Shown in pieces: positions 1 to 64,000 of a stretch of DNA of 64,000 nt; positions within the stretch are counted from its first letter, which is position 1; each line of letters starts with the position of its first letter. Source of the stretch: Squalus acanthias. Taxonomy: Eukaryota. The notes below the pieces were generated by a model. That model did no database searches and was not told where the DNA came from. It saw nothing but the letters and a program-made list of their open reading frames with translations. Both the position numbers and the translations under genes were made by a program. The stretch lies in the NCBI GenBank assembly GCA_030390025.1, contig CM059449.1:34658001-34722000 (forward strand), read 5' to 3'.

Positions 1-294
1 AATATATGACTCTCAGCTTGTGGCAACTAATGGCAATGAATCGATCAAAGGTGAAGGCGACTGTTAACCAGATGGAACAATCAATGGCAGCAAGTATCAG
101 GGTGAGATTGAGACTGCAGAGCAGAGTGTAGTTCAGGAATGAATGTGGGAAATAAATCTGCTGAACCTCATACAGAATTACATCAAATATCAGGACCAGT
201 AGATCTGCTGCTGCCATGGCCACCAGGTAACGAGTGATACATGTGGAGAGACCACACTTTCCACGGGAGAGAATTACAATTGTGAATAAATTCG
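1..294 (-). CDS. GPR139/GPR142-like class A GPCR, copy 1, coding exon 2 (partial; continues past window start)
   Basis: Acceptor ttgcag|CG at 295/294; open frame (A)NLFTIVILSRGKCGLSTCITRYLVAMAAADLLVLIFDVILYEVQQIYFPHSFLNYTLLCSLNLTLILAAIDCSIWLTVAFTFDRFIAISCHKLRVIY covers TM1-TM3 with the TM2 Asp and DRF motif; clearly paralogous to ORF 44586..45470. Confidence 0.9.
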
Positions 295-989
295 CTGCAA
301 TAAAAGAGGGAAAATTAAATTAATCATTATAGTCAAAACAAAATGGCCGGCAGGTAATGACAGTTTATCAAATTTCAGCACATATTTTCTACTACTCAAC
401 TCATGCTCTCTCTCTCCGACTCTGTATTTCTATATCTGTCACTGATTCTGACCATCCCTCTGTGTTGCTCACGATCTGTCTTTCTCCTGCCTCTCTCTAT
501 GTCTCAGTTTATTTATGTGTCGCTCTAATCATCTCTCTCTGTCTCTGTCGCTCTTCAGCTGGCATTTTTCTATCAGGGTATCTTAGGCCAGAATGGCTAT
601 GAGGGAGGGTTTAATGTACAGTATTAACCTGAAGTGCGCGCTTAACACCCAGGTCTACTCACTAGCACAGCTTGAGCTGCAAATTGGGACGGGTTTGGGA
701 GAAGGCAAAGGGGTAGAATTCAAATAAAAGGGATCGGAACAATAAAAGGGAGTGTCAGAATAGGGGTCAAGGATTCTGAGATTCTTTGGAGAGTCTCAGA
801 AGGCATCTCAACCCGTTATCCATCTTGGCCAGGGTGAAGGAATAGTGGACAAAGAAACAGGCAACTATGTAAAGAAAGGAAGCCCGAGGTTCAGGCATAA
901 GTTGGCAGACCGCGAGACGTGGCAATAGAGAGAAAACAATAATTCAATGGTTAAAGCACAGTTATCTTTACTGTGTATATTTTACTTGA

Positions 990-1315
990 GTTGCAGGATG
1001 TGGGCATCGCGGGCAATGCCGGCATTTATTGCCCATCCCTAATTGCCCTCAGTGACTTGCTAGACCACTTCAGAGGGCATTTGTTGTGGGACTGGAGTCA
1101 CGTAAAAGCCAGATGGCTCAGGACGGCAAGCTCCTTCTCTAAAGGATATTTGTGAATCAGTTGGCTCTTTATTAATCCTGGTCAATTTATGAATGCTACA
1201 TTTATTTTTATATCCATGTATTTTTTAACATAATTCACATTCTCGATCAGCCATGGTGGGTTTGAACTCACGATTTTTAGAACATTGGTCCATGTCTCTG
1301 GATTCCTAGTCCGGG
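990..1315 (-). mobile_element. tRNA-derived SINE whose 3' tail matches the LINE at 3011-5716
   Basis: 996-1050 is the reverse complement of the LINE tail at about 5645-5700; B-box-like GTTCAAACCC (minus) near 1258-1267; second copy at 19880-22155. Confidence 0.6.
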
Positions 1316-1550
1316 AGCAAAACCAAAGTCCTTTGAAGCAAATGGAAAAATAATCCAGCGAGTTTTCAAACAAGCTGTCAGTTCGCGAGCCCCGGTTTTA
1401 CACCTGGCGAGCAAAGTTCAGTATAAACTCTGTCTCTTTGATTCTTGCTTTTCTGCCTCTTTTGTTTAATCTCTTTTTATATTTCTGACTCTGTCGCTCT
1501 CTATCTTTCTCTCTCTCTCTCTCCCTGCCAGTTTCTTCTTTTTTGACTCT

Positions 1551-1732
1551 GGGTGAATTTTGTCTCGGACGGTAGCGCTAAACTGGCGATAGTGAATTGG
1601 CATCACATTCAGACCGTGCCCGAATTACTTTTCATTTTATTTCAATGGGAAAGAAATTGTGCGCGGAGTAAAACAGGTTCGGATTCGCTATGAGCCGGTC
1701 TCGAGCTGCTGCCGAAGACCTATTCCACCCCC
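1551..1732. mobile_element. Short palindromic non-autonomous DNA transposon (MITE), representative copy
   Basis: gggtgaattttgtctcgg ... ccgaagacctattccacccc inverted ends with a decayed central ccattgacttcaatgg-type palindrome; related copies near 6474, 23541, 26737, 28170, 30800, 32238, 32439, 34049, 34510, 36378, 37237, 38872, 42237, 44216, 56221, 56449, 62590. Confidence 0.6.
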
Positions 1733-1970
1733 AGTACTGCGAGACTGTGGTGAAAGTTGTTAAAATTGTTGGTGCTGAAACTGCAGAGACAATTGTAGCT
1801 TCCCTGGGAATTTCTGTGACGTTATTGAATTAAGGTTTCAGTAGAAGGTCGTGACATTTAATTGATCTCAGTAGAAACAAGCCCGTGAAAACAAACAGAT
1901 CACAGAATCAACTAGAGCAGTGATACAGGTAAACCCCGAGTGACATTGACAACTGATGGTAATGACTTAC

Positions 1971-2040
1971 CAGGAACACCAAACACTGCGAGAATCGGGT
2001 AGTAAACCGCTTCAATCTGGGCAAGGATTGGTCGATCCAT
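1971..2040 (-). CDS. GPR139-like GPCR copy 1, coding exon 1
   Basis: ATG at 2040, MDRPILAQIEAVYYPILAVFGVP+G then donor gtaagt; 70 nt, phase 1, joins exon 2 in frame as ...GVPANLFTIVILS, resembling GPR139 TM1 (VYY..L...GLPANILTVIILS). Confidence 0.9.
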
Positions 2041-2120
2041 CTCTTTGAGTCACACGAAGCCGGTGCTGGAGGCAACAGCTCAGTTTGACAAGAAGATGAA
2101 GCCGCTTCAATCCAATCCTT

Positions 2121-2230
2121 TATTTATATCTCAGAGAAATCTCAAGTGAGACAATTAGGTTACACAATAACTGACATTACTTACGGTCTTTTAAACAAAC
2201 AGATCAGGCAGCTGCTTTTACTACAATGAT
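2121..2230 (-). promoter_or_regulatory. Putative core promoter of GPCR copy 1: TATA box plus conserved motif block
   Basis: TATAAATA (sense) at 2121-2128; block 2134-2222 aligns by hand with 58374-58460 upstream of copy 3, sharing TCAAGTG, CAATTAG and CAGCTG. Confidence 0.6.
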
Positions 2231-3010
2231 TCTTGACTATTAGAAGGGTGGAACTTCTGATCGGAGACACTCTCTGATGAACTTTAACCTATTTGCCCTA
2301 CATTCCTGTGTGCACTAACTTCACAGAGATGATAACTCATTAATACACACAGGACTGTCAAAGTAAATTTGCCTCTTGCTTTTCCTCAAATAACTATAAA
2401 TTTGGCTGACAGCGCTTGCTTTTTACAGATTGATTTTTCTTCTCCTTAACTAGCCCACAACTTTCAGGTTTGGCTCAATGTTACCCTGTTTTCTGGTTCC
2501 AGAAGCTGTCACACGACTAATCTAATCGACCCATGTCCTCCTCTTATATCCTTTCACTCTCTCTATCGCATTCCTTGGTGAAAATTGGGGCTGAATATTA
2601 GTTTCTGTTAAATCTCTAACATTCTTTCTTCCTCTAGAAGATTATTTCCTTGCTCTATAATGAATCCTTCCCTTTATTTAACTATTATTTTGTTTTTTTA
2701 ATCTGTTCCTAAGAACCTTTACTATTTACCTGCCAGTGTTCCTTCAGACTTCTTATTACCAGTTCGAATCTTTTCTTTTCCGGTCTGTTTTTTTTCAGTT
2801 TGATTTCCTTTTACATTCGAAATGTCACTTGCTTTTTTAACTCTCATCTTAATTTTTATTTCAATTCTCATTCTAGGAATTCCAGCTTTTGGTGAGCTAC
2901 CTTTACTTGTGGGAATATGTCTAGGCTGTAGATTAATATTCCGCTGTTTGAATGATGCCCACTGTCTCTGCATTGCCTTATTGTAAAGCTTTCATTCCAC
3001 ATTTTCTGGC

Positions 3011-5716
3011 ATACCATCAAACTCCTCCATCACCATCCCTGGGTATGTCCAGTCCCACCGGCAGGACAGACCCACCAGGGGTGGCGGCCCAGTGGTATAC
3101 AGTCGGGAAGGAGTGACCCTGGGATTCCTCAACATTGACTCCAGACCCAATGAAGTCTCATGGTTTCAGGTCAAGCATGGGCAAGGAAACAGCCTGCTGA
3201 TTTCCACCTACCGCCCTCCCACAGCTGATGAATCAGTACTCCCCCATGCTGAACACCACTTGGAAGAAGCACTGAGAGTAGCAACGGCACAGAATATACT
3301 ATTGGTGGGGACTTCAATGTCCATCACTAAGAGTGGCTCGGTAGCACCACTACTGACCGAGCTGGCAGATTCCTGAAGGATATAGCTGCCAGTCTGGGCC
3401 TGCGACAGGTGGTGAGAGAACCAACACGAGGGAAAAACCTACTTGATCTCGTCCTCACCAATCTACCTGTCGCAGATGCATCTGTCCATGACAGTATTGA
3501 TAGCAGTGACCACCGCACAGTCATTGTGGAGACGAAGTCCCGTCTTCTCACTGTGAACACCCTCCATGTGTGGCACTACCACCGTGATAAATGGGATATA
3601 TTTAGAACAGATCTAGCAGTTCAAAACTGGCCATCCATGAGGTGCTGTGGGCCATCAGCAGCAGCACAAATGTATTCCACCACAATCTGTAACCTCATGG
3701 CCTGGCAAATCTCTCACTCTACCATTACCATCAAGCCAGGGGACCAATCCTGGTTCAATAAGGAATGTAGAAGAGCATGCCAGGAGCAGCACCAGGCGTA
3801 CCTAAAAAGGAGGGGCCAACCTGGGGAAGCTTCAACTAGGACTACAAGCATGTTAAAAAGCGGAAGCAGCATGCTATAGACAGGGCTAAGCGATCCCACA
3901 ATCAACGGATCAGGTTAAAGCTCTGCAGTCCTGCCACATTCAGTCATGAATGGCGGTGGATCATTAAGCAACTAACGGGGGAGGAGGTTCCAAGAATATT
4001 CCCATCCTCAATAATGGTGGAGCCCAGGACGTGAGTGCAAAAGTCAAGTTTGAAGCGTTTGCAACCATCTTCAGCCAGATGTGCCGAGTGGCCGATCCAT
4101 ATCGGCCTACTCCTGAGGTCCCCATCATCACAGAAGCCAGTCTTCAGCTAATTCGATTCACTCCACGTGATATCAAGAAATAACTGAGCGCACTGCATAC
4201 GGCAAAGGCTATGGGCCCCGACAACATCCCGCCTATGGTACTGAACACTTGTGCTCCAGAACTAGCCGAGCCTCTAGCCAAGCTGTTCCAGTACAGCTAC
4301 AACATTGGCATCTATCCGACAATGTGGAAAATGCCCAGGCATGTCCTGTCCACAAAAAGCAGGGCAAACCCAATCCGGCCAATTACCATACGATCAGTCT
4401 ACTTTTAATCATCAGCAAAGTGATGGAAAGTCTCATCGGCAATAACCTGCTCACTGATGCCTTATTCGTTTCCGCCAAGACTTCTCGGCTCCCGACCTCA
4501 TTACAGCCCTGGTCCAAATATGGATAAAGGTGTTGAATTCCAGAGGTGAGGTGAGAGTGACTGCCCTTGACATCAAAGCAGCATTTCTCCGAGTGTGGCA
4601 GGAAGGTGCCCGTGTAAAACTGAAGTCAATGGGATTCGGGGGGAAATCTCTCCATTGGCTAGAGTCATATCTACCACAAAGGAAGATCGTGGTGGAAGGT
4701 CAATCATCACAGCCTCAGGACATCGCTGCAGGAGTTCCGCCGGGCAGTGTCCTAGGCCCAACCATCTTCAGCTGCTTCATCAATTACCTACCCTCCAACA
4801 TAATGTCAGAAATGGAGATGTACGCTGATGACTGCACAGTGTTCAGCACCATTCACAACTCCTCAGATAATGAAGCATTCCATGCCCGCATGCAACAAGA
4901 CCTGGACGACGTTCAAGCTTGGGCTGATATGTGGCAGGTAACATTCGCGCCACAGAAGTGCCAGGCAATGACTATCTCCAACAAGCGAGAGTCGAACCAC
5001 AGCCCCTTGACATTCAATGGCATTACCATCGCCGAATCCTTCACCATCAACATCCTGGGGGTCACCATTGACCAGCAACTTAACTGGACAAGCCACATAA
5101 ATACTGTGACAAGAAGAACAGGTCAGAGGCTAGGTATTCTGCAGCGAGTGTCTCACCTCATGACACCCCAAAGCCTTTCCTCCATCTACAAGGCAAAAGT
5201 AAGAAGTGTGATGGAATACTCTCCACTTGCCTGGATGAGTACAGCTCCACCAACACTCAAGAAGCTCGACACCATCCAGGACAAAGCAGCCCGCTTGATT
5301 GGCACCCCATCCACCACCTTAAACATTCACTGGCGTACCGTGGCTGCAGTGTGTACCATCTACAAGATGCATTGCAGCAACTCGCCAAGACTTCTTCGGC
5401 AGCACCTCCCAAATGCGCCTCCTCTTCCACCTAGCAGGACAAGGGCAGTAGGCACATGGGAAGACCACCAACTCCAAGTTCTGCTCCAAGAAACACACCA
5501 TCTTGACTTAGAAGTATATCGCCGATCCTTTATCGTCGCTGGGTCAAAATCCTGGAAAAACTTCCCTACCTAATAGCACTGTAGGAGTACCTTCACCACG
5601 CGGACTGCAGCGGTTCAAGAAGGCGGCTCACCACCACCTTCTCAAGGGCATTTAGGGATGGGCAACAAATGCTGGCCTTGCCAACGCCGGCCACATCCCG
5701 TAACCGAATAAAAAAA
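3011..5716 (+). mobile_element. Non-LTR retrotransposon (AP endonuclease + reverse transcriptase, CR1/L2 superfamily), 5'-truncated, frameshifted
   Basis: ORF pieces with EN motifs (YRPP, PTRGKNLLDLVLTN, SDH) and RT motifs (LDIKAAF, GVPPGSVLGP, YADD); A-rich 3' end at 5716. Confidence 0.9.
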
Positions 5717-6056
5717 GGTTCACTTTTACTAATTGAAACTAACTTTGCCCAGTTTGTATCTTTATCTTTGACTGTTCTCTCTTCTTTTCAGTTTTAACAT
5801 GGCATTTAACTATATTTTGCTATACTACAGGCACAGCATGAGGTAAATCTACACCAGTATTTCTTGTAATCCTTGAACCGTGATATTTACACCGCCTTCA
5901 CTTCTGTTCTCTTTGCCTCTTTCATCTCTTCTCATTCACTTGTCTTTTTCTTTCCCTTCACCTCTCTTTCACCTCTACCAGCATTTATTTCTCCTTCACT
6001 TCTATCCCTCTGTCTCCCTACTCCCTATTATTCCTCTCTTTCTCGAGTTACAAAGA

Positions 6057-6245
6057 ACGAAAGACTTGCATTTATATATCGCCATTCACGACCTCAGGAC
6101 GTCCCAAAAATCTTTACAGCCAATTAAGTACTTTTGAAGTGTAGTCACTGTTATAATGTAGGAAACACGGCAGCCAATATGCGCACAGCAAGTTCCCACG
6201 AACAGCAATGCGATAATGAACAGACAATCTGTTTTAGTGATGTTT
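6057..6245 (-). mobile_element. SacSINE1/DeuSINE-like SINE 3' fragment
   Basis: aaagacttgcatttatat...cgacctcaggacgtcccaaa...tgtaggaaac.cggcagccaat; near-identical to 40900-41100 and the reverse complement of 63135-63315. Confidence 0.7.
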
Positions 6246-6779
6246 CTGGTATCTAGGCTTAAAAATTAGGACTCAACAGCTGCTATGAAGGAGATCCTCC
6301 CTTCTATTATCGATGTTTACCATAGCTCCAACTTTCCTAGCAGGGTCAGCCTCCTGCAGCCCACCTCTATCACTCTGGAGCTCTGGGGTATTAAGTACTG
6401 GAGCTGGGCTCCCTTTAAAATTATTGTTTTTGTGTGCCATCGGCCCTTGCCCATTTCCTCCTTTGCATACATTCAGGCCGAGAAATTCATCTCAGTTGGT
6501 GGCGCAGAATGGGCGGTAGCGAATCGGCCGCCCGTTATACGCAGCGCCTGACATTCAGTTCCATTGACGTCATTGGACAGCTGGTAACTGAATGGTTGGT
6601 AAAGGTCACTTTGGTTTTTTTTTCTTGCTCTGACAGGGTCCGTGTTTAAATAACTGGTTTGAGATAAAACAGAAACTTTGAGGTTGGTAACTGTTAATAC
6701 TATACTTAATTAGTAACGGTTAATACTATATTAAATTAATAACTGTAATACCATGTTATATTAATTTAAATTAGATACA

Positions 6780-9449
6780 TCTTAGTCTTAAGTTTCTGTA
6801 AAGCTAGTTAATAGCCTATTAAATGGAGGCATGGCAGGGCAGCTCAGTCCCACAGAGTGCACATCCAGTGCCATGTGGGCAATCCAGGACGTTTCCTGTG
6901 TCCTGGACAACCACGTGTGCAGAAGTTGCCGTCAGCTGGAGGAGCTCGAGCTCCGGGTTTCGGACCTTGAACAGCAGCTGGCGTCACTCCGGTGCATCCA
7001 CGAGGCTGAGAACTACTTGGATAGCACATTTCAGGAGGTCGTCATTCCGCAGCTAAGGAGTATTGGGTGACCGCCAGAGCGAAAAGCAGGACCAGGACAG
7101 GTAGTGTAGGAGCCCCCTGAGTGCATCTCGCTCTCCAACCAGTATTCTGTTCAGAGTACTGGTGAGGGCATTGGTTCCTCTGGGTAGTACAGCCAGAGCC
7201 ATGTCCGCGGCACCACGGGTGGCTCAGCTGTACAGAGGGTGTGGAAGAAGAGTGGGAGAGCAATAGTGGCAGGGGACTCGATAGTTAGAGAAGCAGACAG
7301 GCGTTTCTGCGGCCGCAGACGTGACTCTAGGATTTTGTGTTGCCTCCCTGGTGCTAGGGTTAAAATGCCACTGAGCGGCTGCAGAACATTCTGAGGGAGG
7401 AGGATGATCGGCCAGAGCTCGTGGTCCATATTGGTACCAACGACATGGGTAGAAAGAGGGATGAGGTCCAACAGGTTGATTTCAGGAAGCTGGGAAAGAG
7501 ATTAAAAAGCAGGACCTCAAAGGTAGTAATCTCCGGATTACTCCTGGTGCTAGGTGCGAGTGAGTATACACATAGGAGGATAGAGCAGATGAATGTGTGG
7601 CTGGAGAGTTGGTGCATAAGGGAGGGCTTCAGATTCCTGGGGCATTGGGACCGGTTCTGTGGGAGGTGGGACCTGTGCAGGCCAGACGTGTTGCACCTCC
7701 ACATGGCTGGGATCAGCATCCTTGCGGGGAGATTTGCTAGTGCTGTTGGGGGGGTGGGTTAAACTAATTTGGCAGCGAGATGGGCACCGGGATGTAACAT
7801 TAGAAAGCGGAAATAAAGTGAACAAAGGATGGGGAGAGGCAGAGAGCACCGAAGTAAGAAATAGTAAAGTATTAGGGACCAAAAAGGAGAACTACACATG
7901 GAGGCAGAGGGCATGGCTGAGGTACTAATGATTACTTTGCATCTGTCTTTACCAAGGAAGAAGCTGCTGCCATAGACATTGTGAAGGAGGAGGTAGTAGA
8001 GACACTTGATAGGATGAAAATCGATAAAGAAGAGATATTATAAAGGCTGGCTGTACTTAAAGTAGATAAATCGACAGGAGCAGATGGGGTGCATCCTAGG
8101 ATGCTGAAGAAATTCAGGGTGGAATCGCAGAGGTACTGGTCATAATATTCCAATCCTCCATAGATACGGGGGTGGTGCAAGAGGACAGGAGAATTGCAAA
8201 TGTTACACCATTGTTCAAAAAAGGGTGTAAAGTTAAACCCAGCAACGAGAGGCCAGTCAATTTAACCGCGGTAGTGTGGAGGCTTTCAGAAACAGAAATC
8301 AGGGACAAAATCAAATCACTTGTATAGGGGTGGATTAATTAAGGAAAGCCAGCACGGATTTGTTAAAGGCAAATCGTATTTAACCAACTTGATCGAGTTT
8401 TTTGCTAAGGTAACAGAGATGGTTGATGAGGGTAATGTGGTTGACCTAAAGTACATGGATTTCCAAAAGGCGTTCTACAAAATGCAACGAAATAGGCTTG
8501 CCAGCAAAATTGAAGCCCATGGACTGAAAGGGACAGCGGCAGCATGGATAAGAAATTGGCAAAGTGACGGGAAACAGAGAGTAGTGGTGAACGGTTGTTT
8601 ATCGGACTGGTGGAAGGTATACAATGGTGCTCTCCAGGGGTCGATTCTAAGCCCACTGCTTTTCTTGATATATATTAATGACTTGGACGTGGGTGTGCAG
8701 GGCACAATTTCAAAATTTGCATTTGATACAAAACTTGGAAGTACAGTGAACAGTGACGAGGAGAGTGATAGACTTCAGGATGATATAGACAGGCTGGTGG
8801 AGTGGGTGGATATGTGGCAGATGAAAGTTAACGCAGAGAAGTGTGAAGTGATGCATTTTGTTAGAAAGAATGAGAAGAGGACATATAAACTAAATGGTAC
8901 AATCCTAAAGGTGGTGTACAAACAGAGAGACCTGCGGGGCTGTGTGCATAAATCGTTGAAGGTGGCAGGGCAGGTTGAGAAAGCAGTTAAAAAGGCAGAA
9001 AATATACTAGGAATGAGGGACTTCAGTTACGTTGATAGACTGGAGAAGCTGGGGTTGTTCTCCTTGGAGCAGTGAAGTTTAAGAGGAGATTTGATAGAGG
9101 TGTTCAAAATTATGAGGGACCTGGACAGTGTAGATAGAGAGAAACTGTTCCCATTGGCAGAAGGGTCGAGAACCAGAGGACACAGATTTAAGGTGATTGG
9201 CAAAAGAACCAAAGTCGATGGATGAAAGCTTATTTACGCAGCGAGTGGTTAAAATCTGGAATGCACTCCCTGAAAGGGTGGTGGAGGCAGACTCAATTTT
9301 ATCTTTCAAAAGTGAGTTGGATAAGTATCTGAAGGAAACAATGCAGGGCTACGGGGAAAGGGCAGGGGAGTGGGACTAGCTGAGAGTCGGCACGGGCTCG
9401 ACGGGCCGAATGGCCATCTTCCGTGCTGTAACCATTCTATGATACTATG
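6780..9449 (+). mobile_element. CR1 LINE with ORF1 (Cys finger, coiled coil, SGNH esterase) and internally deleted ORF2 (RT)
   Basis: CTSSAMW...VCRSCRQLEELELRV; GDSIVR, VHIGTND, DVLHL esterase blocks; RT QHGFVKGKS, MDFQKAF, QGSILSP; tail ending attctatgatactatga. Confidence 0.9.
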
Positions 9450-9575
9450 ACTGTAATATCAGGCGCTGCAAAAAACGGGCGTTCGATCCGACACCACCCG
9501 TTTTTCGCCGCTGCTCGAGACGAATTTCTAGATTTAGAGTAGAACGCCAGACGCAAAAAACTTCCCGGAAATATG

Positions 9576-12001
9576 TGGAGAACCAAGGGTCTAGAGAGAA
9601 TGAGGAGCTGGAAGAAATTAGTATTAGTAATAAAACTGGACAAATTAAAGTGACTGAAAGCCAATAAATTCCCTGGAACTGATGGCCTACATCCTAGGGT
9701 TTTGAAAGAGGTGGATATAGAGATACTGGATGCATTGGTTGTCATTTTCCAAAACTCCATAGATTCTAGAACGGTTCCCGCAGATTTGTAGGGAGCAAAT
9801 GTAATCCCACTTTTTAAGAGAGGAGGGAGAGAGAAAACGGGGAACTACAACCAGTTAGCCTGATATCAGTAGTGGGGGAAATGCTAGAATCTATTATTAA
9901 GGAAGTGGAAACAGGGCACTTAGAAAATATTGGCCCAGAAATTTGAATCGGAGGCTTGCCGCGGGGGTAAGGATCGTGCGCGATCGTACCTACCGTGCCT
10001 GCCTTTATGTTTCGGGCCCACACGAACTTCTGATCCTGGGCCTCTCCCTGGTGCCGGCGCGCAGTGTGTGCATGTCCCAGAGGCGGAGTTAGTTCGATGC
10101 GACCTCTGGGATCACGTGGGCCATGGAGAGCCAATGGCAGCACACCATCTTTCATTCACAGTTTTTGACAGGAGAACTGTGAAAACTATGAATACAAATT
10201 TCCCCCAAAAGAACAGCTAAACCTCAAATAAATTTAAAAAAACCATCACATTAATAAAATAACTATCGTTAAATAAATTAGCCACTTTAAACAAAAATTT
10301 TAATTTTTGAAAAAATTTAAATTCTTTCTAAAAGTTATAAAAATTAACTTACCTTTCTTTAAAGTCTCTAAAAAAGATAAACCTGTTGAAACATTTATTA
10401 AATAATACTTAATTAACTACTTACCTTGTTAAAAGGGGGTCTTACGCCTCCTTTTTTCATGTGTAAAATCTTCAATACTTACCCTTGCGTTGAAACCTGA
10501 AAAAAAACCTAAGTGTGCTGCGTGCGCACAGCCTGTAGTGCGCACACGGTTCACTTTGAAACCGCCCCCTTAGCAATACCGGAAGTGCTGGTTTCCCGCG
10601 CATGCGCAGTGCATGCAGGAAAGCGGCACTTCGGGACCGAATACGCGAGAGTACACAGTTCGTACTCTCCCGTATTCAGCCGAAGTTTTGGGCCAATAAT
10701 GGGATTGGGCAGAATCAACACGGATTTATGAAAGGGTAATCGTGTTTGACAAATCTGTTAGAGTTTTTTGACGCTGTAAATAGCTGAATAGATAAGATGG
10801 AAACAGTGGATGGGGTGCATTTGGATTTTCAGAAGACTTTCGCTACGGTGCCACACAAGAGGGTGTTAAACAAAATTAAGACTCATGGGAATGGGGGTAA
10901 TATATTTGCATGGATTGAGGATTTGTTAACGGACAGAAAACAGAGAGTAGGAAAAAACAGATCATTTTCGGGTTGGCACGCTGTAACTAGTGGGGTACCG
11001 CAAGGATCAGTGCTTGGGCCTCAGCATTCACAATCTACATCAATGATTTGGATGAGGGGACTATATGTAATATATCCAAGTTTGCTGATGATACAAAGCT
11101 GGGTGGGAATGTAAGTTGTGGGGAGGATGCAAGGAAGTTTCAAGGGAATATAGACAGTCTAAGTGTGTGGGCAAGAACGCGACAAATGGAATATACTGTG
11201 GTGAAATGTGAAGTTATCCACTTCAGTAGGAAAAATAGAAAAGCAGAGTATTTATTAAATGTTGAGAGATTGCAAAATGGTGGGGTTCAGAGGGACCTGG
11301 GTGTCCTTGTACACGAATCACTGAAAGTTAGATTGTAGGTACAGCAAAAAATTAGGAAAGCAAATGGTACGTTGGCCTTTATTACAAAAGGATTTGTTTA
11401 TAAGAATACCGATGTCTTACTGCAGTTATATAGGGCCTTGGTGAGACCACACCTGGAGTATTGTGTACAGTTTTGGACTCCTTAGCTAAGGAAGGATATA
11501 CTTGCCATAGAGGGAGTACAACGAAGGTTCACCAGATTTGTTCCTGGGATGGGGGGATTATCCTATGAGGAGAGATTGAGTAGACTAGGTCTATATTCTC
11601 TGGAGTTTAGAAGAATGAGAGGTGATCTCATTGAAACATATAACATTCTTACAGGGTTTGCCAGGGTAGATGTTTCCCCTGGCTGGAGAGTCTAGACCAA
11701 GGTGTCACAGTCTCAGAATAAGGGTTTGGCCATTTAGGATTGAGTTGAGGAGATATTTCTTCACTCAGAGGGTGGTGAATCTTTGGAATTCTCTACTCCA
11801 GAGGGCTTTTGAGGATCTGTCGTTGAGTATATTCAAGACAGAGATCGATTTATTTTTGAATATTAAGGGAATCAAGGGATACGGGGATAGTGCAGGAAAG
11901 TGGGGATGAGGTAAAAGTTCAGCCATGATCTTATTGAATGGTGGAGCAGGCTCAAAGGGCCAAATGGCTTACTCCTGCTCCTATTTGTTATGTTCGTATG
12001 T
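9576..12001 (+). mobile_element. CR1 LINE ORF2 3' half, interrupted by a MITE
   Basis: RT fragments (LDFQKTF, GVPQGSVLGP, KFADDTK, FFTQRVVNLWNSL); tail ttatgttcgtatgt; LINE sequence resumes after 10694. Confidence 0.9.
9932..10694 (+). mobile_element. ~760-bp non-autonomous DNA transposon (MITE), PIF/Harbinger-like
   Basis: TIRs ggcccagaaattt / aagttttgggcc, flanks att/aat, GC-rich arms and AT-rich core; inserted into a CR1 RT. Confidence 0.75.
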
Positions 12002-12029
12002 AAGGAGTCCACAAACTCTTTGGAAAATA

Positions 12030-12776
12030 AGAGACTAAATGGGGTAGAATAGCAAATGGATCTAGGTGTAAACATTCACAGTTCATTAAATACAGCAACA
12101 CTGGTTAATAAGGCCATACAATCCTAACAAAGCACTGGGGTTAATTTCTTGATAAATACAATTCAAAAGCAGAGAAGTTATGTTAAACCTGTTTTGAACC
12201 TTGCTTAGATCACGCTTAGATTAGTATGCACAGTGCCGGTCTGTATATTATAAAAACAAAGGCTATAGATGCATTGGAAAATGTATTTTTTACAAGGATG
12301 TCACCAGACTGAGAGGTTATAACTATCAGGAAAAAATGAATAGACTGGGGCACTTTACTCCAGAAAAGGGAAGACTGAGGGGTGAGCTGCTAGAGGTCTT
12401 TAAGATTATGAACGGGTTCGATAGAGTAGACTTATAGAAGATGATTCTACTTGTGGGGAATCCAAAACTAGGCGCCACAAATACAAGATAATCACTAATA
12501 CATCGAACAAGGAATTCAGGAGAAAGGTCTTTACTGAGAGAGCGGTGAGAATGTGGAACTCGCTACCACGTGGAGTGGGAGAGGCGAATAGTACAGACGT
12601 ATTAAGGTGAAGCTTGATAAGTACATGAGGGAGAAAGGAATAGAAGGATATGTGGATAGGGTGAGATGAAGCAAATAGAGTGGGGGAGGCTGGTGTGGAG
12701 CATAAACACTGGCAGGGGCCAGATGGGCCGAATGGGCCGATTGGCTTGTTTCTGTGCTGTAAACTCGATGTAATGC
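12030..12776 (+). mobile_element. Old CR1 LINE 3' fragment
   Basis: Decayed C-terminal ORF2 (agcggtgagaatgtggaactcgctacc) and CR1 tail (gggccgaatgg...tttctgtgctgtaa). Confidence 0.7.
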
Positions 12777-13855
12777 ACCACGTGAAGATAAGTGTTCCAT
12801 GTTGTAGTTAGTGACGGGCCCAAAGCGTCCTTTACATAATTCAAGAAAGCTAACTCTCAGATAATGTTTCAATTTCATGGATTTATTTTCTTATTAGTAA
12901 CCAGAATGATTTCAAATAACCAACAGCTTTATATCTCCAGGTCTGTTTCTCACTATCACCGATTTGATATGTACGGTTTGGAGAATGTTTCTTTTGTTTT
13001 AGGGGTGGGGATGAATTATTTGTTCTCTCCTATACCGGAGGCAGTGACTCATGGTGGAGTGCACAGGAACCAACAGACATCGGATAGAACACCTTTCAGT
13101 CTGGGTTTCATGGGGGAGCCCAGACACTGAGTCTTGGTTTGCTGGTAAAGTTCCTCTCCCGCACGGGGGTCGCACTGGCCATTTATGATGTGACTGGAAG
13201 GAATATTCATACTTGTATTGAACAAGGAATTCCGTCCTTACTTCCTGGCCTGGCACGGTGCCCAGACCGGCAGGTTTAAAGATTAAAACACAGGCGGGCG
13301 GGAGGACGGGTAAAGGTGTTAGATTTACCTGTGGACCTTTGAGCTTTCCAGTGAATGAAGTAACCCTTTAAATAACATTAAATCCATCTTCCGTAATTGG
13401 TACAATGCGAGCAAGTTAACAACAAACTTTAATAATACCAAATTTCCCATAAAATTGGAGCTCAAACATTGAGATCAGCCAGGGGGTCATTTAAACCGTT
13501 ATCGAGTCCCAGAAACTTTTCAAACACTGCCTTTATTTAATGTATATATCTGCGTGCCTCCAATTCCGGCCTCTTGCGCTCCCCCGATAGAGGAATGGCG
13601 GATCGAATAGTTACCCAATGTAACGTTCCAATTTACTGGATCCGCTGGAGTTTCCAAATATTCTATTTTAGCAAAACAGTGTCTGAAAATACCGAAAGAA
13701 AGCGGAAGAAAATGAATTCACCATTTAGAATACCATTGTTATTTCCGACTTGTACTTAAAGTCACTCTGTATACACAATGGATGTAATGAGAGCTGGGCT
13801 CGGAATGGTCGGTGCCGTCATCCGACTGTGGAACATGTTGTGGATGCTTCAAGCA

Positions 13856-13910
13856 ATGTGCTCTGTGCTATATTTGTTGTCGCTTGCGGTTTATGTGCAG
13901 GGACTTTCTG
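13856..13910 (+). pseudogene. Possible leader exon of the upstream MHC class I pseudogene (donor lost)
   Basis: MCSVLYLLSLAVYVQGLS+G is signal-peptide-like and ends TCT G like the functional leader, but is followed by ctaaaa instead of gt. Confidence 0.3.
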
Positions 13911-14710
13911 CTAAAACTGCTCGTCTCTGAGTGACACAAAACGAAACTTTGCGGCTTCAGTTTCTGCCGAACTGGACAGACACCCGCGTCCCTTCAACAA
14001 AGCTGTTTCCGTTACCGGACTCACAGTTCCGCATGTTCAGTGTTCCAACCGCGAGAAGACATCTAGAAATCCTTGAAACCTTTGCAATTTGCTCCATAAC
14101 AGCAAAACAAGCCATGAACAAATAAACTACAACGAATATTTAATGTCTAATATTCCATGTCCCAGAACTTGAGCTGTGAACAAGGCACATTTCCCGTCTG
14201 CCTTCATTCCATGGATCCACACCATGATTAGACCCCGCCAGTGTAGTAACTGCAATGGAGAACCTCTACTCTACATGTTAAAGGGCACAGTTCCATGTAC
14301 CAGTATTATTCGTTAACAGTATTGGTTTTCAATAATCAGTACCGAAACCTTACCAGGTACAGAAATTCTAGGCCCAGTACAAGTGCCCAATCTTTACCAG
14401 TGCAGAGACTACTGGGATACTTCTGGCGGTGGACATTGAAGTCCCCACTCAGCTGACATTCTGTGTCCGTGCATCCCTGAGCGTTTCTTCCAAACTGCCT
14501 TTAATATGGAGCAGAATTAAATCCTCAGTTAAGGGAGAGTGGTCTGACTTGGTAGGTAAGGCCCAGCAAGACCTTTCGTTGGTCTTGCTTGGCCGAAAGC
14601 CATAAGATATTTGTGATAGAATCTTTTTGTGTGAGGAATGGCGTGGTGTGGAAGAGAAAGATTGGAAACTCTCACTGGGACAACCTGGTTCAAAACAAAA
14701 CTCGAAGAAT

Positions 14711-14915
14711 GGGAGATTTCATATTAGTGTGTTAAAGGTCACACCGCCCCACAGGGTGATTTCATATCAGCGTGTTAAAGGTCACACCGCCCCACAGGGT
14801 GATTTCATATCAGTGTGTTAAGGGGTTATACGGTCCCTCAAGGTGTTTTCACATCGGTGTGTTAGGATTTCTACTATCTCACAGGGAGATTTAATCTCAG
14901 TCTTTGAAGGCCACT
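14711..14915. repeat. 43-bp minisatellite, ~4.5 copies
   Basis: Unit gatttcatatcagcgtgttaaaggtcacaccgccccacagggt starts at 14715, 14758, 14801, 14845, 14888, decaying rightwards. Confidence 0.85.
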
Positions 14916-15228
14916 TTCAAGAGTGCAGAATAAAAGTTCAAAGTAAGTCAGAAGACACAGATCTACTTTCGTGGCTTGGGAGATGCAAACAAATATTCGG
15001 AGCAACTTTCCTCTACGATGATGAAAACTACGATAAATCCCTAAGTAGGAAAGCAGGAATGGTAATCATTGGCGGTGTTCCCAATGAAGTTCGAATCTAC
15101 TGGAAAACTCCAGGCCCCGGAAGGATGAGTTGCAATGAACCCAATGGCCTTTTCTTGTACAGAAAATGTCAACCTATATTTTAAAACAATAAAGATTTGG
15201 CACTGCTCCTCCAGGTTTCTTCGATATA

Positions 15229-15991
15229 GGCCCGTAATTTCCGATAGGAGGCTTCCTGCGTGCGGATGCCTCATATCGGGAAAAAATCTACGCCCTTACC
15301 TGAGGGCTCCCGAGGTCAGGACTCTTCCGCTCCTGGGCCTCTCCTGGTGTGCGCGCGCAGAGGCCAAGGTTTCCCAGGTGCGCAGGCGGTTCGCAAGCGT
15401 CCCTGGGCTCATGTGGGCCAGGCGACCCGATGGGAGAGGGGAATCCCCCTTCATTCTTTTGAAGTCTCCCATCTTAGACCTGTCAACAGTATGAATGGGG
15501 ATCACTCAAAAAATACACTAAAGCTTTTAATTTTTTTTAAATCACTTTTTAAAAATGTGTTAAAATTACATTAAATTAAATATTTTGTAGAAGAATTTAA
15601 TTTTTTTTATAAATAATTAAAGTTTTTTTTACGGGGCTCAAAATAAAATTACCTTTTTTTGAAGTATTTTTACATTATAAATGAATGAAAACAAATATTG
15701 TTTTTACTTTTTTAAACTCGTATGCTGGTAAAAGCAGGCCTTACACTGCTTTTGCCAGGCGTAAGATTTTTACGGGTTTTCAGCGGGCGGAGGTTCTGCA
15801 GAAAGCGGAACTCTCCACCCGCAGAGGCCCTTCTCCAGGATAGGCGAGCGATCTGTCAAGAGGATTCTTGACAGATCGGAAGTACCGGTTTTCAGCGCAT
15901 GCGCTTCCCATGCCTGAAACCGGCACTTGTGAGGTCCCTACGGGTGTGTACACAGCTCGTACGCACCCGTAGGAATCACAAAATACGGGAC
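15229..15991 (+). mobile_element. ~760-bp MITE (same superfamily as 9932-10694)
   Basis: TIRs ggcccgtaattt / aaatacgggac, 763 bp, flanks ata/att; high similarity to the reverse of 51893-52566 and 54589-55172. Confidence 0.8.
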
Positions 15992-16342
15992 ATTAGTTTA
16001 GGAAACATCATTCAGAAAAATTTGGTAAAATGTAAAGAAATCCATCCCCGCTCACTGAACGCTACAGATATATGCTGGGAAATTAGTCCTAGTTAACAAT
16101 CCCAGATTGAACCGTCACCATTCAACTCAAAGACCAAGCTCCTGAAAGAGGATGAGGCCTTCAGGTAGACAATTTCAGGAATGCATTAATAGATACAAAA
16201 GGCAATTTACTGGATAAAATTAATGATTGTATTGTAAAATACAATAGTTGACGTTTTAAAATGTAATCTCTTATTGTGCACAATGGAATGTTCAGACAAC
16301 CGCGATTGAAAAACAAAACATACCAAGATGTTTGAGTGATTT

Positions 16343-18803
16343 GTGGGAACCAGGATGTAGAAGCGGTTTGGGTAGAGATGAGAAATAATAAAGGCAAGAA
16401 GTCACTTGTAGGAGTGATGTACATGCCCCCTAACAGTAACCACATGGTAGGATGGAGCATAAAGGAAGAAATAATGAGAGTTTGTCAGAAGGGGACGGCA
16501 ATAATCGTGGGGGATTTCAATCTGCATATAGACTGGAAAAATCAGATGGGCAAAGGTAGCCTAGATGAGGATTTCATGGAATGTTTTCGGGATAGTTTCT
16601 TACAACAGCACGTTCTGGAGCCAACCAGAGAGCAGGCTATACAAGACCTGGTATTGTGCAACGAGATAGGATTAATTAATGACCTCATAGTGAAGGTGCC
16701 CCTTGGCAGCGATCATAATATGATTGAATTTTACATTCAGTTTGAGAGAGAGAAGAGTGGTCCAAGACTACTATTTTAAACTTAAATAAGGGCAATTATG
16801 AGAGCATGAAAACAGAGCTAGCTAAAGTGAACTGGCAAATTAGGTTAAGGGATATGTCAGTAGATTTGCAGTGGCAGACATTTAAGGGGATATTTCAAAA
16901 TACACAGAATATATACATTCCAACAAGAAAGAAAAATTCCAACGGGAGGACCCACCATCCGTGGTTAAGTTAAAAAGTTAATGATAGTATTAAACTTAAA
17001 GAAAAAGTATATAATTGCGCAAAGATGGGTGGCAGGTCAGAAGATTGGACAGAATATAAAAAACAGCAAAGAATGACTAAAAGATTAATAAGGAGAGAAA
17101 CATTAGAGTACGAGAGAAAGCTGGCTAGAAATACAAAAACAGATAGTAAGAGTTTCTATAGATATTTAAAAAAGCAAAGACTCAACAACGTGAGCGTTGG
17201 TCCTATAAAAACTGAGTCTGGGGAGTTAATAATGGAAAATAAGGAGATGGCAGTTGAATTGAACAGGTATTTTGCATCGGTTTTCACTATAGAGGATACA
17301 AGTAACATCCCAGAAATAGATGTAAATCAGGAAATGCATTTCCATTAGATTGGAAAATAGCGAATGTAACTGCTTTATTCAAAAAGGGAGGGAGACAGAA
17401 AGCAGGAAACTACAGGCCAGTTAGCTTAACATCTGTCCTAGGGATGATGTTAGAAGCTATTATTAAAGACATTATAGCAGGGCACTTAGAAAAGTTAAAC
17501 GTAATCAGGCAGAGTCAACATGGTTTTGTGAAAGGAAAATCATGTTTAACCAATTTATTGGAGTTCTTTGAGAATGTAACGTGTGCTGTGGATAAAGGGG
17601 AACCGGTGGATGTAATGTACTTAGATTTCCAGAAGGCATTTGATAAGGTGCCACCTCAACAGTTATTGCGGAAAATAAAAGCTCATGGTGTAGGGGGTAA
17701 TATATTGGCATTGATAGAAGATTGGCTAGCTAACAGGAAACAGAGAGTAGGCAAAAATGGGTCATTTTCTGATTGGCAAGATGTAACGAGTGGTATGCCA
17801 CAGGGATCAGTGCTGGGGCATCAACATTTTACAATTTATATAAATGATTTGTATGAAGGGACCGAAAGTATGGTTGGTAAATTTGCTGATAACACAAAGA
17901 TAGGTAGCAAAGTAAATTATGAAGAGGACATAAGGTGGCTATAGATAGGTTAAGTGAGTGGGCAAAGATCAAGCAAATGGAGTATAATGTGGGAAAATGT
18001 GAAGTTCTCCATTTTGGCAGGAAAAATAAAAACGAAGCATATTATCTAAATGGTGAGAGATTGCAGAGCTCTGAGGTGCAGAGGGATCGGAAGTCCTAGT
18101 GCATAAATCGCAAAAGTTTATTATGCAGGTACAGCAAGTTATGAGTAAAGCTAATATAATATTATCATTTATTGCGAGTGGAATTGAATATAAAAGTAGG
18201 GAGGTTATGCTTCATTTATACAGGGAATTGGTGAGACCACATCTGGAGTACTGTGTACAGTATTGGTCTCCTTATTTAAGGAAGGATGTAAATGCGCTGG
18301 AAACAGTTCAGAGAAGGTTTACTAGACTAATACCTGGAATGGGCGGGTTGTCTTATGAGGAAAGGTTGGGCAGGCTAGGCTTGTATCCGCTGGAGTATAG
18401 AAGAGTAAGAGGTGACTGGTTGAAACATATAAGATCCTGAGGGGTCTGGACCGGGTGGATGTGGAGAGGTTGTTTCCTCTTGTGGGAGAATCTAGAACTC
18501 GGGGTCACTGTTTAAAAATAAGGGGTCGCCCATTTAAGACAGAAATGAGGAGAATTTTTTTCTCACAGAGGGTCGTGAGTCTTTTGAACTCTCTTCCTCA
18601 GAGGGCGGTGGAAGCAGAGTCTTTGAATATTTTTAAGCAGAGGTAGATAGATTCTTGGTAAGCAAGGGGGTGAAAAGTTATCGGGGGCAGTCAGGAATGT
18701 GGAGTAACCAAATCAGCCATGAACTTATTGAATGGCGGAGGAGGCTCGAAGGGCCGAGTGGCCTACTCCTGCTCCTAATTCATATGTTCGTATGTTCGTA
18801 TGT
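16343..18803 (+). mobile_element. CR1 LINE ORF2 (EN+RT) with internal deletion near 17335
   Basis: GVMYMPPNS, IVGDFN, EPTREQAIQDLVL, GSDHN; QHGFVKGKSCLTNL, YLDFQKAFDKV, KFADNTK; (tatgttcg)n tail. Confidence 0.92.
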
Positions 18804-18865
18804 AACATTGTGGCTAGATTGCATAATTTCAGTTTTATTAGTTTACAAAAATAAACCCTGGATCG

Positions 18866-19290
18866 ATGGATAGATAGATAGATAGTTAGATAGACAAATA
18901 GGCAGATAGATAGTTAGATAGAACGATNNNNNNNNNNNNNNNNNNNNNNNNNNNNNNNNNNNNNNNNNNNNNNNNNNNNNNNNNNNNNNNNNNNNNNNNN
19001 NNNNNNNNNNNNNNNNNNNNNNNNNNNNNNNNNNNNNNNNNNNNNNNNNNNNNNNNNNNNNNNNNNNNNNNNNNNNNNNNNNNNNNNNNNNNNNNNNNNN
19101 NNNNNNNNNNNNNNNNNNNNNNNNNNNNNNNNNNNNNNNNNNNNNNNNNNNNNNNNNNNNNNNNNNNNNNNNNNNNNNNNNNNNNNNNNNNNNNNNNNNN
19201 NNNNNNNNNNNNNNNNNNNNNNNNNNNNNNNNNNNNNNNNNNNNNNNNNNNNNNNNNNNNNNNNNNNNNNNNNNNNAAACGGACGGACTG
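18866..19290. repeat. GATA/GACA/GGAC microsatellite, largely N-masked (N 18928-19276)
   Basis: gatagatagata flanking left, cggacggac right. Confidence 0.7.
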
Positions 19291-19457
19291 TCCGACTGTC
19301 TTTTAGGATTTATTTTATCTTCTCAAGAAACATGTATTAATTACCACTAATTAAAGATTTCTGCTTTCAGAATATAAGTTTAGACTTTTGCATAAATTGC
19401 TCAGTGAACTGGTGTTTTTAACATTTGATGTTATTCCAATATATTATGTTGTTCTAG

Positions 19458-19717
19458 ATTCTCACTCTTTGATGTATCACTACACACTGAAACATGGGAT
19501 TTCTGATCTTCCGGACTATAGTATAATGGAGGTTGTGGATGGCTGTGAGATAGACTATTGTGACAGCAATATGTACATAACAGTTCCAAGTAAGCAGTGG
19601 ATGGTGAATTCCTATGACACCAGTTACTGTGAGGAACTCACAATTACTGCAGCCAGTTTCCATGGAATCAGAAATGGCAAGTTTCCAGAACGTTACAGCA
19701 GAGGAACCTCAGTTCAA
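19458..19717 (+). pseudogene. MHC class I alpha1-domain pseudo-exon (paralog of 31940-32200)
   Basis: Acceptor ttctag|, donor |gtaagt; (D)SHSLMYHYTLKHGISDLPDYSIMEVVDGCEIDYCDSNMYITVPSKQWMVNSYDTSYCEELT...; 260 nt versus 261 nt (1-nt deletion near 19675-19692), W60>C, G26>E; no alpha2/alpha3 seen before 27353. Confidence 0.85.
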
Positions 19718-19879
19718 GTAAGTTGATTTGTTAAAAACAAAAGATCCTCCTGGATCCACCTGGTGAAACGCACAGCACGCAATCCTAGTTGAATTCTATT
19801 ATTTACTGTTGCCTATTCATTCAGCTGTACCGGAGACCGATGAAAGCAGTATTCTGTAAATACATTAGTGGGATAATAC

Positions 19880-22155
19880 AGTAGCCTAGTGACGATAGTA
19901 CTGCACGAATATCCCAAAGGTGTTGAGTCCAAATTCCAACATGGGAAGTTGAAAAATTAAAATCAGTAAATCTGATAAGAACATAAGAACATTTGAAATA
20001 AGAGCAGGAGTAGGCCATACGGTCCCTCGAGCCTGCTCTACCATTCAATAAGATCATGGCTGATCATCAACCTCAACTCCACTTTCCTGCCCGATCTCCA
20101 AATCCCTTGATTCCCCTAGAGTCCAAAAGTCTATCTATCTCAGCCTTGAATATACTCAAAGACTCAGCATTCACAGCCCTCTGAGGGAGAGAATTCCAAA
20201 GATTCACAACCCTCTGAGTGAAGAAATTCCTCCGAATCTCAGTCTTAAATGGTCTACCTCTTATCCTGAGATTATGCCTCCTAGTTCTAAACACTCCACC
20301 CAGGGGAAACAACCTCTCAGCATCTACCCTGTCAATCCCCTTCAGAATCTATATGTTTCAATGAGATCACCTCTCATTGATCTAAACTCCAGAGAGTATA
20401 GGCCTATTCTACACAATCTCTCATCATAGGACAGCCATCTCATCCCAGGAATCAATCTAGTGAACCTTCGTTGCACCGCCTCCAGGTAAGTATATCCTTC
20501 CTTAGATAAGGAGACAAAACTCTGCACAGTACTCCAGGTGTGGTCGCACCAAGGCCTTGTACAATTGTAGCAAGACTTTCTTACTCTTATACTCCAACCC
20601 CCTTGCAATAAAGGTCAACATGCCATTTGCCTTCCTTATTGCTTGCTGTACCTGCATGCTAGCTTTTTGTGTGTCTTGCACGAGGACACCGAAATCTCTC
20701 TGAACACCAACATTTGAAAGTTTCTCACCATTTAAAATATATTCTGTTTTTCTATTCTTCCTATCAAAGTGAATAATCTCACATTTCCCTACATTATTCT
20801 CCATCTGCCACCATACTGCCCACTGACTTAGTCTATCTATATCCCTTTGCAGACTCTTTGAGTTCTCCTCACAGCTTACTTTCCCAACTAGCTTTGGATC
20901 ATCAGCAAATTCGGGCCCTTCATCTAGGTCATTAATATAGATTGTAAATAGCTGAGGCCCCAACACTGATCCTTGCGGCACCCCACTAGTTACAGCCTGC
21001 CAACCTGAAAAAGATCCGTTTTTCCCTACTCTCTGTTTTCTGTCCGTTAACCAATCCTCTATCCATGCTACTATATTACCTCCAACCCCATGAGTCCTAA
21101 TCTGGTGTAATAACCTTTTATGTGGCACCTTATCGAATGCCTTTTGCAAGTCCAAATATATTACACGCACTGGTTCCCCTTTATCTACCCTGCTCGTGAC
21201 ATCCTCAAACAACTCTAATTAATTTGTCAAACACGATTTCCCTTTCATAAAACCATGTTCACACTGCCTAATCATGTTATGATTTTCGAAGTGACTTGAT
21301 ACCACTTCCTTAACATTGGATTCCAGCATTTTGCCGACGACTGATGTCAGGCTAATTGGCCTGTAGTTCCCTGTTTTTTCTCTGCCTCCTTTCTTAATTA
21401 GCGGTGTTACATTTGCGAACTTCCAATCTGCTGAGACCATTCCAGAATCTAGGGAATTTTTGAAGATCAAAACCAATGCATCCGCTATCTCTTCAGTCAC
21501 CGCTTTTAAAACCCTAGGATATAGGTCTTCAGGTCCAGGGGATTTGTCGGCTTTTAGTCCCAACAGTTACTCTTGTACTTTTTCTCTACTTATATTAATT
21601 ACGGTAAGTTCCTCATCCTCATTAGACCCTTGGTTCTCCACCAGTTTGGGTATGCTTTTTGTGCCTTCTACTGTGAAGACAGATACAAAATATTTGTTTA
21701 ACGTTTATGCCATTTTCTTTTTCCCCGTAATAATTTCTCCTGTCTCAGCCTCTAAGGGACTGACATTTACTTTTGCTACTCTTTTTCTTTTTACATACTT
21801 GTAGAATCTGTTACAATCTGCTTTTATATTTCTTGCTAGTTTTCGGTCATATTCTATTTTTTCCCTTTTTATCAACTTTTTTGGTTAACCTTTGCTGGTT
21901 TCTGAAACTCTCCCAATCCTCAGGCTTACTTTGTGGACTATCACCAAAAAAAATGCTACAGAAGCTGCCGGATTATCATAAAAACCGAACCGTTTCACTA
22001 ATGTCTTACAGAGAAGGAGACCTGACACTCTCTATTTGGTCTGGCCTACAAGTGATTTTATCCCACCCAACATAGCTGGCTCTTAATGCAGTCAAGGCAA
22101 GTAGGGATGGACAATAAATGCTGGCTTGCCAGAGTCGCTCACATAGGAAGAACAA
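19880..22155 (+). mobile_element. tRNA-derived SINE split by the CR1 insertion at 19975-21930
   Basis: Head gtagcctagtg...gagtccaaattcc...gtaaatctg (19880-19974) continues at 21931 into SINE body and tail agggatggacaataaatgctggc. Confidence 0.55.
19975..21930 (-). mobile_element. CR1 LINE ORF2 3' half
   Basis: Minus ORFs KSPGPEDLYPRVLK, YLDLQKAFDKVPH, GVPQGSVLGP, FADD, FFTQRVVNLWNSLP; (ataagaac)n tail at 19975. Confidence 0.92.
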
Positions 22156-22924
22156 ATCATAACATCTTATAATACGCTTGCAGTTATATATATTACTAGT
22201 TTACTGATTTATTATCAGTTTCGTTGCATATTTGATGAATAATTGTAGTTTACAAACAGTTAACAGTCATTTAATGAATGACACTTGTGCCTTGATAATT
22301 CTTCGTGTCAGTCTCAAGCCTAACCCAAACCTACTAGATCTAATCTACAGTGTCTACACTCTTAGTTGGTTTCCATCTTTAGACATCCTTAGTTATAATA
22401 ACTACTGAAATCTGAAATCACATCTCAGTTCAACTTTGGGTGGGGAAGCGCACACACTATACAGAAGTCTGCCCAATCTTCCCTCCGTATAAAGGATTGA
22501 ATGGACAATCAGAAAGCTCTGTTTGGGGAAAACGCTGTACTCCACCGGAGGTTTTCATGTATTCACTGCAACAGAAAATTCAACAGCTCCCAGGTGCAGA
22601 GACGGGAACATCTGGCCCACATTCATCGAATGTGAATGAAAGAATCCATTCGGGGTTCCTGATGATACTTCTTTGCTGCATCTATAGGACTGATACTGAG
22701 GGGTTGAATTAGATGTGCATTACATGTTGCTTCATACACAAGCATGAAAAAGCTTCATTTAGGCGGAACATAAAGAACGGATTGGCTAAGTTTTGTAGTG
22801 AAGTCTTGAAATTAAAGTTATGTCAGGTAAGCACTGTGACACACCACTGGGACACCGTCAGACATAATCTGAGATGATCTAAAATGTACAGAATCTATAG
22901 CACAGCGAGAGTCATAACCTGAAC

Positions 22925-23345
22925 AATTATGGAACCTTACAGCATAGGAGGAGGCCATTCGGTCAATCTAGCCTGTGCCGGCTCTTTGTGAGAGCTATTG
23001 AAATAGTCCCACTCCCCTGCTTTATCCCCAAAGCCTGCAATTCGCTTCCCTTCAAGTATTTATCCATTTCCTGTTTGAAAGTTATAATTGAATCTGTTTC
23101 CACCACACTTTCATGCAGTGCATTCCAGATCACAACAACTCACGGCATAAAATAAACTCGCCTTATCTCACCTGTGGTTCTTTTGCCAACTACCATAAAT
23201 CTGAGTCATTTGGTTACATGACCCTTTTTTCAGTGGAAACAGTTGCTCCTTATTTACTCTGCCACATCCCTTCATGATTTTCATCATGTCTATTACAGCT
23301 TAACCATCTCTGCTCGAAGGAGAACAATCATAGCTTCTCTAGTCT
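22925..23345 (-). mobile_element. CR1 LINE 3' end fragment
   Basis: acagcataggaggaggccattcgg...tgcattccagatcacaacaactc; reverse of the tail at about 9050-9445. Confidence 0.7.
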
Positions 23346-23811
23346 CCCCACAGAATCACTGACAAAACATTTAGTGTCACTGTTGCTATAGATAGGGGCA
23401 AACAAATTAAATATCACGAGTTAGATAAGCAGGATGGAATATCAGACGAAGCCTTAGTGTACGAAACTGTGCTCATAATTCTCTACGTCCTTCTGACATA
23501 TATTGCTTCCAGATGATGAATTACAGCAAGGAGAACATGTGGGGGTAATTTTAACCTAACCCGGCGGGAACGGGGCGAGTTCGGGTCAGACGTCTGTTTC
23601 CCAGTCGCCAGATTTGAATTCAGTGGAAGAATTACAATACAACACATTTGACTTGATTATCAAACGGTAGAATTATGTAGGTTGCAATATATAATTTGCT
23701 CATTTTTGGACATCCCACTTTATGTCACTTAAATTAAATGTTTTCCAGTCACTTCACCATCGCCTGTTTTGCGCTGGGCCAGAGACCAATTTCCCCCTGG
23801 AGAATATAATA

Positions 23812-25060
23812 TAAAATAGACAGCATGGATTTGTAAAAGGAAGGCCATGTTTAACTAAACTTATTGAATAAGTTGAATTACTAATGGAAAGAATACACAA
23901 GGGCAATGCAGTAGGTGTGATCTACATGGACATTCAAAAGGCCTTCGATAAGGTGCTCGATAAGAAGCTCATGGCAAGGGTCAGAGCCTGTGGAGTCAGA
24001 GGTCAAGTGTCAGAATGAATTGAAAGATTGTTAGAATACAGAAAATGGGGGAGGGTGATAAGGGAAGTTTCCCAGACTGTCAGCAAGTGGGAAGTGTTGT
24101 CCCGCAGGGATCTGTGCTGGGACCACTGTTGTCCACCTTAAACGTCACTGATTTGGACTCAGTGTGTCGATGTATGGGGAATCATTTGAATTTGTTGATC
24201 AGCCATGCATTATACATTTCCTGGGAGGTGTTTCCCTCCTGGTGTCGAAATTTGCACATGATACCAATTGGGGTGTGCAGCCAATAATGTGGAGGACTGC
24301 ACGAAAGTACAAGAAGACACAAACAGGCTTGCAGAGTGGACAGATGAATGACAAATGAAATTCAATATAGCAAAGTGTGTGGTGTGTCATTTTGGTAGGA
24401 GGAATAAGGAGGTTATTTATTCCTTGGAAGGTTAGATACTAAATGTGGTAGAGGAGCAAACAGATCTGGAAACACAGATGCACAAATCCTTCGAAGTAGC
24501 AACGGAAGCTGATAACACTATAAAAATGTGTATACAAAGTACTGGGGTTCATTTGTAGCAGAACAGAACATAAAACTGGGAAGTCATGTACATTTATATA
24601 GAGTCTTGGTTAGACCAGACTTGGAGTACTGTGGATGTTCTGGTCTCCATGCTACAAAAAGGATATTGAAGAACTGGGGAATGTACAGAAAATATTTGCA
24701 AGGATGTTATCAGAATTGGGAGGACAGAACTATCAGGAAAGATTGGACTGGGCTGGGGCTGGTTTCTTGTAGGCACTTACAAATTAAGTAAAGAATTTTG
24801 GAGGCATTTCCTTACAAACAGAGTGCTGAGAATGTGGAACTCGCTGCCCCGTGGGATGGTTGAAGCAGAGAGCATTGGTATATTTAAGAATGGGCTTGAT
24901 ACATACCTGAGGGAGGAGGGAATATAAGGATATATAGGGGCAGGGTTTGAAGCAGTAAATCGATTAGGGTAACACCCCTGTGGAGTATATATAACAGGTA
25001 GACCAGTTAGGCGAATGGCCTGTTCCTGTGTTGAAGATTCTAACTTGTAATTCCATGTAA
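23812..25060 (+). mobile_element. Old CR1 LINE RT-to-tail fragment
   Basis: cagcatggatttgtaaaagg, VPQGSVLGP, LVRPDLEYC remnants with many stops. Confidence 0.75.
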
Positions 25061-27163
25061 TCGGTTCAGATAAAACGGATGCAGAAGCTTGGTAGAGTCA
25101 CGGCAGAGCACTAGGTATCGGAGGAGTAATTGGATTCACTCTGATATCAAATTTTGTTCTGTACGAATATACAATAACAGAAAAATAAAGAAATAAGTTT
25201 ACAGTTTAAAGTGCTCATAAAAAGTTTGTTGTGCTCTCAGGGAACTGTGAAGTTCAACAGAATGTTTTTTTGAGTAAGATTTACAAATGCCATGCTAATT
25301 CTTTCAGAGGAAGTGAAACTACAAGAGGAAGAGCCTCCAGACGTGAATCATTCTGGCCGTCCACAGTTATATACGTATCACAAAACCTAGGGCTCGCATT
25401 GAAAAATAATATTGTAAAATGCTGATGTCTTAATGTAGAGACTAGTAAATTAATAAAATGCCAATTTCAGCCACGGGACCATGAGAGTCTTTGGGAAAGT
25501 GGAAACATGGGAAAGTTAGACAAGTCAGTGGGACAGTCTGATTTAAAAAGACTTAAACAGTTGCTGGGAGAAATGTAATTCTACGTCTTTCCCTGGTTTG
25601 GTTTTTACACTTTCTCTCTGAATTTCCCTCTCATTCTGTGTCCTCGCCCTCCTCTAGGGGAGATGGTACCTGATGCTGAGACAGAGTTCTGCGGGTGCCT
25701 GCCTCCTCTCCCATTTCTTTGTTGAGATCACCTTTCAGGTGCGAGCCATAGAATGAGAGTAAGCAGGATATTCCACTGTGAGGGGCAGTGCAGCGCAGCA
25801 CCGACAGATCCAACATAGGTGCCCAAGGATCTTCTAGCGGCTGGTCACTCAATATCGAACAACAATGTGTACCTGGGATCTGCCAGCCCATAACACGGGG
25901 GCTAATTCTAATCCCACATCCCACCATGTCGCAGCCTTGGATGAAATAACAACCTCAACACAGGTCAGAGGGACACATCTACTCGTTGTTGGAGACGGAA
26001 AATAACAACAAAGCAACATTTTGCAATTGCCCACCTTGAAGAAATACTGTGCGTATTCACGACAAAATGTTGCAACTTGTTTCACTAACCACCCATCAAG
26101 GTTACAGTTCTGTTTACAAACAGTGAAAATGCAACCAAGAAACCACTGCTTCTGATATCACTGTTGACTTTGCCTGGCATTGCACACAAGGTGATGACCA
26201 AGTGGTAGATTTCCGTCTTCACCGCCTGGATGTTAAGCCTCGCCTGGCGGAGCGCAGAGTAAAAGGAGATGGAGAGGCTCCCACACAATTTGCAGAACCC
26301 GCCTGATTTCCCTTCTATTGAACATCTAGCACCGAGTGTATTATTCCAGTGAGGTGGGTTCGAGGCTTGGGGAAAACTGGACCAAGGCGCCCAGACATCA
26401 TTCATCTCCATCTATCTGTAATTCATGCCTTCTCTCCTTACTGATAGAAACCTTTGGTTTTACATAACTCATAGTTATATGAGAAGATTTAGGGTAATTT
26501 AGGAAGTGGAAAAATTGAGATGGTTGGAGCATTGGGTGTTTTTCCTAGAATAATTCAGTCCCATTTGAAAGCCACTACATTCGGTCTTTATTTTCGCTCA
26601 GTACTTTGACTTTATATTTTACAGTTTGGTTTTACAGCGCAGAAGCACAAAATAATGTCAGTTGAAGTGTAAAGTAAGCTGGAATAAAAAAAAATATTAA
26701 CCCACACGCCGCTGCTGCAATGACAGCCGCAGTTTAGGGCAATTTTAACCTAAATGGCTGGGCGGGATCCCACGGGGCGGGTGGAAGGCTGCGTTCCCGC
26801 TCCCGCGCAATATTACTCTCCACTGATTTCAATGGAGTGTAAAATTGGGCGCGGTGTAAAACCAGCGTTGCCCCCGATCCCGCTAGTTGCTTGGCCGGGC
26901 CGTCTAGAATAAAATTGGACCAAGTGGTCAGAAAGGATTTAATTGCCGTGATATGAACTTCACTGGCTCACAGTATTGAGCTTCAAGAAGCTGAATAGTT
27001 TATTACTCGATTCTCTGCGGCAACGAGGGCGTTTTCCGCTAGATTCAGGCAATATATTTATTGTTATCAATTATACAACATAACCCCCGGAGCGCTGTTT
27101 TAAACATATTTTTAACCGCCCGCCGTGTGTTGTCCATGACCACATGGCGCAGGCCTTGGACGG

Positions 27164-27237
27164 TGAGTCAATTTCGGTGCTGCTCACGGTTCGGGGACAG
27201 CCCTGGACAATCAGTGACGTATCTTTACTGCGATTGG
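27164..27237 (+). promoter_or_regulatory. MHC-type X1-X2-Y promoter module with upstream AP-1 site
   Basis: TGAGTCA 27164-27170; CCCTGGACAATC (X1-like) 27201-27212; TGACGT (X2/CRE) 27215-27220; ATTGG (Y box) 27233-27237; about 120 nt upstream of the ATG. Confidence 0.65.
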
Positions 27238-27352
27238 ACGGTGAGCTCCCGCACTGCCCACTTGTGAGTGAAGCTCGGCTCGGTTCATTCAAGACGCTCA
27301 GTCTTGTTCTGTCACTGGGAGAGACGGCGGGCGGACGGACGGACGGGACGGC

Positions 27353-27404
27353 ATGTTTCTGTCGCTTGTACTGAGTTTCTCCCGCCTACAAGCGGCCCTG
27401 TCTG
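27353..27404 (+). CDS. Non-classical MHC class I heavy chain, exon 1 (signal peptide)
   Basis: ggcATG TTT..., MFLSLVLSFSRLQAALS+G, donor gtgagt, phase 1; joins alpha1 as ...ALS-ESHSL. Confidence 0.8.
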
Positions 27405-29714
27405 GTGAGTAGCCGGTTCCCGCTGCATCATCGAATGTCTCCAGGCTCACCCTCTGATCTTAGACTGTAACCGGCAGGCCTGTCGGTCACATCAGGTGTT
27501 TCACACAGGGAAACTGGACAGTGTGTGCGGAAGTGAAGCGATGAAGCGGGATTGGAATCTCCATCCTACATCTCAGGCTCGCTTCTCCCTCTGCTTGGAT
27601 TAGATGATGTCCATTACTGTCCGGACAAACTGACATTACCGCTCAATTACTGTGACAGCTTGTATGTTCGCTCTGATGAGCAGGAGGGAGACGGACAGTG
27701 TGTTCCCGCTTAGCGGCTTGCGGGTACGGAAGTGTCAGTATAACTGCGAGCCCTGTCCCGACCTGACCCCCTGAGTGACCCAGAGACGAGCGGCGAGACT
27801 CCTGCAGGAAAGCGGCTCAGTCGGTTCGGGTTCACACCTGTTTCAGTGTAACTCCAGCCGGCGGGAAGCTGCATTTTAAAAGCTTCGTTCTACCTCCTGG
27901 GAACTTGGAAAACCTTTTAAAACTCCCAATAAATAGGACAATTCATTAAAAATACAGAGGGAGGGGTTCACTTTTATCACAGGGGGAAACGGGTTCCAGC
28001 GACCCGGGAACCTCTTTTACACTTTCCGACTCGCTTTAGAATGAAGCTTTGAGGCGATCCGTGCAGGTTCGGGTGAAGATTGAGCTCCCAGAGTTAACCT
28101 CTCTGTCTCTTTCACACTCACCTGCTGCATATTTGCAACATTTGCTGTTTGTAGCGGATTCCCACCATGTGCGGTTCCGTTCGGGCTCATGTTGACTCTG
28201 TGCGATGGTGGAAAGAGGGCGAGAGCGAGTCTGACGCCCGTTTTCCATCTTTCTCCCCGTTTCCCCCCTTCTATTGAGTTCAACGGTAGTAAAAATCTGG
28301 AGAGCTGTAAAAGGGACTGTCGACGGGCTATCGCCCGTTTTACTATCGCACAAAGTCAATGGAATTGATCGGCGCCTGCTGCTCACAGCCTGGAGCTGTT
28401 CGGGGTGAACACCAGAGGCAGCTTTTGGCACCTGTTACAGCTGCTGTGGAAGAAAGAGAGAAAGAAAGACTTGCCTTTCTACAGCGCCTTTCACCAACTT
28501 GGGACATCAGGTGGAAGCCGATTTAACAGGAACTGTGAAAATGGAATTGGACAAACACTTATCGGGAATACAAAAATACATGGCTATGGGGAAAGAACAG
28601 GTGAATGGGACTGATTGACTCGTGCTGCCAAAGAGCCAAACACAGGCACTATGGGCCGAATGGCCTCCGTCTGTGCTGTATCATTCCATGAATGGATGGT
28701 GTTAAAAAACAGATCAGCCATGATCTAAATGAATGGCTCGAGGGGCTGAATGGCCTCCTCCTGTACCTAAATTAATATTGGTGAAATTGGAGTTGAAATG
28801 CTGAACATGTTGGTATAACATTCCATTGCCTGTTATTTTAAGAACTTGTTTAAAACCAGTGGGATGTCCGCTGTGTTACAACAGTGGACAATAACATGTC
28901 TCACTAATATTGCCAACAGTAATTTTCGGCAGAACATGTACAGCGGTCCAGCGAGTGATTGGAGTCAATGAACAAGTGTATTTGTTGCTTGGTCTGAAAT
29001 TCCTCTTTTCACTATTTTAGCAGAGCCTTAATCTGTTCACAGCAGATAGATTTACACCGCCACTGAAAGGGAGGAGGGTTGAATTTTCAGATTGAGTAGC
29101 TTGTAAACTTTCTATCACCCAGCAGAAACACTGTAAGTTACCAGCCTGTGATTGGCCTTTCATTGACCTCAACAGGGCGTGGCTGTATTTGCCAGTGAGG
29201 TTTGCCCCTGTTCTGAGAAGGTGCAAACACAGCGTTGGAGATTGCTGCTGCTTTTAACAGCCAGCTCTATAATCGCTACCGATCAGGTTCAGTGGGAAAT
29301 ATTCTCGCCGGTGCTTTCAATTTGTGTCCCAGTCTTCCTCCAGTTTCAAGTCTTTGCCATTGACCAGTGTGTTATTTTCTAATCCAATTCTGCCCGCAGT
29401 TCCTAATGCTGGGAATAGAGCCAGAGATTCCCTCCCCAGTGACGGGAGGTGATTTCTTTCTCATTGGATAGAATGAGTTTCACTGAACGAGATAAGCACA
29501 ATAATGGGGGAGGGGTTCGGACATCTGCAAAACCTTCCCGTCTCGCTGTGCAGGGTTTTAATTGAGCGACTCGCTGAAACATGTTCCTCTTTGCTTTATG
29601 AGACTTTACCTTTTTCAAAGGGTGGTTCCTGGTAAGTCAACTGACAGGAGTTGTGCGGCTATATTCATTATTGCACGACATGACCGCCATCATGAACAAT
29701 GTATTTGACCAGTA

Positions 29715-30076
29715 TTTAGTCCGGGATACACCAACTGCCCCCATGTTTAGTCCGGGATACACCGACTGCCCGATGTTTCGTCCGGGTTACACTGACTGTT
29801 CTGTGTTTAGTCCGCGTTACACTGACTGCCTCGTGTTTAGTCCGGGATGCAATGACTGCCCCGGTGTTTATTCCCGGTTACACCGACTGCCGCATGTTTA
29901 GTCGGGGATATAATGACTGCCCCAGTGTATAGTCCGGGTTACACCGACTGCCCTCTTGTTTAGTCCGGTTTACACCGAAAGCCGGCTTGTTTAGTCCGGG
30001 TTACACTGACTGCCCTCTCGTTTAGTCCGGGTCACACTGACTGACCCAGTGTTTAGTCCGGGTCACACTGATTACC
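29715..30076. repeat. 30-31-bp minisatellite, ~12 copies, in MHC intron 1
   Basis: Unit tttagtccgggttacac(c/t)gactgccc..(a/g)tg repeated head-to-tail without spacers. Confidence 0.9.
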
Positions 30077-31939
30077 TCGGACCTTGCGAATGCCCTGGGG
30101 GAGCTCCTGTGTTGATTGAAATAGTGATGTGACGCTACGGGCTCGTGTGGCGCTGGACGCTTAAGAAACCTGCCAGAGAGTTACTGCAGCACTGAAGTAA
30201 AGTCCCTCAATCATAGATGGGGATTTGTGCGGTGAATCAGGCCGACGTGTTGCCAACGTTGGTTGGACTCATTCCATGATCTTTCATCACATGAGCTCCA
30301 GCCCAGTCAACCCGCCTTTTGTCCCCAGCTCCAATATTGTTATAATTGTGATTGTTCTGTTGTTGTTGTTATTTTTCTCCCGAGTTTCTTGCGGCGGTGT
30401 CCAAGCGGTTCATCTTTAATTCCTGGAGCCTCCGGGATAGTCCTGGAGGTTTGGTTAACCTATGCTCCTCCCGCCCGATACATAAAGTGGTGGAGACTGT
30501 ATATTTTTTGTGATCCGGCTTCATTTACATGAAATGAGCGCCAAGCCCTTTTGATTTAAAGGCAGCCTGCAGTCCCTTAAAGGGACGGTTCACTTTTCAA
30601 GGGTGGTTAATGGAGAGCGACTTACTGGAGCAGCAGTTTGCATGACCTGGTCAGCTGTCCTCCGATTCTCTGGGGCAGCGGTAGAAGCGCTTGTAGAGCA
30701 AGTTAGCTCCGGTATGGAGGATCTCGATTCTTCTAATAGGTAACGATAGGCCCGTCAAATTAGTCAGCTGCAATGACGAGATGTGGATGAGCAAGCCAAT
30801 GGCAGCAACATTGGGCATAAAGTGCACGGTACCCGAAAGCGGCTGATGGCGATCGACAGCCTGTTTTGGTCTATCGACCAATTTTCTTTTCCAATGAGTT
30901 CAATCGAATAGAAAGTCAGGTTGTAGGCAAACCTGGCTGCTGATTCGCTATCGCCCATTTCGCGCTGCCGCCCAAGACAAATTTATATTCAATTTTCCCA
31001 AGAATCTGGCTGCATTGCAGGAAGAAACTTAAAGACCTCACCAGGACCGCCAAGGTCAGACTCGGCTTCACATCTCTCTTACTGTCTGCATGGCCTCGCA
31101 CCGTCGGAAGTTAACCGCTGCACTACCAATCCTTTCCTCCCCACTTCCCATGGCTCTCCTCCAATCACAACAGACCCTTCACTACATTCCACTGTGGAAT
31201 TACCAGAAGCCCATTAACAGTTCAAAATATTCAGCAGCCAGTACAAGCATTTTAAATGGTTTAATTAGTGAAATCCCACAACATAATACAAGAAAAATGT
31301 CTCCCAAATATTTCAGCATTTTATTTGAGACCAACTGAGGATGCCTTTAATATTTGCCTCCCGATTGGTTCCATTTTGCAGGCAGGATCAGGAACTAGCG
31401 GAAAAAATGTGGGCAGAGAGGGAAATGTTGTTGAGCGCCTTGATAACGTCTTTAACCCCAATTTGCATATATTCAAGCTGCTTTTCCCCCTCTTTCGCTC
31501 AGTAAATCTGAGGCCAATTTTAATGTCGCTACAAGCAGCAGACTGGGAGCAGATCACTGCGCACGCACCAGGGCTGGATTCTGCATGGCTTAGTACCATA
31601 ATTCTGGGTGCACTTCCTCACTAATTCACCAAAGAATCCCCAGGTCAGACGTGGGACTAAAATCTTCAAGTTACGATTTACAAATGAGATGAGCTGATGT
31701 AATTTATTTCAACCTTCAGATTTTTCATTTATTTCGAAAATGGGAATATTCTTGTAATTGGATAAGATTTAATATTAAGGCTCATTTTGCCTTCTCTGCA
31801 ATGGTTTAACACGGGAGCGATGGCAAAATATCCAGTGATCTCTCATTTTTCTGAATAAATTGCTTTTTCCCAAGTTGTTTAGAAAACAGACATTTCTAAT
31901 ATTTGATATGCCAATGATATTTTTTTTATTATGTCCTAG

Positions 31940-32200
31940 AGTCTCACTCACTGCTATATTACTACAGCCTGAACCATGGGAGTGCTGATCTGCCGGAGTA
32001 TAGTATACTGGGACGATTGGATGGCTGTGAGATAGACTATTACGACAAAAATATGGAAATAACTGTTCCAAGACAGCAATGGATGGCAGAAGCATTTGAG
32101 AAGAGTTACTGGGACGAATACACAATAACTCAAGCTGGTTTCCACGGACTCATCAAGGGACAGGTTGATAGATGGTTCCAGCAGAACAACCTAACATCAA
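31940..32200 (+). CDS. MHC class I heavy chain, exon 2 (alpha1 domain)
   Basis: cctag| ... |gtgagt, 261 nt, phase 1/1; ESHSLLYYYSLNHGSADLPEYSILGRLDGCEIDYYDKNMEITVPRQQWMAEAFEKSYWDEYTITQAGFHGLIKGQVDRWFQQNNLTS with H3, Y7, D29, the PRQQWM motif, Y59-W60 and the N86 glycan site. Confidence 0.93.
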
Positions 32201-32769
32201 GTGAGTGTATTCGTTTGAATGAATGCAGCGAACGACAGGGGTCATTTAAACTTGGGGGATAGTGTAACATGAGTGATATCGAACCGCCTGATATAAACCC
32301 GCCTCATTTTCCCTTCCATTGACTTCAATACAAATGAACATAAGGCGAGTTGTATAATGGACAACTAATTGGATATCACCCATTTTACTCCCTCTTTGGA
32401 AGGTAACATTAACCCCAATGAATGATATTGGTGATACTGGGGGTGAAATTCAGTGTTGGTGAGTGTAAAATGGGCAGTAGCAGCGAGGCCGCCCTTTATA
32501 CATGCTGACTGCTTTTCCTTTCCCTTCACGTCACAGTAAAATGGGCCGGGTTGTATAACAGGCGACTTTTCCGTTGCCACCCGTTCAGCAACACTGCTTA
32601 AGTTGATTTCACATTCAACACCAGATAAAACCCGGGCGCCTGTGAATCAGCTGTTGTTTTACACCTCAATCGATTTTCTGAAAATCGGACATGGTGTACT
32701 ATTTTGGTGCACACTATAAACAAATAAACTGTAACTAAAAAAAACATTAAAGGAAACCGAACAACTTTT

Positions 32770-33167
32770 ATTAAAATTTGGTTACGGGGGTGAAGATGCA
32801 CTCAAGTCCCTCTGGTGCCCACCGGTCGCGGAAGGTCACGAGCATGCAGGCAGACACCGCGTGCTCCATCTTCAGTGCCACCCGGGCGTGAACTTGGCCG
32901 TGGGAGAGAGGCCGGCAGTCGGGCCGAACGACCTCTCGACCGCCCGCTGCCTGGACCAGTTGATGGCCTCTTTGGCCAGGAGCAGTCCTACGAGGAGATC
33001 CCCCGATCTGTCTGCTCCCCTCCGCACCGGGTGACCAAAGATCAGGAGCGTGGGACTGAAATGCAGCCAAAAATCGAGGAGCAGCCCCTTCAAATAATGG
33101 AAAAGGAGCTGCAACCTCTCACATTCGATATATACATGGAACACGGACTCCTCCAGGCTCGGACATG
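32770..33167 (-). mobile_element. L1/Tx1-clade LINE 3' fragment (ORF2 C-terminal zinc-knuckle region)
   Basis: CPSLEESVFHVYIECERLQ...LLLAKEAINWSRQRAVE; ends near an aataaa A-rich tail. Confidence 0.7.
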
Positions 33168-33355
33168 ATGTAAAGTGTGCGGCCGATTCAGCATTGGTCA
33201 TATTTCACCTTTGATAACAGTTAAAAATCCGCCCCTCCTCACCAACACCAGTGTTTATTGAATGATATTTGTATTATTACATTTAATTAATGATATTTGT
33301 GATGTTATGTGTATTTAATTGTTTTGCTGGTATTTTACATGTAAGTAATCATAAT

Positions 33356-34035
33356 GGGCTAGAAATTCGGCTCCCTGGCTTCCCTCGGGTGCAATGATCG
33401 CACGCGCACCTACCTACCTGCCTGCCATTGACCCCTGGGCCCGCGGAGGATTCGGCTCCTGGGCCTCCTCCAACTGCCGGCGCGCAGTGCTTGCCTATCC
33501 CAGGGGCGTAGTTAGTGCGACGCGTGCCCTGTGATCACGTGAGCCATGGAGAGCCAATGGCAGCAGACCATCTTTCATTCATAGATTTGACAAGAAGACC
33601 TGTCAAATCTATGAATACAGATCGGCCCCAAAACATCCCTAAAACTACAGATAAATTTAAAAAGAAACATCACGGGGCTAAAACTAAACTTACCTTTGTT
33701 TAAAGTAATTAAAAAAGATAAATCTGTGAAAAAATTGTTTAAATTTTAATAAAATCAACACTTACCTTGTTAAAAGAAGGCCTTGCGCCTGCTTTTTCAA
33801 TGTGCATCTTCTCCGTGCTTACCCTCACGGAGGATCCTGTAAAAAAAAACGATGTGCGAGGCGAACGCGCTGGCCCTCCGGCGTGCGCGTTCGACCTCTG
33901 AACCCCTTCCTTCAGGGGAACGGAAGTGCCGGTTACCCGCGTATGCGCAGTGCATGCAAGAAACCGGCACTTTCGTTCCGTCCACGGGTTAGTACACAGT
34001 GCGTACTCACCCATGGCGAGCCTAATTTCTGCCCC
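33356..34035 (+). mobile_element. MITE (related to 9932-10694)
   Basis: TIRs gggctagaaattcggctc / gagcctaatttctgcccc, flanks aat/att. Confidence 0.75.
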
Positions 34036-35032
34036 ATTATGTTTATTGGGGTAATTTTTAACTCTTCAGCAAAAGAGTAAAACGGCCAATATTGGACCGA
34101 CCGCCCGTTCTACACATCGCTCGCATTCCCTTTCAATTGGGCGAGGTTTATAACAGGCCACTGACCCGATATTGTCCGCTTTACACTATGACCACAGTTT
34201 AAAATTAACCCCCCCATTCATGGTAATATTACTTTTAATGAATGATATTAATAACACATTTATTTAATAACATTGGAAATAACCAATTAATTGAATCATA
34301 TTGGCAGTATTGTGTTTATTAAATTATATTGGCAATATTGAATTGAAGTATTATTATTCATATCATTGCATTTGCTCAGTGATATTGGTAAGCACATATT
34401 TGATATTTAATGTAGATGTGTACGTTTGAGGTTACAATGCCGTCTTATAATGCGCAGGTGGCTTATCAGAAAAGCATAATGCACTGCCCGCAGTTTTCTA
34501 TTCATTTGGAGTTAACTTTATATTTGGGCAATAGTGTAAAATGAGCGAATGCGAACTGACTACCCAATACACTCCCTGTCTGATATTCTCTTCCGTTGAC
34601 CACAATGGATATGAAAATCAGGCGGGGTGCAAAATGGGCGGACGATCCAATATCGCCCATTTTACACTCTCACCCAAATTCAAAATTACCTCCATGGAGA
34701 CAAATCCATTGTAACAAGGATGGATGATAGGGAACGTTAGCCTATGCTGTGCAATCATATATCAGTCCCCAACTTAATGTCATACATTCTGGCATGTATT
34801 CTGGCAGCTTTGGCTAATATTCTGGTAAGTTATTTATAGTTAGGTAACAACATTACTAGAAAATTGTGACGGTGAGAAGTAGAGTTGGTTTATACACGGG
34901 AGTTTTCCAGAAATATATGTTGAAGAGTTGGGCAACAAAACACTGAGGCATTATAGCGCCACCACTGGAGTGAGCGTGCAATTGCAACGGGCTGACTTTA
35001 CATCGGCAACTCCCATTTCAAATGTGGGCATA

Positions 35033-36015
35033 TAGAATCATAGAATAATACAGCACAGAAAGAAGCCATTCGGCCCATTCGTGCCTGTGCCGGATGTTTG
35101 AAAGCTATCCAATTAGACCCGCTCCCCTGCCAAATTCCCCATAGCCCTGCAACGTTGCCCCTTCAAGTATTGATCCAATTCCCTTCTGAAATTCACTATT
35201 GAATCTGCTTCCAGCATCTTCTCAGGTAATGCATTCCAGACCATAACAAATCACCGCGTTAAAAACATTCTCGTATCGGCTCTGGTACTTTTTCCAATTA
35301 CCTTAAATCTGTGTGCTCTGGTTACTGACCTCTCTGCCGCAGGAAACAATTTCTCCTTATTCACTCTATCCAAGTCCTTCATGATTTTGAACATGAATTC
35401 AGAGGAATTGATAATGGGAAGAAGTTCATAAAAAATGTGACAACAGGAAGTAAGAACCTAAGAAAATAAGAAATAAGAGCAGGAGCAGGCCATTTGGCCC
35501 CTCGAGCCTGCTCTGCCATTTAATGAGATCATGGCTGATCCGATTTTGGCCTCAATTACACTATATTGCCCGCTCCCCATAACACTTGACTCCACTGTTG
35601 CTCAAAAATCTGTCTATCTCAGCCTTGAATATATCAATTACTCAGCTTCCACAGCTCTCTGGGGTAAAGAATTCCAAAGATTCACGAACCATTGAGAGAA
35701 GAAATTCCTCTTCATCCCCGTCGTAAATGGGCGACCCCTTATTCTGAGACTGTGCCCCCTCCTTCTGGATTCCCCGACGATTGAAAACATCCTCTCAGCA
35801 TCAACCCTGTCCAACCCCCTGAAAATCTTATATTTTACAATAAGATCAACTGACATTCTTCTAAACTCCAATGAGTAAGGCCCAACCTGCTCAACCTTTC
35901 CTCAGAAGACAACACTTCCATTCCAGGAATCAACCTAGTGAACCTTCTTTGAACTGCCTCCGATGCAAGTATATCCCTCCTTAAATAAGGAACCAAAACT
36001 ATACGCGGTACATTG
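35033..36015 (-). mobile_element. Two CR1 LINE 3' fragments (35033-35392 and 35452-36015)
   Basis: atagaatcatagaa and aagaaataagagcagga tails; FFSQWFVNLWNSLPQRAVEAE, EAVQRRFTRLIPG. Confidence 0.8.
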
Positions 36016-36940
36016 TGTGGACAGGTAGTACATAACATTTCTAATATAATATAGATAGATTTATAGTTAAATACCAACATTTATTTAATTTGGAAAGCAG
36101 AGAAGTAGAATTTTTTGGAGCACAGCAGTTTCTCTGGGAAATGCAAAGCTAAGTCCGAAAGTGCCACCACCGGTGGGGAGGTGTAATTACATCATGACCA
36201 GCTTACGGTGGCAGCTTCCTTATAAAGGTGGCCATAGGAATTTATAAAGGGAAATGTTAACATAAATGTAATAGAAATGTGACAATAGGAAGTATGCTTT
36301 TGTGGACAGGAACTGCCCACAGGTGTAAGATTTTTTTAAATTTTCTACTCAATTTCCTGTGGTGTTGCATATGTGAGGGGTAATTTTAACTTTTGGTGAC
36401 AGTGTAAAATGAGCGATATTGGGTCGGCCACCCATTACACACACCGCCCAATCTTCCCTTTCATTGGGGCCATGGTGAATTGACAGCCCATTTTACATCT
36501 TTGAATTTAATAGAAGAACAATGGTTGGAGTGTAAAATAGGCTGCTGATTCGCTATGAGCCCATTTCGCACTACTGGAAAAGACCAATTTCACCTCGTCT
36601 GTATTTTGTTAAATGGGGCATTGAATATAACATCAGGGACTTGATGTTGACTTACAGGAGATATTGGTTAGGTCACTGTTGGGGTCTTTCATGCAGTTCT
36701 AAGCACCTAATATAGCAAGAATATTACAGAAGACAGCTGTTGTTTAACTTTGGTGCCAATTGTTCTCTTTCTGTGGTTTAAATTCTATGTCCCTGTGTGA
36801 TGAACCTTGTTTTAGACACTAAACTCAATTTCTACCCTTAGTAATGGAAAGAGTGACTACAAAATAACTGAAATTCTTAGATTTGGTGTGACTAGATGTG
36901 ATAATTATGTATCTATTGATTGATTCAATTTCTGTTCTAG

Positions 36941-37216
36941 GTACTCACTACATTCAAGGACTGTTTGGCTGTGAGCTGAATGATGCCAATCCTAGTGTAG
37001 GGGTTTTGAAATTCGCTTATGATGGAAGATACGCATTTAGTTTCGATAAAGACAAATTGGTTTGGACTGTACATGATCCAGTAGCTCAGACCCGCAAAGT
37101 GAAATGGGATAAGGAAACAAAGATGAACCTTTATTTCAAGAGCTTGTTAGAAAAGGACTGTGCTGATTTATGGAGGAAATACTATTCAATTGGAAAAGCA
37201 TTACTAACCAGACAAG
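36941..37216 (+). CDS. MHC class I heavy chain, exon 3 (alpha2 domain)
   Basis: ttctag| ... |gtaagt, 276 nt; STHYIQGLFGCELNDANPSVGVLKFAYDGRYAFSFDKDKLVWTVHDPVAQTRKVKWDKETKMNLYFKSLLEKDCADLWRKYYSIGKALLTRQ with H93, Q96, C101, YDG, W133, C164. Confidence 0.95.
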
Positions 37217-37444
37217 GTAAGTTCAGAAGAAACTGGGAGTAATTTTAAAGTGTGGCGATAGTGTAGAACTGGCGATATTGGATCAGCTTCCGTTACACAC
37301 CTCTTCCCATTCTCCTTCAACAGGCGGCTGATCCGATATCACCTGTTTTGCACTAGTGGCAAAAGTTAAAATGACTTTATTCATTCTATTCTGAAATATG
37401 CGACTTTTATTGAAGTAGAAAATAACTGTCGTTCTATCATGTAG

Positions 37445-37711
37445 TTTCCCCTGAGGTCTCAGTTATTGCCAGGGCTGGTGATCGTTGGTTTCTCCACTGC
37501 ATTGTGACTGGATTTTTCCCGCAGTCCATCAGCGTGACCTGGTTGAAGAATGGAGAACATGCCCCTGAGACCAAATCTACTGGGTTATTACACAATGAAG
37601 ATGGGACGTATCAACTAACAACAACCCTTGAATTTGATCCGTATGATGGGAAACAATACTCCTGTCTTATTGAGCACAGCAGCTTGCCGGGTGGGAAGAC
37701 AGTCTCCTGGG
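37445..37711 (+). CDS. MHC class I heavy chain, exon 4 (alpha3 IgC1 domain)
   Basis: catgtag| ... |gtaagg, 267 nt; VSPEVSV...LHCIVTGFFPQSISVTWLKNG...NEDGTYQL...YSCLIEHSSL...VSW (C1-set C, W, YxCxxEH). Confidence 0.95.
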
Positions 37712-39265
37712 GTAAGGACATGAACAGCGATACTGAACAATCCATCAATAATAGCAACACTCACCCATACAGAGATAGAGAGTAGAAAGAGATCAATGAA
37801 ATGAATTACTGAACCAAATTGCACATTACCCCCCTGCTTTTCTATTCTATTTCTCTAGAAATGAACCGGATATTCTGTCTCCCAGTGATGTTTATTTGTT
37901 ACTATTGGGTCGTCTGTGCTTTTGCTGATGGACAAGAACAGGAAAACTGGAATCTTCCACTCCCACTAACTGTCTTTTCTTGTCCGTCACTTTTCTCTGT
38001 CTTGTTCTTTCTCTCTATTACATTATACATCAGACAACACGTTTATTATCTCTGTACTTCAGCTTGTCTGTGACTGTTAATCATTCTTGCTCTCATTTAG
38101 TCCATTTCTGTTATCTTCTGACTCTTCCATAATATGCACCTACCCCTCAGTGTGTGCTTCTCACACAGTTGCTTTCTCTATATATCTTTCCCATTGCTTC
38201 TTACTGTCTATCTCCACCACATACCCACACACACCACACGGTCTCAGAGTTAGACAAACAAATTAATCGCTGTTGACAGTCTATCTGGGTTAGAGAATGG
38301 ATTAATCTACATTCACCACCCACTCTCAGATATCAGACTCTTTATTTGCCCGACTTGCTGTTCCTTCACTCTTTGTTTCTGTTTTCTCATTGTTGTTCCC
38401 TTTCACTGTGGTGATGGTGCTGCTCGGTTTCTGAGCTGAACTTTTGCTCTGTGCTGAGCTATTACCCTCTCAGCCTCCGTGTGTTTTTGCTTCTCTTGTC
38501 TCTTTGCTCTTTTGGGGATGAGAGGACGGGTCACTTTGGGATATTAGAGGAGTGGGGAAGTGTTGTGAGGAAAGGTCATTAAAATGTAGTGCAGTGGGGG
38601 GAGGGGGGATAAAATAATGCGGCCTGGCGACAAGGGTGAGTCTGAGGCTGGGCTTCTGAGGCGGGGAAGGGCCGAAGTGCACTGGGAGCTGCAGGCAGGG
38701 AAGGTGAGGGGCGGTGGGCTTTGCCCAGAAAGCAAGAATCTGCAGCAAGAATGATGGTTGGGACAGCTGGAAGGGGGACCCCTGGAAATCAGCATATAAA
38801 TTGCTTTTGTTGATTAACAGGGTCACCAAATCTCTCCAGGGGAACCTCCTGCTATTGGTTTAGACACAGCGGCGTAGATTTTCAACCTGCCGCCCGGGTG
38901 TAAAACCGGAGTTGCCTCCAATGGGAATAAAAAGCGGGCAGTTTGTGTGACAACCGGTGATCCACAGGGGCAGGTTCACACCAGAGCGGCGCAGTGAACA
39001 TCTACCAAAAATTGTTTAATAGATAACGGTGCTGCTCATTCAGGTCTCTCCATGGAAAGGTGCCTCCCTGAGGGGAACAGGTAGGATGATCCTTCTGATC
39101 TGGAAATGTAATTCTGATCGGTTACTGCGCCGATCCTCTGCTGAGGGCAATTTCCAGATGTTGTGGCCCAACCTGTGCAGGTCGCAGTTGTTTATGACAA
39201 TCCCTTCAATTAGACAATCGGATCACTAAAGGTCAGTTTTATAAGCTGCATATACACAGCTTCAT

Positions 39266-39667
39266 NNNNNNNNNNNNNNNNNNNNNNNNNNNNNNNNNNN
39301 NNNNNNNNNNNNNNNNNNNNNNNNNNNNNNNNNNNNNNNNNNNNNNNNNNNNNNNNNNNNNNNNNNNNNNNNNNNNNNNNNNNNNNNNNNNNNNNNNNNN
39401 NNNNNNNNNNNNNNNNNNNNNNNNNNNNNNNNNNNNNNNNNNNNNNNNNNNNNNNNNATCTCTNNNNNNNNNNNNNNNNNNNNNNNNNNNNNNNNNNNNN
39501 NNNNNNNNNNNNNNNNNNNNNNNNNNNNNNNNNNNNNNNNNNNNNNNNNNNNNNNNNNNNNNNNNNNNNNNNNNNNNNNNNNNNNNNNNNNNNNNNNNNN
39601 NNNNNNNNNNNNNNNNNNNNNNNNNNNNNNNNNNNNNNNNNNNNNNNNNNNNNNNNNNNNNNNNNNN
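39266..39667. repeat. N-masked (TC)-rich simple repeat
   Basis: N runs 39266-39457 and 39464-39667 separated by atctct and followed by gtctctctatctgtctctc. Confidence 0.6.
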
Positions 39668-40672
39668 GTCTCTCTATCTGTCTCTCTCACTGTCACTCTC
39701 TCTCTCTCCTACTTTTTGTCTCTCTGTCGCTCTATCTGGATTTCTATCTGTCTATTTTGGAAATGCTGAGTGTGGTCAAGATTCCAAAGCTGCTTCCCCA
39801 ATCTAATATTACATTAGGTGACAGATTGAAAATGATAAGGTGCCGCCTATTGTTAAACGATACCACAAAGCTGAACTTGCAGTATATTGAGAATGAACGT
39901 TAAAAAAAATTGAGTCTGTATGCAGTTACAGACTCTGACCACTGAGTGTCACTGTGGGGCATTCTGGGTTTTGGAGACTGCAGCCATGTTGCTGCAGATA
40001 AGTAAAAGCAGATAAACATTTTGCTCCGTGAATTAAATGTAAACTTTGCACCTTGAGCCGCCTTCCATCACACGGACATGTGGGGACGGTCAGAAGCTCG
40101 ATCCACACCCCTGGGAGCTGGCATAGTGGCATAATCTATTCAACTGCCATTCCTTACCCCTCATATTGCTCCTTTCACCAGGCCCGCAGACACAGGCCTC
40201 TGCCGCTTTCCTACCTGGCTCCCCTCAGTCAGCGATCCATGGGGGGTTGGGGAGGAGGGGACAGCTAGCTTACCCCCTGCCTCGCTGGGCACCACGACCA
40301 CAACCCTTTTACATTAGCCTCCCAGCAGCACATTCTTATCGCTGGCCCAGCCACGATCAGTCCACAGACCATGCTTCACTCTTCACAGCCACTGCTTCTT
40401 CCCCCACCAACCCCCAGTCACCTTTACAGCCTGACCACCTCTCGTTGACCAGAACCTGTGGTTATTCACAAAAGTGAACTTTGTGGTTTTAAAGAGACCT
40501 AGCTCCACCTTAGTGAAATAATTCATTGTGCACTATATGGTGTGGGGATACTGTCCATAGAAAGTAGCACATCATCCTAATTACCATGAGCAGGGCCATA
40601 GGTTTCCACAGATTGTATATAAAACTGTCAATCCGCACATATAATTATACAACCCTTGCTAATCTTTTTCAG

Positions 40673-40780
40673 AAGGAAAAGTAGAGAAAGACAAGCATGT
40701 GGGGCTGATTGTCGTGTGTGTACTGGTATCGCTGGCTAATGTTATCGTGTTAATCTATATTTGGAGGAGAAAATGGAGAG
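40673..40780 (+). CDS. MHC class I heavy chain, exon 5 (connecting peptide + transmembrane)
   Basis: ctttttcag| ... |gtaagg, 108 nt, phase 1/1; EGKVEKDKHVGLIVVCVLVSLANVIVLIYIWRRKWR (hydrophobic run then basic stop-transfer). Confidence 0.85.
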
Positions 40781-40899
40781 GTAAGGCGAGTGAATAATGT
40801 TACACTCTTGTTTGTAAAATTATTACACAGCGGCTTTGCAGAACATCATTTGTCCTGCCCCAGAATTATATTTGAATTTAAAATATCTGTTATAAAGAA

Positions 40900-41312
40900 A
40901 AAAAGAAAAAAATGCGTTTATATCGTGCACCTTTCACGACCTCAGGACGTCCCAAAGCGCTTTACAGTCAATGAAGTACTTTCTTTTTAAGTGCAGTCAC
41001 TGTTGCAATGTAGGAAACGCAGCAGCCAATTTGCGCACAGCAAGTTCCCACAAAGAACGGTGTGATAATGATCAGATAACCTGTTTTTAATGTTGTTGAA
41101 TGCGGGATAAATATTGGCCAGGAAACCGGAGTGATCTTCTCTGCTCTTCTTGGATATAGTGCCATGGGATCTTTTACGTCCAGTTGAGAGGCACACGGGG
41201 CATCGATTTAATGACTCCTCCGAAAGACGCCACCCTCGACAGTGTGGCACTCCTTAGTACTTCACTGGAGTGTCAGTCTAGATTTTTGTGCTCAAGTCTC
41301 TGGAGTGGGATT
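40900..41312 (-). mobile_element. SacSINE1/DeuSINE-like SINE, near full length
   Basis: Tail, central domain (gccatgggatcttttacgtcca..tgagagg, tttaatgactcctccgaaagac) and head region (ctcaagtctctggagtggga). Confidence 0.75.
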
Positions 41313-42752
41313 AAAATGGTTCATTTATTAACTTGTGTAAGAACAACTGGAATTTTATCGAGGGAAAGTTTACTAATGGAATTCTATATTTAATCACAGG
41401 AGGTATAGAACCTAACAGCCAATTAATAACTATGAGCCTCTATAAAACCTTAGTAAGACCTGAGTTAGAGCAATGTGTGCAGTATTGAATTTCACGCAAT
41501 ATGGGGGATCTTTAGCTTTCGAGAAGCTACAAGGTGGATTCACTAAGATGCTGCCCGAAAGAAGGAAACACAAATGCAGAGAAAGACTTGGAAAATGCGC
41601 ATTTTTATTCAACAATGCATATTACGGGTGATATAATAGAAGTGTTTAAAATGATGAAAGAATAACTCAGGGTAGATAGAAGCAGACTGTGTCCATTAGT
41701 TGAGGATCAAGCTGGAGGATTTATAGATACCAGGTTAAATTTTAGAGATTTAGAACAGAGGGTAGGTGACGATTCTTTTCACAGAGGGTTGTAAGGCTGC
41801 GGAATCCGCTTCCAGTGATAGAGGTTTAATAACCTTCCTGATTTTGCATTAGAACATTTACCTTCTCTTCGAATAAGCCACATTCACACTGCAGCCTTTG
41901 GATCCCTAAGGACTGGTTTGGCTTAACGCCGGATGTTTTCGTGGAATTCCAGACTCAGGACCCCACCTGACTACCAGGTGAAGTACAGTGAGACTGCCTC
42001 CTTCAGAATATTCCTTCAAACCAAATCTAAGGTGGAGATGTAAATGGTTTCCGAGTGGCAATGAGGTAAAAGATGGAAATATAATCAGAAGGTTACAAAG
42101 TGGACTAGAACTCCCAGGTTTTAAACACCTTCCGACAGATTTGAGTTCCCAGAGTGCATCATTAGGGCAAATATTGCCCGTGTCTACTGCGGTCATGGCA
42201 CCTTCATAGGGGCAAGACAGGGAGGAGAGTCATTGGGAGTCATTTTCAGATTTGGAGATAATGTAAAACAGGCGTTATCTGATCAGCCGTCCGTTCAGAC
42301 TTCACGGAAAGTACAACTTGGGAGGTGTATAACAGATACCCGATCCGATATCCTGTTCACATGAACGCCAACAAATACAATGACACCCATGGGGGTATAA
42401 ATTTGCCGTGGGTGGTAGTTTAAATTGGGCGATACTGACTCTGCAGCCCGGCAGTACAAGCAAGTCTCTTCGGTTCCATCCCCTGTGGAACTGATTGGAG
42501 CCTTCACAACGTCAGCGGGAGGATAAGGCTACCGGCCCCATTTGGAGGCCATTTACTCCGTTTACTCCGGGCGAGGGCTGTGAGAATTGACCGCCCTTTA
42601 GGCCCGCTGCTCCTGTGCACCAAACTAACTGCCACTGAGCTACATGTAAGGGGAAGAACCATGAAAAGTTAATGAACAAGTCAGTGCATTCTCTGTACTG
42701 TGCTCTGCACCATCATCTCTGGATTTTCTAACATTTGTGTTTCACTCCCTAG

Positions 42753-42829
42753 ATTACAATGTTGTTTCAACAGAACCTGAAAGTTTCCATCGTGAGATTT
42801 GCATTGGATCCAAGAAGACGCAGGAATAA
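42753..42829 (+). CDS. MHC class I heavy chain, exon 6 (cytoplasmic tail, terminal)
   Basis: Pyrimidine tract ttcactccctag|; phase-1 frame DYNVVSTEPESFHREICIGSKKTQE*; AATAAA 184 nt after the stop. An internal gtgaga at 42792 could be an alternative donor. Confidence 0.65.
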
Positions 42830-43012
42830 TCATCGTGGATCAATTGCTTTATTACTGAAACAACTCTATTGGCATCAACATTTCACCCCTGATTAATGTT
42901 TCAGTCACTTTATTAGAATATTACTAACTTGCTTAACATTGAAGGAACTTTGTCAAATCTCATCTACAATTGCACAAGCTGGCGCTTTAGATATTACATA
43001 ACAGCGGTGCGG

Positions 43013-43018
43013 AATAAA
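43013..43018 (+). terminator. Polyadenylation signal of the MHC class I gene
   Basis: First AATAAA downstream of the stop, with T/GT-rich sequence further downstream. Confidence 0.5.
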
Positions 43019-43329
43019 GGCACGCCAGGGATTTTAAAAATAAGTTTTGTTACTATTAATACATTCCTAATAAGCACAAAGTTGATTTCATTTTCAATGT
43101 TCTACCCTCATCTCCTGAAAGCTTGGCTCCGACATTGACCTCAGGTAAACAGTCTCCACTTGTGAGCAGAAACAGTGACTGTGGAAACACTGTTCAATTA
43201 CTGGAAACACAGCCGAGCCCAATCCTGTCCACACACTCACATTTCACCAGCAGCATCGCCAACACAGTGGTCCGGAGCAAATTCCGAGGCCTCTTCTCCT
43301 CTGTAACTGAAGGGAGCGAGGCCAATATA

Positions 43330-44074
43330 ATAGCCTGGCTGTTCTGTCGCCTATGACTGCGTACGTGGTGTGTACGTGGCCGTTCGTGCCTCGCAAGTTC
43401 CAGGTTTACACATGGGCTGCGCATGCGTGAAAATCCTGAACTTGCGAACTGTCAAGATTCATGCGCAGGAAATGCACATTCGTGGGCGGAGAGTTGGCTA
43501 TTTGCCCAAATCTTGCTCAGCGAATGCCCATGAAACTCTTATGACTGGTAAAAGCAGGCGCACGGTCTTCTTTTACCAGCATAAGGGTGAAAATAAATAT
43601 TACACATTTTTTTTTGGAATCGTTTTAACATTCCAAAACCTGTAAAATAAGTTTGTGTTATTTTTGGTTCCTTAGAACTGTTTCAATTTATATTTCAAAA
43701 AATTACATTTTTGTTTTAAATTGAAATTGTTTAATGAAATTGTATTTTAATTAATTTTAAACGTGTAACGATTTTTTTTTCAAGGTTGTGTACATGTGAT
43801 TTTCGGTGATTCCTACCAAACTTATCGGGAATCTGTACGTAAATAGAATCTCCATAAGCATAATGGGAATCCCTTTTCGGATTGGTTGGGCTGGCCTACG
43901 TGAACCCAGGGACGCCTGTGAACCGATTGCGCCCCTGCGATACGTGGTCCTCCAGGCAGGCGTACGGGTAGAGGCCCAGGAGCGCGAGTCTCCGTGGTTC
44001 CAGGTAGCTGCGTAGCTTAATTGCTGTTCGGAGGCATCCGCCTGCGGGAAGCCTCCTACCGCAAGTTCAGGCCC
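43330..44074 (-). mobile_element. MITE (same superfamily as 15229-15991), diverged
   Basis: Shared internal motifs (ggtaaaagcaggc, gcgcccctg, gaggcccagga, ggaagcctcctaccg...aggccc end). Confidence 0.65.
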
Positions 44075-44585
44075 GGGATCTCTGCTGCTAACCCTGTGTT
44101 TACAATGGGAATGAGTATAAGAAGGTTTCGATCACCGGTGGACAATCTGCAAACCCGTTTCAGGCTCCAGCGGCATGTTGAAAGTTAAAATGTCACATAA
44201 CTACAAATAGATTTAGGGAATATTTTAAGCGAACTTTCTACGCCGGAGTGGAGTAAAACGGGGAGAATTGGATCGCCTGTTGTTTATAAACGCCGCCCGA
44301 ATCTCCTTCCATTGACCTCGCTCCCGCCAGAGGGGAAAGTTCCACCGACCGGGGGTGAAATTCACTTTCAGGCGCGGCGCAAAACAGGCGGGAGCAGGTC
44401 GGGCGCTCATTACACCCCCCCCCCCACCCCCACTCCGACTTTCCTCTCCATTAAACTCTACCGAAAGTAACATCGTGTTGGGCGAATAAAAGGCGGCTGA
44501 TCGTCTGCTGCCCGTGTTGCTGAATTAAGATGGAAGCGAGTCTCAATTCTCTGTAGTCAGTTCTGGTTAGACTCAGACCTTTCAA

Positions 44586-45475
44586 TTATTTCCTTAACTT
44601 AGTAATTAGAGACAGGGGATATTGAATCAGAATCTTTAACTCCTCTCTGAATTTAGTCTGGGACACTGCATAAATAATGGTATTTGTGCAGGAACTCAAA
44701 TGTTGCAGCATATATCCAGTTTGTTCCATGATGGTGAAAGGATTACTGTAATCTGTGTGCAAATATTGAATTTCTGTAATTTGTGCACAGATATAATGAA
44801 TAAAAGTTACCGTCCATAACATTATAAAAGTGCCAGATATGACAAGCAGTAAAACGATGGATTTCCTGCGGTTGTCCATTTCTGGGTCACTGTCGCTGCT
44901 TCGGAGACCCCTCCTGATTCTACTTGTCAGAAGAATGTGCCGGATGGTGAGACCATTGAATATCAGAATCAAAAGAAACGGAATAAAAGGCATTAAAACT
45001 ATGTCAAGCCATATGAATGTAACCCATATAGGTACAGTATAGGAGCTTGATTTCACATCACAGAACCACGGTAAATTGTCAATTATTACGCGAGGTTCTA
45101 AAGTAAAGTAAATGGGGATGTTTTCCAAAATGCTCAGCCCCGATATGGTTGCTACAACCACCGCCGCAGTTTTTTCGTTGCAATATTGAGTCCTTATTTT
45201 CTGGCAACAGATGGCGACAAATCGATCAAAGGTGAAAGCGACAGTTAACCAGACAGAACATTCAATAGAAGCAAAAATCAGGAACAAATTCATACTGCAG
45301 ACCGGAGTGTAGTCCAGGAATGAATCCGGGAAATAAATTTCATTCATCTCATACAGGACCACATCAAATATCAGGACCAGTAGATCTGCCGCTGCCATGG
45401 CCACCAGATAAATAGTGATGCATTTCGAGAGGCCGCACTTTCCCCGGGAGAGAATCACAATGGCCACCAAGTTTG
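44586..45475 (-). CDS. GPR139/GPR142-like class A GPCR, copy 2, coding exon 2 (intact, TM1 end to C-terminus)
   Basis: Acceptor tttgcag| at 45476; open 7TM frame with AMAAADL, C3.25 (PVCSM), FDRF, ECL2 WFC, PFIPF, LW, SSCTNTIIY and helix 8 FREEL; exon 1 not found. Confidence 0.92.
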
Positions 45476-48289
45476 CTGCAAATAGGGTCGTGGGGGGAGT
45501 GAGGTGAGGGTTGGCGGTTGGTTGGGTGGGGGTTGGAGGGTGAGGGGGGGGGGGGTGGTGTGAAAGAAATCAGGATTATAGACATCAATAGAAATTCGAA
45601 CAACAAAGTCGTGTGATAATTTATGCTGATTTACAAATCACTCAAATCATTCACTGTCTGTGCCACGTTAAAGTGGAAATCCTGAGGACACATAACTATG
45701 TATCCATCCACGTCACATCATTTATTGCCTGAGTTACCTCAAAGGAAAACTATAACTTGTGAAATTGGGTAACTTCTAGAGTTTAATTCAATGATTTTGC
45801 ATTAAACTGTGCAGACAACTTTAGACATAAATCAGTGAACACACATAGTTTATTACACGAAACGTACAGATTCGATGGTTTATTTACAGATTACATCAAT
45901 GATACTGTAAACCAGACATTGAGACGCTTTTTGCCTTTGCCGCCAATAACTTTCTTTATTTTGATTTGGACGTGTAATCGTGTAATAATGTTAATCACCA
46001 CTTAACATTCAATCCTGTTTGAAGAGGAAAGTTATACTGAAATTTTAGATTTACATATTTAATGCTGGGGGTGAAGATATGGGACAGATTGCCAAAGGAG
46101 GTAATAGCGTTTGGTTCTGTGGATAAATGTTCAAACTTGGAGCAATATAAGTGGGATAGGCAATTGATGACCATTTGTTTCTTGAGGGATGCCAGATGGA
46201 CTGCATAGGGCTCAGTATTCAGGCCTACCACCCAGCTGAAATAAGACAGTAAGAACCCCTAAAATGATGGGGAATGACCCACCGGCTCATTACTGCTGTC
46301 ACTGTGGCCGCGGCAATGTTGCCCTGGGCCAACGCTGGACGGCCAGAGTGGTCACTGAGTCAGGCGGTAGCCACATTTAGAATGAACATTGGGGCCCTGT
46401 GATGTACATAAGACCTGATTGCCATTTTTGGAGAGAACCAGTCCGAGAATTGGACGTGCTCCTTCCACCAGTTATAGCAGTGTTGGAGCGGACGAGGTCC
46501 CGGAAAGGTACGTTTCACATTGTGGAGAAAGTGCGCTCCTCTAGGTGCAAGAAATGTACTGCCGGCCGGCAATGGCCCTCCTCGGCCTCGCCTCCTCAAA
46601 CACTTCACAGGACCTGCTGACAGCGGCTAATGGTGTCGAAGCCACGCGACATTCCTAGGAGCCAAATCCAACGAACTGCGCCCCTTAGCAGCTGGTGTAA
46701 TTCCAAAAAGGCCCCGGCCTGTAAATCAAAGAGGTCATTTGACCGCCTCTATGCAGGAATTTGTGCCTTATATTGGAGATACCCATAAAAAGATATGTCC
46801 CCGCTCCCAGGGAACGCCGCAGGTGACTATGGGCAGTTACAGGCCTTGATTTAAACAGCCTGCTATTGGTAAAACTGTGTGAAAATTGTTTCTGAGTTAC
46901 TTTGGAAGATTGATTTGGACCGTGAGTTTAATGGAGACAATTGTTTTCCATCTCAGCTCCCACTGGAGTTTCCGGCTAGATATTGCATTCTCCGCGTGTA
47001 TCTCCCTGGGGTGAAGACCAGGAACCATCGGGAATAGAGGGTGGGTGCGGCTGCTCTGAAGACATCTATTTTCAGCTGTCGGTGGCAGGTCACCAGAAGA
47101 TACCGAACAAGTTGCCCCTTTCAGACTCCGACCCGGGGCAATGCGTTTAGAGCCTTCACATCCCTAAAAATACAATCCAAGTGGATTTTTGTATGTCCCC
47201 TGACTACCTCCACCTGACCTTCTAAACTCTCCCCACAGTTCCTGCAGCAGTGATAGGCATGATAGCGAGTATTTTTAATGGCTCTGAATCATTCCATGTC
47301 TTCATCGGCGACATTTATGATGTTTTACATCCAATTTCCAGCAGTTACAGCCGTGAAATAGATCCAGGTGTAGCAATTGGATCTTGTGGCGCCCATTTAA
47401 CGGGCTAAACACAAGTGCAGCATGGCCCAATCTCAGAAACTAACGACCTGCGCTCCAAGGATGTCGTTCCTGAAATTGGATCCGCTGTTTCTCAGGCCTC
47501 TTTTCTGCTAAAACAGGCGTGTGGTACCTTACATATGCTAATGAGTGCCCAACACCTGTTTGAGGACTATTCTGGGAAACTAGGCTGCCCTGAGTAGAGT
47601 GGGCGTTAGTTCTGCTTCACTTCGGTTTTATCGATGTGGATGCAGCCTAGTTGAAAGCCGCCATTGAGAATGTAAATTTATTTACAAGCAGAAAAAGAAG
47701 ATTTCCTTTTGCAGACCAACAAAAGTCGGATGTCAACGCCTGCTCCACAGTCTGAAACATAATGGTCCAGAATTTGCGGTCAGCGGCGAAGCAAAGGCAT
47801 TCAGCGCTGCCGCCGAAGAAAGCTGCCCACAAAGATCTCCCGATCTCTGAGGTGGGAAGTTTGGCGTCTTCGACGTTCAGTTGCGATCAGTGCAGTGTAG
47901 TGGGGAATTCATTGTGGGCTCTGCTGTGACGACATAGGCTAACAAAACAAATGACATTGAAAAGCGTGAATTCAATTAAAGGACTATTGACCAACAACAG
48001 AGATAGATCACTTCCGATTATTTAGGAAAAACTGATTCCCATTGTGGAAACTGTGAATGTTACACATAAAGTCTGTTCTACGGAAGAGCAAATCAATTAC
48101 GATCAATTGTGACGGAATTTTATTCTGAAAGAATAAAACACATAAGAAGAACAGGCATGAATAGACGGTCATGGCGGCATAACTCTGCCAGAGTCTGTTT
48201 CGTCTATTGGCAGAAGCAGAGCAAAATATGTGCTTTAAAAAAGTTGACTTTGTGATCTAATGCACCGTGTCCTGACAGGGAGTAATCCA

Positions 48290-50134
48290 ACGCTGCCAGC
48301 CATTGGCTTCATTTTCCACAGCAACACCTCAAGCAGTCCGCCCACGGATACTCTGCCCATTAAACACGCTCACTCGCCCTCCACACCTGTCTCCGAACCG
48401 GGACATGAGTCCGTCGGACCTCCATGGTGACTCCACCATATCAACAAGTCAATTTCATCCCACCACGGGTCCTCTGACTTTAACTTTGCACTCTCTCTTA
48501 TTGTCTCCTCCCTATTCTCCATTTACAGTGAGGACATTTCTATCATAACCTTTGCCAGGCCTGCGTAACCTGAATTTACTGGTGTCCATTTGCCTGAGTA
48601 TTTTGGTTGCTGCTCCGGCCCAGAGCCCATCATTTCTATCTCCCGTTTTTCTTTCTCTTCTCTCTATCTGTTGGACACTTCTCTCCTGTCTCCTCCTTTT
48701 CTTATTATCTAGTCATGCTTCCTTTCTTTTCTCCTCTTTCGGGTAATTTGTCCTTCAACCCGTAATCACTGCCCCCATCCCTCCCTATTCCTGGACCTTC
48801 CTACTCTCCTGCTGCTTCCCAGGCTTGACACCCTCTTAGATAAGCCGCAGGCCCATCGAAGCACTCGGTTCTGCCTCAACACAACCCCAACTCCCCCGTC
48901 CTTTTCTCTCTTCGATCCTCTCCCTGAGCATGTTGGCTGCTGGTTAATCTTCCCAACCTCCTTCCCGTCCCACTCACTCCTCGCAGCGCTCACCCTGTGG
49001 ACTCTGCCAGTGGATCAACTATCACCGCCCCTCTCCGCATCTCCCTACAGAATGTTCATTCACTGGAAAATAAGGCCCTTGATGTCCTTGACCTTATTGA
49101 GGATGATTACATTGATATCATGACCTTGATGGATACTTTGATCATAGTTGATGACATCTTCCCCCTTACTAAAACTTTCCATCCTGGCTATACCTTCCAA
49201 CACCTGTCTCGCCCAAACCGCTGTGTGTGGTGTGATCCTTTTCATTTACTGTCACCTTGATCTGTCCCCATACTCACCGTCTCCCCCTTTCAGCAGCTCA
49301 GCTTGGTCCAGCCCTATCGCCTCTTTTTTAAAGCCGCCTTCTCTACCTTCCACACAATCCCAGAATCACATTTCGATATCCTCATTGTTTACTTCCCTCA
49401 GCATGGGCACCGAGTGACTTCTCATCCTTGATGATTTCAAACTCCATCTCAACTCACCTTGCCCTCTCTCCCTGGAGCACACTGCACTCCTGTCCTCCCT
49501 TAACCACTACCTCCATTTAAACTCTCCCACGCATATTCACGGCCACCGCCTCGAACTTCTCACTTGACGAGGCCTCTCTCGTCTTGTCATCTCAATCACA
49601 GACAAGGCCGTCTCTGATCACTTCTTTGTATCCCTCACCACTCACACCCTCCTACTCACTTCCTTCTGTGTTCATCGCTGGAATAAACTGCCCCCAAAAT
49701 CACTTACAACCGCACTTTCAAACTTCCCACTTGCTAGCCCTTGCCGCTCCATTGATCACGATGCTTCTGCAGCTACCGATCAGCTCAGTCATACCCTTAT
49801 CATCACCTTTAATGTTCTTGTCCCAAGTAAAAGCCTTACTCTCTCCCGCCAAATCTGGGCTCTTGCGCATCCCCCGCTTCATTGGCTCCACCATTGGTGA
49901 CGGTGCCCTCAGCTATCGAGGCCCTAAGCTCTGGAATTTCCTCCATAAACCTCTCCACCTCTCTCTTGCCCTTTAAGACACTCCTTAAAACCTACCTCTT
50001 TGACCAAGCTTTTACTCACCCGCCCTAATATCCTGTTCTTTGACACAGTGTCAATTTTAGCTTGATTACGCTCCTGTGAAGCGCCTTGAGACGTTTCCCT
50101 ACGTTAGAGGCGCTGTATCAATCCAAGTTGTTGT
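48290..50134 (+). mobile_element. L2-clade LINE, internally deleted
   Basis: EN remnant LQNVHSLENK...IDIMTLMDT; C-rich body; tail ttaagacactccttaaaacctacctctttgacc...gtgaagcgccttgagacg...aggcgctgtatcaatccaagttgttg. Confidence 0.75.
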
Positions 50135-50839
50135 ATTTATTTATACCGGGCAGGACCTTACAACTTACAAGGCGTTACCACACTGCAAGAGAGAGAATCT
50201 TCAGATTATGGGTATTTCAGTGTACCGGTCCTCAAACTGGGCCTGTGAACTATAATCTGGCTATTCAAATCTCTGCTAGGGATTGTAAATCACAACAAGT
50301 TCATTTACAGATTTTCAAAGACTGAAAGAAAGATCGATGAGATTGTAATGGGTGTATTTATTCTTATGTCCGTATTCAAACTCACAGCTTTAATGTCAGA
50401 GCAACATTAAATGATAAGTCATGTTGTAAAATGCGGGCTTCGTTCACTTTTGTAAATTGTATTGAAAAATACATTTAAATAAATCACAATACGTCATTTA
50501 TTTGAAATTGCGTTGTTTGAAAGGGAAGAATTGAAACGAATGGGCTCAAGCAGGGAAATCGAATTAGAGGAGATTGGTCAAATAGAGAATTAAAACACTT
50601 GGTAATGTCGTAAGTACATCAGTTGTTCTTTAGTATTTCCTGCGAGATGGAATGAAATATACATCTCTTTATGAAGAATGTGAAGTTTACTGCGGCTGCT
50701 GGCGCAGTTTTTACATTAGATTTGATTATTGACATTGAAAAACGCCCGGACATTACGTCACTAAACCGTTTAATTAGATTTGATTCAAGCGGTCAATTTG
50801 GCTAAAATCGAACTATTACAGCTGGAACACATATTTTAT

Positions 50840-51892
50840 CATGGATTGCGAATTGGTTAACAGACAGAAAACAAAGAGTAGGGATAAACGGGTCTTTTTC
50901 AGGACGGCAGGCTGTGACTAGTTGGGTACCGCAAGGATCGGTGCTTGGGCCCCAGCTATTCACAATCTATATCAATGATTTGGATGAGGGGACTAAATGT
51001 ACCATTTCCAAATTTGTTGATGATAGAAAGCTAGGGGGCAGTGTCAGTTGCGAAGAGGATGTGAAGAGGTATCAAGGGGATCTCGACAGGCTCATTGAAT
51101 TGGCAATAACATGGCAGATGGAATATAATGTGGATAAATGTTAAGTTATCCACTTAGGTAGAAAAATCAGAAAGGCAGAGTATTTCCTAAATGGTGAAAG
51201 ATTTGGGAATGCAGATGCTCACAGCGACAGGGGTGTCCTTGTACATGAGTCACTGAAAGTGAATGTGCAGGTGCTGCAAGCCATTAGGAAGGCTGGCCTT
51301 CATTACAAGAGGATTTGAGTACAGGAGTAAAGAAGTCTTACTCCAATTATATAGGGCCTCGGTTAGACCAAACCTGGAGTACTGTGTACAATTTTGGTCT
51401 CCTTACCTAAGGAAGGATATACTTGCCATAGAGGGAGTACAACGAAGGTTCACGAGATTGATTCCTGGGATGGCGGGACTGTCGTATGAGAAGAGATTGA
51501 GTAAACTAGGCCTGTATTCTCTTGAATTCAGAAGAATGAGAGGGGATATCATTGAAGTAAACAAAATTATTACATGGCTTGATACGCTGGATGCTGGGAG
51601 AATGTGTTCCTTAGCTGGGGACTCCAGAACTAGGGGCCACAGCATCAAGATAAAGAGTAGGCCATTCAGGACTGAGATGAGAAGACATTTCTTCACACAG
51701 AGGGTGGTGAATCTTTGGAATTCTCTACTCCAGAGGGCTGCGGAGGCTCAGTCATTGGGTATATTCAAAACAGAAGTCGATAGATTTCTGACTAGTAAAG
51801 GCATGAAGGGATATGGCGATAGGGCCGGTGAATAGATTTGAGGCAGAAGATCAGCCATGATTTCATTGAATGGCGGAGCAGGCTCGAAGGGC
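50840..51892 (+). mobile_element. CR1 LINE RT-to-3' end fragment
   Basis: VPQGSVLGPQLFTIYINDLDEG, VRPNLEYCVQFWSP, FFTQRVVNLWNSL. Confidence 0.9.
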
Positions 51893-52566
51893 TGTACGAG
51901 CTGTGTACACACCCGTAGGGACCTCGCAAGTGCCGGTTTCAAACATGCGAAGCGCATGCGCTGAAAACCGGCATTTCCGATCTGTCAAGAATCCTCTTGA
52001 CAGATCGCACCCCTGCCCTGGAGAAGGGCCTCTGTGGGCGGCGAGTTCCGCTTTCTGCAGAACCACCATCCGCTGAAATCGCTTAAAAATCTTATGCCTG
52101 GTAAAAGCAAGCGTAAGGACTGCTTTTACCATCATAAGAATTTAGAAAAACATTAAAACAATTTTTTTCACTCATTTATAATTGAAAAATAATTTGAAAA
52201 AAGGTAAGTTTATTTTTAGCCACGTAAGAAAACATTAATTGTTCTTTTCAAAAATTAAATTTTTGTTTAATGTAATTTTAACTCATTTTACAACGTGATT
52301 TACATTTTTTTTAATGTTTTGATATCTCCCTGTTAAAAGTATGAAGGGGGATATCCCTTCTCCCATTGGTTCGCCTGGCTCACGTGATCCCAAGGACGCT
52401 TGCGAACCGCCTGCGCCCCTGGGATGCCTGGGCCTCTGCGCATGCGCACCAGAAGAGGCCCAGGATCGGGAATGGCCGGTCCCGCGGGAGCACTCAGATC
52501 AGGGCGTAGATTTTTTCCACTGGAGGAATACGCATGCAGGAAGCCTCCTATCGGAAATTACGGGCC
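51893..52566 (-). mobile_element. MITE (reverse copy of the 15229-15991 family), one end truncated
   Basis: Reverse-complement match to 15229-15962; ends ggaaattacgggcc|att. Confidence 0.8.
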
Positions 52567-52617
52567 ATTTATCACTTCTAAAGAACAGTCGGGGCTGACA
52601 AACAATTATAAGGGGAT

Positions 52618-52790
52618 TACTGAAATAAAAACAGAAAATACTGGAAATACTCAGCAGCTCCATAACCTTCCGTCAGACCTGAACCGTTAACTGTGTTTCT
52701 CTCTCCACAGATGTTGCCTGACCTGTTGAGTATTTCCAGCATTTTCTGTTTTTATTTCAGTTTTCCAGCATTCGCAGTATTTTGCTGTTG
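52618..52790. mobile_element. Penelope-derived palindromic fragment
   Basis: aaataaaaacagaaaatactggaaatactcagcag ... ctgttgagtatttccagcattttctgtttttattt inverted pair; same sequence at 61530-61580 and 62960-63050. Confidence 0.55.
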
Positions 52791-53004
52791 AATTATAAGG
52801 GCTAATTTTCATCTCAGTGCCTCAGCCTAAGAGTTAGCCAGAGCGGGATTGCTTGTCATAAATTCAGCAGCTGCTCAGAATATCCTAATCATTGATATTA
52901 AAATGTTGAACAAAATAAATACTTAAACATTGAAATTATCCTGAAAAGGGTCACATGATTTCTGTTTATAAATCAGCTTTGTAGAACCGGTACAACACTC
53001 AGCT

Positions 53005-53295
53005 CTGGTTTAGAAGGCTACGGGTTCAAACTTGGCCCAGGAGTTGAACGGATGTCTCACTGAAGGAGCGCCACTTTGTCACGGGGGAAATTGTTGGAGT
53101 GATACATTGACCCAGGAGCCATCTTTCTGTTCTGGGTCATGTTAAAGTCTCTATGGCAGTATTCAAAGAGAGGTGAGCTCTCTCCTTTTCCTGGTCAAAA
53201 CACGACGCTAAATCAAAACCACCAAAGCAGCTTAACCGGCCCCTCGTCACATTGCTGTTATTGGGATCTTGCTGAACCCAGACTGGATCCACATT
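53005..53295 (+). mobile_element. Decayed SacSINE1-like SINE
   Basis: ctctggtttagaaggctacgggttcaaac head; central ctatggcagtattcaaagag...ctcctt..cctggtcaa. Confidence 0.5.
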
Positions 53296-54588
53296 TAACT
53301 ACAGAAGAAACGCAATTGCCTGGCACAAACGTCGATCATCAAGTCTAAGAGTCTCCAAGCCAACTTACTAAAATATCTATCCTTGCAGAACTTCTGGTTG
53401 CTTGACAGAACCGACACAACGTTTGCCCACGGGAACACACCCGACTCACCCAAATTCAGAAAGGTTAGGCACAGAGAGAGCAGAGCCATGGTTTACGAAC
53501 CTTTCTGAGGTACTTCTGGATTTTAACAAGTAAATCCGGGCATTTCACCAGTGCACCAAGGCAGTAAGATTATTTCTGCCTGTCAGAGTATGACATCCTC
53601 TCCTGATCGGCCTTTACAATGCCAGGTGATCTGGAGCCAAGTGACGAACAGTCGTGACTCCCAACAACACATCGACCCATCAGGGGTCCACCAGTGATCC
53701 ATACTAGCTGACAAATCGTCAACAGAGTACCACACGTGCCTGGTCCAGGTACCATTTTACTGAATTGATCACAGAGCAACAACGTGATTCTGACCCTTCA
53801 CTCAGGCATGTCATCCTGGAGTTACCTCCTACCTCCCTTCCCCCTAAGGAAAGTCGAAACCAGTTGCTCTATGGAAAACCGATCGCTCGTTTGATCCCTG
53901 AGTTGATGAATTGCGGATATCAGAAGATAGATCGGAGCCAAATGGTGGACAGTGCAGTTCACTATCGCGCCACCATCCTCTTGGCCACATAAAGGACACA
54001 CGGGGCTTCCCTTTGAATGCAGGTTCCACCAGTTGCGGCAGCAATAACTGCTCGCTCCGCTGCACTGGAATCAGGTAGGCCGTGAATATGGAGACATGGC
54101 TGAGTGCTTTAATACCCGAACTCCAGGTAATGCCATCAGCTGCAGCCGCCCTGAAAGAAACCAATAAGTAATTAATTAGTACTGGGAATGTGGTAGTTTT
54201 GTACTGTCACTGTCCCTTTCACCCGCTGGTGATCCCTCGCCAGATGCGAGGAGAAGGATTATTTAAATTAAAATGGAGACCCAGGCCCCACAGAAGCTGC
54301 ATAATGTTGGAGTGGAATTGCTATTGGCAACTCGAGCCATAGATGGCAGAGATTCGAATGTATTCCTTTATTTCTGGGCCTGTGATATGGGCCTCCTGTC
54401 CAAACGAGGACTGGTTGCTATTGGTTTTTTGAAATTTGGCGCCTTCGGTATATTTGTTATCTTACGTGAAAATATGCATAGGAAAAGAAAGAGAGCGGGA
54501 AAGATAAAGTGCCATATCATTATAAATGGATTCAGGGAATATATTGTGATCTATGTTGGGTAATTTCGGGCTGAGGTTTGATGACATT

Positions 54589-55172
54589 GGCCAGTATTAT
54601 TCCAAAGCCTGCGGGTGTCTATGCGCTGTGTCCACACCCGCAGGGACCTCGGAAGTGCCGTAATAATAAGGCCTGCTTTTACCAGCATAAGAGTTTAAAA
54701 AAGTTAAAAAAAAAATTTCACTCATTTATAATTTAAAAATACTTTTGAAAAAAGTGAAGTTTATTTTTAGCCCGGTAAAGAACTTTAATTATTTTTCCCC
54801 AAAATTAAATTGTTTAAAATTTTTAATTTAATGTAATTTTAACTAATTTTAAAACGTGATGTTTTTTTTAAAGTTTATTTAATGTTTTGATGGCTTTTTT
54901 CAGTGATCCCCATTCATACTTTTGACAGGTCTTCCTGTCAAATGTAGGAAGGGGGATTTCCCTTCTCCCATTGGCTCGCCTGGCCCACGAGATTCCAGGG
55001 ACGCTTGCGAACCACCTGCGCCCCTGGGATACCTGGGCCTCTGCGCGCGCGCACCAGGAGAGGCCCAGGAGCCGAAGAGTCCGGACCTCGGGAGCCCTGA
55101 GGTAAGGGTATAGATTTTTTCACGAAAGGAGGCATCCGTACGGAGGAAGCTTCCTACCGGAAATTACGGGCC
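54589..55172 (-). mobile_element. MITE with perfect ATT target-site duplication
   Basis: att|ggccagtattattcc ... ggaaattacgggcc|att; right end lies 8 bp past the stop codon of GPCR copy 3. Confidence 0.8.
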
Positions 55173-55180
55173 ATTGAGTT

Positions 55181-56094
55181 TCAATTTTTGTGAAGCCATA
55201 ACTTAACAATTAGAGACAAGGGATATTTAAGGATATTCTTCAGTTCCTCTCTGTACTTAGCCTGAGCCAATGCATAGAAAAATGTGTTTGTGCATGAACT
55301 CAAGCACTGAAGCATATATCCAGTCTGCTCCATGTTGGCGAATGGATCATTGTAATCTGTGAGCATAAACTGAATGTCTGCAAATTGTGTACATATGAAA
55401 TGTACAAAAATTACCATCCATAACAGTATAAAACAGCGAGAGATTGCCAGCAGTAATATGATCGATCTCCTTCAGTTCTCCTTCTCTGGATCACTGTGAT
55501 CCTCACTATTGTTGTTTCCCCGGAGTCCACTCCTTACTCTGCTGGCCCGGACAATGAACCTGATGGTCAGGGCATTGAGCAGCACAATCAACACAAATGG
55601 GGCAAATGGTGTTAGGACGATGTCAAAGAAGAAGTATGCTAAACAAATAGGTGAAGTAGAGAGGCTTGATTTTAAAATACAGAACCACGCTACATTGTCA
55701 ATAATTTCCAGGTGTTGATTTTCAAAGTAAATTGGAATGTTTTCTACAAAGCTCAGTCCAAACACAGTCGCTATTACTATGGCCGCAGTTCTTTCAGTGC
55801 AATATTTTCCTCTCAACTTCTGGCAACAAATGGCGACGAATCGATCAAAGGTGAAGGCGAGAGTTAACCAGACGGATCAATCAATGGCTCTAAAAACCAG
55901 GGCGATATTGAGACTGCAAACGGCAGTGTAGTTCAAGAAAGAATTTGGGAACTAAATGTCATTAATCTCATATAGTATTACATCAAATATTATCACCAGT
56001 AGATCTGCCGCTGCCATGGCCACCAGGTAACGAGTGATACATTTAGAAAGAGCGCACTTCCCACGGGAGAGAATCACAATCGCCACTAGATTTC
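55181..56094 (-). pseudogene. GPR139-like GPCR copy 3, exon 2, pseudogene
   Basis: Acceptor ttgtag| at 56095; full 7TM homology in one frame but TAG at 55952-55954 (Tyr of IYFP), TGA at 55877-55879 (Cys of IDCS) and TGA at 55472-55474 (Arg of ENRR). Confidence 0.92.
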
Positions 56095-58224
56095 CTACAA
56101 AAAACAGATAATACATAGAAAACGTACTAATTACACTCAATTCACATTAATAATCAGTTTGAGAATATGTTTTATGGAAATTAACTCGGGATATTTTGTG
56201 CAGTCGCCTAACTCAGTAATGGGGTGAAATTGGTCTCGGGCGGTGGCGCCAAACCGGCTCACAGCGAATCAGCAGCCGGTTTCACACCGCGTCCAGTTTA
56301 TGTTACCTGAAAAATCATTAACTGCCGCAGAATGAAGTGACATTGCCCAGGTAACACGGCGCTCCACAGACAATACGGTGATCAGACACATTAGTGCAAC
56401 GTCCATACAATTACTGAGAACACACAAGAGGCGAGCTGAGATGACCAGGGGGTAGATCTTGATATTGTGCATTAGTGTAAAGGGAGGATAGCGAGTCGGC
56501 CGCCCATTTTACACCTCTCCTGATTTCCCTTTCCAAATAGAACTAATAATCGGGAGAGATGTAAAACTGGGCGATAGCGTAAAACAGGCGATATCGGATC
56601 AGCTGCCCATTATCATTCTCTCCCAATATTCATTTCCATTGAAGTCAAAGGAAATAAATATCGGGAGAGATGTTTAACAGGCGGTTGATCCGAAATCGCT
56701 CGTTTTACAATATCGCCCAATGTCAAAATGACCCAAATTAATCAATGAATCGGTGAATCCCGGAATCAAAAATTCAAGAATCAACGATCAATGAATGAAT
56801 GAATCAATAAATCATTGAATCGTTCAATGAATGTTCAGAACATTGCAAAATACTAATGCAGGTGCTGAATATGCCTTGTGTGCGTGTTGATTCGACCGTC
56901 TGAAATTCCCACAGTTAGTCTAAATATATTAACGGACTTTGACTAAACTTTGTCGTTTTTCCTCGCATCCAATATATGGACTACGTCGAATTTGTACCAT
57001 AGATGATTAATTTTTTATTAGTTTCCCAATTCATCACGCCATTGAACTGTCTTGAATACTCAGTCCGCAGTTTGTTAACAGCCGCTCTTTTACTGTGATG
57101 TTTTGTACTAGAGTCTGTCCGTCACTCAGTCCTGTGCTCTATGTGGGGCGGGTTACATCTCTTTTTCAAATTGTACAGCCCTGGCCAACATTCTCAATTG
57201 ACTTTATTTACAAGGTGTATCATTTTAGAGAAACAATAAAGAATACGCGAGAACATAAATTCAAATTGTCAACTTTTACACTACATTAAACTACTTAAAA
57301 TAACAAGAAATGCCCCAGAGCTTAGAGTTTATCCAGATAATTTAATTAGCTGTTTGAGGAATGTAACTGGAGCGCATCTTTCCTGAAGGAATCTCAAGGC
57401 ACTGCTCTGGTTCATTAATTAAACAGAAGCGAATTGCAAACTGATTGCTTATAATCGTCTTGGCACAAGGATGAGCGAGGGTTTGTTGAGTGATTATTGA
57501 GGGTGCGCTCCTCTATCTCGGGTTCCTTGGATGGAACTGGCTGTTGCAGAATTAGGCTGTTCCCAGAAGTGTGGTTTGAGAGGCCGCTCTCCTATCCCGA
57601 CTCATTAGATGAAAGAACCACCTCCATCAAAAGTTAGGAATGTGTGAAAACATTACACTTTGCAAAAAGCCAAGATTACAAACACACTGGATCATTTACA
57701 TTAAAGGGAAATGCGAAACGACGGAAAATCATTCTGTTCGCAACTTTGGAAAATGAATTCCCGAAAATGTACCAGATGTGCACCGTGTACAACATTATTT
57801 CAAAGTCTGTATTGGGAACATGGATGTTGTCAGCGCTGTGGATGCTTTTCTACGTTAAAGGCGTTAAATAAATGCAAACTGTTGACATTTTAAAAAACAT
57901 GGCTTTACAAAACATAACTACAGATTGAAATGAAGTTGAGTTCTACTGCTGAATAATTAATACAACAATAGGATTGTGGGACGACCATTGACTCCTATGT
58001 GACAGGTTTACTGAACTCAGTATATTCACCCAGGCTGAGTGGCACCGGCTTAACATTAATCAACCTGCTGTTTACATATATATCAGGCCGTATTGATTGC
58101 TTTGTATTAAACTATTTCACTGACAATAATTAGAACTGTACATCTGAACAGATGACATTATTAGACCGGCAGCAAGAGTAGTAACACTCTGCAAAACAAG
58201 GAATAACTGATTATAGTATCTTAC

Positions 58225-58294
58225 CAGGAACAACAACCAGTGCAAGAATAGGATAGAACTTTTCTTCTATCTGTGGAATTATAGGTCGTTCCAT
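58225..58294 (-). CDS. GPR139-like GPCR exon 1 (copy 3; intact 70-nt exon)
   Basis: MERPIIPQIEEKFYPILALVVVP+G, donor gtaaga; same length and phase as 1971-2040. Confidence 0.85.
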
Positions 58295-58360
58295 TTTCTT
58301 AGAGGCGAAGTTAGCTCTTGTTGTGATTCTTACACCGATGCGATGTATTTAAATGAAACC

Positions 58361-58468
58361 AAATTATAATTTTGAGAAATGTCAAGTGGACAATTAGGTC
58401 AGGTGATAATTGATATTAGTTGCAGTCACGTAAAACAACGATTAAACAGCTGATGTTACTCCACTGCT
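58361..58468 (-). promoter_or_regulatory. Conserved GPCR promoter block (paralog of 2121-2230)
   Basis: gagaaatgtcaagtggacaattaggt...ataattgatattagttgcagtc...aaacaacgattaaacagctgatgttact aligns with the copy 1 upstream region; TATA-like ATTATAAT. Confidence 0.6.
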
Positions 58469-59229
58469 CAGCGGGAATAGAACCGTGTTATTCACTTATC
58501 CCTGTGGTAATGAGGGACACGAACAGGAGAATATTTTAAAAAATTATTTTAGATTTTTTCAATTACTTTGAAAGATGCAGTTGCTGAGTCATGGCTCATA
58601 ACAATCTATGGCGAGGCTTTCATTCATATGTTTCCACGTTAACAATTATACATATGTGATATTGATGATATAAGGGTTTGATTGGCACTATCAATGTTTG
58701 TAGATACATAGGTCCTGAATTTTCACCGGGCCAGTTGTACCCCCGTGGCGTAAGTCATCCCCGACTACAGTACGGCTTTAGGAAAATTCGATGTAACCCA
58801 ATTACTGGGGCTCCATAACTAGGCTGCGAATTGCTCAGGGGCCCAATTGGGGCAGGAACTCTGTCTGCCTCAAATAGGATGCGAGACACCGAAGTAGGTG
58901 CGACGGAGGGAGGCAATTCTCACGATGGGAGTCTCCTCGCTCCTGACCTCCCTACCACTCAGACACCTGGAAGCTGAATGAGCCTGGTACACAGATCTGC
59001 TCAGCAGTGCAACTGGGATCCAGTTGGAGAAAGAAACCTGTGGGCTGGACCCCCAGTCGGACTGTTAGTACCAACACTATTATCGGCGACTTACTGAAAT
59101 TCCTTACACAGACAGGTCCAGCAAATGAATTTTCCCCTCCAGAACCATTCAAGATGTGATTATTGTGACGCACATTATCAGCAGTGGTATTCAAATGAGA
59201 TGGCACCACCATCCATTAATACATCCTAC

Positions 59230-59980
59230 GATCCTAAGGAAGATAAGCTGAGGGGCAGATTCTCAAATTAGAACTAAGCCATTCACCAGTGAAATCAGGA
59301 TGTAGTTTTTCACACAAAGGGCAGTGGAACTCTGGAACTCTTTCACTCAAAAGTCTCTGGATACTGGGGGGTCACTTGACAATTGTAAGACTGAGATCGA
59401 TAGATTTTTGTTGGATAGGGGTATCAAGGGATATGGAGCAAAGACATATACACGGAGTTGATATACAAATCAGCCACGATCTAACTGTATGGCGGATCAG
59501 AGTTAAGGAGCTGAATGGCCGACTCCTGTTCCTATTGCTGTTATGTTCCTATGAGATGAGGGAGGACATTGCAGAGGTCCTAGAACTTATACATCATGGC
59601 ACCATTGAGCGTAGATGTGGGTTCGATGACTGGAGAGTCATAAATGTCATCGAGATAATCCTTGTAATTACAAACCAGTTAGACTAACATCTCTGGTCGG
59701 GAGATTTTTAAAATATTTCACTAAGGATGAAATTGTCACGTATCTAGATAAAGAGAAATAGTTAGAAGTAGCCAGCCAGAATTGCAAAAGTGATGATTGT
59801 GCTTGACAAATCTCATAGAATAAATTGATAAGCTTAACAGACATGACACCGAGGGGGAATGTGGCGGATGTGGTATACTGTGAGTTTGAGAAGGTCTTTG
59901 AGAAGGTGCCACGCAGGAGATTACTAGACAAGATTACCGGACGTTGAATTAGTGGACGGGTAGCAAAGGGGATTAAAATC
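59230..59980 (+). mobile_element. Old CR1 fragments (3' tail followed by an RT remnant)
   Basis: ttcacacaaagggcagtggaactctggaactc...ttatgttcctatg; ttgagaaggtctttgagaaggtgccacgc. Confidence 0.65.
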
Positions 59981-59984
59981 CATA

Positions 59985-61500
59985 TTTTTATTGATTCTCG
60001 GGATGTGGCATCTCTAGCCAGGCCGGCAGTTATTGCCGATCCCTAGTTGCTCTTGAGAAGGTGGTGATGGGGCTTCTTAAAGCACTGCAGTCCATGTGAT
60101 GCAGGTAATCCCACAATGTTGTTAGATAGGTAGTTCCAGGATATTGACGCAGCGACGATGTAAGAAGAGCAATATGTTTCTAAGTCGTGATGTTGTGTGA
60201 CTTGGAGGGGAACCTGGAGGTTGTGGTTTTCCTATACAACTAAAGCACTTGTCGTTTGAAGTGGTAGAAGTCGGGAGGTTGGGAGGAGCTGTCGAAGAAG
60301 TCTTGGCGAGTTGCTCAGGTGCATCCTGTAGTTAGTACACACAGTAACCATGGTGAGCTGGTGGTGGAGGGGCTGGTGTTAAAGGTGGTGGATGGGCTGT
60401 CAATCAAGTGGACTGCTTTGTCCTGGATGTCAAGTGGACTGCTTTGTCGATCTTCTTAAGTGTTCTGGCAGCTGCACACTTCCAGACAAGTGAAGAGTAG
60501 TTCATCAGAGTCCTGACTTTTGCCTTTAAGGTGGTGGAGGGGCTTTGGGGGTAAGGAGGTTACCCGTTCGCTGCAGAATACCCAACCTCTGAGCTGCTGC
60601 AGTAGCCACTAAATTTATATGGCTGGTCCAGTTGAGTTCCTGGTCAATGCTGGCACCCCAGAAAGTTGATGGTGGGGGATGCGGCGATGGTAATGCCAGT
60701 GAATGTCATGGGGATTTGTTTAAACTCTCTTTTTGGAAATGGTCGCTGCCTGGCACTTGTTTAGTGCAAAGGTTACTTGCCACTAACCAGACTAAGCCTG
60801 GAGTTTGAGTTCTGCAAGGACCACGCTGCTCCAGACCTCATTACAGCGTTATTCCAAACATGGATAAAAGAGCTGAATTCAGAGGTGAGGTGAGACTGTC
60901 CTTGACATCAAGGCACAATTTGACCAAGTGTGACCTCAAGGAGCCCCAGTAAAATTGAATTCAATGGGGATAAAGGGGAAATTCCATTGGCTGCAGTCAT
61001 ACCTAACATAAACGAAGATGGATCTGGTCGCAGGAGGCCAATCCTCTCAGCCCATGACATCATTACAAGTCTTGTTGCATGCGGGCACAGACTGCTTCAT
61101 TATCGGAGTAATTGAAAATGGAGCTGAACACTATGCAGTTATCAGCGAACAGCCCCAACTGTGGCTTTATGATGGAGGGAAGGTCATTGGTGAAGCAGTT
61201 GAATATAATTGGACCTGGAACGTTTCAATAATGAATTCCTGTAGCAATGTTTGGCCTAAGGCTGTATATGATGTGTGGAACAGCGTGGTCCTTGCGGAAC
61301 TCAAACTGAGCATCGGTGAGCAGGTTTATGTTGATTCGACTGGGTAGGGTGCGCCTTTTTCATGTCCGAAGCCGGTGCCGAGGTCGATGTCGGGTGGTCC
61401 GTCCGGTATTATTCTTATTATTGTTCTTCGTAGCGGTTTGGCACAACTGACTGGCTTGCTAGGCCATTTCAGAGGGCAGTTAAGAGTCAACCACATTGCA
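59985..61500 (-). mobile_element. Rearranged copy of the 3011-5716 LINE family (internal inversion 60803-61067, large deletion, probable 5' region)
   Basis: Segments match 4912-5716 (minus), about 4465-4725 (plus), about 4720-4900 and 4440-4520 (minus). Confidence 0.75.
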
Positions 61501-61975
61501 ACATAAAAGCAAAATTCGTCGGATGCTGTAAATCTGAAACAAAAACGGAAAGTTCTGGAAATACTCAGCAGGTCAGGCAGCATTTGTGGAACGAAAAGCA
61601 GAGTTAACGTTTTAGGCCGATTACCTTTCGTCAGAACTGGAAAAAGTTAGAGATGTAACAGGCTTTAAGCGAGTGCAGGGGCAGGGAAAGCGGGGAGGAG
61701 AGGAAAGAACAAAAGCGAAAGTCTCTGATAGGGTGGAAGGCTGGAGAGATTAAATAAAAAAGGTATGATTGTACAAGGCAAAAGGCGATGGTAATGGGAC
61801 AAGTGAAGTAACAAAAGATGGGCCGAGAAGAGGTGTTAATGGGAATAGCAGATTCATTAACAGCTGCCATCTGAAAAATGGGTGCAGAGGTAATGATCTG
61901 AAATTGTTGAACTCGTTGTTGATTCCAGAGGGCGGTAAAGTGCCTAATCGAAAGATGAGGAGCCGTCCCTCGAGA
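61501..61975 (-). mobile_element. Penelope-like element fragment (GIY-YIG C-terminus and terminal repeat)
   Basis: LEGRLLIFRLGTLPPSGINNEFNNFR; ctgcctgacctgctgagtatttccag terminal motif. Confidence 0.7.
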
Positions 61976-63134
61976 CCAAACCGCACATTTATGTTGGACT
62001 GCTTTCTTTTTATTTTTCGTCCCGTTACTTCAAAAGACAAATTACACACACACATACACAGTTATAGCAATGCAAGATCAGTCTTTATTGAAATTTCACA
62101 CCACAACCAGTATGAGCTGCTGCTGAGAATCACATTTCACGATTCATGTGTGAGCTGCTAAACAGTCGTTCGCTCACATTTCTTAAAGCAAATTTCACCT
62201 TTGATCACCACGTGACATGCATACTACCAATAAATCATAGCAGCTGAAAAATGCATATAATTGCCAACAGAATAACAACATGAAACCCAACAGACATGCA
62301 CCTAACTGTTCTAATCATTTTATTGCCGTAATAAACTCCTCCCAATTCTCTAAACACAAGTGACGAAGCTGACATATTCCAGACCATTACAGATATGTCT
62401 GAATGACTCTTACACATTCTACTATTCCACTTTCCGTGTTTTGAAATCCCCTTACACCATTTACAACCCATGCTCAGCAGAAAACGGTCTTAGCTTTTAA
62501 CTCATCGTGTGCTGGTCTCACCGACAGCCCAGAAAGAACAATTCAGGTGCTCAGGTTCCCTCGTTCCCACAATTTACACACATGTGCAGTAAATTTGTGT
62601 TGGGTGTAAAATGGGCGCTCGAGCCGATCCCTTTGTTTCACGCCAGGTGTGCTAGTTTCAAATCTGCTGAATTGTATTTTCCCCTGTGAATATCTAACTC
62701 ATTGTTTTCACAGTATGTGAAAAAATCATTTTAAGAACTCCTTTGAAATCAATAGTTCAGGAAAGTAATTGCTACATTTTTTTTACAAAATAAAGATAAT
62801 CTGTTTTGGATCAAAATCCCTGAATGGAACCCTTGCTCCCAGTCTTGTTTATATTTGTATAATTTGTAAATTTTGCATGACGATTGTCAGCACTGTTGTA
62901 ATTTCCAGAACAAACATTCGTAAAGTTCTGATGCAAGGTCATCGAGCTGAACCATTAAATCTGTTTCTCTCTCCACAGAGGCTGCCTGACCTGATGGGTA
63001 TTCCCAGCATTTTCTGTTTTTATTTCAGATTTCCAGCATCCACAGTATCGTTCTTTTGTATTCGTAATATGCAGTGTATTTATTTTACTGGAACGGTGCT
63101 CCCTGGCCCACGTCTACAGCCCAATATATTTAAA

Positions 63135-63315
63135 AACAGATTATCTGGTCATTATCACGTTGCTTTTTGTGGGAGCTTGCTGTGCGGAAATTGTCTGCCG
63201 CATTCCCTACAATACAACAGTGACTACACTTCAAAATTACTTCATTGGCTGTAAAGCGATTTGGAACGTCCTGTGGTCATGAACGGTGCTGTACGAATGC
63301 AAGTCTTTCTTTTTT
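63135..63315 (+). mobile_element. SacSINE1-like SINE 3' half
   Basis: Reverse-complement match to 6057-6245, ending gaatgcaagtctttcttt. Confidence 0.7.
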
Positions 63316-63349
63316 TTCCTTTACCTGTCATCAGAATAAAACATCTCTG

Positions 63350-64000
63350 AAATTGGAACTGGTGCAGGCCAGTCAATCACTCGAGCCTGTTCCGCCATTC
63401 AATTAGATAATGGCTGATCTGTGTCTTAACTCCATCTATCCACCCGGGATCTGAATCCCTTAATACACTTACCCCCAAAAATCTATGAATCTCATTTTTT
63501 TTAATTTTCAGCTGGCCTAGGCTCAACAGTTTTTTTGGTGATCTAGATTTCCACTACCCTTTCTGTGAATAGGTGCTTCCTGACATCAACTATTAACAGC
63601 TAATCTGTTCTTTCTGTATTGTGACAGGAAGGAGCTGGAGCACTGGGACAGGCTCCACCTGAACAGGATTGGGACTAGAATCCATGGGGAAAGGATACCC
63701 AGGGCTGTGGATAAGGCTGTAAACTAGTAAGACAGGGGGAGGGCGATAAGAAATCATAGATGAGAGTAAAGTTAAGACCAAGGTAAGGAATAAAGATAAC
63801 ATAAACGGTCAGCGAACCTATATAGTTGTAGCACAGAAGTATAAAAGGAATGTTAAAAGTAAAATGAGAGGAATGACTAAAAAATATAATTAAATTGCCT
63901 GTAAAGCAATCCACACACCGTCTGGAATAAAACTGGGGAACTGGAGACAATAATTCGGAGTGAGGAATCAGGTACAGTAGAGATAACTGATTGATGGCTA
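63350..64000. mobile_element. CR1 fragments (minus-strand tail 63350-63590; plus-strand ORF1 end/ORF2 start 63620-64000)
   Basis: ctcgagcctgttccgccattcaattagataatggctgatc; WDRLHLNRIGT esterase C-terminal motif. Confidence 0.6.

Follow-up and report, generated by a model that had tools for sequence, protein, structure and literature searches.

The window, a stretch of 64,000 nucleotides of Squalus acanthias DNA, carries GPCR1 on the minus strand, a class I alpha1 relic and a class I gene (UGA) on the plus strand, and then GPCR2 and the pseudogene GPCR3, both on the minus strand. This five-part arrangement had been given in a preliminary description, which holds for order and strands and falls short in that the window ends within GPCR1, exon 1 of GPCR2 is missing and the class I relic is one exon. 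The features are as follows.

1..294, minus strand: GPCR1 exon 2, 5' part only and continuing beyond the window edge, rhodopsin-class orphan receptor
1971..2040, minus strand: GPCR1 exon 1, 70 nt, ATG at 2040, GT donor
2120..2228, minus strand: GPCR1 proximal promoter block, conserved with GPCR3, with its core motif at 2139-2159 and a TATA-like box
19458..19717, plus strand: frameshifted orphan UGA-type alpha1 exon (pseudo-exon)
27353..27404, plus strand: UGA exon 1, intact signal peptide (tblastn 88% to the P0121 leader)
29581..29631, plus strand: additional leader-like exon that lacks 1 nt and reaches a stop after six codons
31940..32200, plus strand: UGA alpha1 exon (9CH4 E 1.5e-41, next entry 6.9e-11)
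36941..37216, plus strand: UGA alpha2 exon (Pfam MHC_I; 9CH4 E 7.4e-41, next 3.3e-16)
37445..37711, plus strand: UGA alpha3 exon, C1-set Ig (Pfam and gene model)
40673..40780, plus strand: UGA connecting/transmembrane exon
42753..42829, plus strand: UGA cytoplasmic exon, YNVV motif, stop
44586..45475, minus strand: GPCR2 exon 2, with an AG acceptor and an open frame of 296 codons
55181..56094, minus strand: GPCR3 exon 2, three in-frame stops (pseudogene)
58225..58294, minus strand: GPCR3 exon 1, open frame, GT donor
58360..58467, minus strand: GPCR3 proximal promoter block with its core motif at 58379-58398

Sixteen further long ORFs were scanned and four of them contain Pfam families, namely RT in two, an endonuclease in one and a GDSL-type domain in one, the last of which we take to be a LINE ORF1. 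LINE-like remnants occupy approximately 23% of the window and self-repeat 31%, and two N gaps are present, both of them outside the interval that extends from the last UGA exon to GPCR3. Within the window, no tRNA (ARAGORN) or Rfam family was matched and no MHC framework gene was found, and its 25 longest self-matches include no block in which a receptor and a class I gene were duplicated together.

The class I gene possesses six exons with GT-AG boundaries throughout and an open frame of 346 amino acids, and is thus the complete class Ib gene that had been claimed. Its leader, alpha1, alpha2, C1-set alpha3, transmembrane and tail exons, all in phase 1, are those of an MHC class I heavy chain; the alpha2 and alpha3 disulphides are present, a glycan site lies at the end of alpha1, and AATAAA occurs near 43015 on the 3' side. 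YNVV in the tail is a YxxPhi-type motif, one of which is carried by 7 of 12 homologue tails, and the YxxPhi tyrosine motif is the endosomal sorting signal of CD1. Incipient decay of the gene was rejected, since it shows three changes at otherwise invariant columns compared with one to nine in its homologues. The segment at 29581..29631 was considered as the UGA leader, which would yield a frameshifted gene, and was dropped in favor of the true leader at 27353; judged by eye, it is similar to the Heptranchias isoform X2 (P0122) leader. The orphan alpha1 exon shows 75% identity over 291 nt with a net 1-nt frameshift, and no alpha2 or alpha3 partner for it was found in the window.

The homologue P0121, which is 82% identical to the window class I protein, shows 70-71% identity to PDB entry 9CH4, titled "shark nonclassical MHC class I, UGA", and scores 466 bits against it, the next entry scoring 189. 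By such match scores, rather than by a tree of UFA, UDA and UEA sequences, the window gene is assigned to the shark UGA lineage. The AlphaFold model of P0121 is poor (pLDDT 59) and its rmsd values are meaningless, so only the titles of the matched PDB entries were used. Among nine peptide-anchoring positions, in HLA numbering, five are kept (7, 59, 146, 147, and 171) and four are replaced (84, 123, 143, and 159), as placed by landmarks and a 6LUP alignment. The gene therefore departs from the set of peptide-terminus anchoring residues of classical class Ia (UAA); its description as non-classical is borne out, and conventional peptide binding seems improbable, as had been proposed. UGA itself is already known: a review (PMC12562908) presents it as a class Ib lineage that is CD1-like, binds lipids and is linked to the MHC, where the lipid claim consists of one review sentence together with the PDB title. 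No primary paper on lipid binding by UGA was found in the literature searched, most subscription papers lying outside its coverage.

The receptors belong to the rhodopsin class, with a Pfam 7tm_1 score of 80.9 bits, DRF in 109 of 123 rows and W6.48 in all 120 of 120. One search returned 2,399 relatives, confirming the large cartilaginous-fish expansion that had been claimed; it is a very large one in elasmobranchs. No window receptor is shown complete, as GPCR1 leaves the window 98 codons into exon 2, GPCR2 is without exon 1 and promoter, and GPCR3 contains three stops. An HMM built from 61 homologue exon-1 peptides detected in the window only the exons of GPCR1 (46 bits) and GPCR3 (30 bits), the next match scoring 3.8, and nhmmer with the promoter and exon 1 likewise returned only the GPCR1 and GPCR3 sites there. 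The three receptors are 65-76% identical to one another, and each falls into a separate clade with relatives from other sharks: GPCR1 is 87% identical to Pristiophorus P0032, in a clade that includes sawfish P0073, GPCR2 85% to Heterodontus P0002, and GPCR3 85% to Pristiophorus P0006, the GPCR1 and GPCR3 clades also holding ray or skate members. Judged from this placement, the window receptors are old paralogues rather than recent local duplicates. Of the dead copies described as one in each family, the receptor one is the GPCR3 pseudogene and the class I one is a single exon.

The core motif of the receptor promoter has two matches in the window against 0.00 expected, at GPCR1 and GPCR3; a looser pattern gave chance-level matches only. 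The motif search of the window found no such element near UGA, and the proposed co-regulation of UGA and the receptors finds no common proximal promoter element to build on. The receptor promoter motifs have a neural or endocrine look.

Just 22 residues precede the exon junction in 56 of 66 shark receptors, and 64 of the 66 lack an N-terminal sequon. The reported absence of an N-glycan sequon is thus accurate for the N-terminus only, as extracellular loop 1 carries one in GPCR1, GPCR3, and 75 of 120 relatives. A short sequon-free N-terminus is also found in all 18 full-length amphibian relatives, and by these sequences a short, putatively unglycosylated N-terminus is a family-wide trait, amphibians included, which counts against the suggestion that it signals a need for trafficking help.

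The best PDB sequence match of the receptors is human GPR139 (E 1.1e-8), by a marginal lead over motilin (6.5e-8) and CCK (1.2e-7) receptors. In GPR139, the L-Trp/L-Phe pocket involves R244(6.51) and E108(3.32) (PMC7318219); the window receptors have Thr or Ile at 6.51 and Ile at 3.32. Arg is outside the six commonest 6.51 residues among 120 relatives, in which this position is mostly small or apolar, and the residue differs between paralogues. GPR139 orthology was rejected, as R6.51 and E3.32 are absent and the receptors are nearer to an amphibian "GPR139-like" receptor, located by profile search; the aromatic amino-acid ligand extrapolated from GPR139 and GPR142 fails with the loss of the same two residues. 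An Atlas search returned only "probable GPR139" chordate clusters and FMRFamide/Srw-type neighbors. The amphibian and sturgeon receptor possibly corresponds to the "Orphan 139-like" or "NMOGPR" rows of PMC5207463, where the table gives "unclear".

UGA and receptors occur on one contig in six of eight comparable species, a count that rests on contigs of identical size and one published sawfish table, and their regional linkage predates the shark-ray split. The Heterodontus contig of 74,466,956 bp holds 26 receptor matches and one UGA match, with 3 of 29 receptor matches located away from it. In Heptranchias, UGA and a receptor lie within one 529,794-bp scaffold and 33 of 34 receptor matches lie elsewhere; this scaffold is short, and the main receptor cluster may therefore still adjoin. 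The sawfish MHC table lists ten "receptor 139" genes flanked by two class Ib clusters, with B2M and BRD2 alongside; these ten of 13 form an unbroken run at 13.38-13.68 Mb of chr34 that includes no class I gene, and the remaining three adjoin C4 and TRIM39-like genes. The sawfish UGA homologue is MHC-linked (contig of 19,913,265 bp; the chr34 table ends at 19.83 Mb), and the nearest gene of the same name, matched by product name only, starts approximately 345 kb beyond the receptor run. Linkage in more than one species, and linkage to the MHC, are thereby upheld, and the recurrence of interleaving is upheld as regional linkage only, direct interleaving being absent from the sawfish table. The paper that maps the elasmobranch MHC region leaves the receptors out of its main text and lists them in its supplement, where the white shark and catshark sheets carry no product names. 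No description of the UGA-receptor pairing or of the receptor expansion was found in the literature searched, which left most subscription papers outside its coverage, so that absence is unproven; the available parts of a TLR/MHC preprint contain no passage on these genes, and those of PMC12294341, PMC8514136, and PMC11643622 nothing about the pairing.

Based on these observations, the intact UGA gene and the old cluster of orphan class A GPCRs probably occupy the elasmobranch MHC class Ib region independently of each other. UGA may pair with beta2-microglobulin, cycle through endosomes by its tyrosine motif and present lipid to lymphocytes. The receptors, with a compact TATA promoter of their own, would form a separate, diversified repertoire that senses small molecules, for which a sensory-neuron or endocrine-type chemosensory cell is the leading, still tentative, candidate site. 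The interleaving of UGA and the receptors probably arose by local duplication or rearrangement in a repeat-rich multigene region without functional pairing. The mismatch in copy number between UGA and the receptors counts for independence, as do the sawfish receptor run and its distance from the UGA-named gene, the promoter motif seen at receptors only, the lack of a jointly duplicated block and the variation at 6.51; the ancient linkage counts against it, as selection for proximity could also have produced it.

That linkage also favors a looser connection, in which the receptors would sense lipids or microbial metabolites for immune or mucosal purposes, share a tissue with UGA and stay in the MHC through shared long-range regulation, without contact. 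The loss of the basic 6.51 residue that amphibians keep, in favor of mostly small or apolar ones, and the lipid binding of UGA (PMC12562908) would suit it. We consider it unlikely in view of the family members on other contigs in Heterodontus and, with the caveat of its short UGA scaffold, Heptranchias, of a catshark GPCR3 relative on a 144,966,053-bp contig when genes on the MHC chromosome of the catshark extend past 152 Mb, and of the look of the receptor promoter motifs. It is very unlikely that an assembly artefact, or a rearrangement that is decaying, confined to one species and without function, accounts for the tight interleaving or for the lack of exon 1 in GPCR2: the N gaps, the self-repeat, the relics of both families and the promoterless GPCR2 could suggest so, but the sequence runs gap-free from the last UGA exon through GPCR2 to GPCR3, regional linkage is common to other species, and degradation of UGA does not exceed that of its homologues. 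An MHC class Ib chemosensory repertoire co-expressed with UGA, reading UGA-carried lipids or dependent on UGA for delivery, is likewise highly improbable. The pairing originally proposed, with UGA as an H2-Mv-like chaperone, ligand carrier or co-receptor co-regulated by lying among the receptors, draws on the interleaving, the regional linkage and the short sequon-free N-termini, and is very unlikely given that amphibians share this N-terminus and are reported without CD1-type genes (PMC12562908), that the promoter element is not common to both, that a CD1-like role for UGA is in print (PMC12562908), that the sawfish table shows no interleaving, that V2Rs are class C and the shark receptors class A, and that the H2-Mv chaperone role is itself doubted: according to PMC6211456, H2-Mv is missing from many V2R neurons, and deletion of the cluster reduces responses without abolishing them, making the mouse precedent weaker than claimed.

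The overlooked part of the locus is the receptor cluster, ancient, orphan, and MHC-embedded. Automatic annotation has mislabelled these receptors GPR139, and the class Ib block of the elasmobranch MHC holds a sizeable share of them; the window helps to position UGA beside the cluster. Sharks and their relatives have few odorant receptors. If chemosensory, the cluster would be a large unrecognised receptor family and a second independent receptor cluster lodged in the MHC; if co-expression or lipid reading were true, it would form an independently evolved class Ib/receptor sensory system for MHC-linked chemical recognition in sharks.

Of known systems, shark UGA (9CH4) is by far the closest match for the window alpha1 and alpha2 domains, and L159 and a small or apolar residue at 123 are common to the lineage. 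The window gene differs from its homologues in a read-through of approximately 20 residues beyond YNVV, which lengthens the tail, in Arg at 143 (Phe in 9 of 12), in His for an invariant alpha3 Pro, and in the extra, broken second leader exon. Compared with human GPR139 and GPR142, the shark receptors keep F3.33 and W6.48 but not R6.51, E3.32, or P6.50. With the amphibian and sturgeon "probable GPR139" they share 26-32% identity (BLAST E to 2e-45) and a short N-terminus with a YP motif; that receptor retains P6.50 and a basic 6.51, the latter lost in sharks, and gives one match per species (20 amphibians and one sturgeon), whereas sharks have tens each.

Mouse H2-Mv (M1/M10) and V2R likewise combine class Ib molecules with an expanded GPCR family, with nine H2-Mv genes (PMC6211456) against low-copy UGA in sharks. 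The mouse pairing rests on co-expression rather than adjacency, whereas the shark case is known from gene positions.

The mammalian extended MHC class I region contains an odorant-receptor cluster. Both this cluster and the shark one, as seen in the sawfish table, comprise tandem GPCRs and pseudogenes amid TRIM, butyrophilin, and tRNA genes. In contrast, the shark receptors belong to another family, possess two coding exons, and lie in a class Ib block beside B2M and BRD2.

The lasting lead from this locus is an ancient cluster of orphan GPCRs, embedded in the MHC and mislabelled, of which no description was found in the openly licensed literature searched. As a lead, novelty rests with these receptors, the class Ib gene belonging to a lineage already known. 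The observation of the locus in the preliminary description was largely real, and splicing of the window returned the same gene order: GPCR1 (-), class I alpha1 relic (+), class I gene (+), GPCR2 (-) and GPCR3 (-).

from 294, leaving the window, minus strand: GPCR1 exon 2, partial
2040-1971, minus strand: GPCR1 exon 1, from splicing of the window
2120-2228, minus strand: GPCR1 promoter block, conserved with GPCR3
19458..19717, plus strand: orphan class I alpha1 exon, frameshifted, 75% identical to the live alpha1
27353..42829, plus strand: UGA class I gene, six exons, all GT-AG, 346 aa
45475-44586, minus strand: GPCR2 exon 2, open frame
56094-55181, minus strand: GPCR3 exon 2, three stops
58294-58225, minus strand: GPCR3 exon 1, open frame
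58360-58467, minus strand: GPCR3 promoter block, conserved with GPCR1

The surrounding DNA is repeat-rich and of vertebrate type, with 745 N in two gaps and approximately 23% LINE-like remnants; among them, at 7364-7762 and 2987-5573 (+), are fragments of a GDSL/esterase-type ORF1 and of endonuclease/RT. Tandem arrays lie at 14711-14864 (43-bp unit) and, within UGA intron 1, at 29715-30079 (a minisatellite of 11.7 copies of a 31-bp unit). Exon 1 and the promoter of GPCR2 were not found by two separate searches of the window, and thus a whole receptor is demonstrated nowhere in it. A 12.7-kb splice from GPCR3 exon 1 (58225) to GPCR2 exon 2 (45475) would yield a complete receptor. Of the six annotated relatives that share the GPCR2 clade, five likewise lack a normal exon 1, which annotation error may explain.

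The alpha1 and alpha2 domains of the class I gene each match PDB 9CH4 with E values of about 1e-41 (next entries, 7e-11 and 3e-16), an entry released in March 2026 and titled in fold searches "Crystal structure of shark nonclassical MHC class I, UGA"; by sequence, the gene is a member of this already named and crystallised lineage. A review (PMC12562908) describes UGA as CD1-like, as binding lipids and as a class Ib lineage linked to the MHC. The proposed dead class I copy is present as a relic, but consists of one alpha1 exon alone. The alpha1 search gave 12 homologues out of 22 candidates, all from sharks and rays, with whole-protein identities of 57-82%. Peptide-anchoring positions are replaced at 4 of 9 in the window UGA, by HLA numbering, and Leu occupies position 159 in all 13 sequences (window UGA plus the 12 homologues). 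The tail carries YNVV, with a YxxPhi motif in 7 of the 12 homologues; a signal of this type routes CD1 to endosomes. Degradation of the gene is not out of the ordinary. At 27320-27352 (+), the upstream start that several homologues possess is apparently changed to ACG in the window, followed by a short GGAC repeat; translation would then start from the second Met, a situation shared with two of the Pristiophorus copies. A second leader-like exon in intron 1 (29581-29631, +), 1 nt short and similar to the Heptranchias isoform X2 leader, points to an ancient alternative first exon that is broken here, either in the species or in its assembly. Three UGA-like clusters (P0121, P0123 and P0125) occur in Pristiophorus, versus one match per other species.

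With GPCR2 exon 2 as the query, 2,399 proteins matched at E<=1e-10 among 4,128 candidates, and the best 120 comprise 116 named shark, ray and skate proteins, mostly "probable GPR139", and four unnamed. The GPR139 identity did not hold, as human GPR139 matched at E 1.1e-8, marginally better than the motilin and CCK receptors. R6.51 and E3.32 are among the GPR139 residues for amino-acid binding in the part of PMC7318219 consulted; neither is conserved in the window receptors, and residue 6.51 differs from paralogue to paralogue. On these residues and scores, the receptors are not GPR139. A nearer relative, at 26-32% identity, occurs as a single match per species in 20 amphibians and one sturgeon, and may, as a lead, correspond to the "Orphan 139-like" group, named without detail in a table of PMC5207463 in the part consulted. 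The amphibian relatives retain P6.50 and a basic 6.51, whereas the shark receptors lack P6.50. In TM6/TM7 of the latter, the usual prolines 6.50 and 7.50 are missing (mostly Val; NTxxY), which may confer unusual signalling mechanics. In a midpoint-rooted FastTree of the best 120 of 2,399 matches and the three window receptors, with all rows kept, GPCR1, GPCR2 and GPCR3 fell in separate clades; GPCR1 was joined by a protein from sawfish and GPCR3 by proteins from skates, indicating that the array is older than the shark-ray split.

Linkage was counted in the eight species having a placed UGA match and at least one receptor among the best 120, with contigs equated by the size in bp reported with each match. 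Mobula (UGA, no receptor among the best 120) and Pristiophorus (without contig data) lie outside the count.

Receptors on the UGA contig, among the best 120 of 2,399 matches
Heterodontus: 26/29
Stegostoma: 6/6
Rhinoraja: 5/6
Pristis: 1/1
Chiloscyllium punctatum: 1/2
Heptranchias: 1/34 (529,794-bp scaffold)
Cetorhinus: 0/1
Scyliorhinus torazame: 0/2 (probably different assemblies)

The sawfish UGA contig is consistent in size with chr34, the MHC chromosome. In the portion of the sawfish supplement consulted (Verissimo et al. 2023, PMC10751288), the order runs from BRD2 and B2M through three marked class Ib genes, then ten "receptor 139" genes, then U1/TRIM genes and a further four class Ib genes, to COL11A2 and RXRB, and three more receptor copies adjoin C4 and TRIM genes; "G-protein", "GPCR", "coupled" and "olfactory" do not occur in the main text. 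A "hereditary hemochromatosis protein homolog" at 13.25 Mb, amid marked class Ib genes and itself unmarked as MHC-Ib in that portion, may be a further member of a class Ib lineage. Contig linkage together with the sawfish order places the receptor cluster as a genuine resident of the class Ib region. Beyond the species of the window, regional linkage stood (several species and the sawfish MHC), but interleaving with class I did not in the sawfish order consulted. A catshark GPCR3 relative lies on a contig too small for the catshark MHC chromosome.

The most likely reading, and one we consider quite probable, is that UGA and the receptor cluster would be passive co-residents of the class Ib region; the age of their linkage stands against it. 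The copy numbers of receptors and UGA are far apart, and no receptor and class I co-duplication was found in the window. The X. tropicalis relative lies on a 164,033,575-bp contig, which we take to be chromosome 5 and not chromosome 8, the MHC chromosome. GPCR1 and GPCR3, two old paralogues, have in common a compact promoter of approximately 100 bp including a TATA-like box, whose core motif occurs twice against 0.00 expected. Its words, which we take to be E-box, homeodomain and NK2-type, may point to neural or endocrine cells. For the suggested co-regulation with UGA, this promoter gave no support: its core motif was not found at UGA. An N-terminal sequon is absent in 64 of 66 shark receptors, but the special trafficking need read from this was not borne out, as all 18 full-length amphibian relatives likewise lack one; a loop-1 sequon is present in 75 of the best 120 shark receptors. 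A receptor-chaperone system of UGA and the receptors is unsupported and very improbable. Its precedent, the pairing of mouse H2-Mv with V2R receptors, is itself weakened, the chaperone proposal for H2-Mv having been undermined by later work, according to the part of PMC6211456 consulted.
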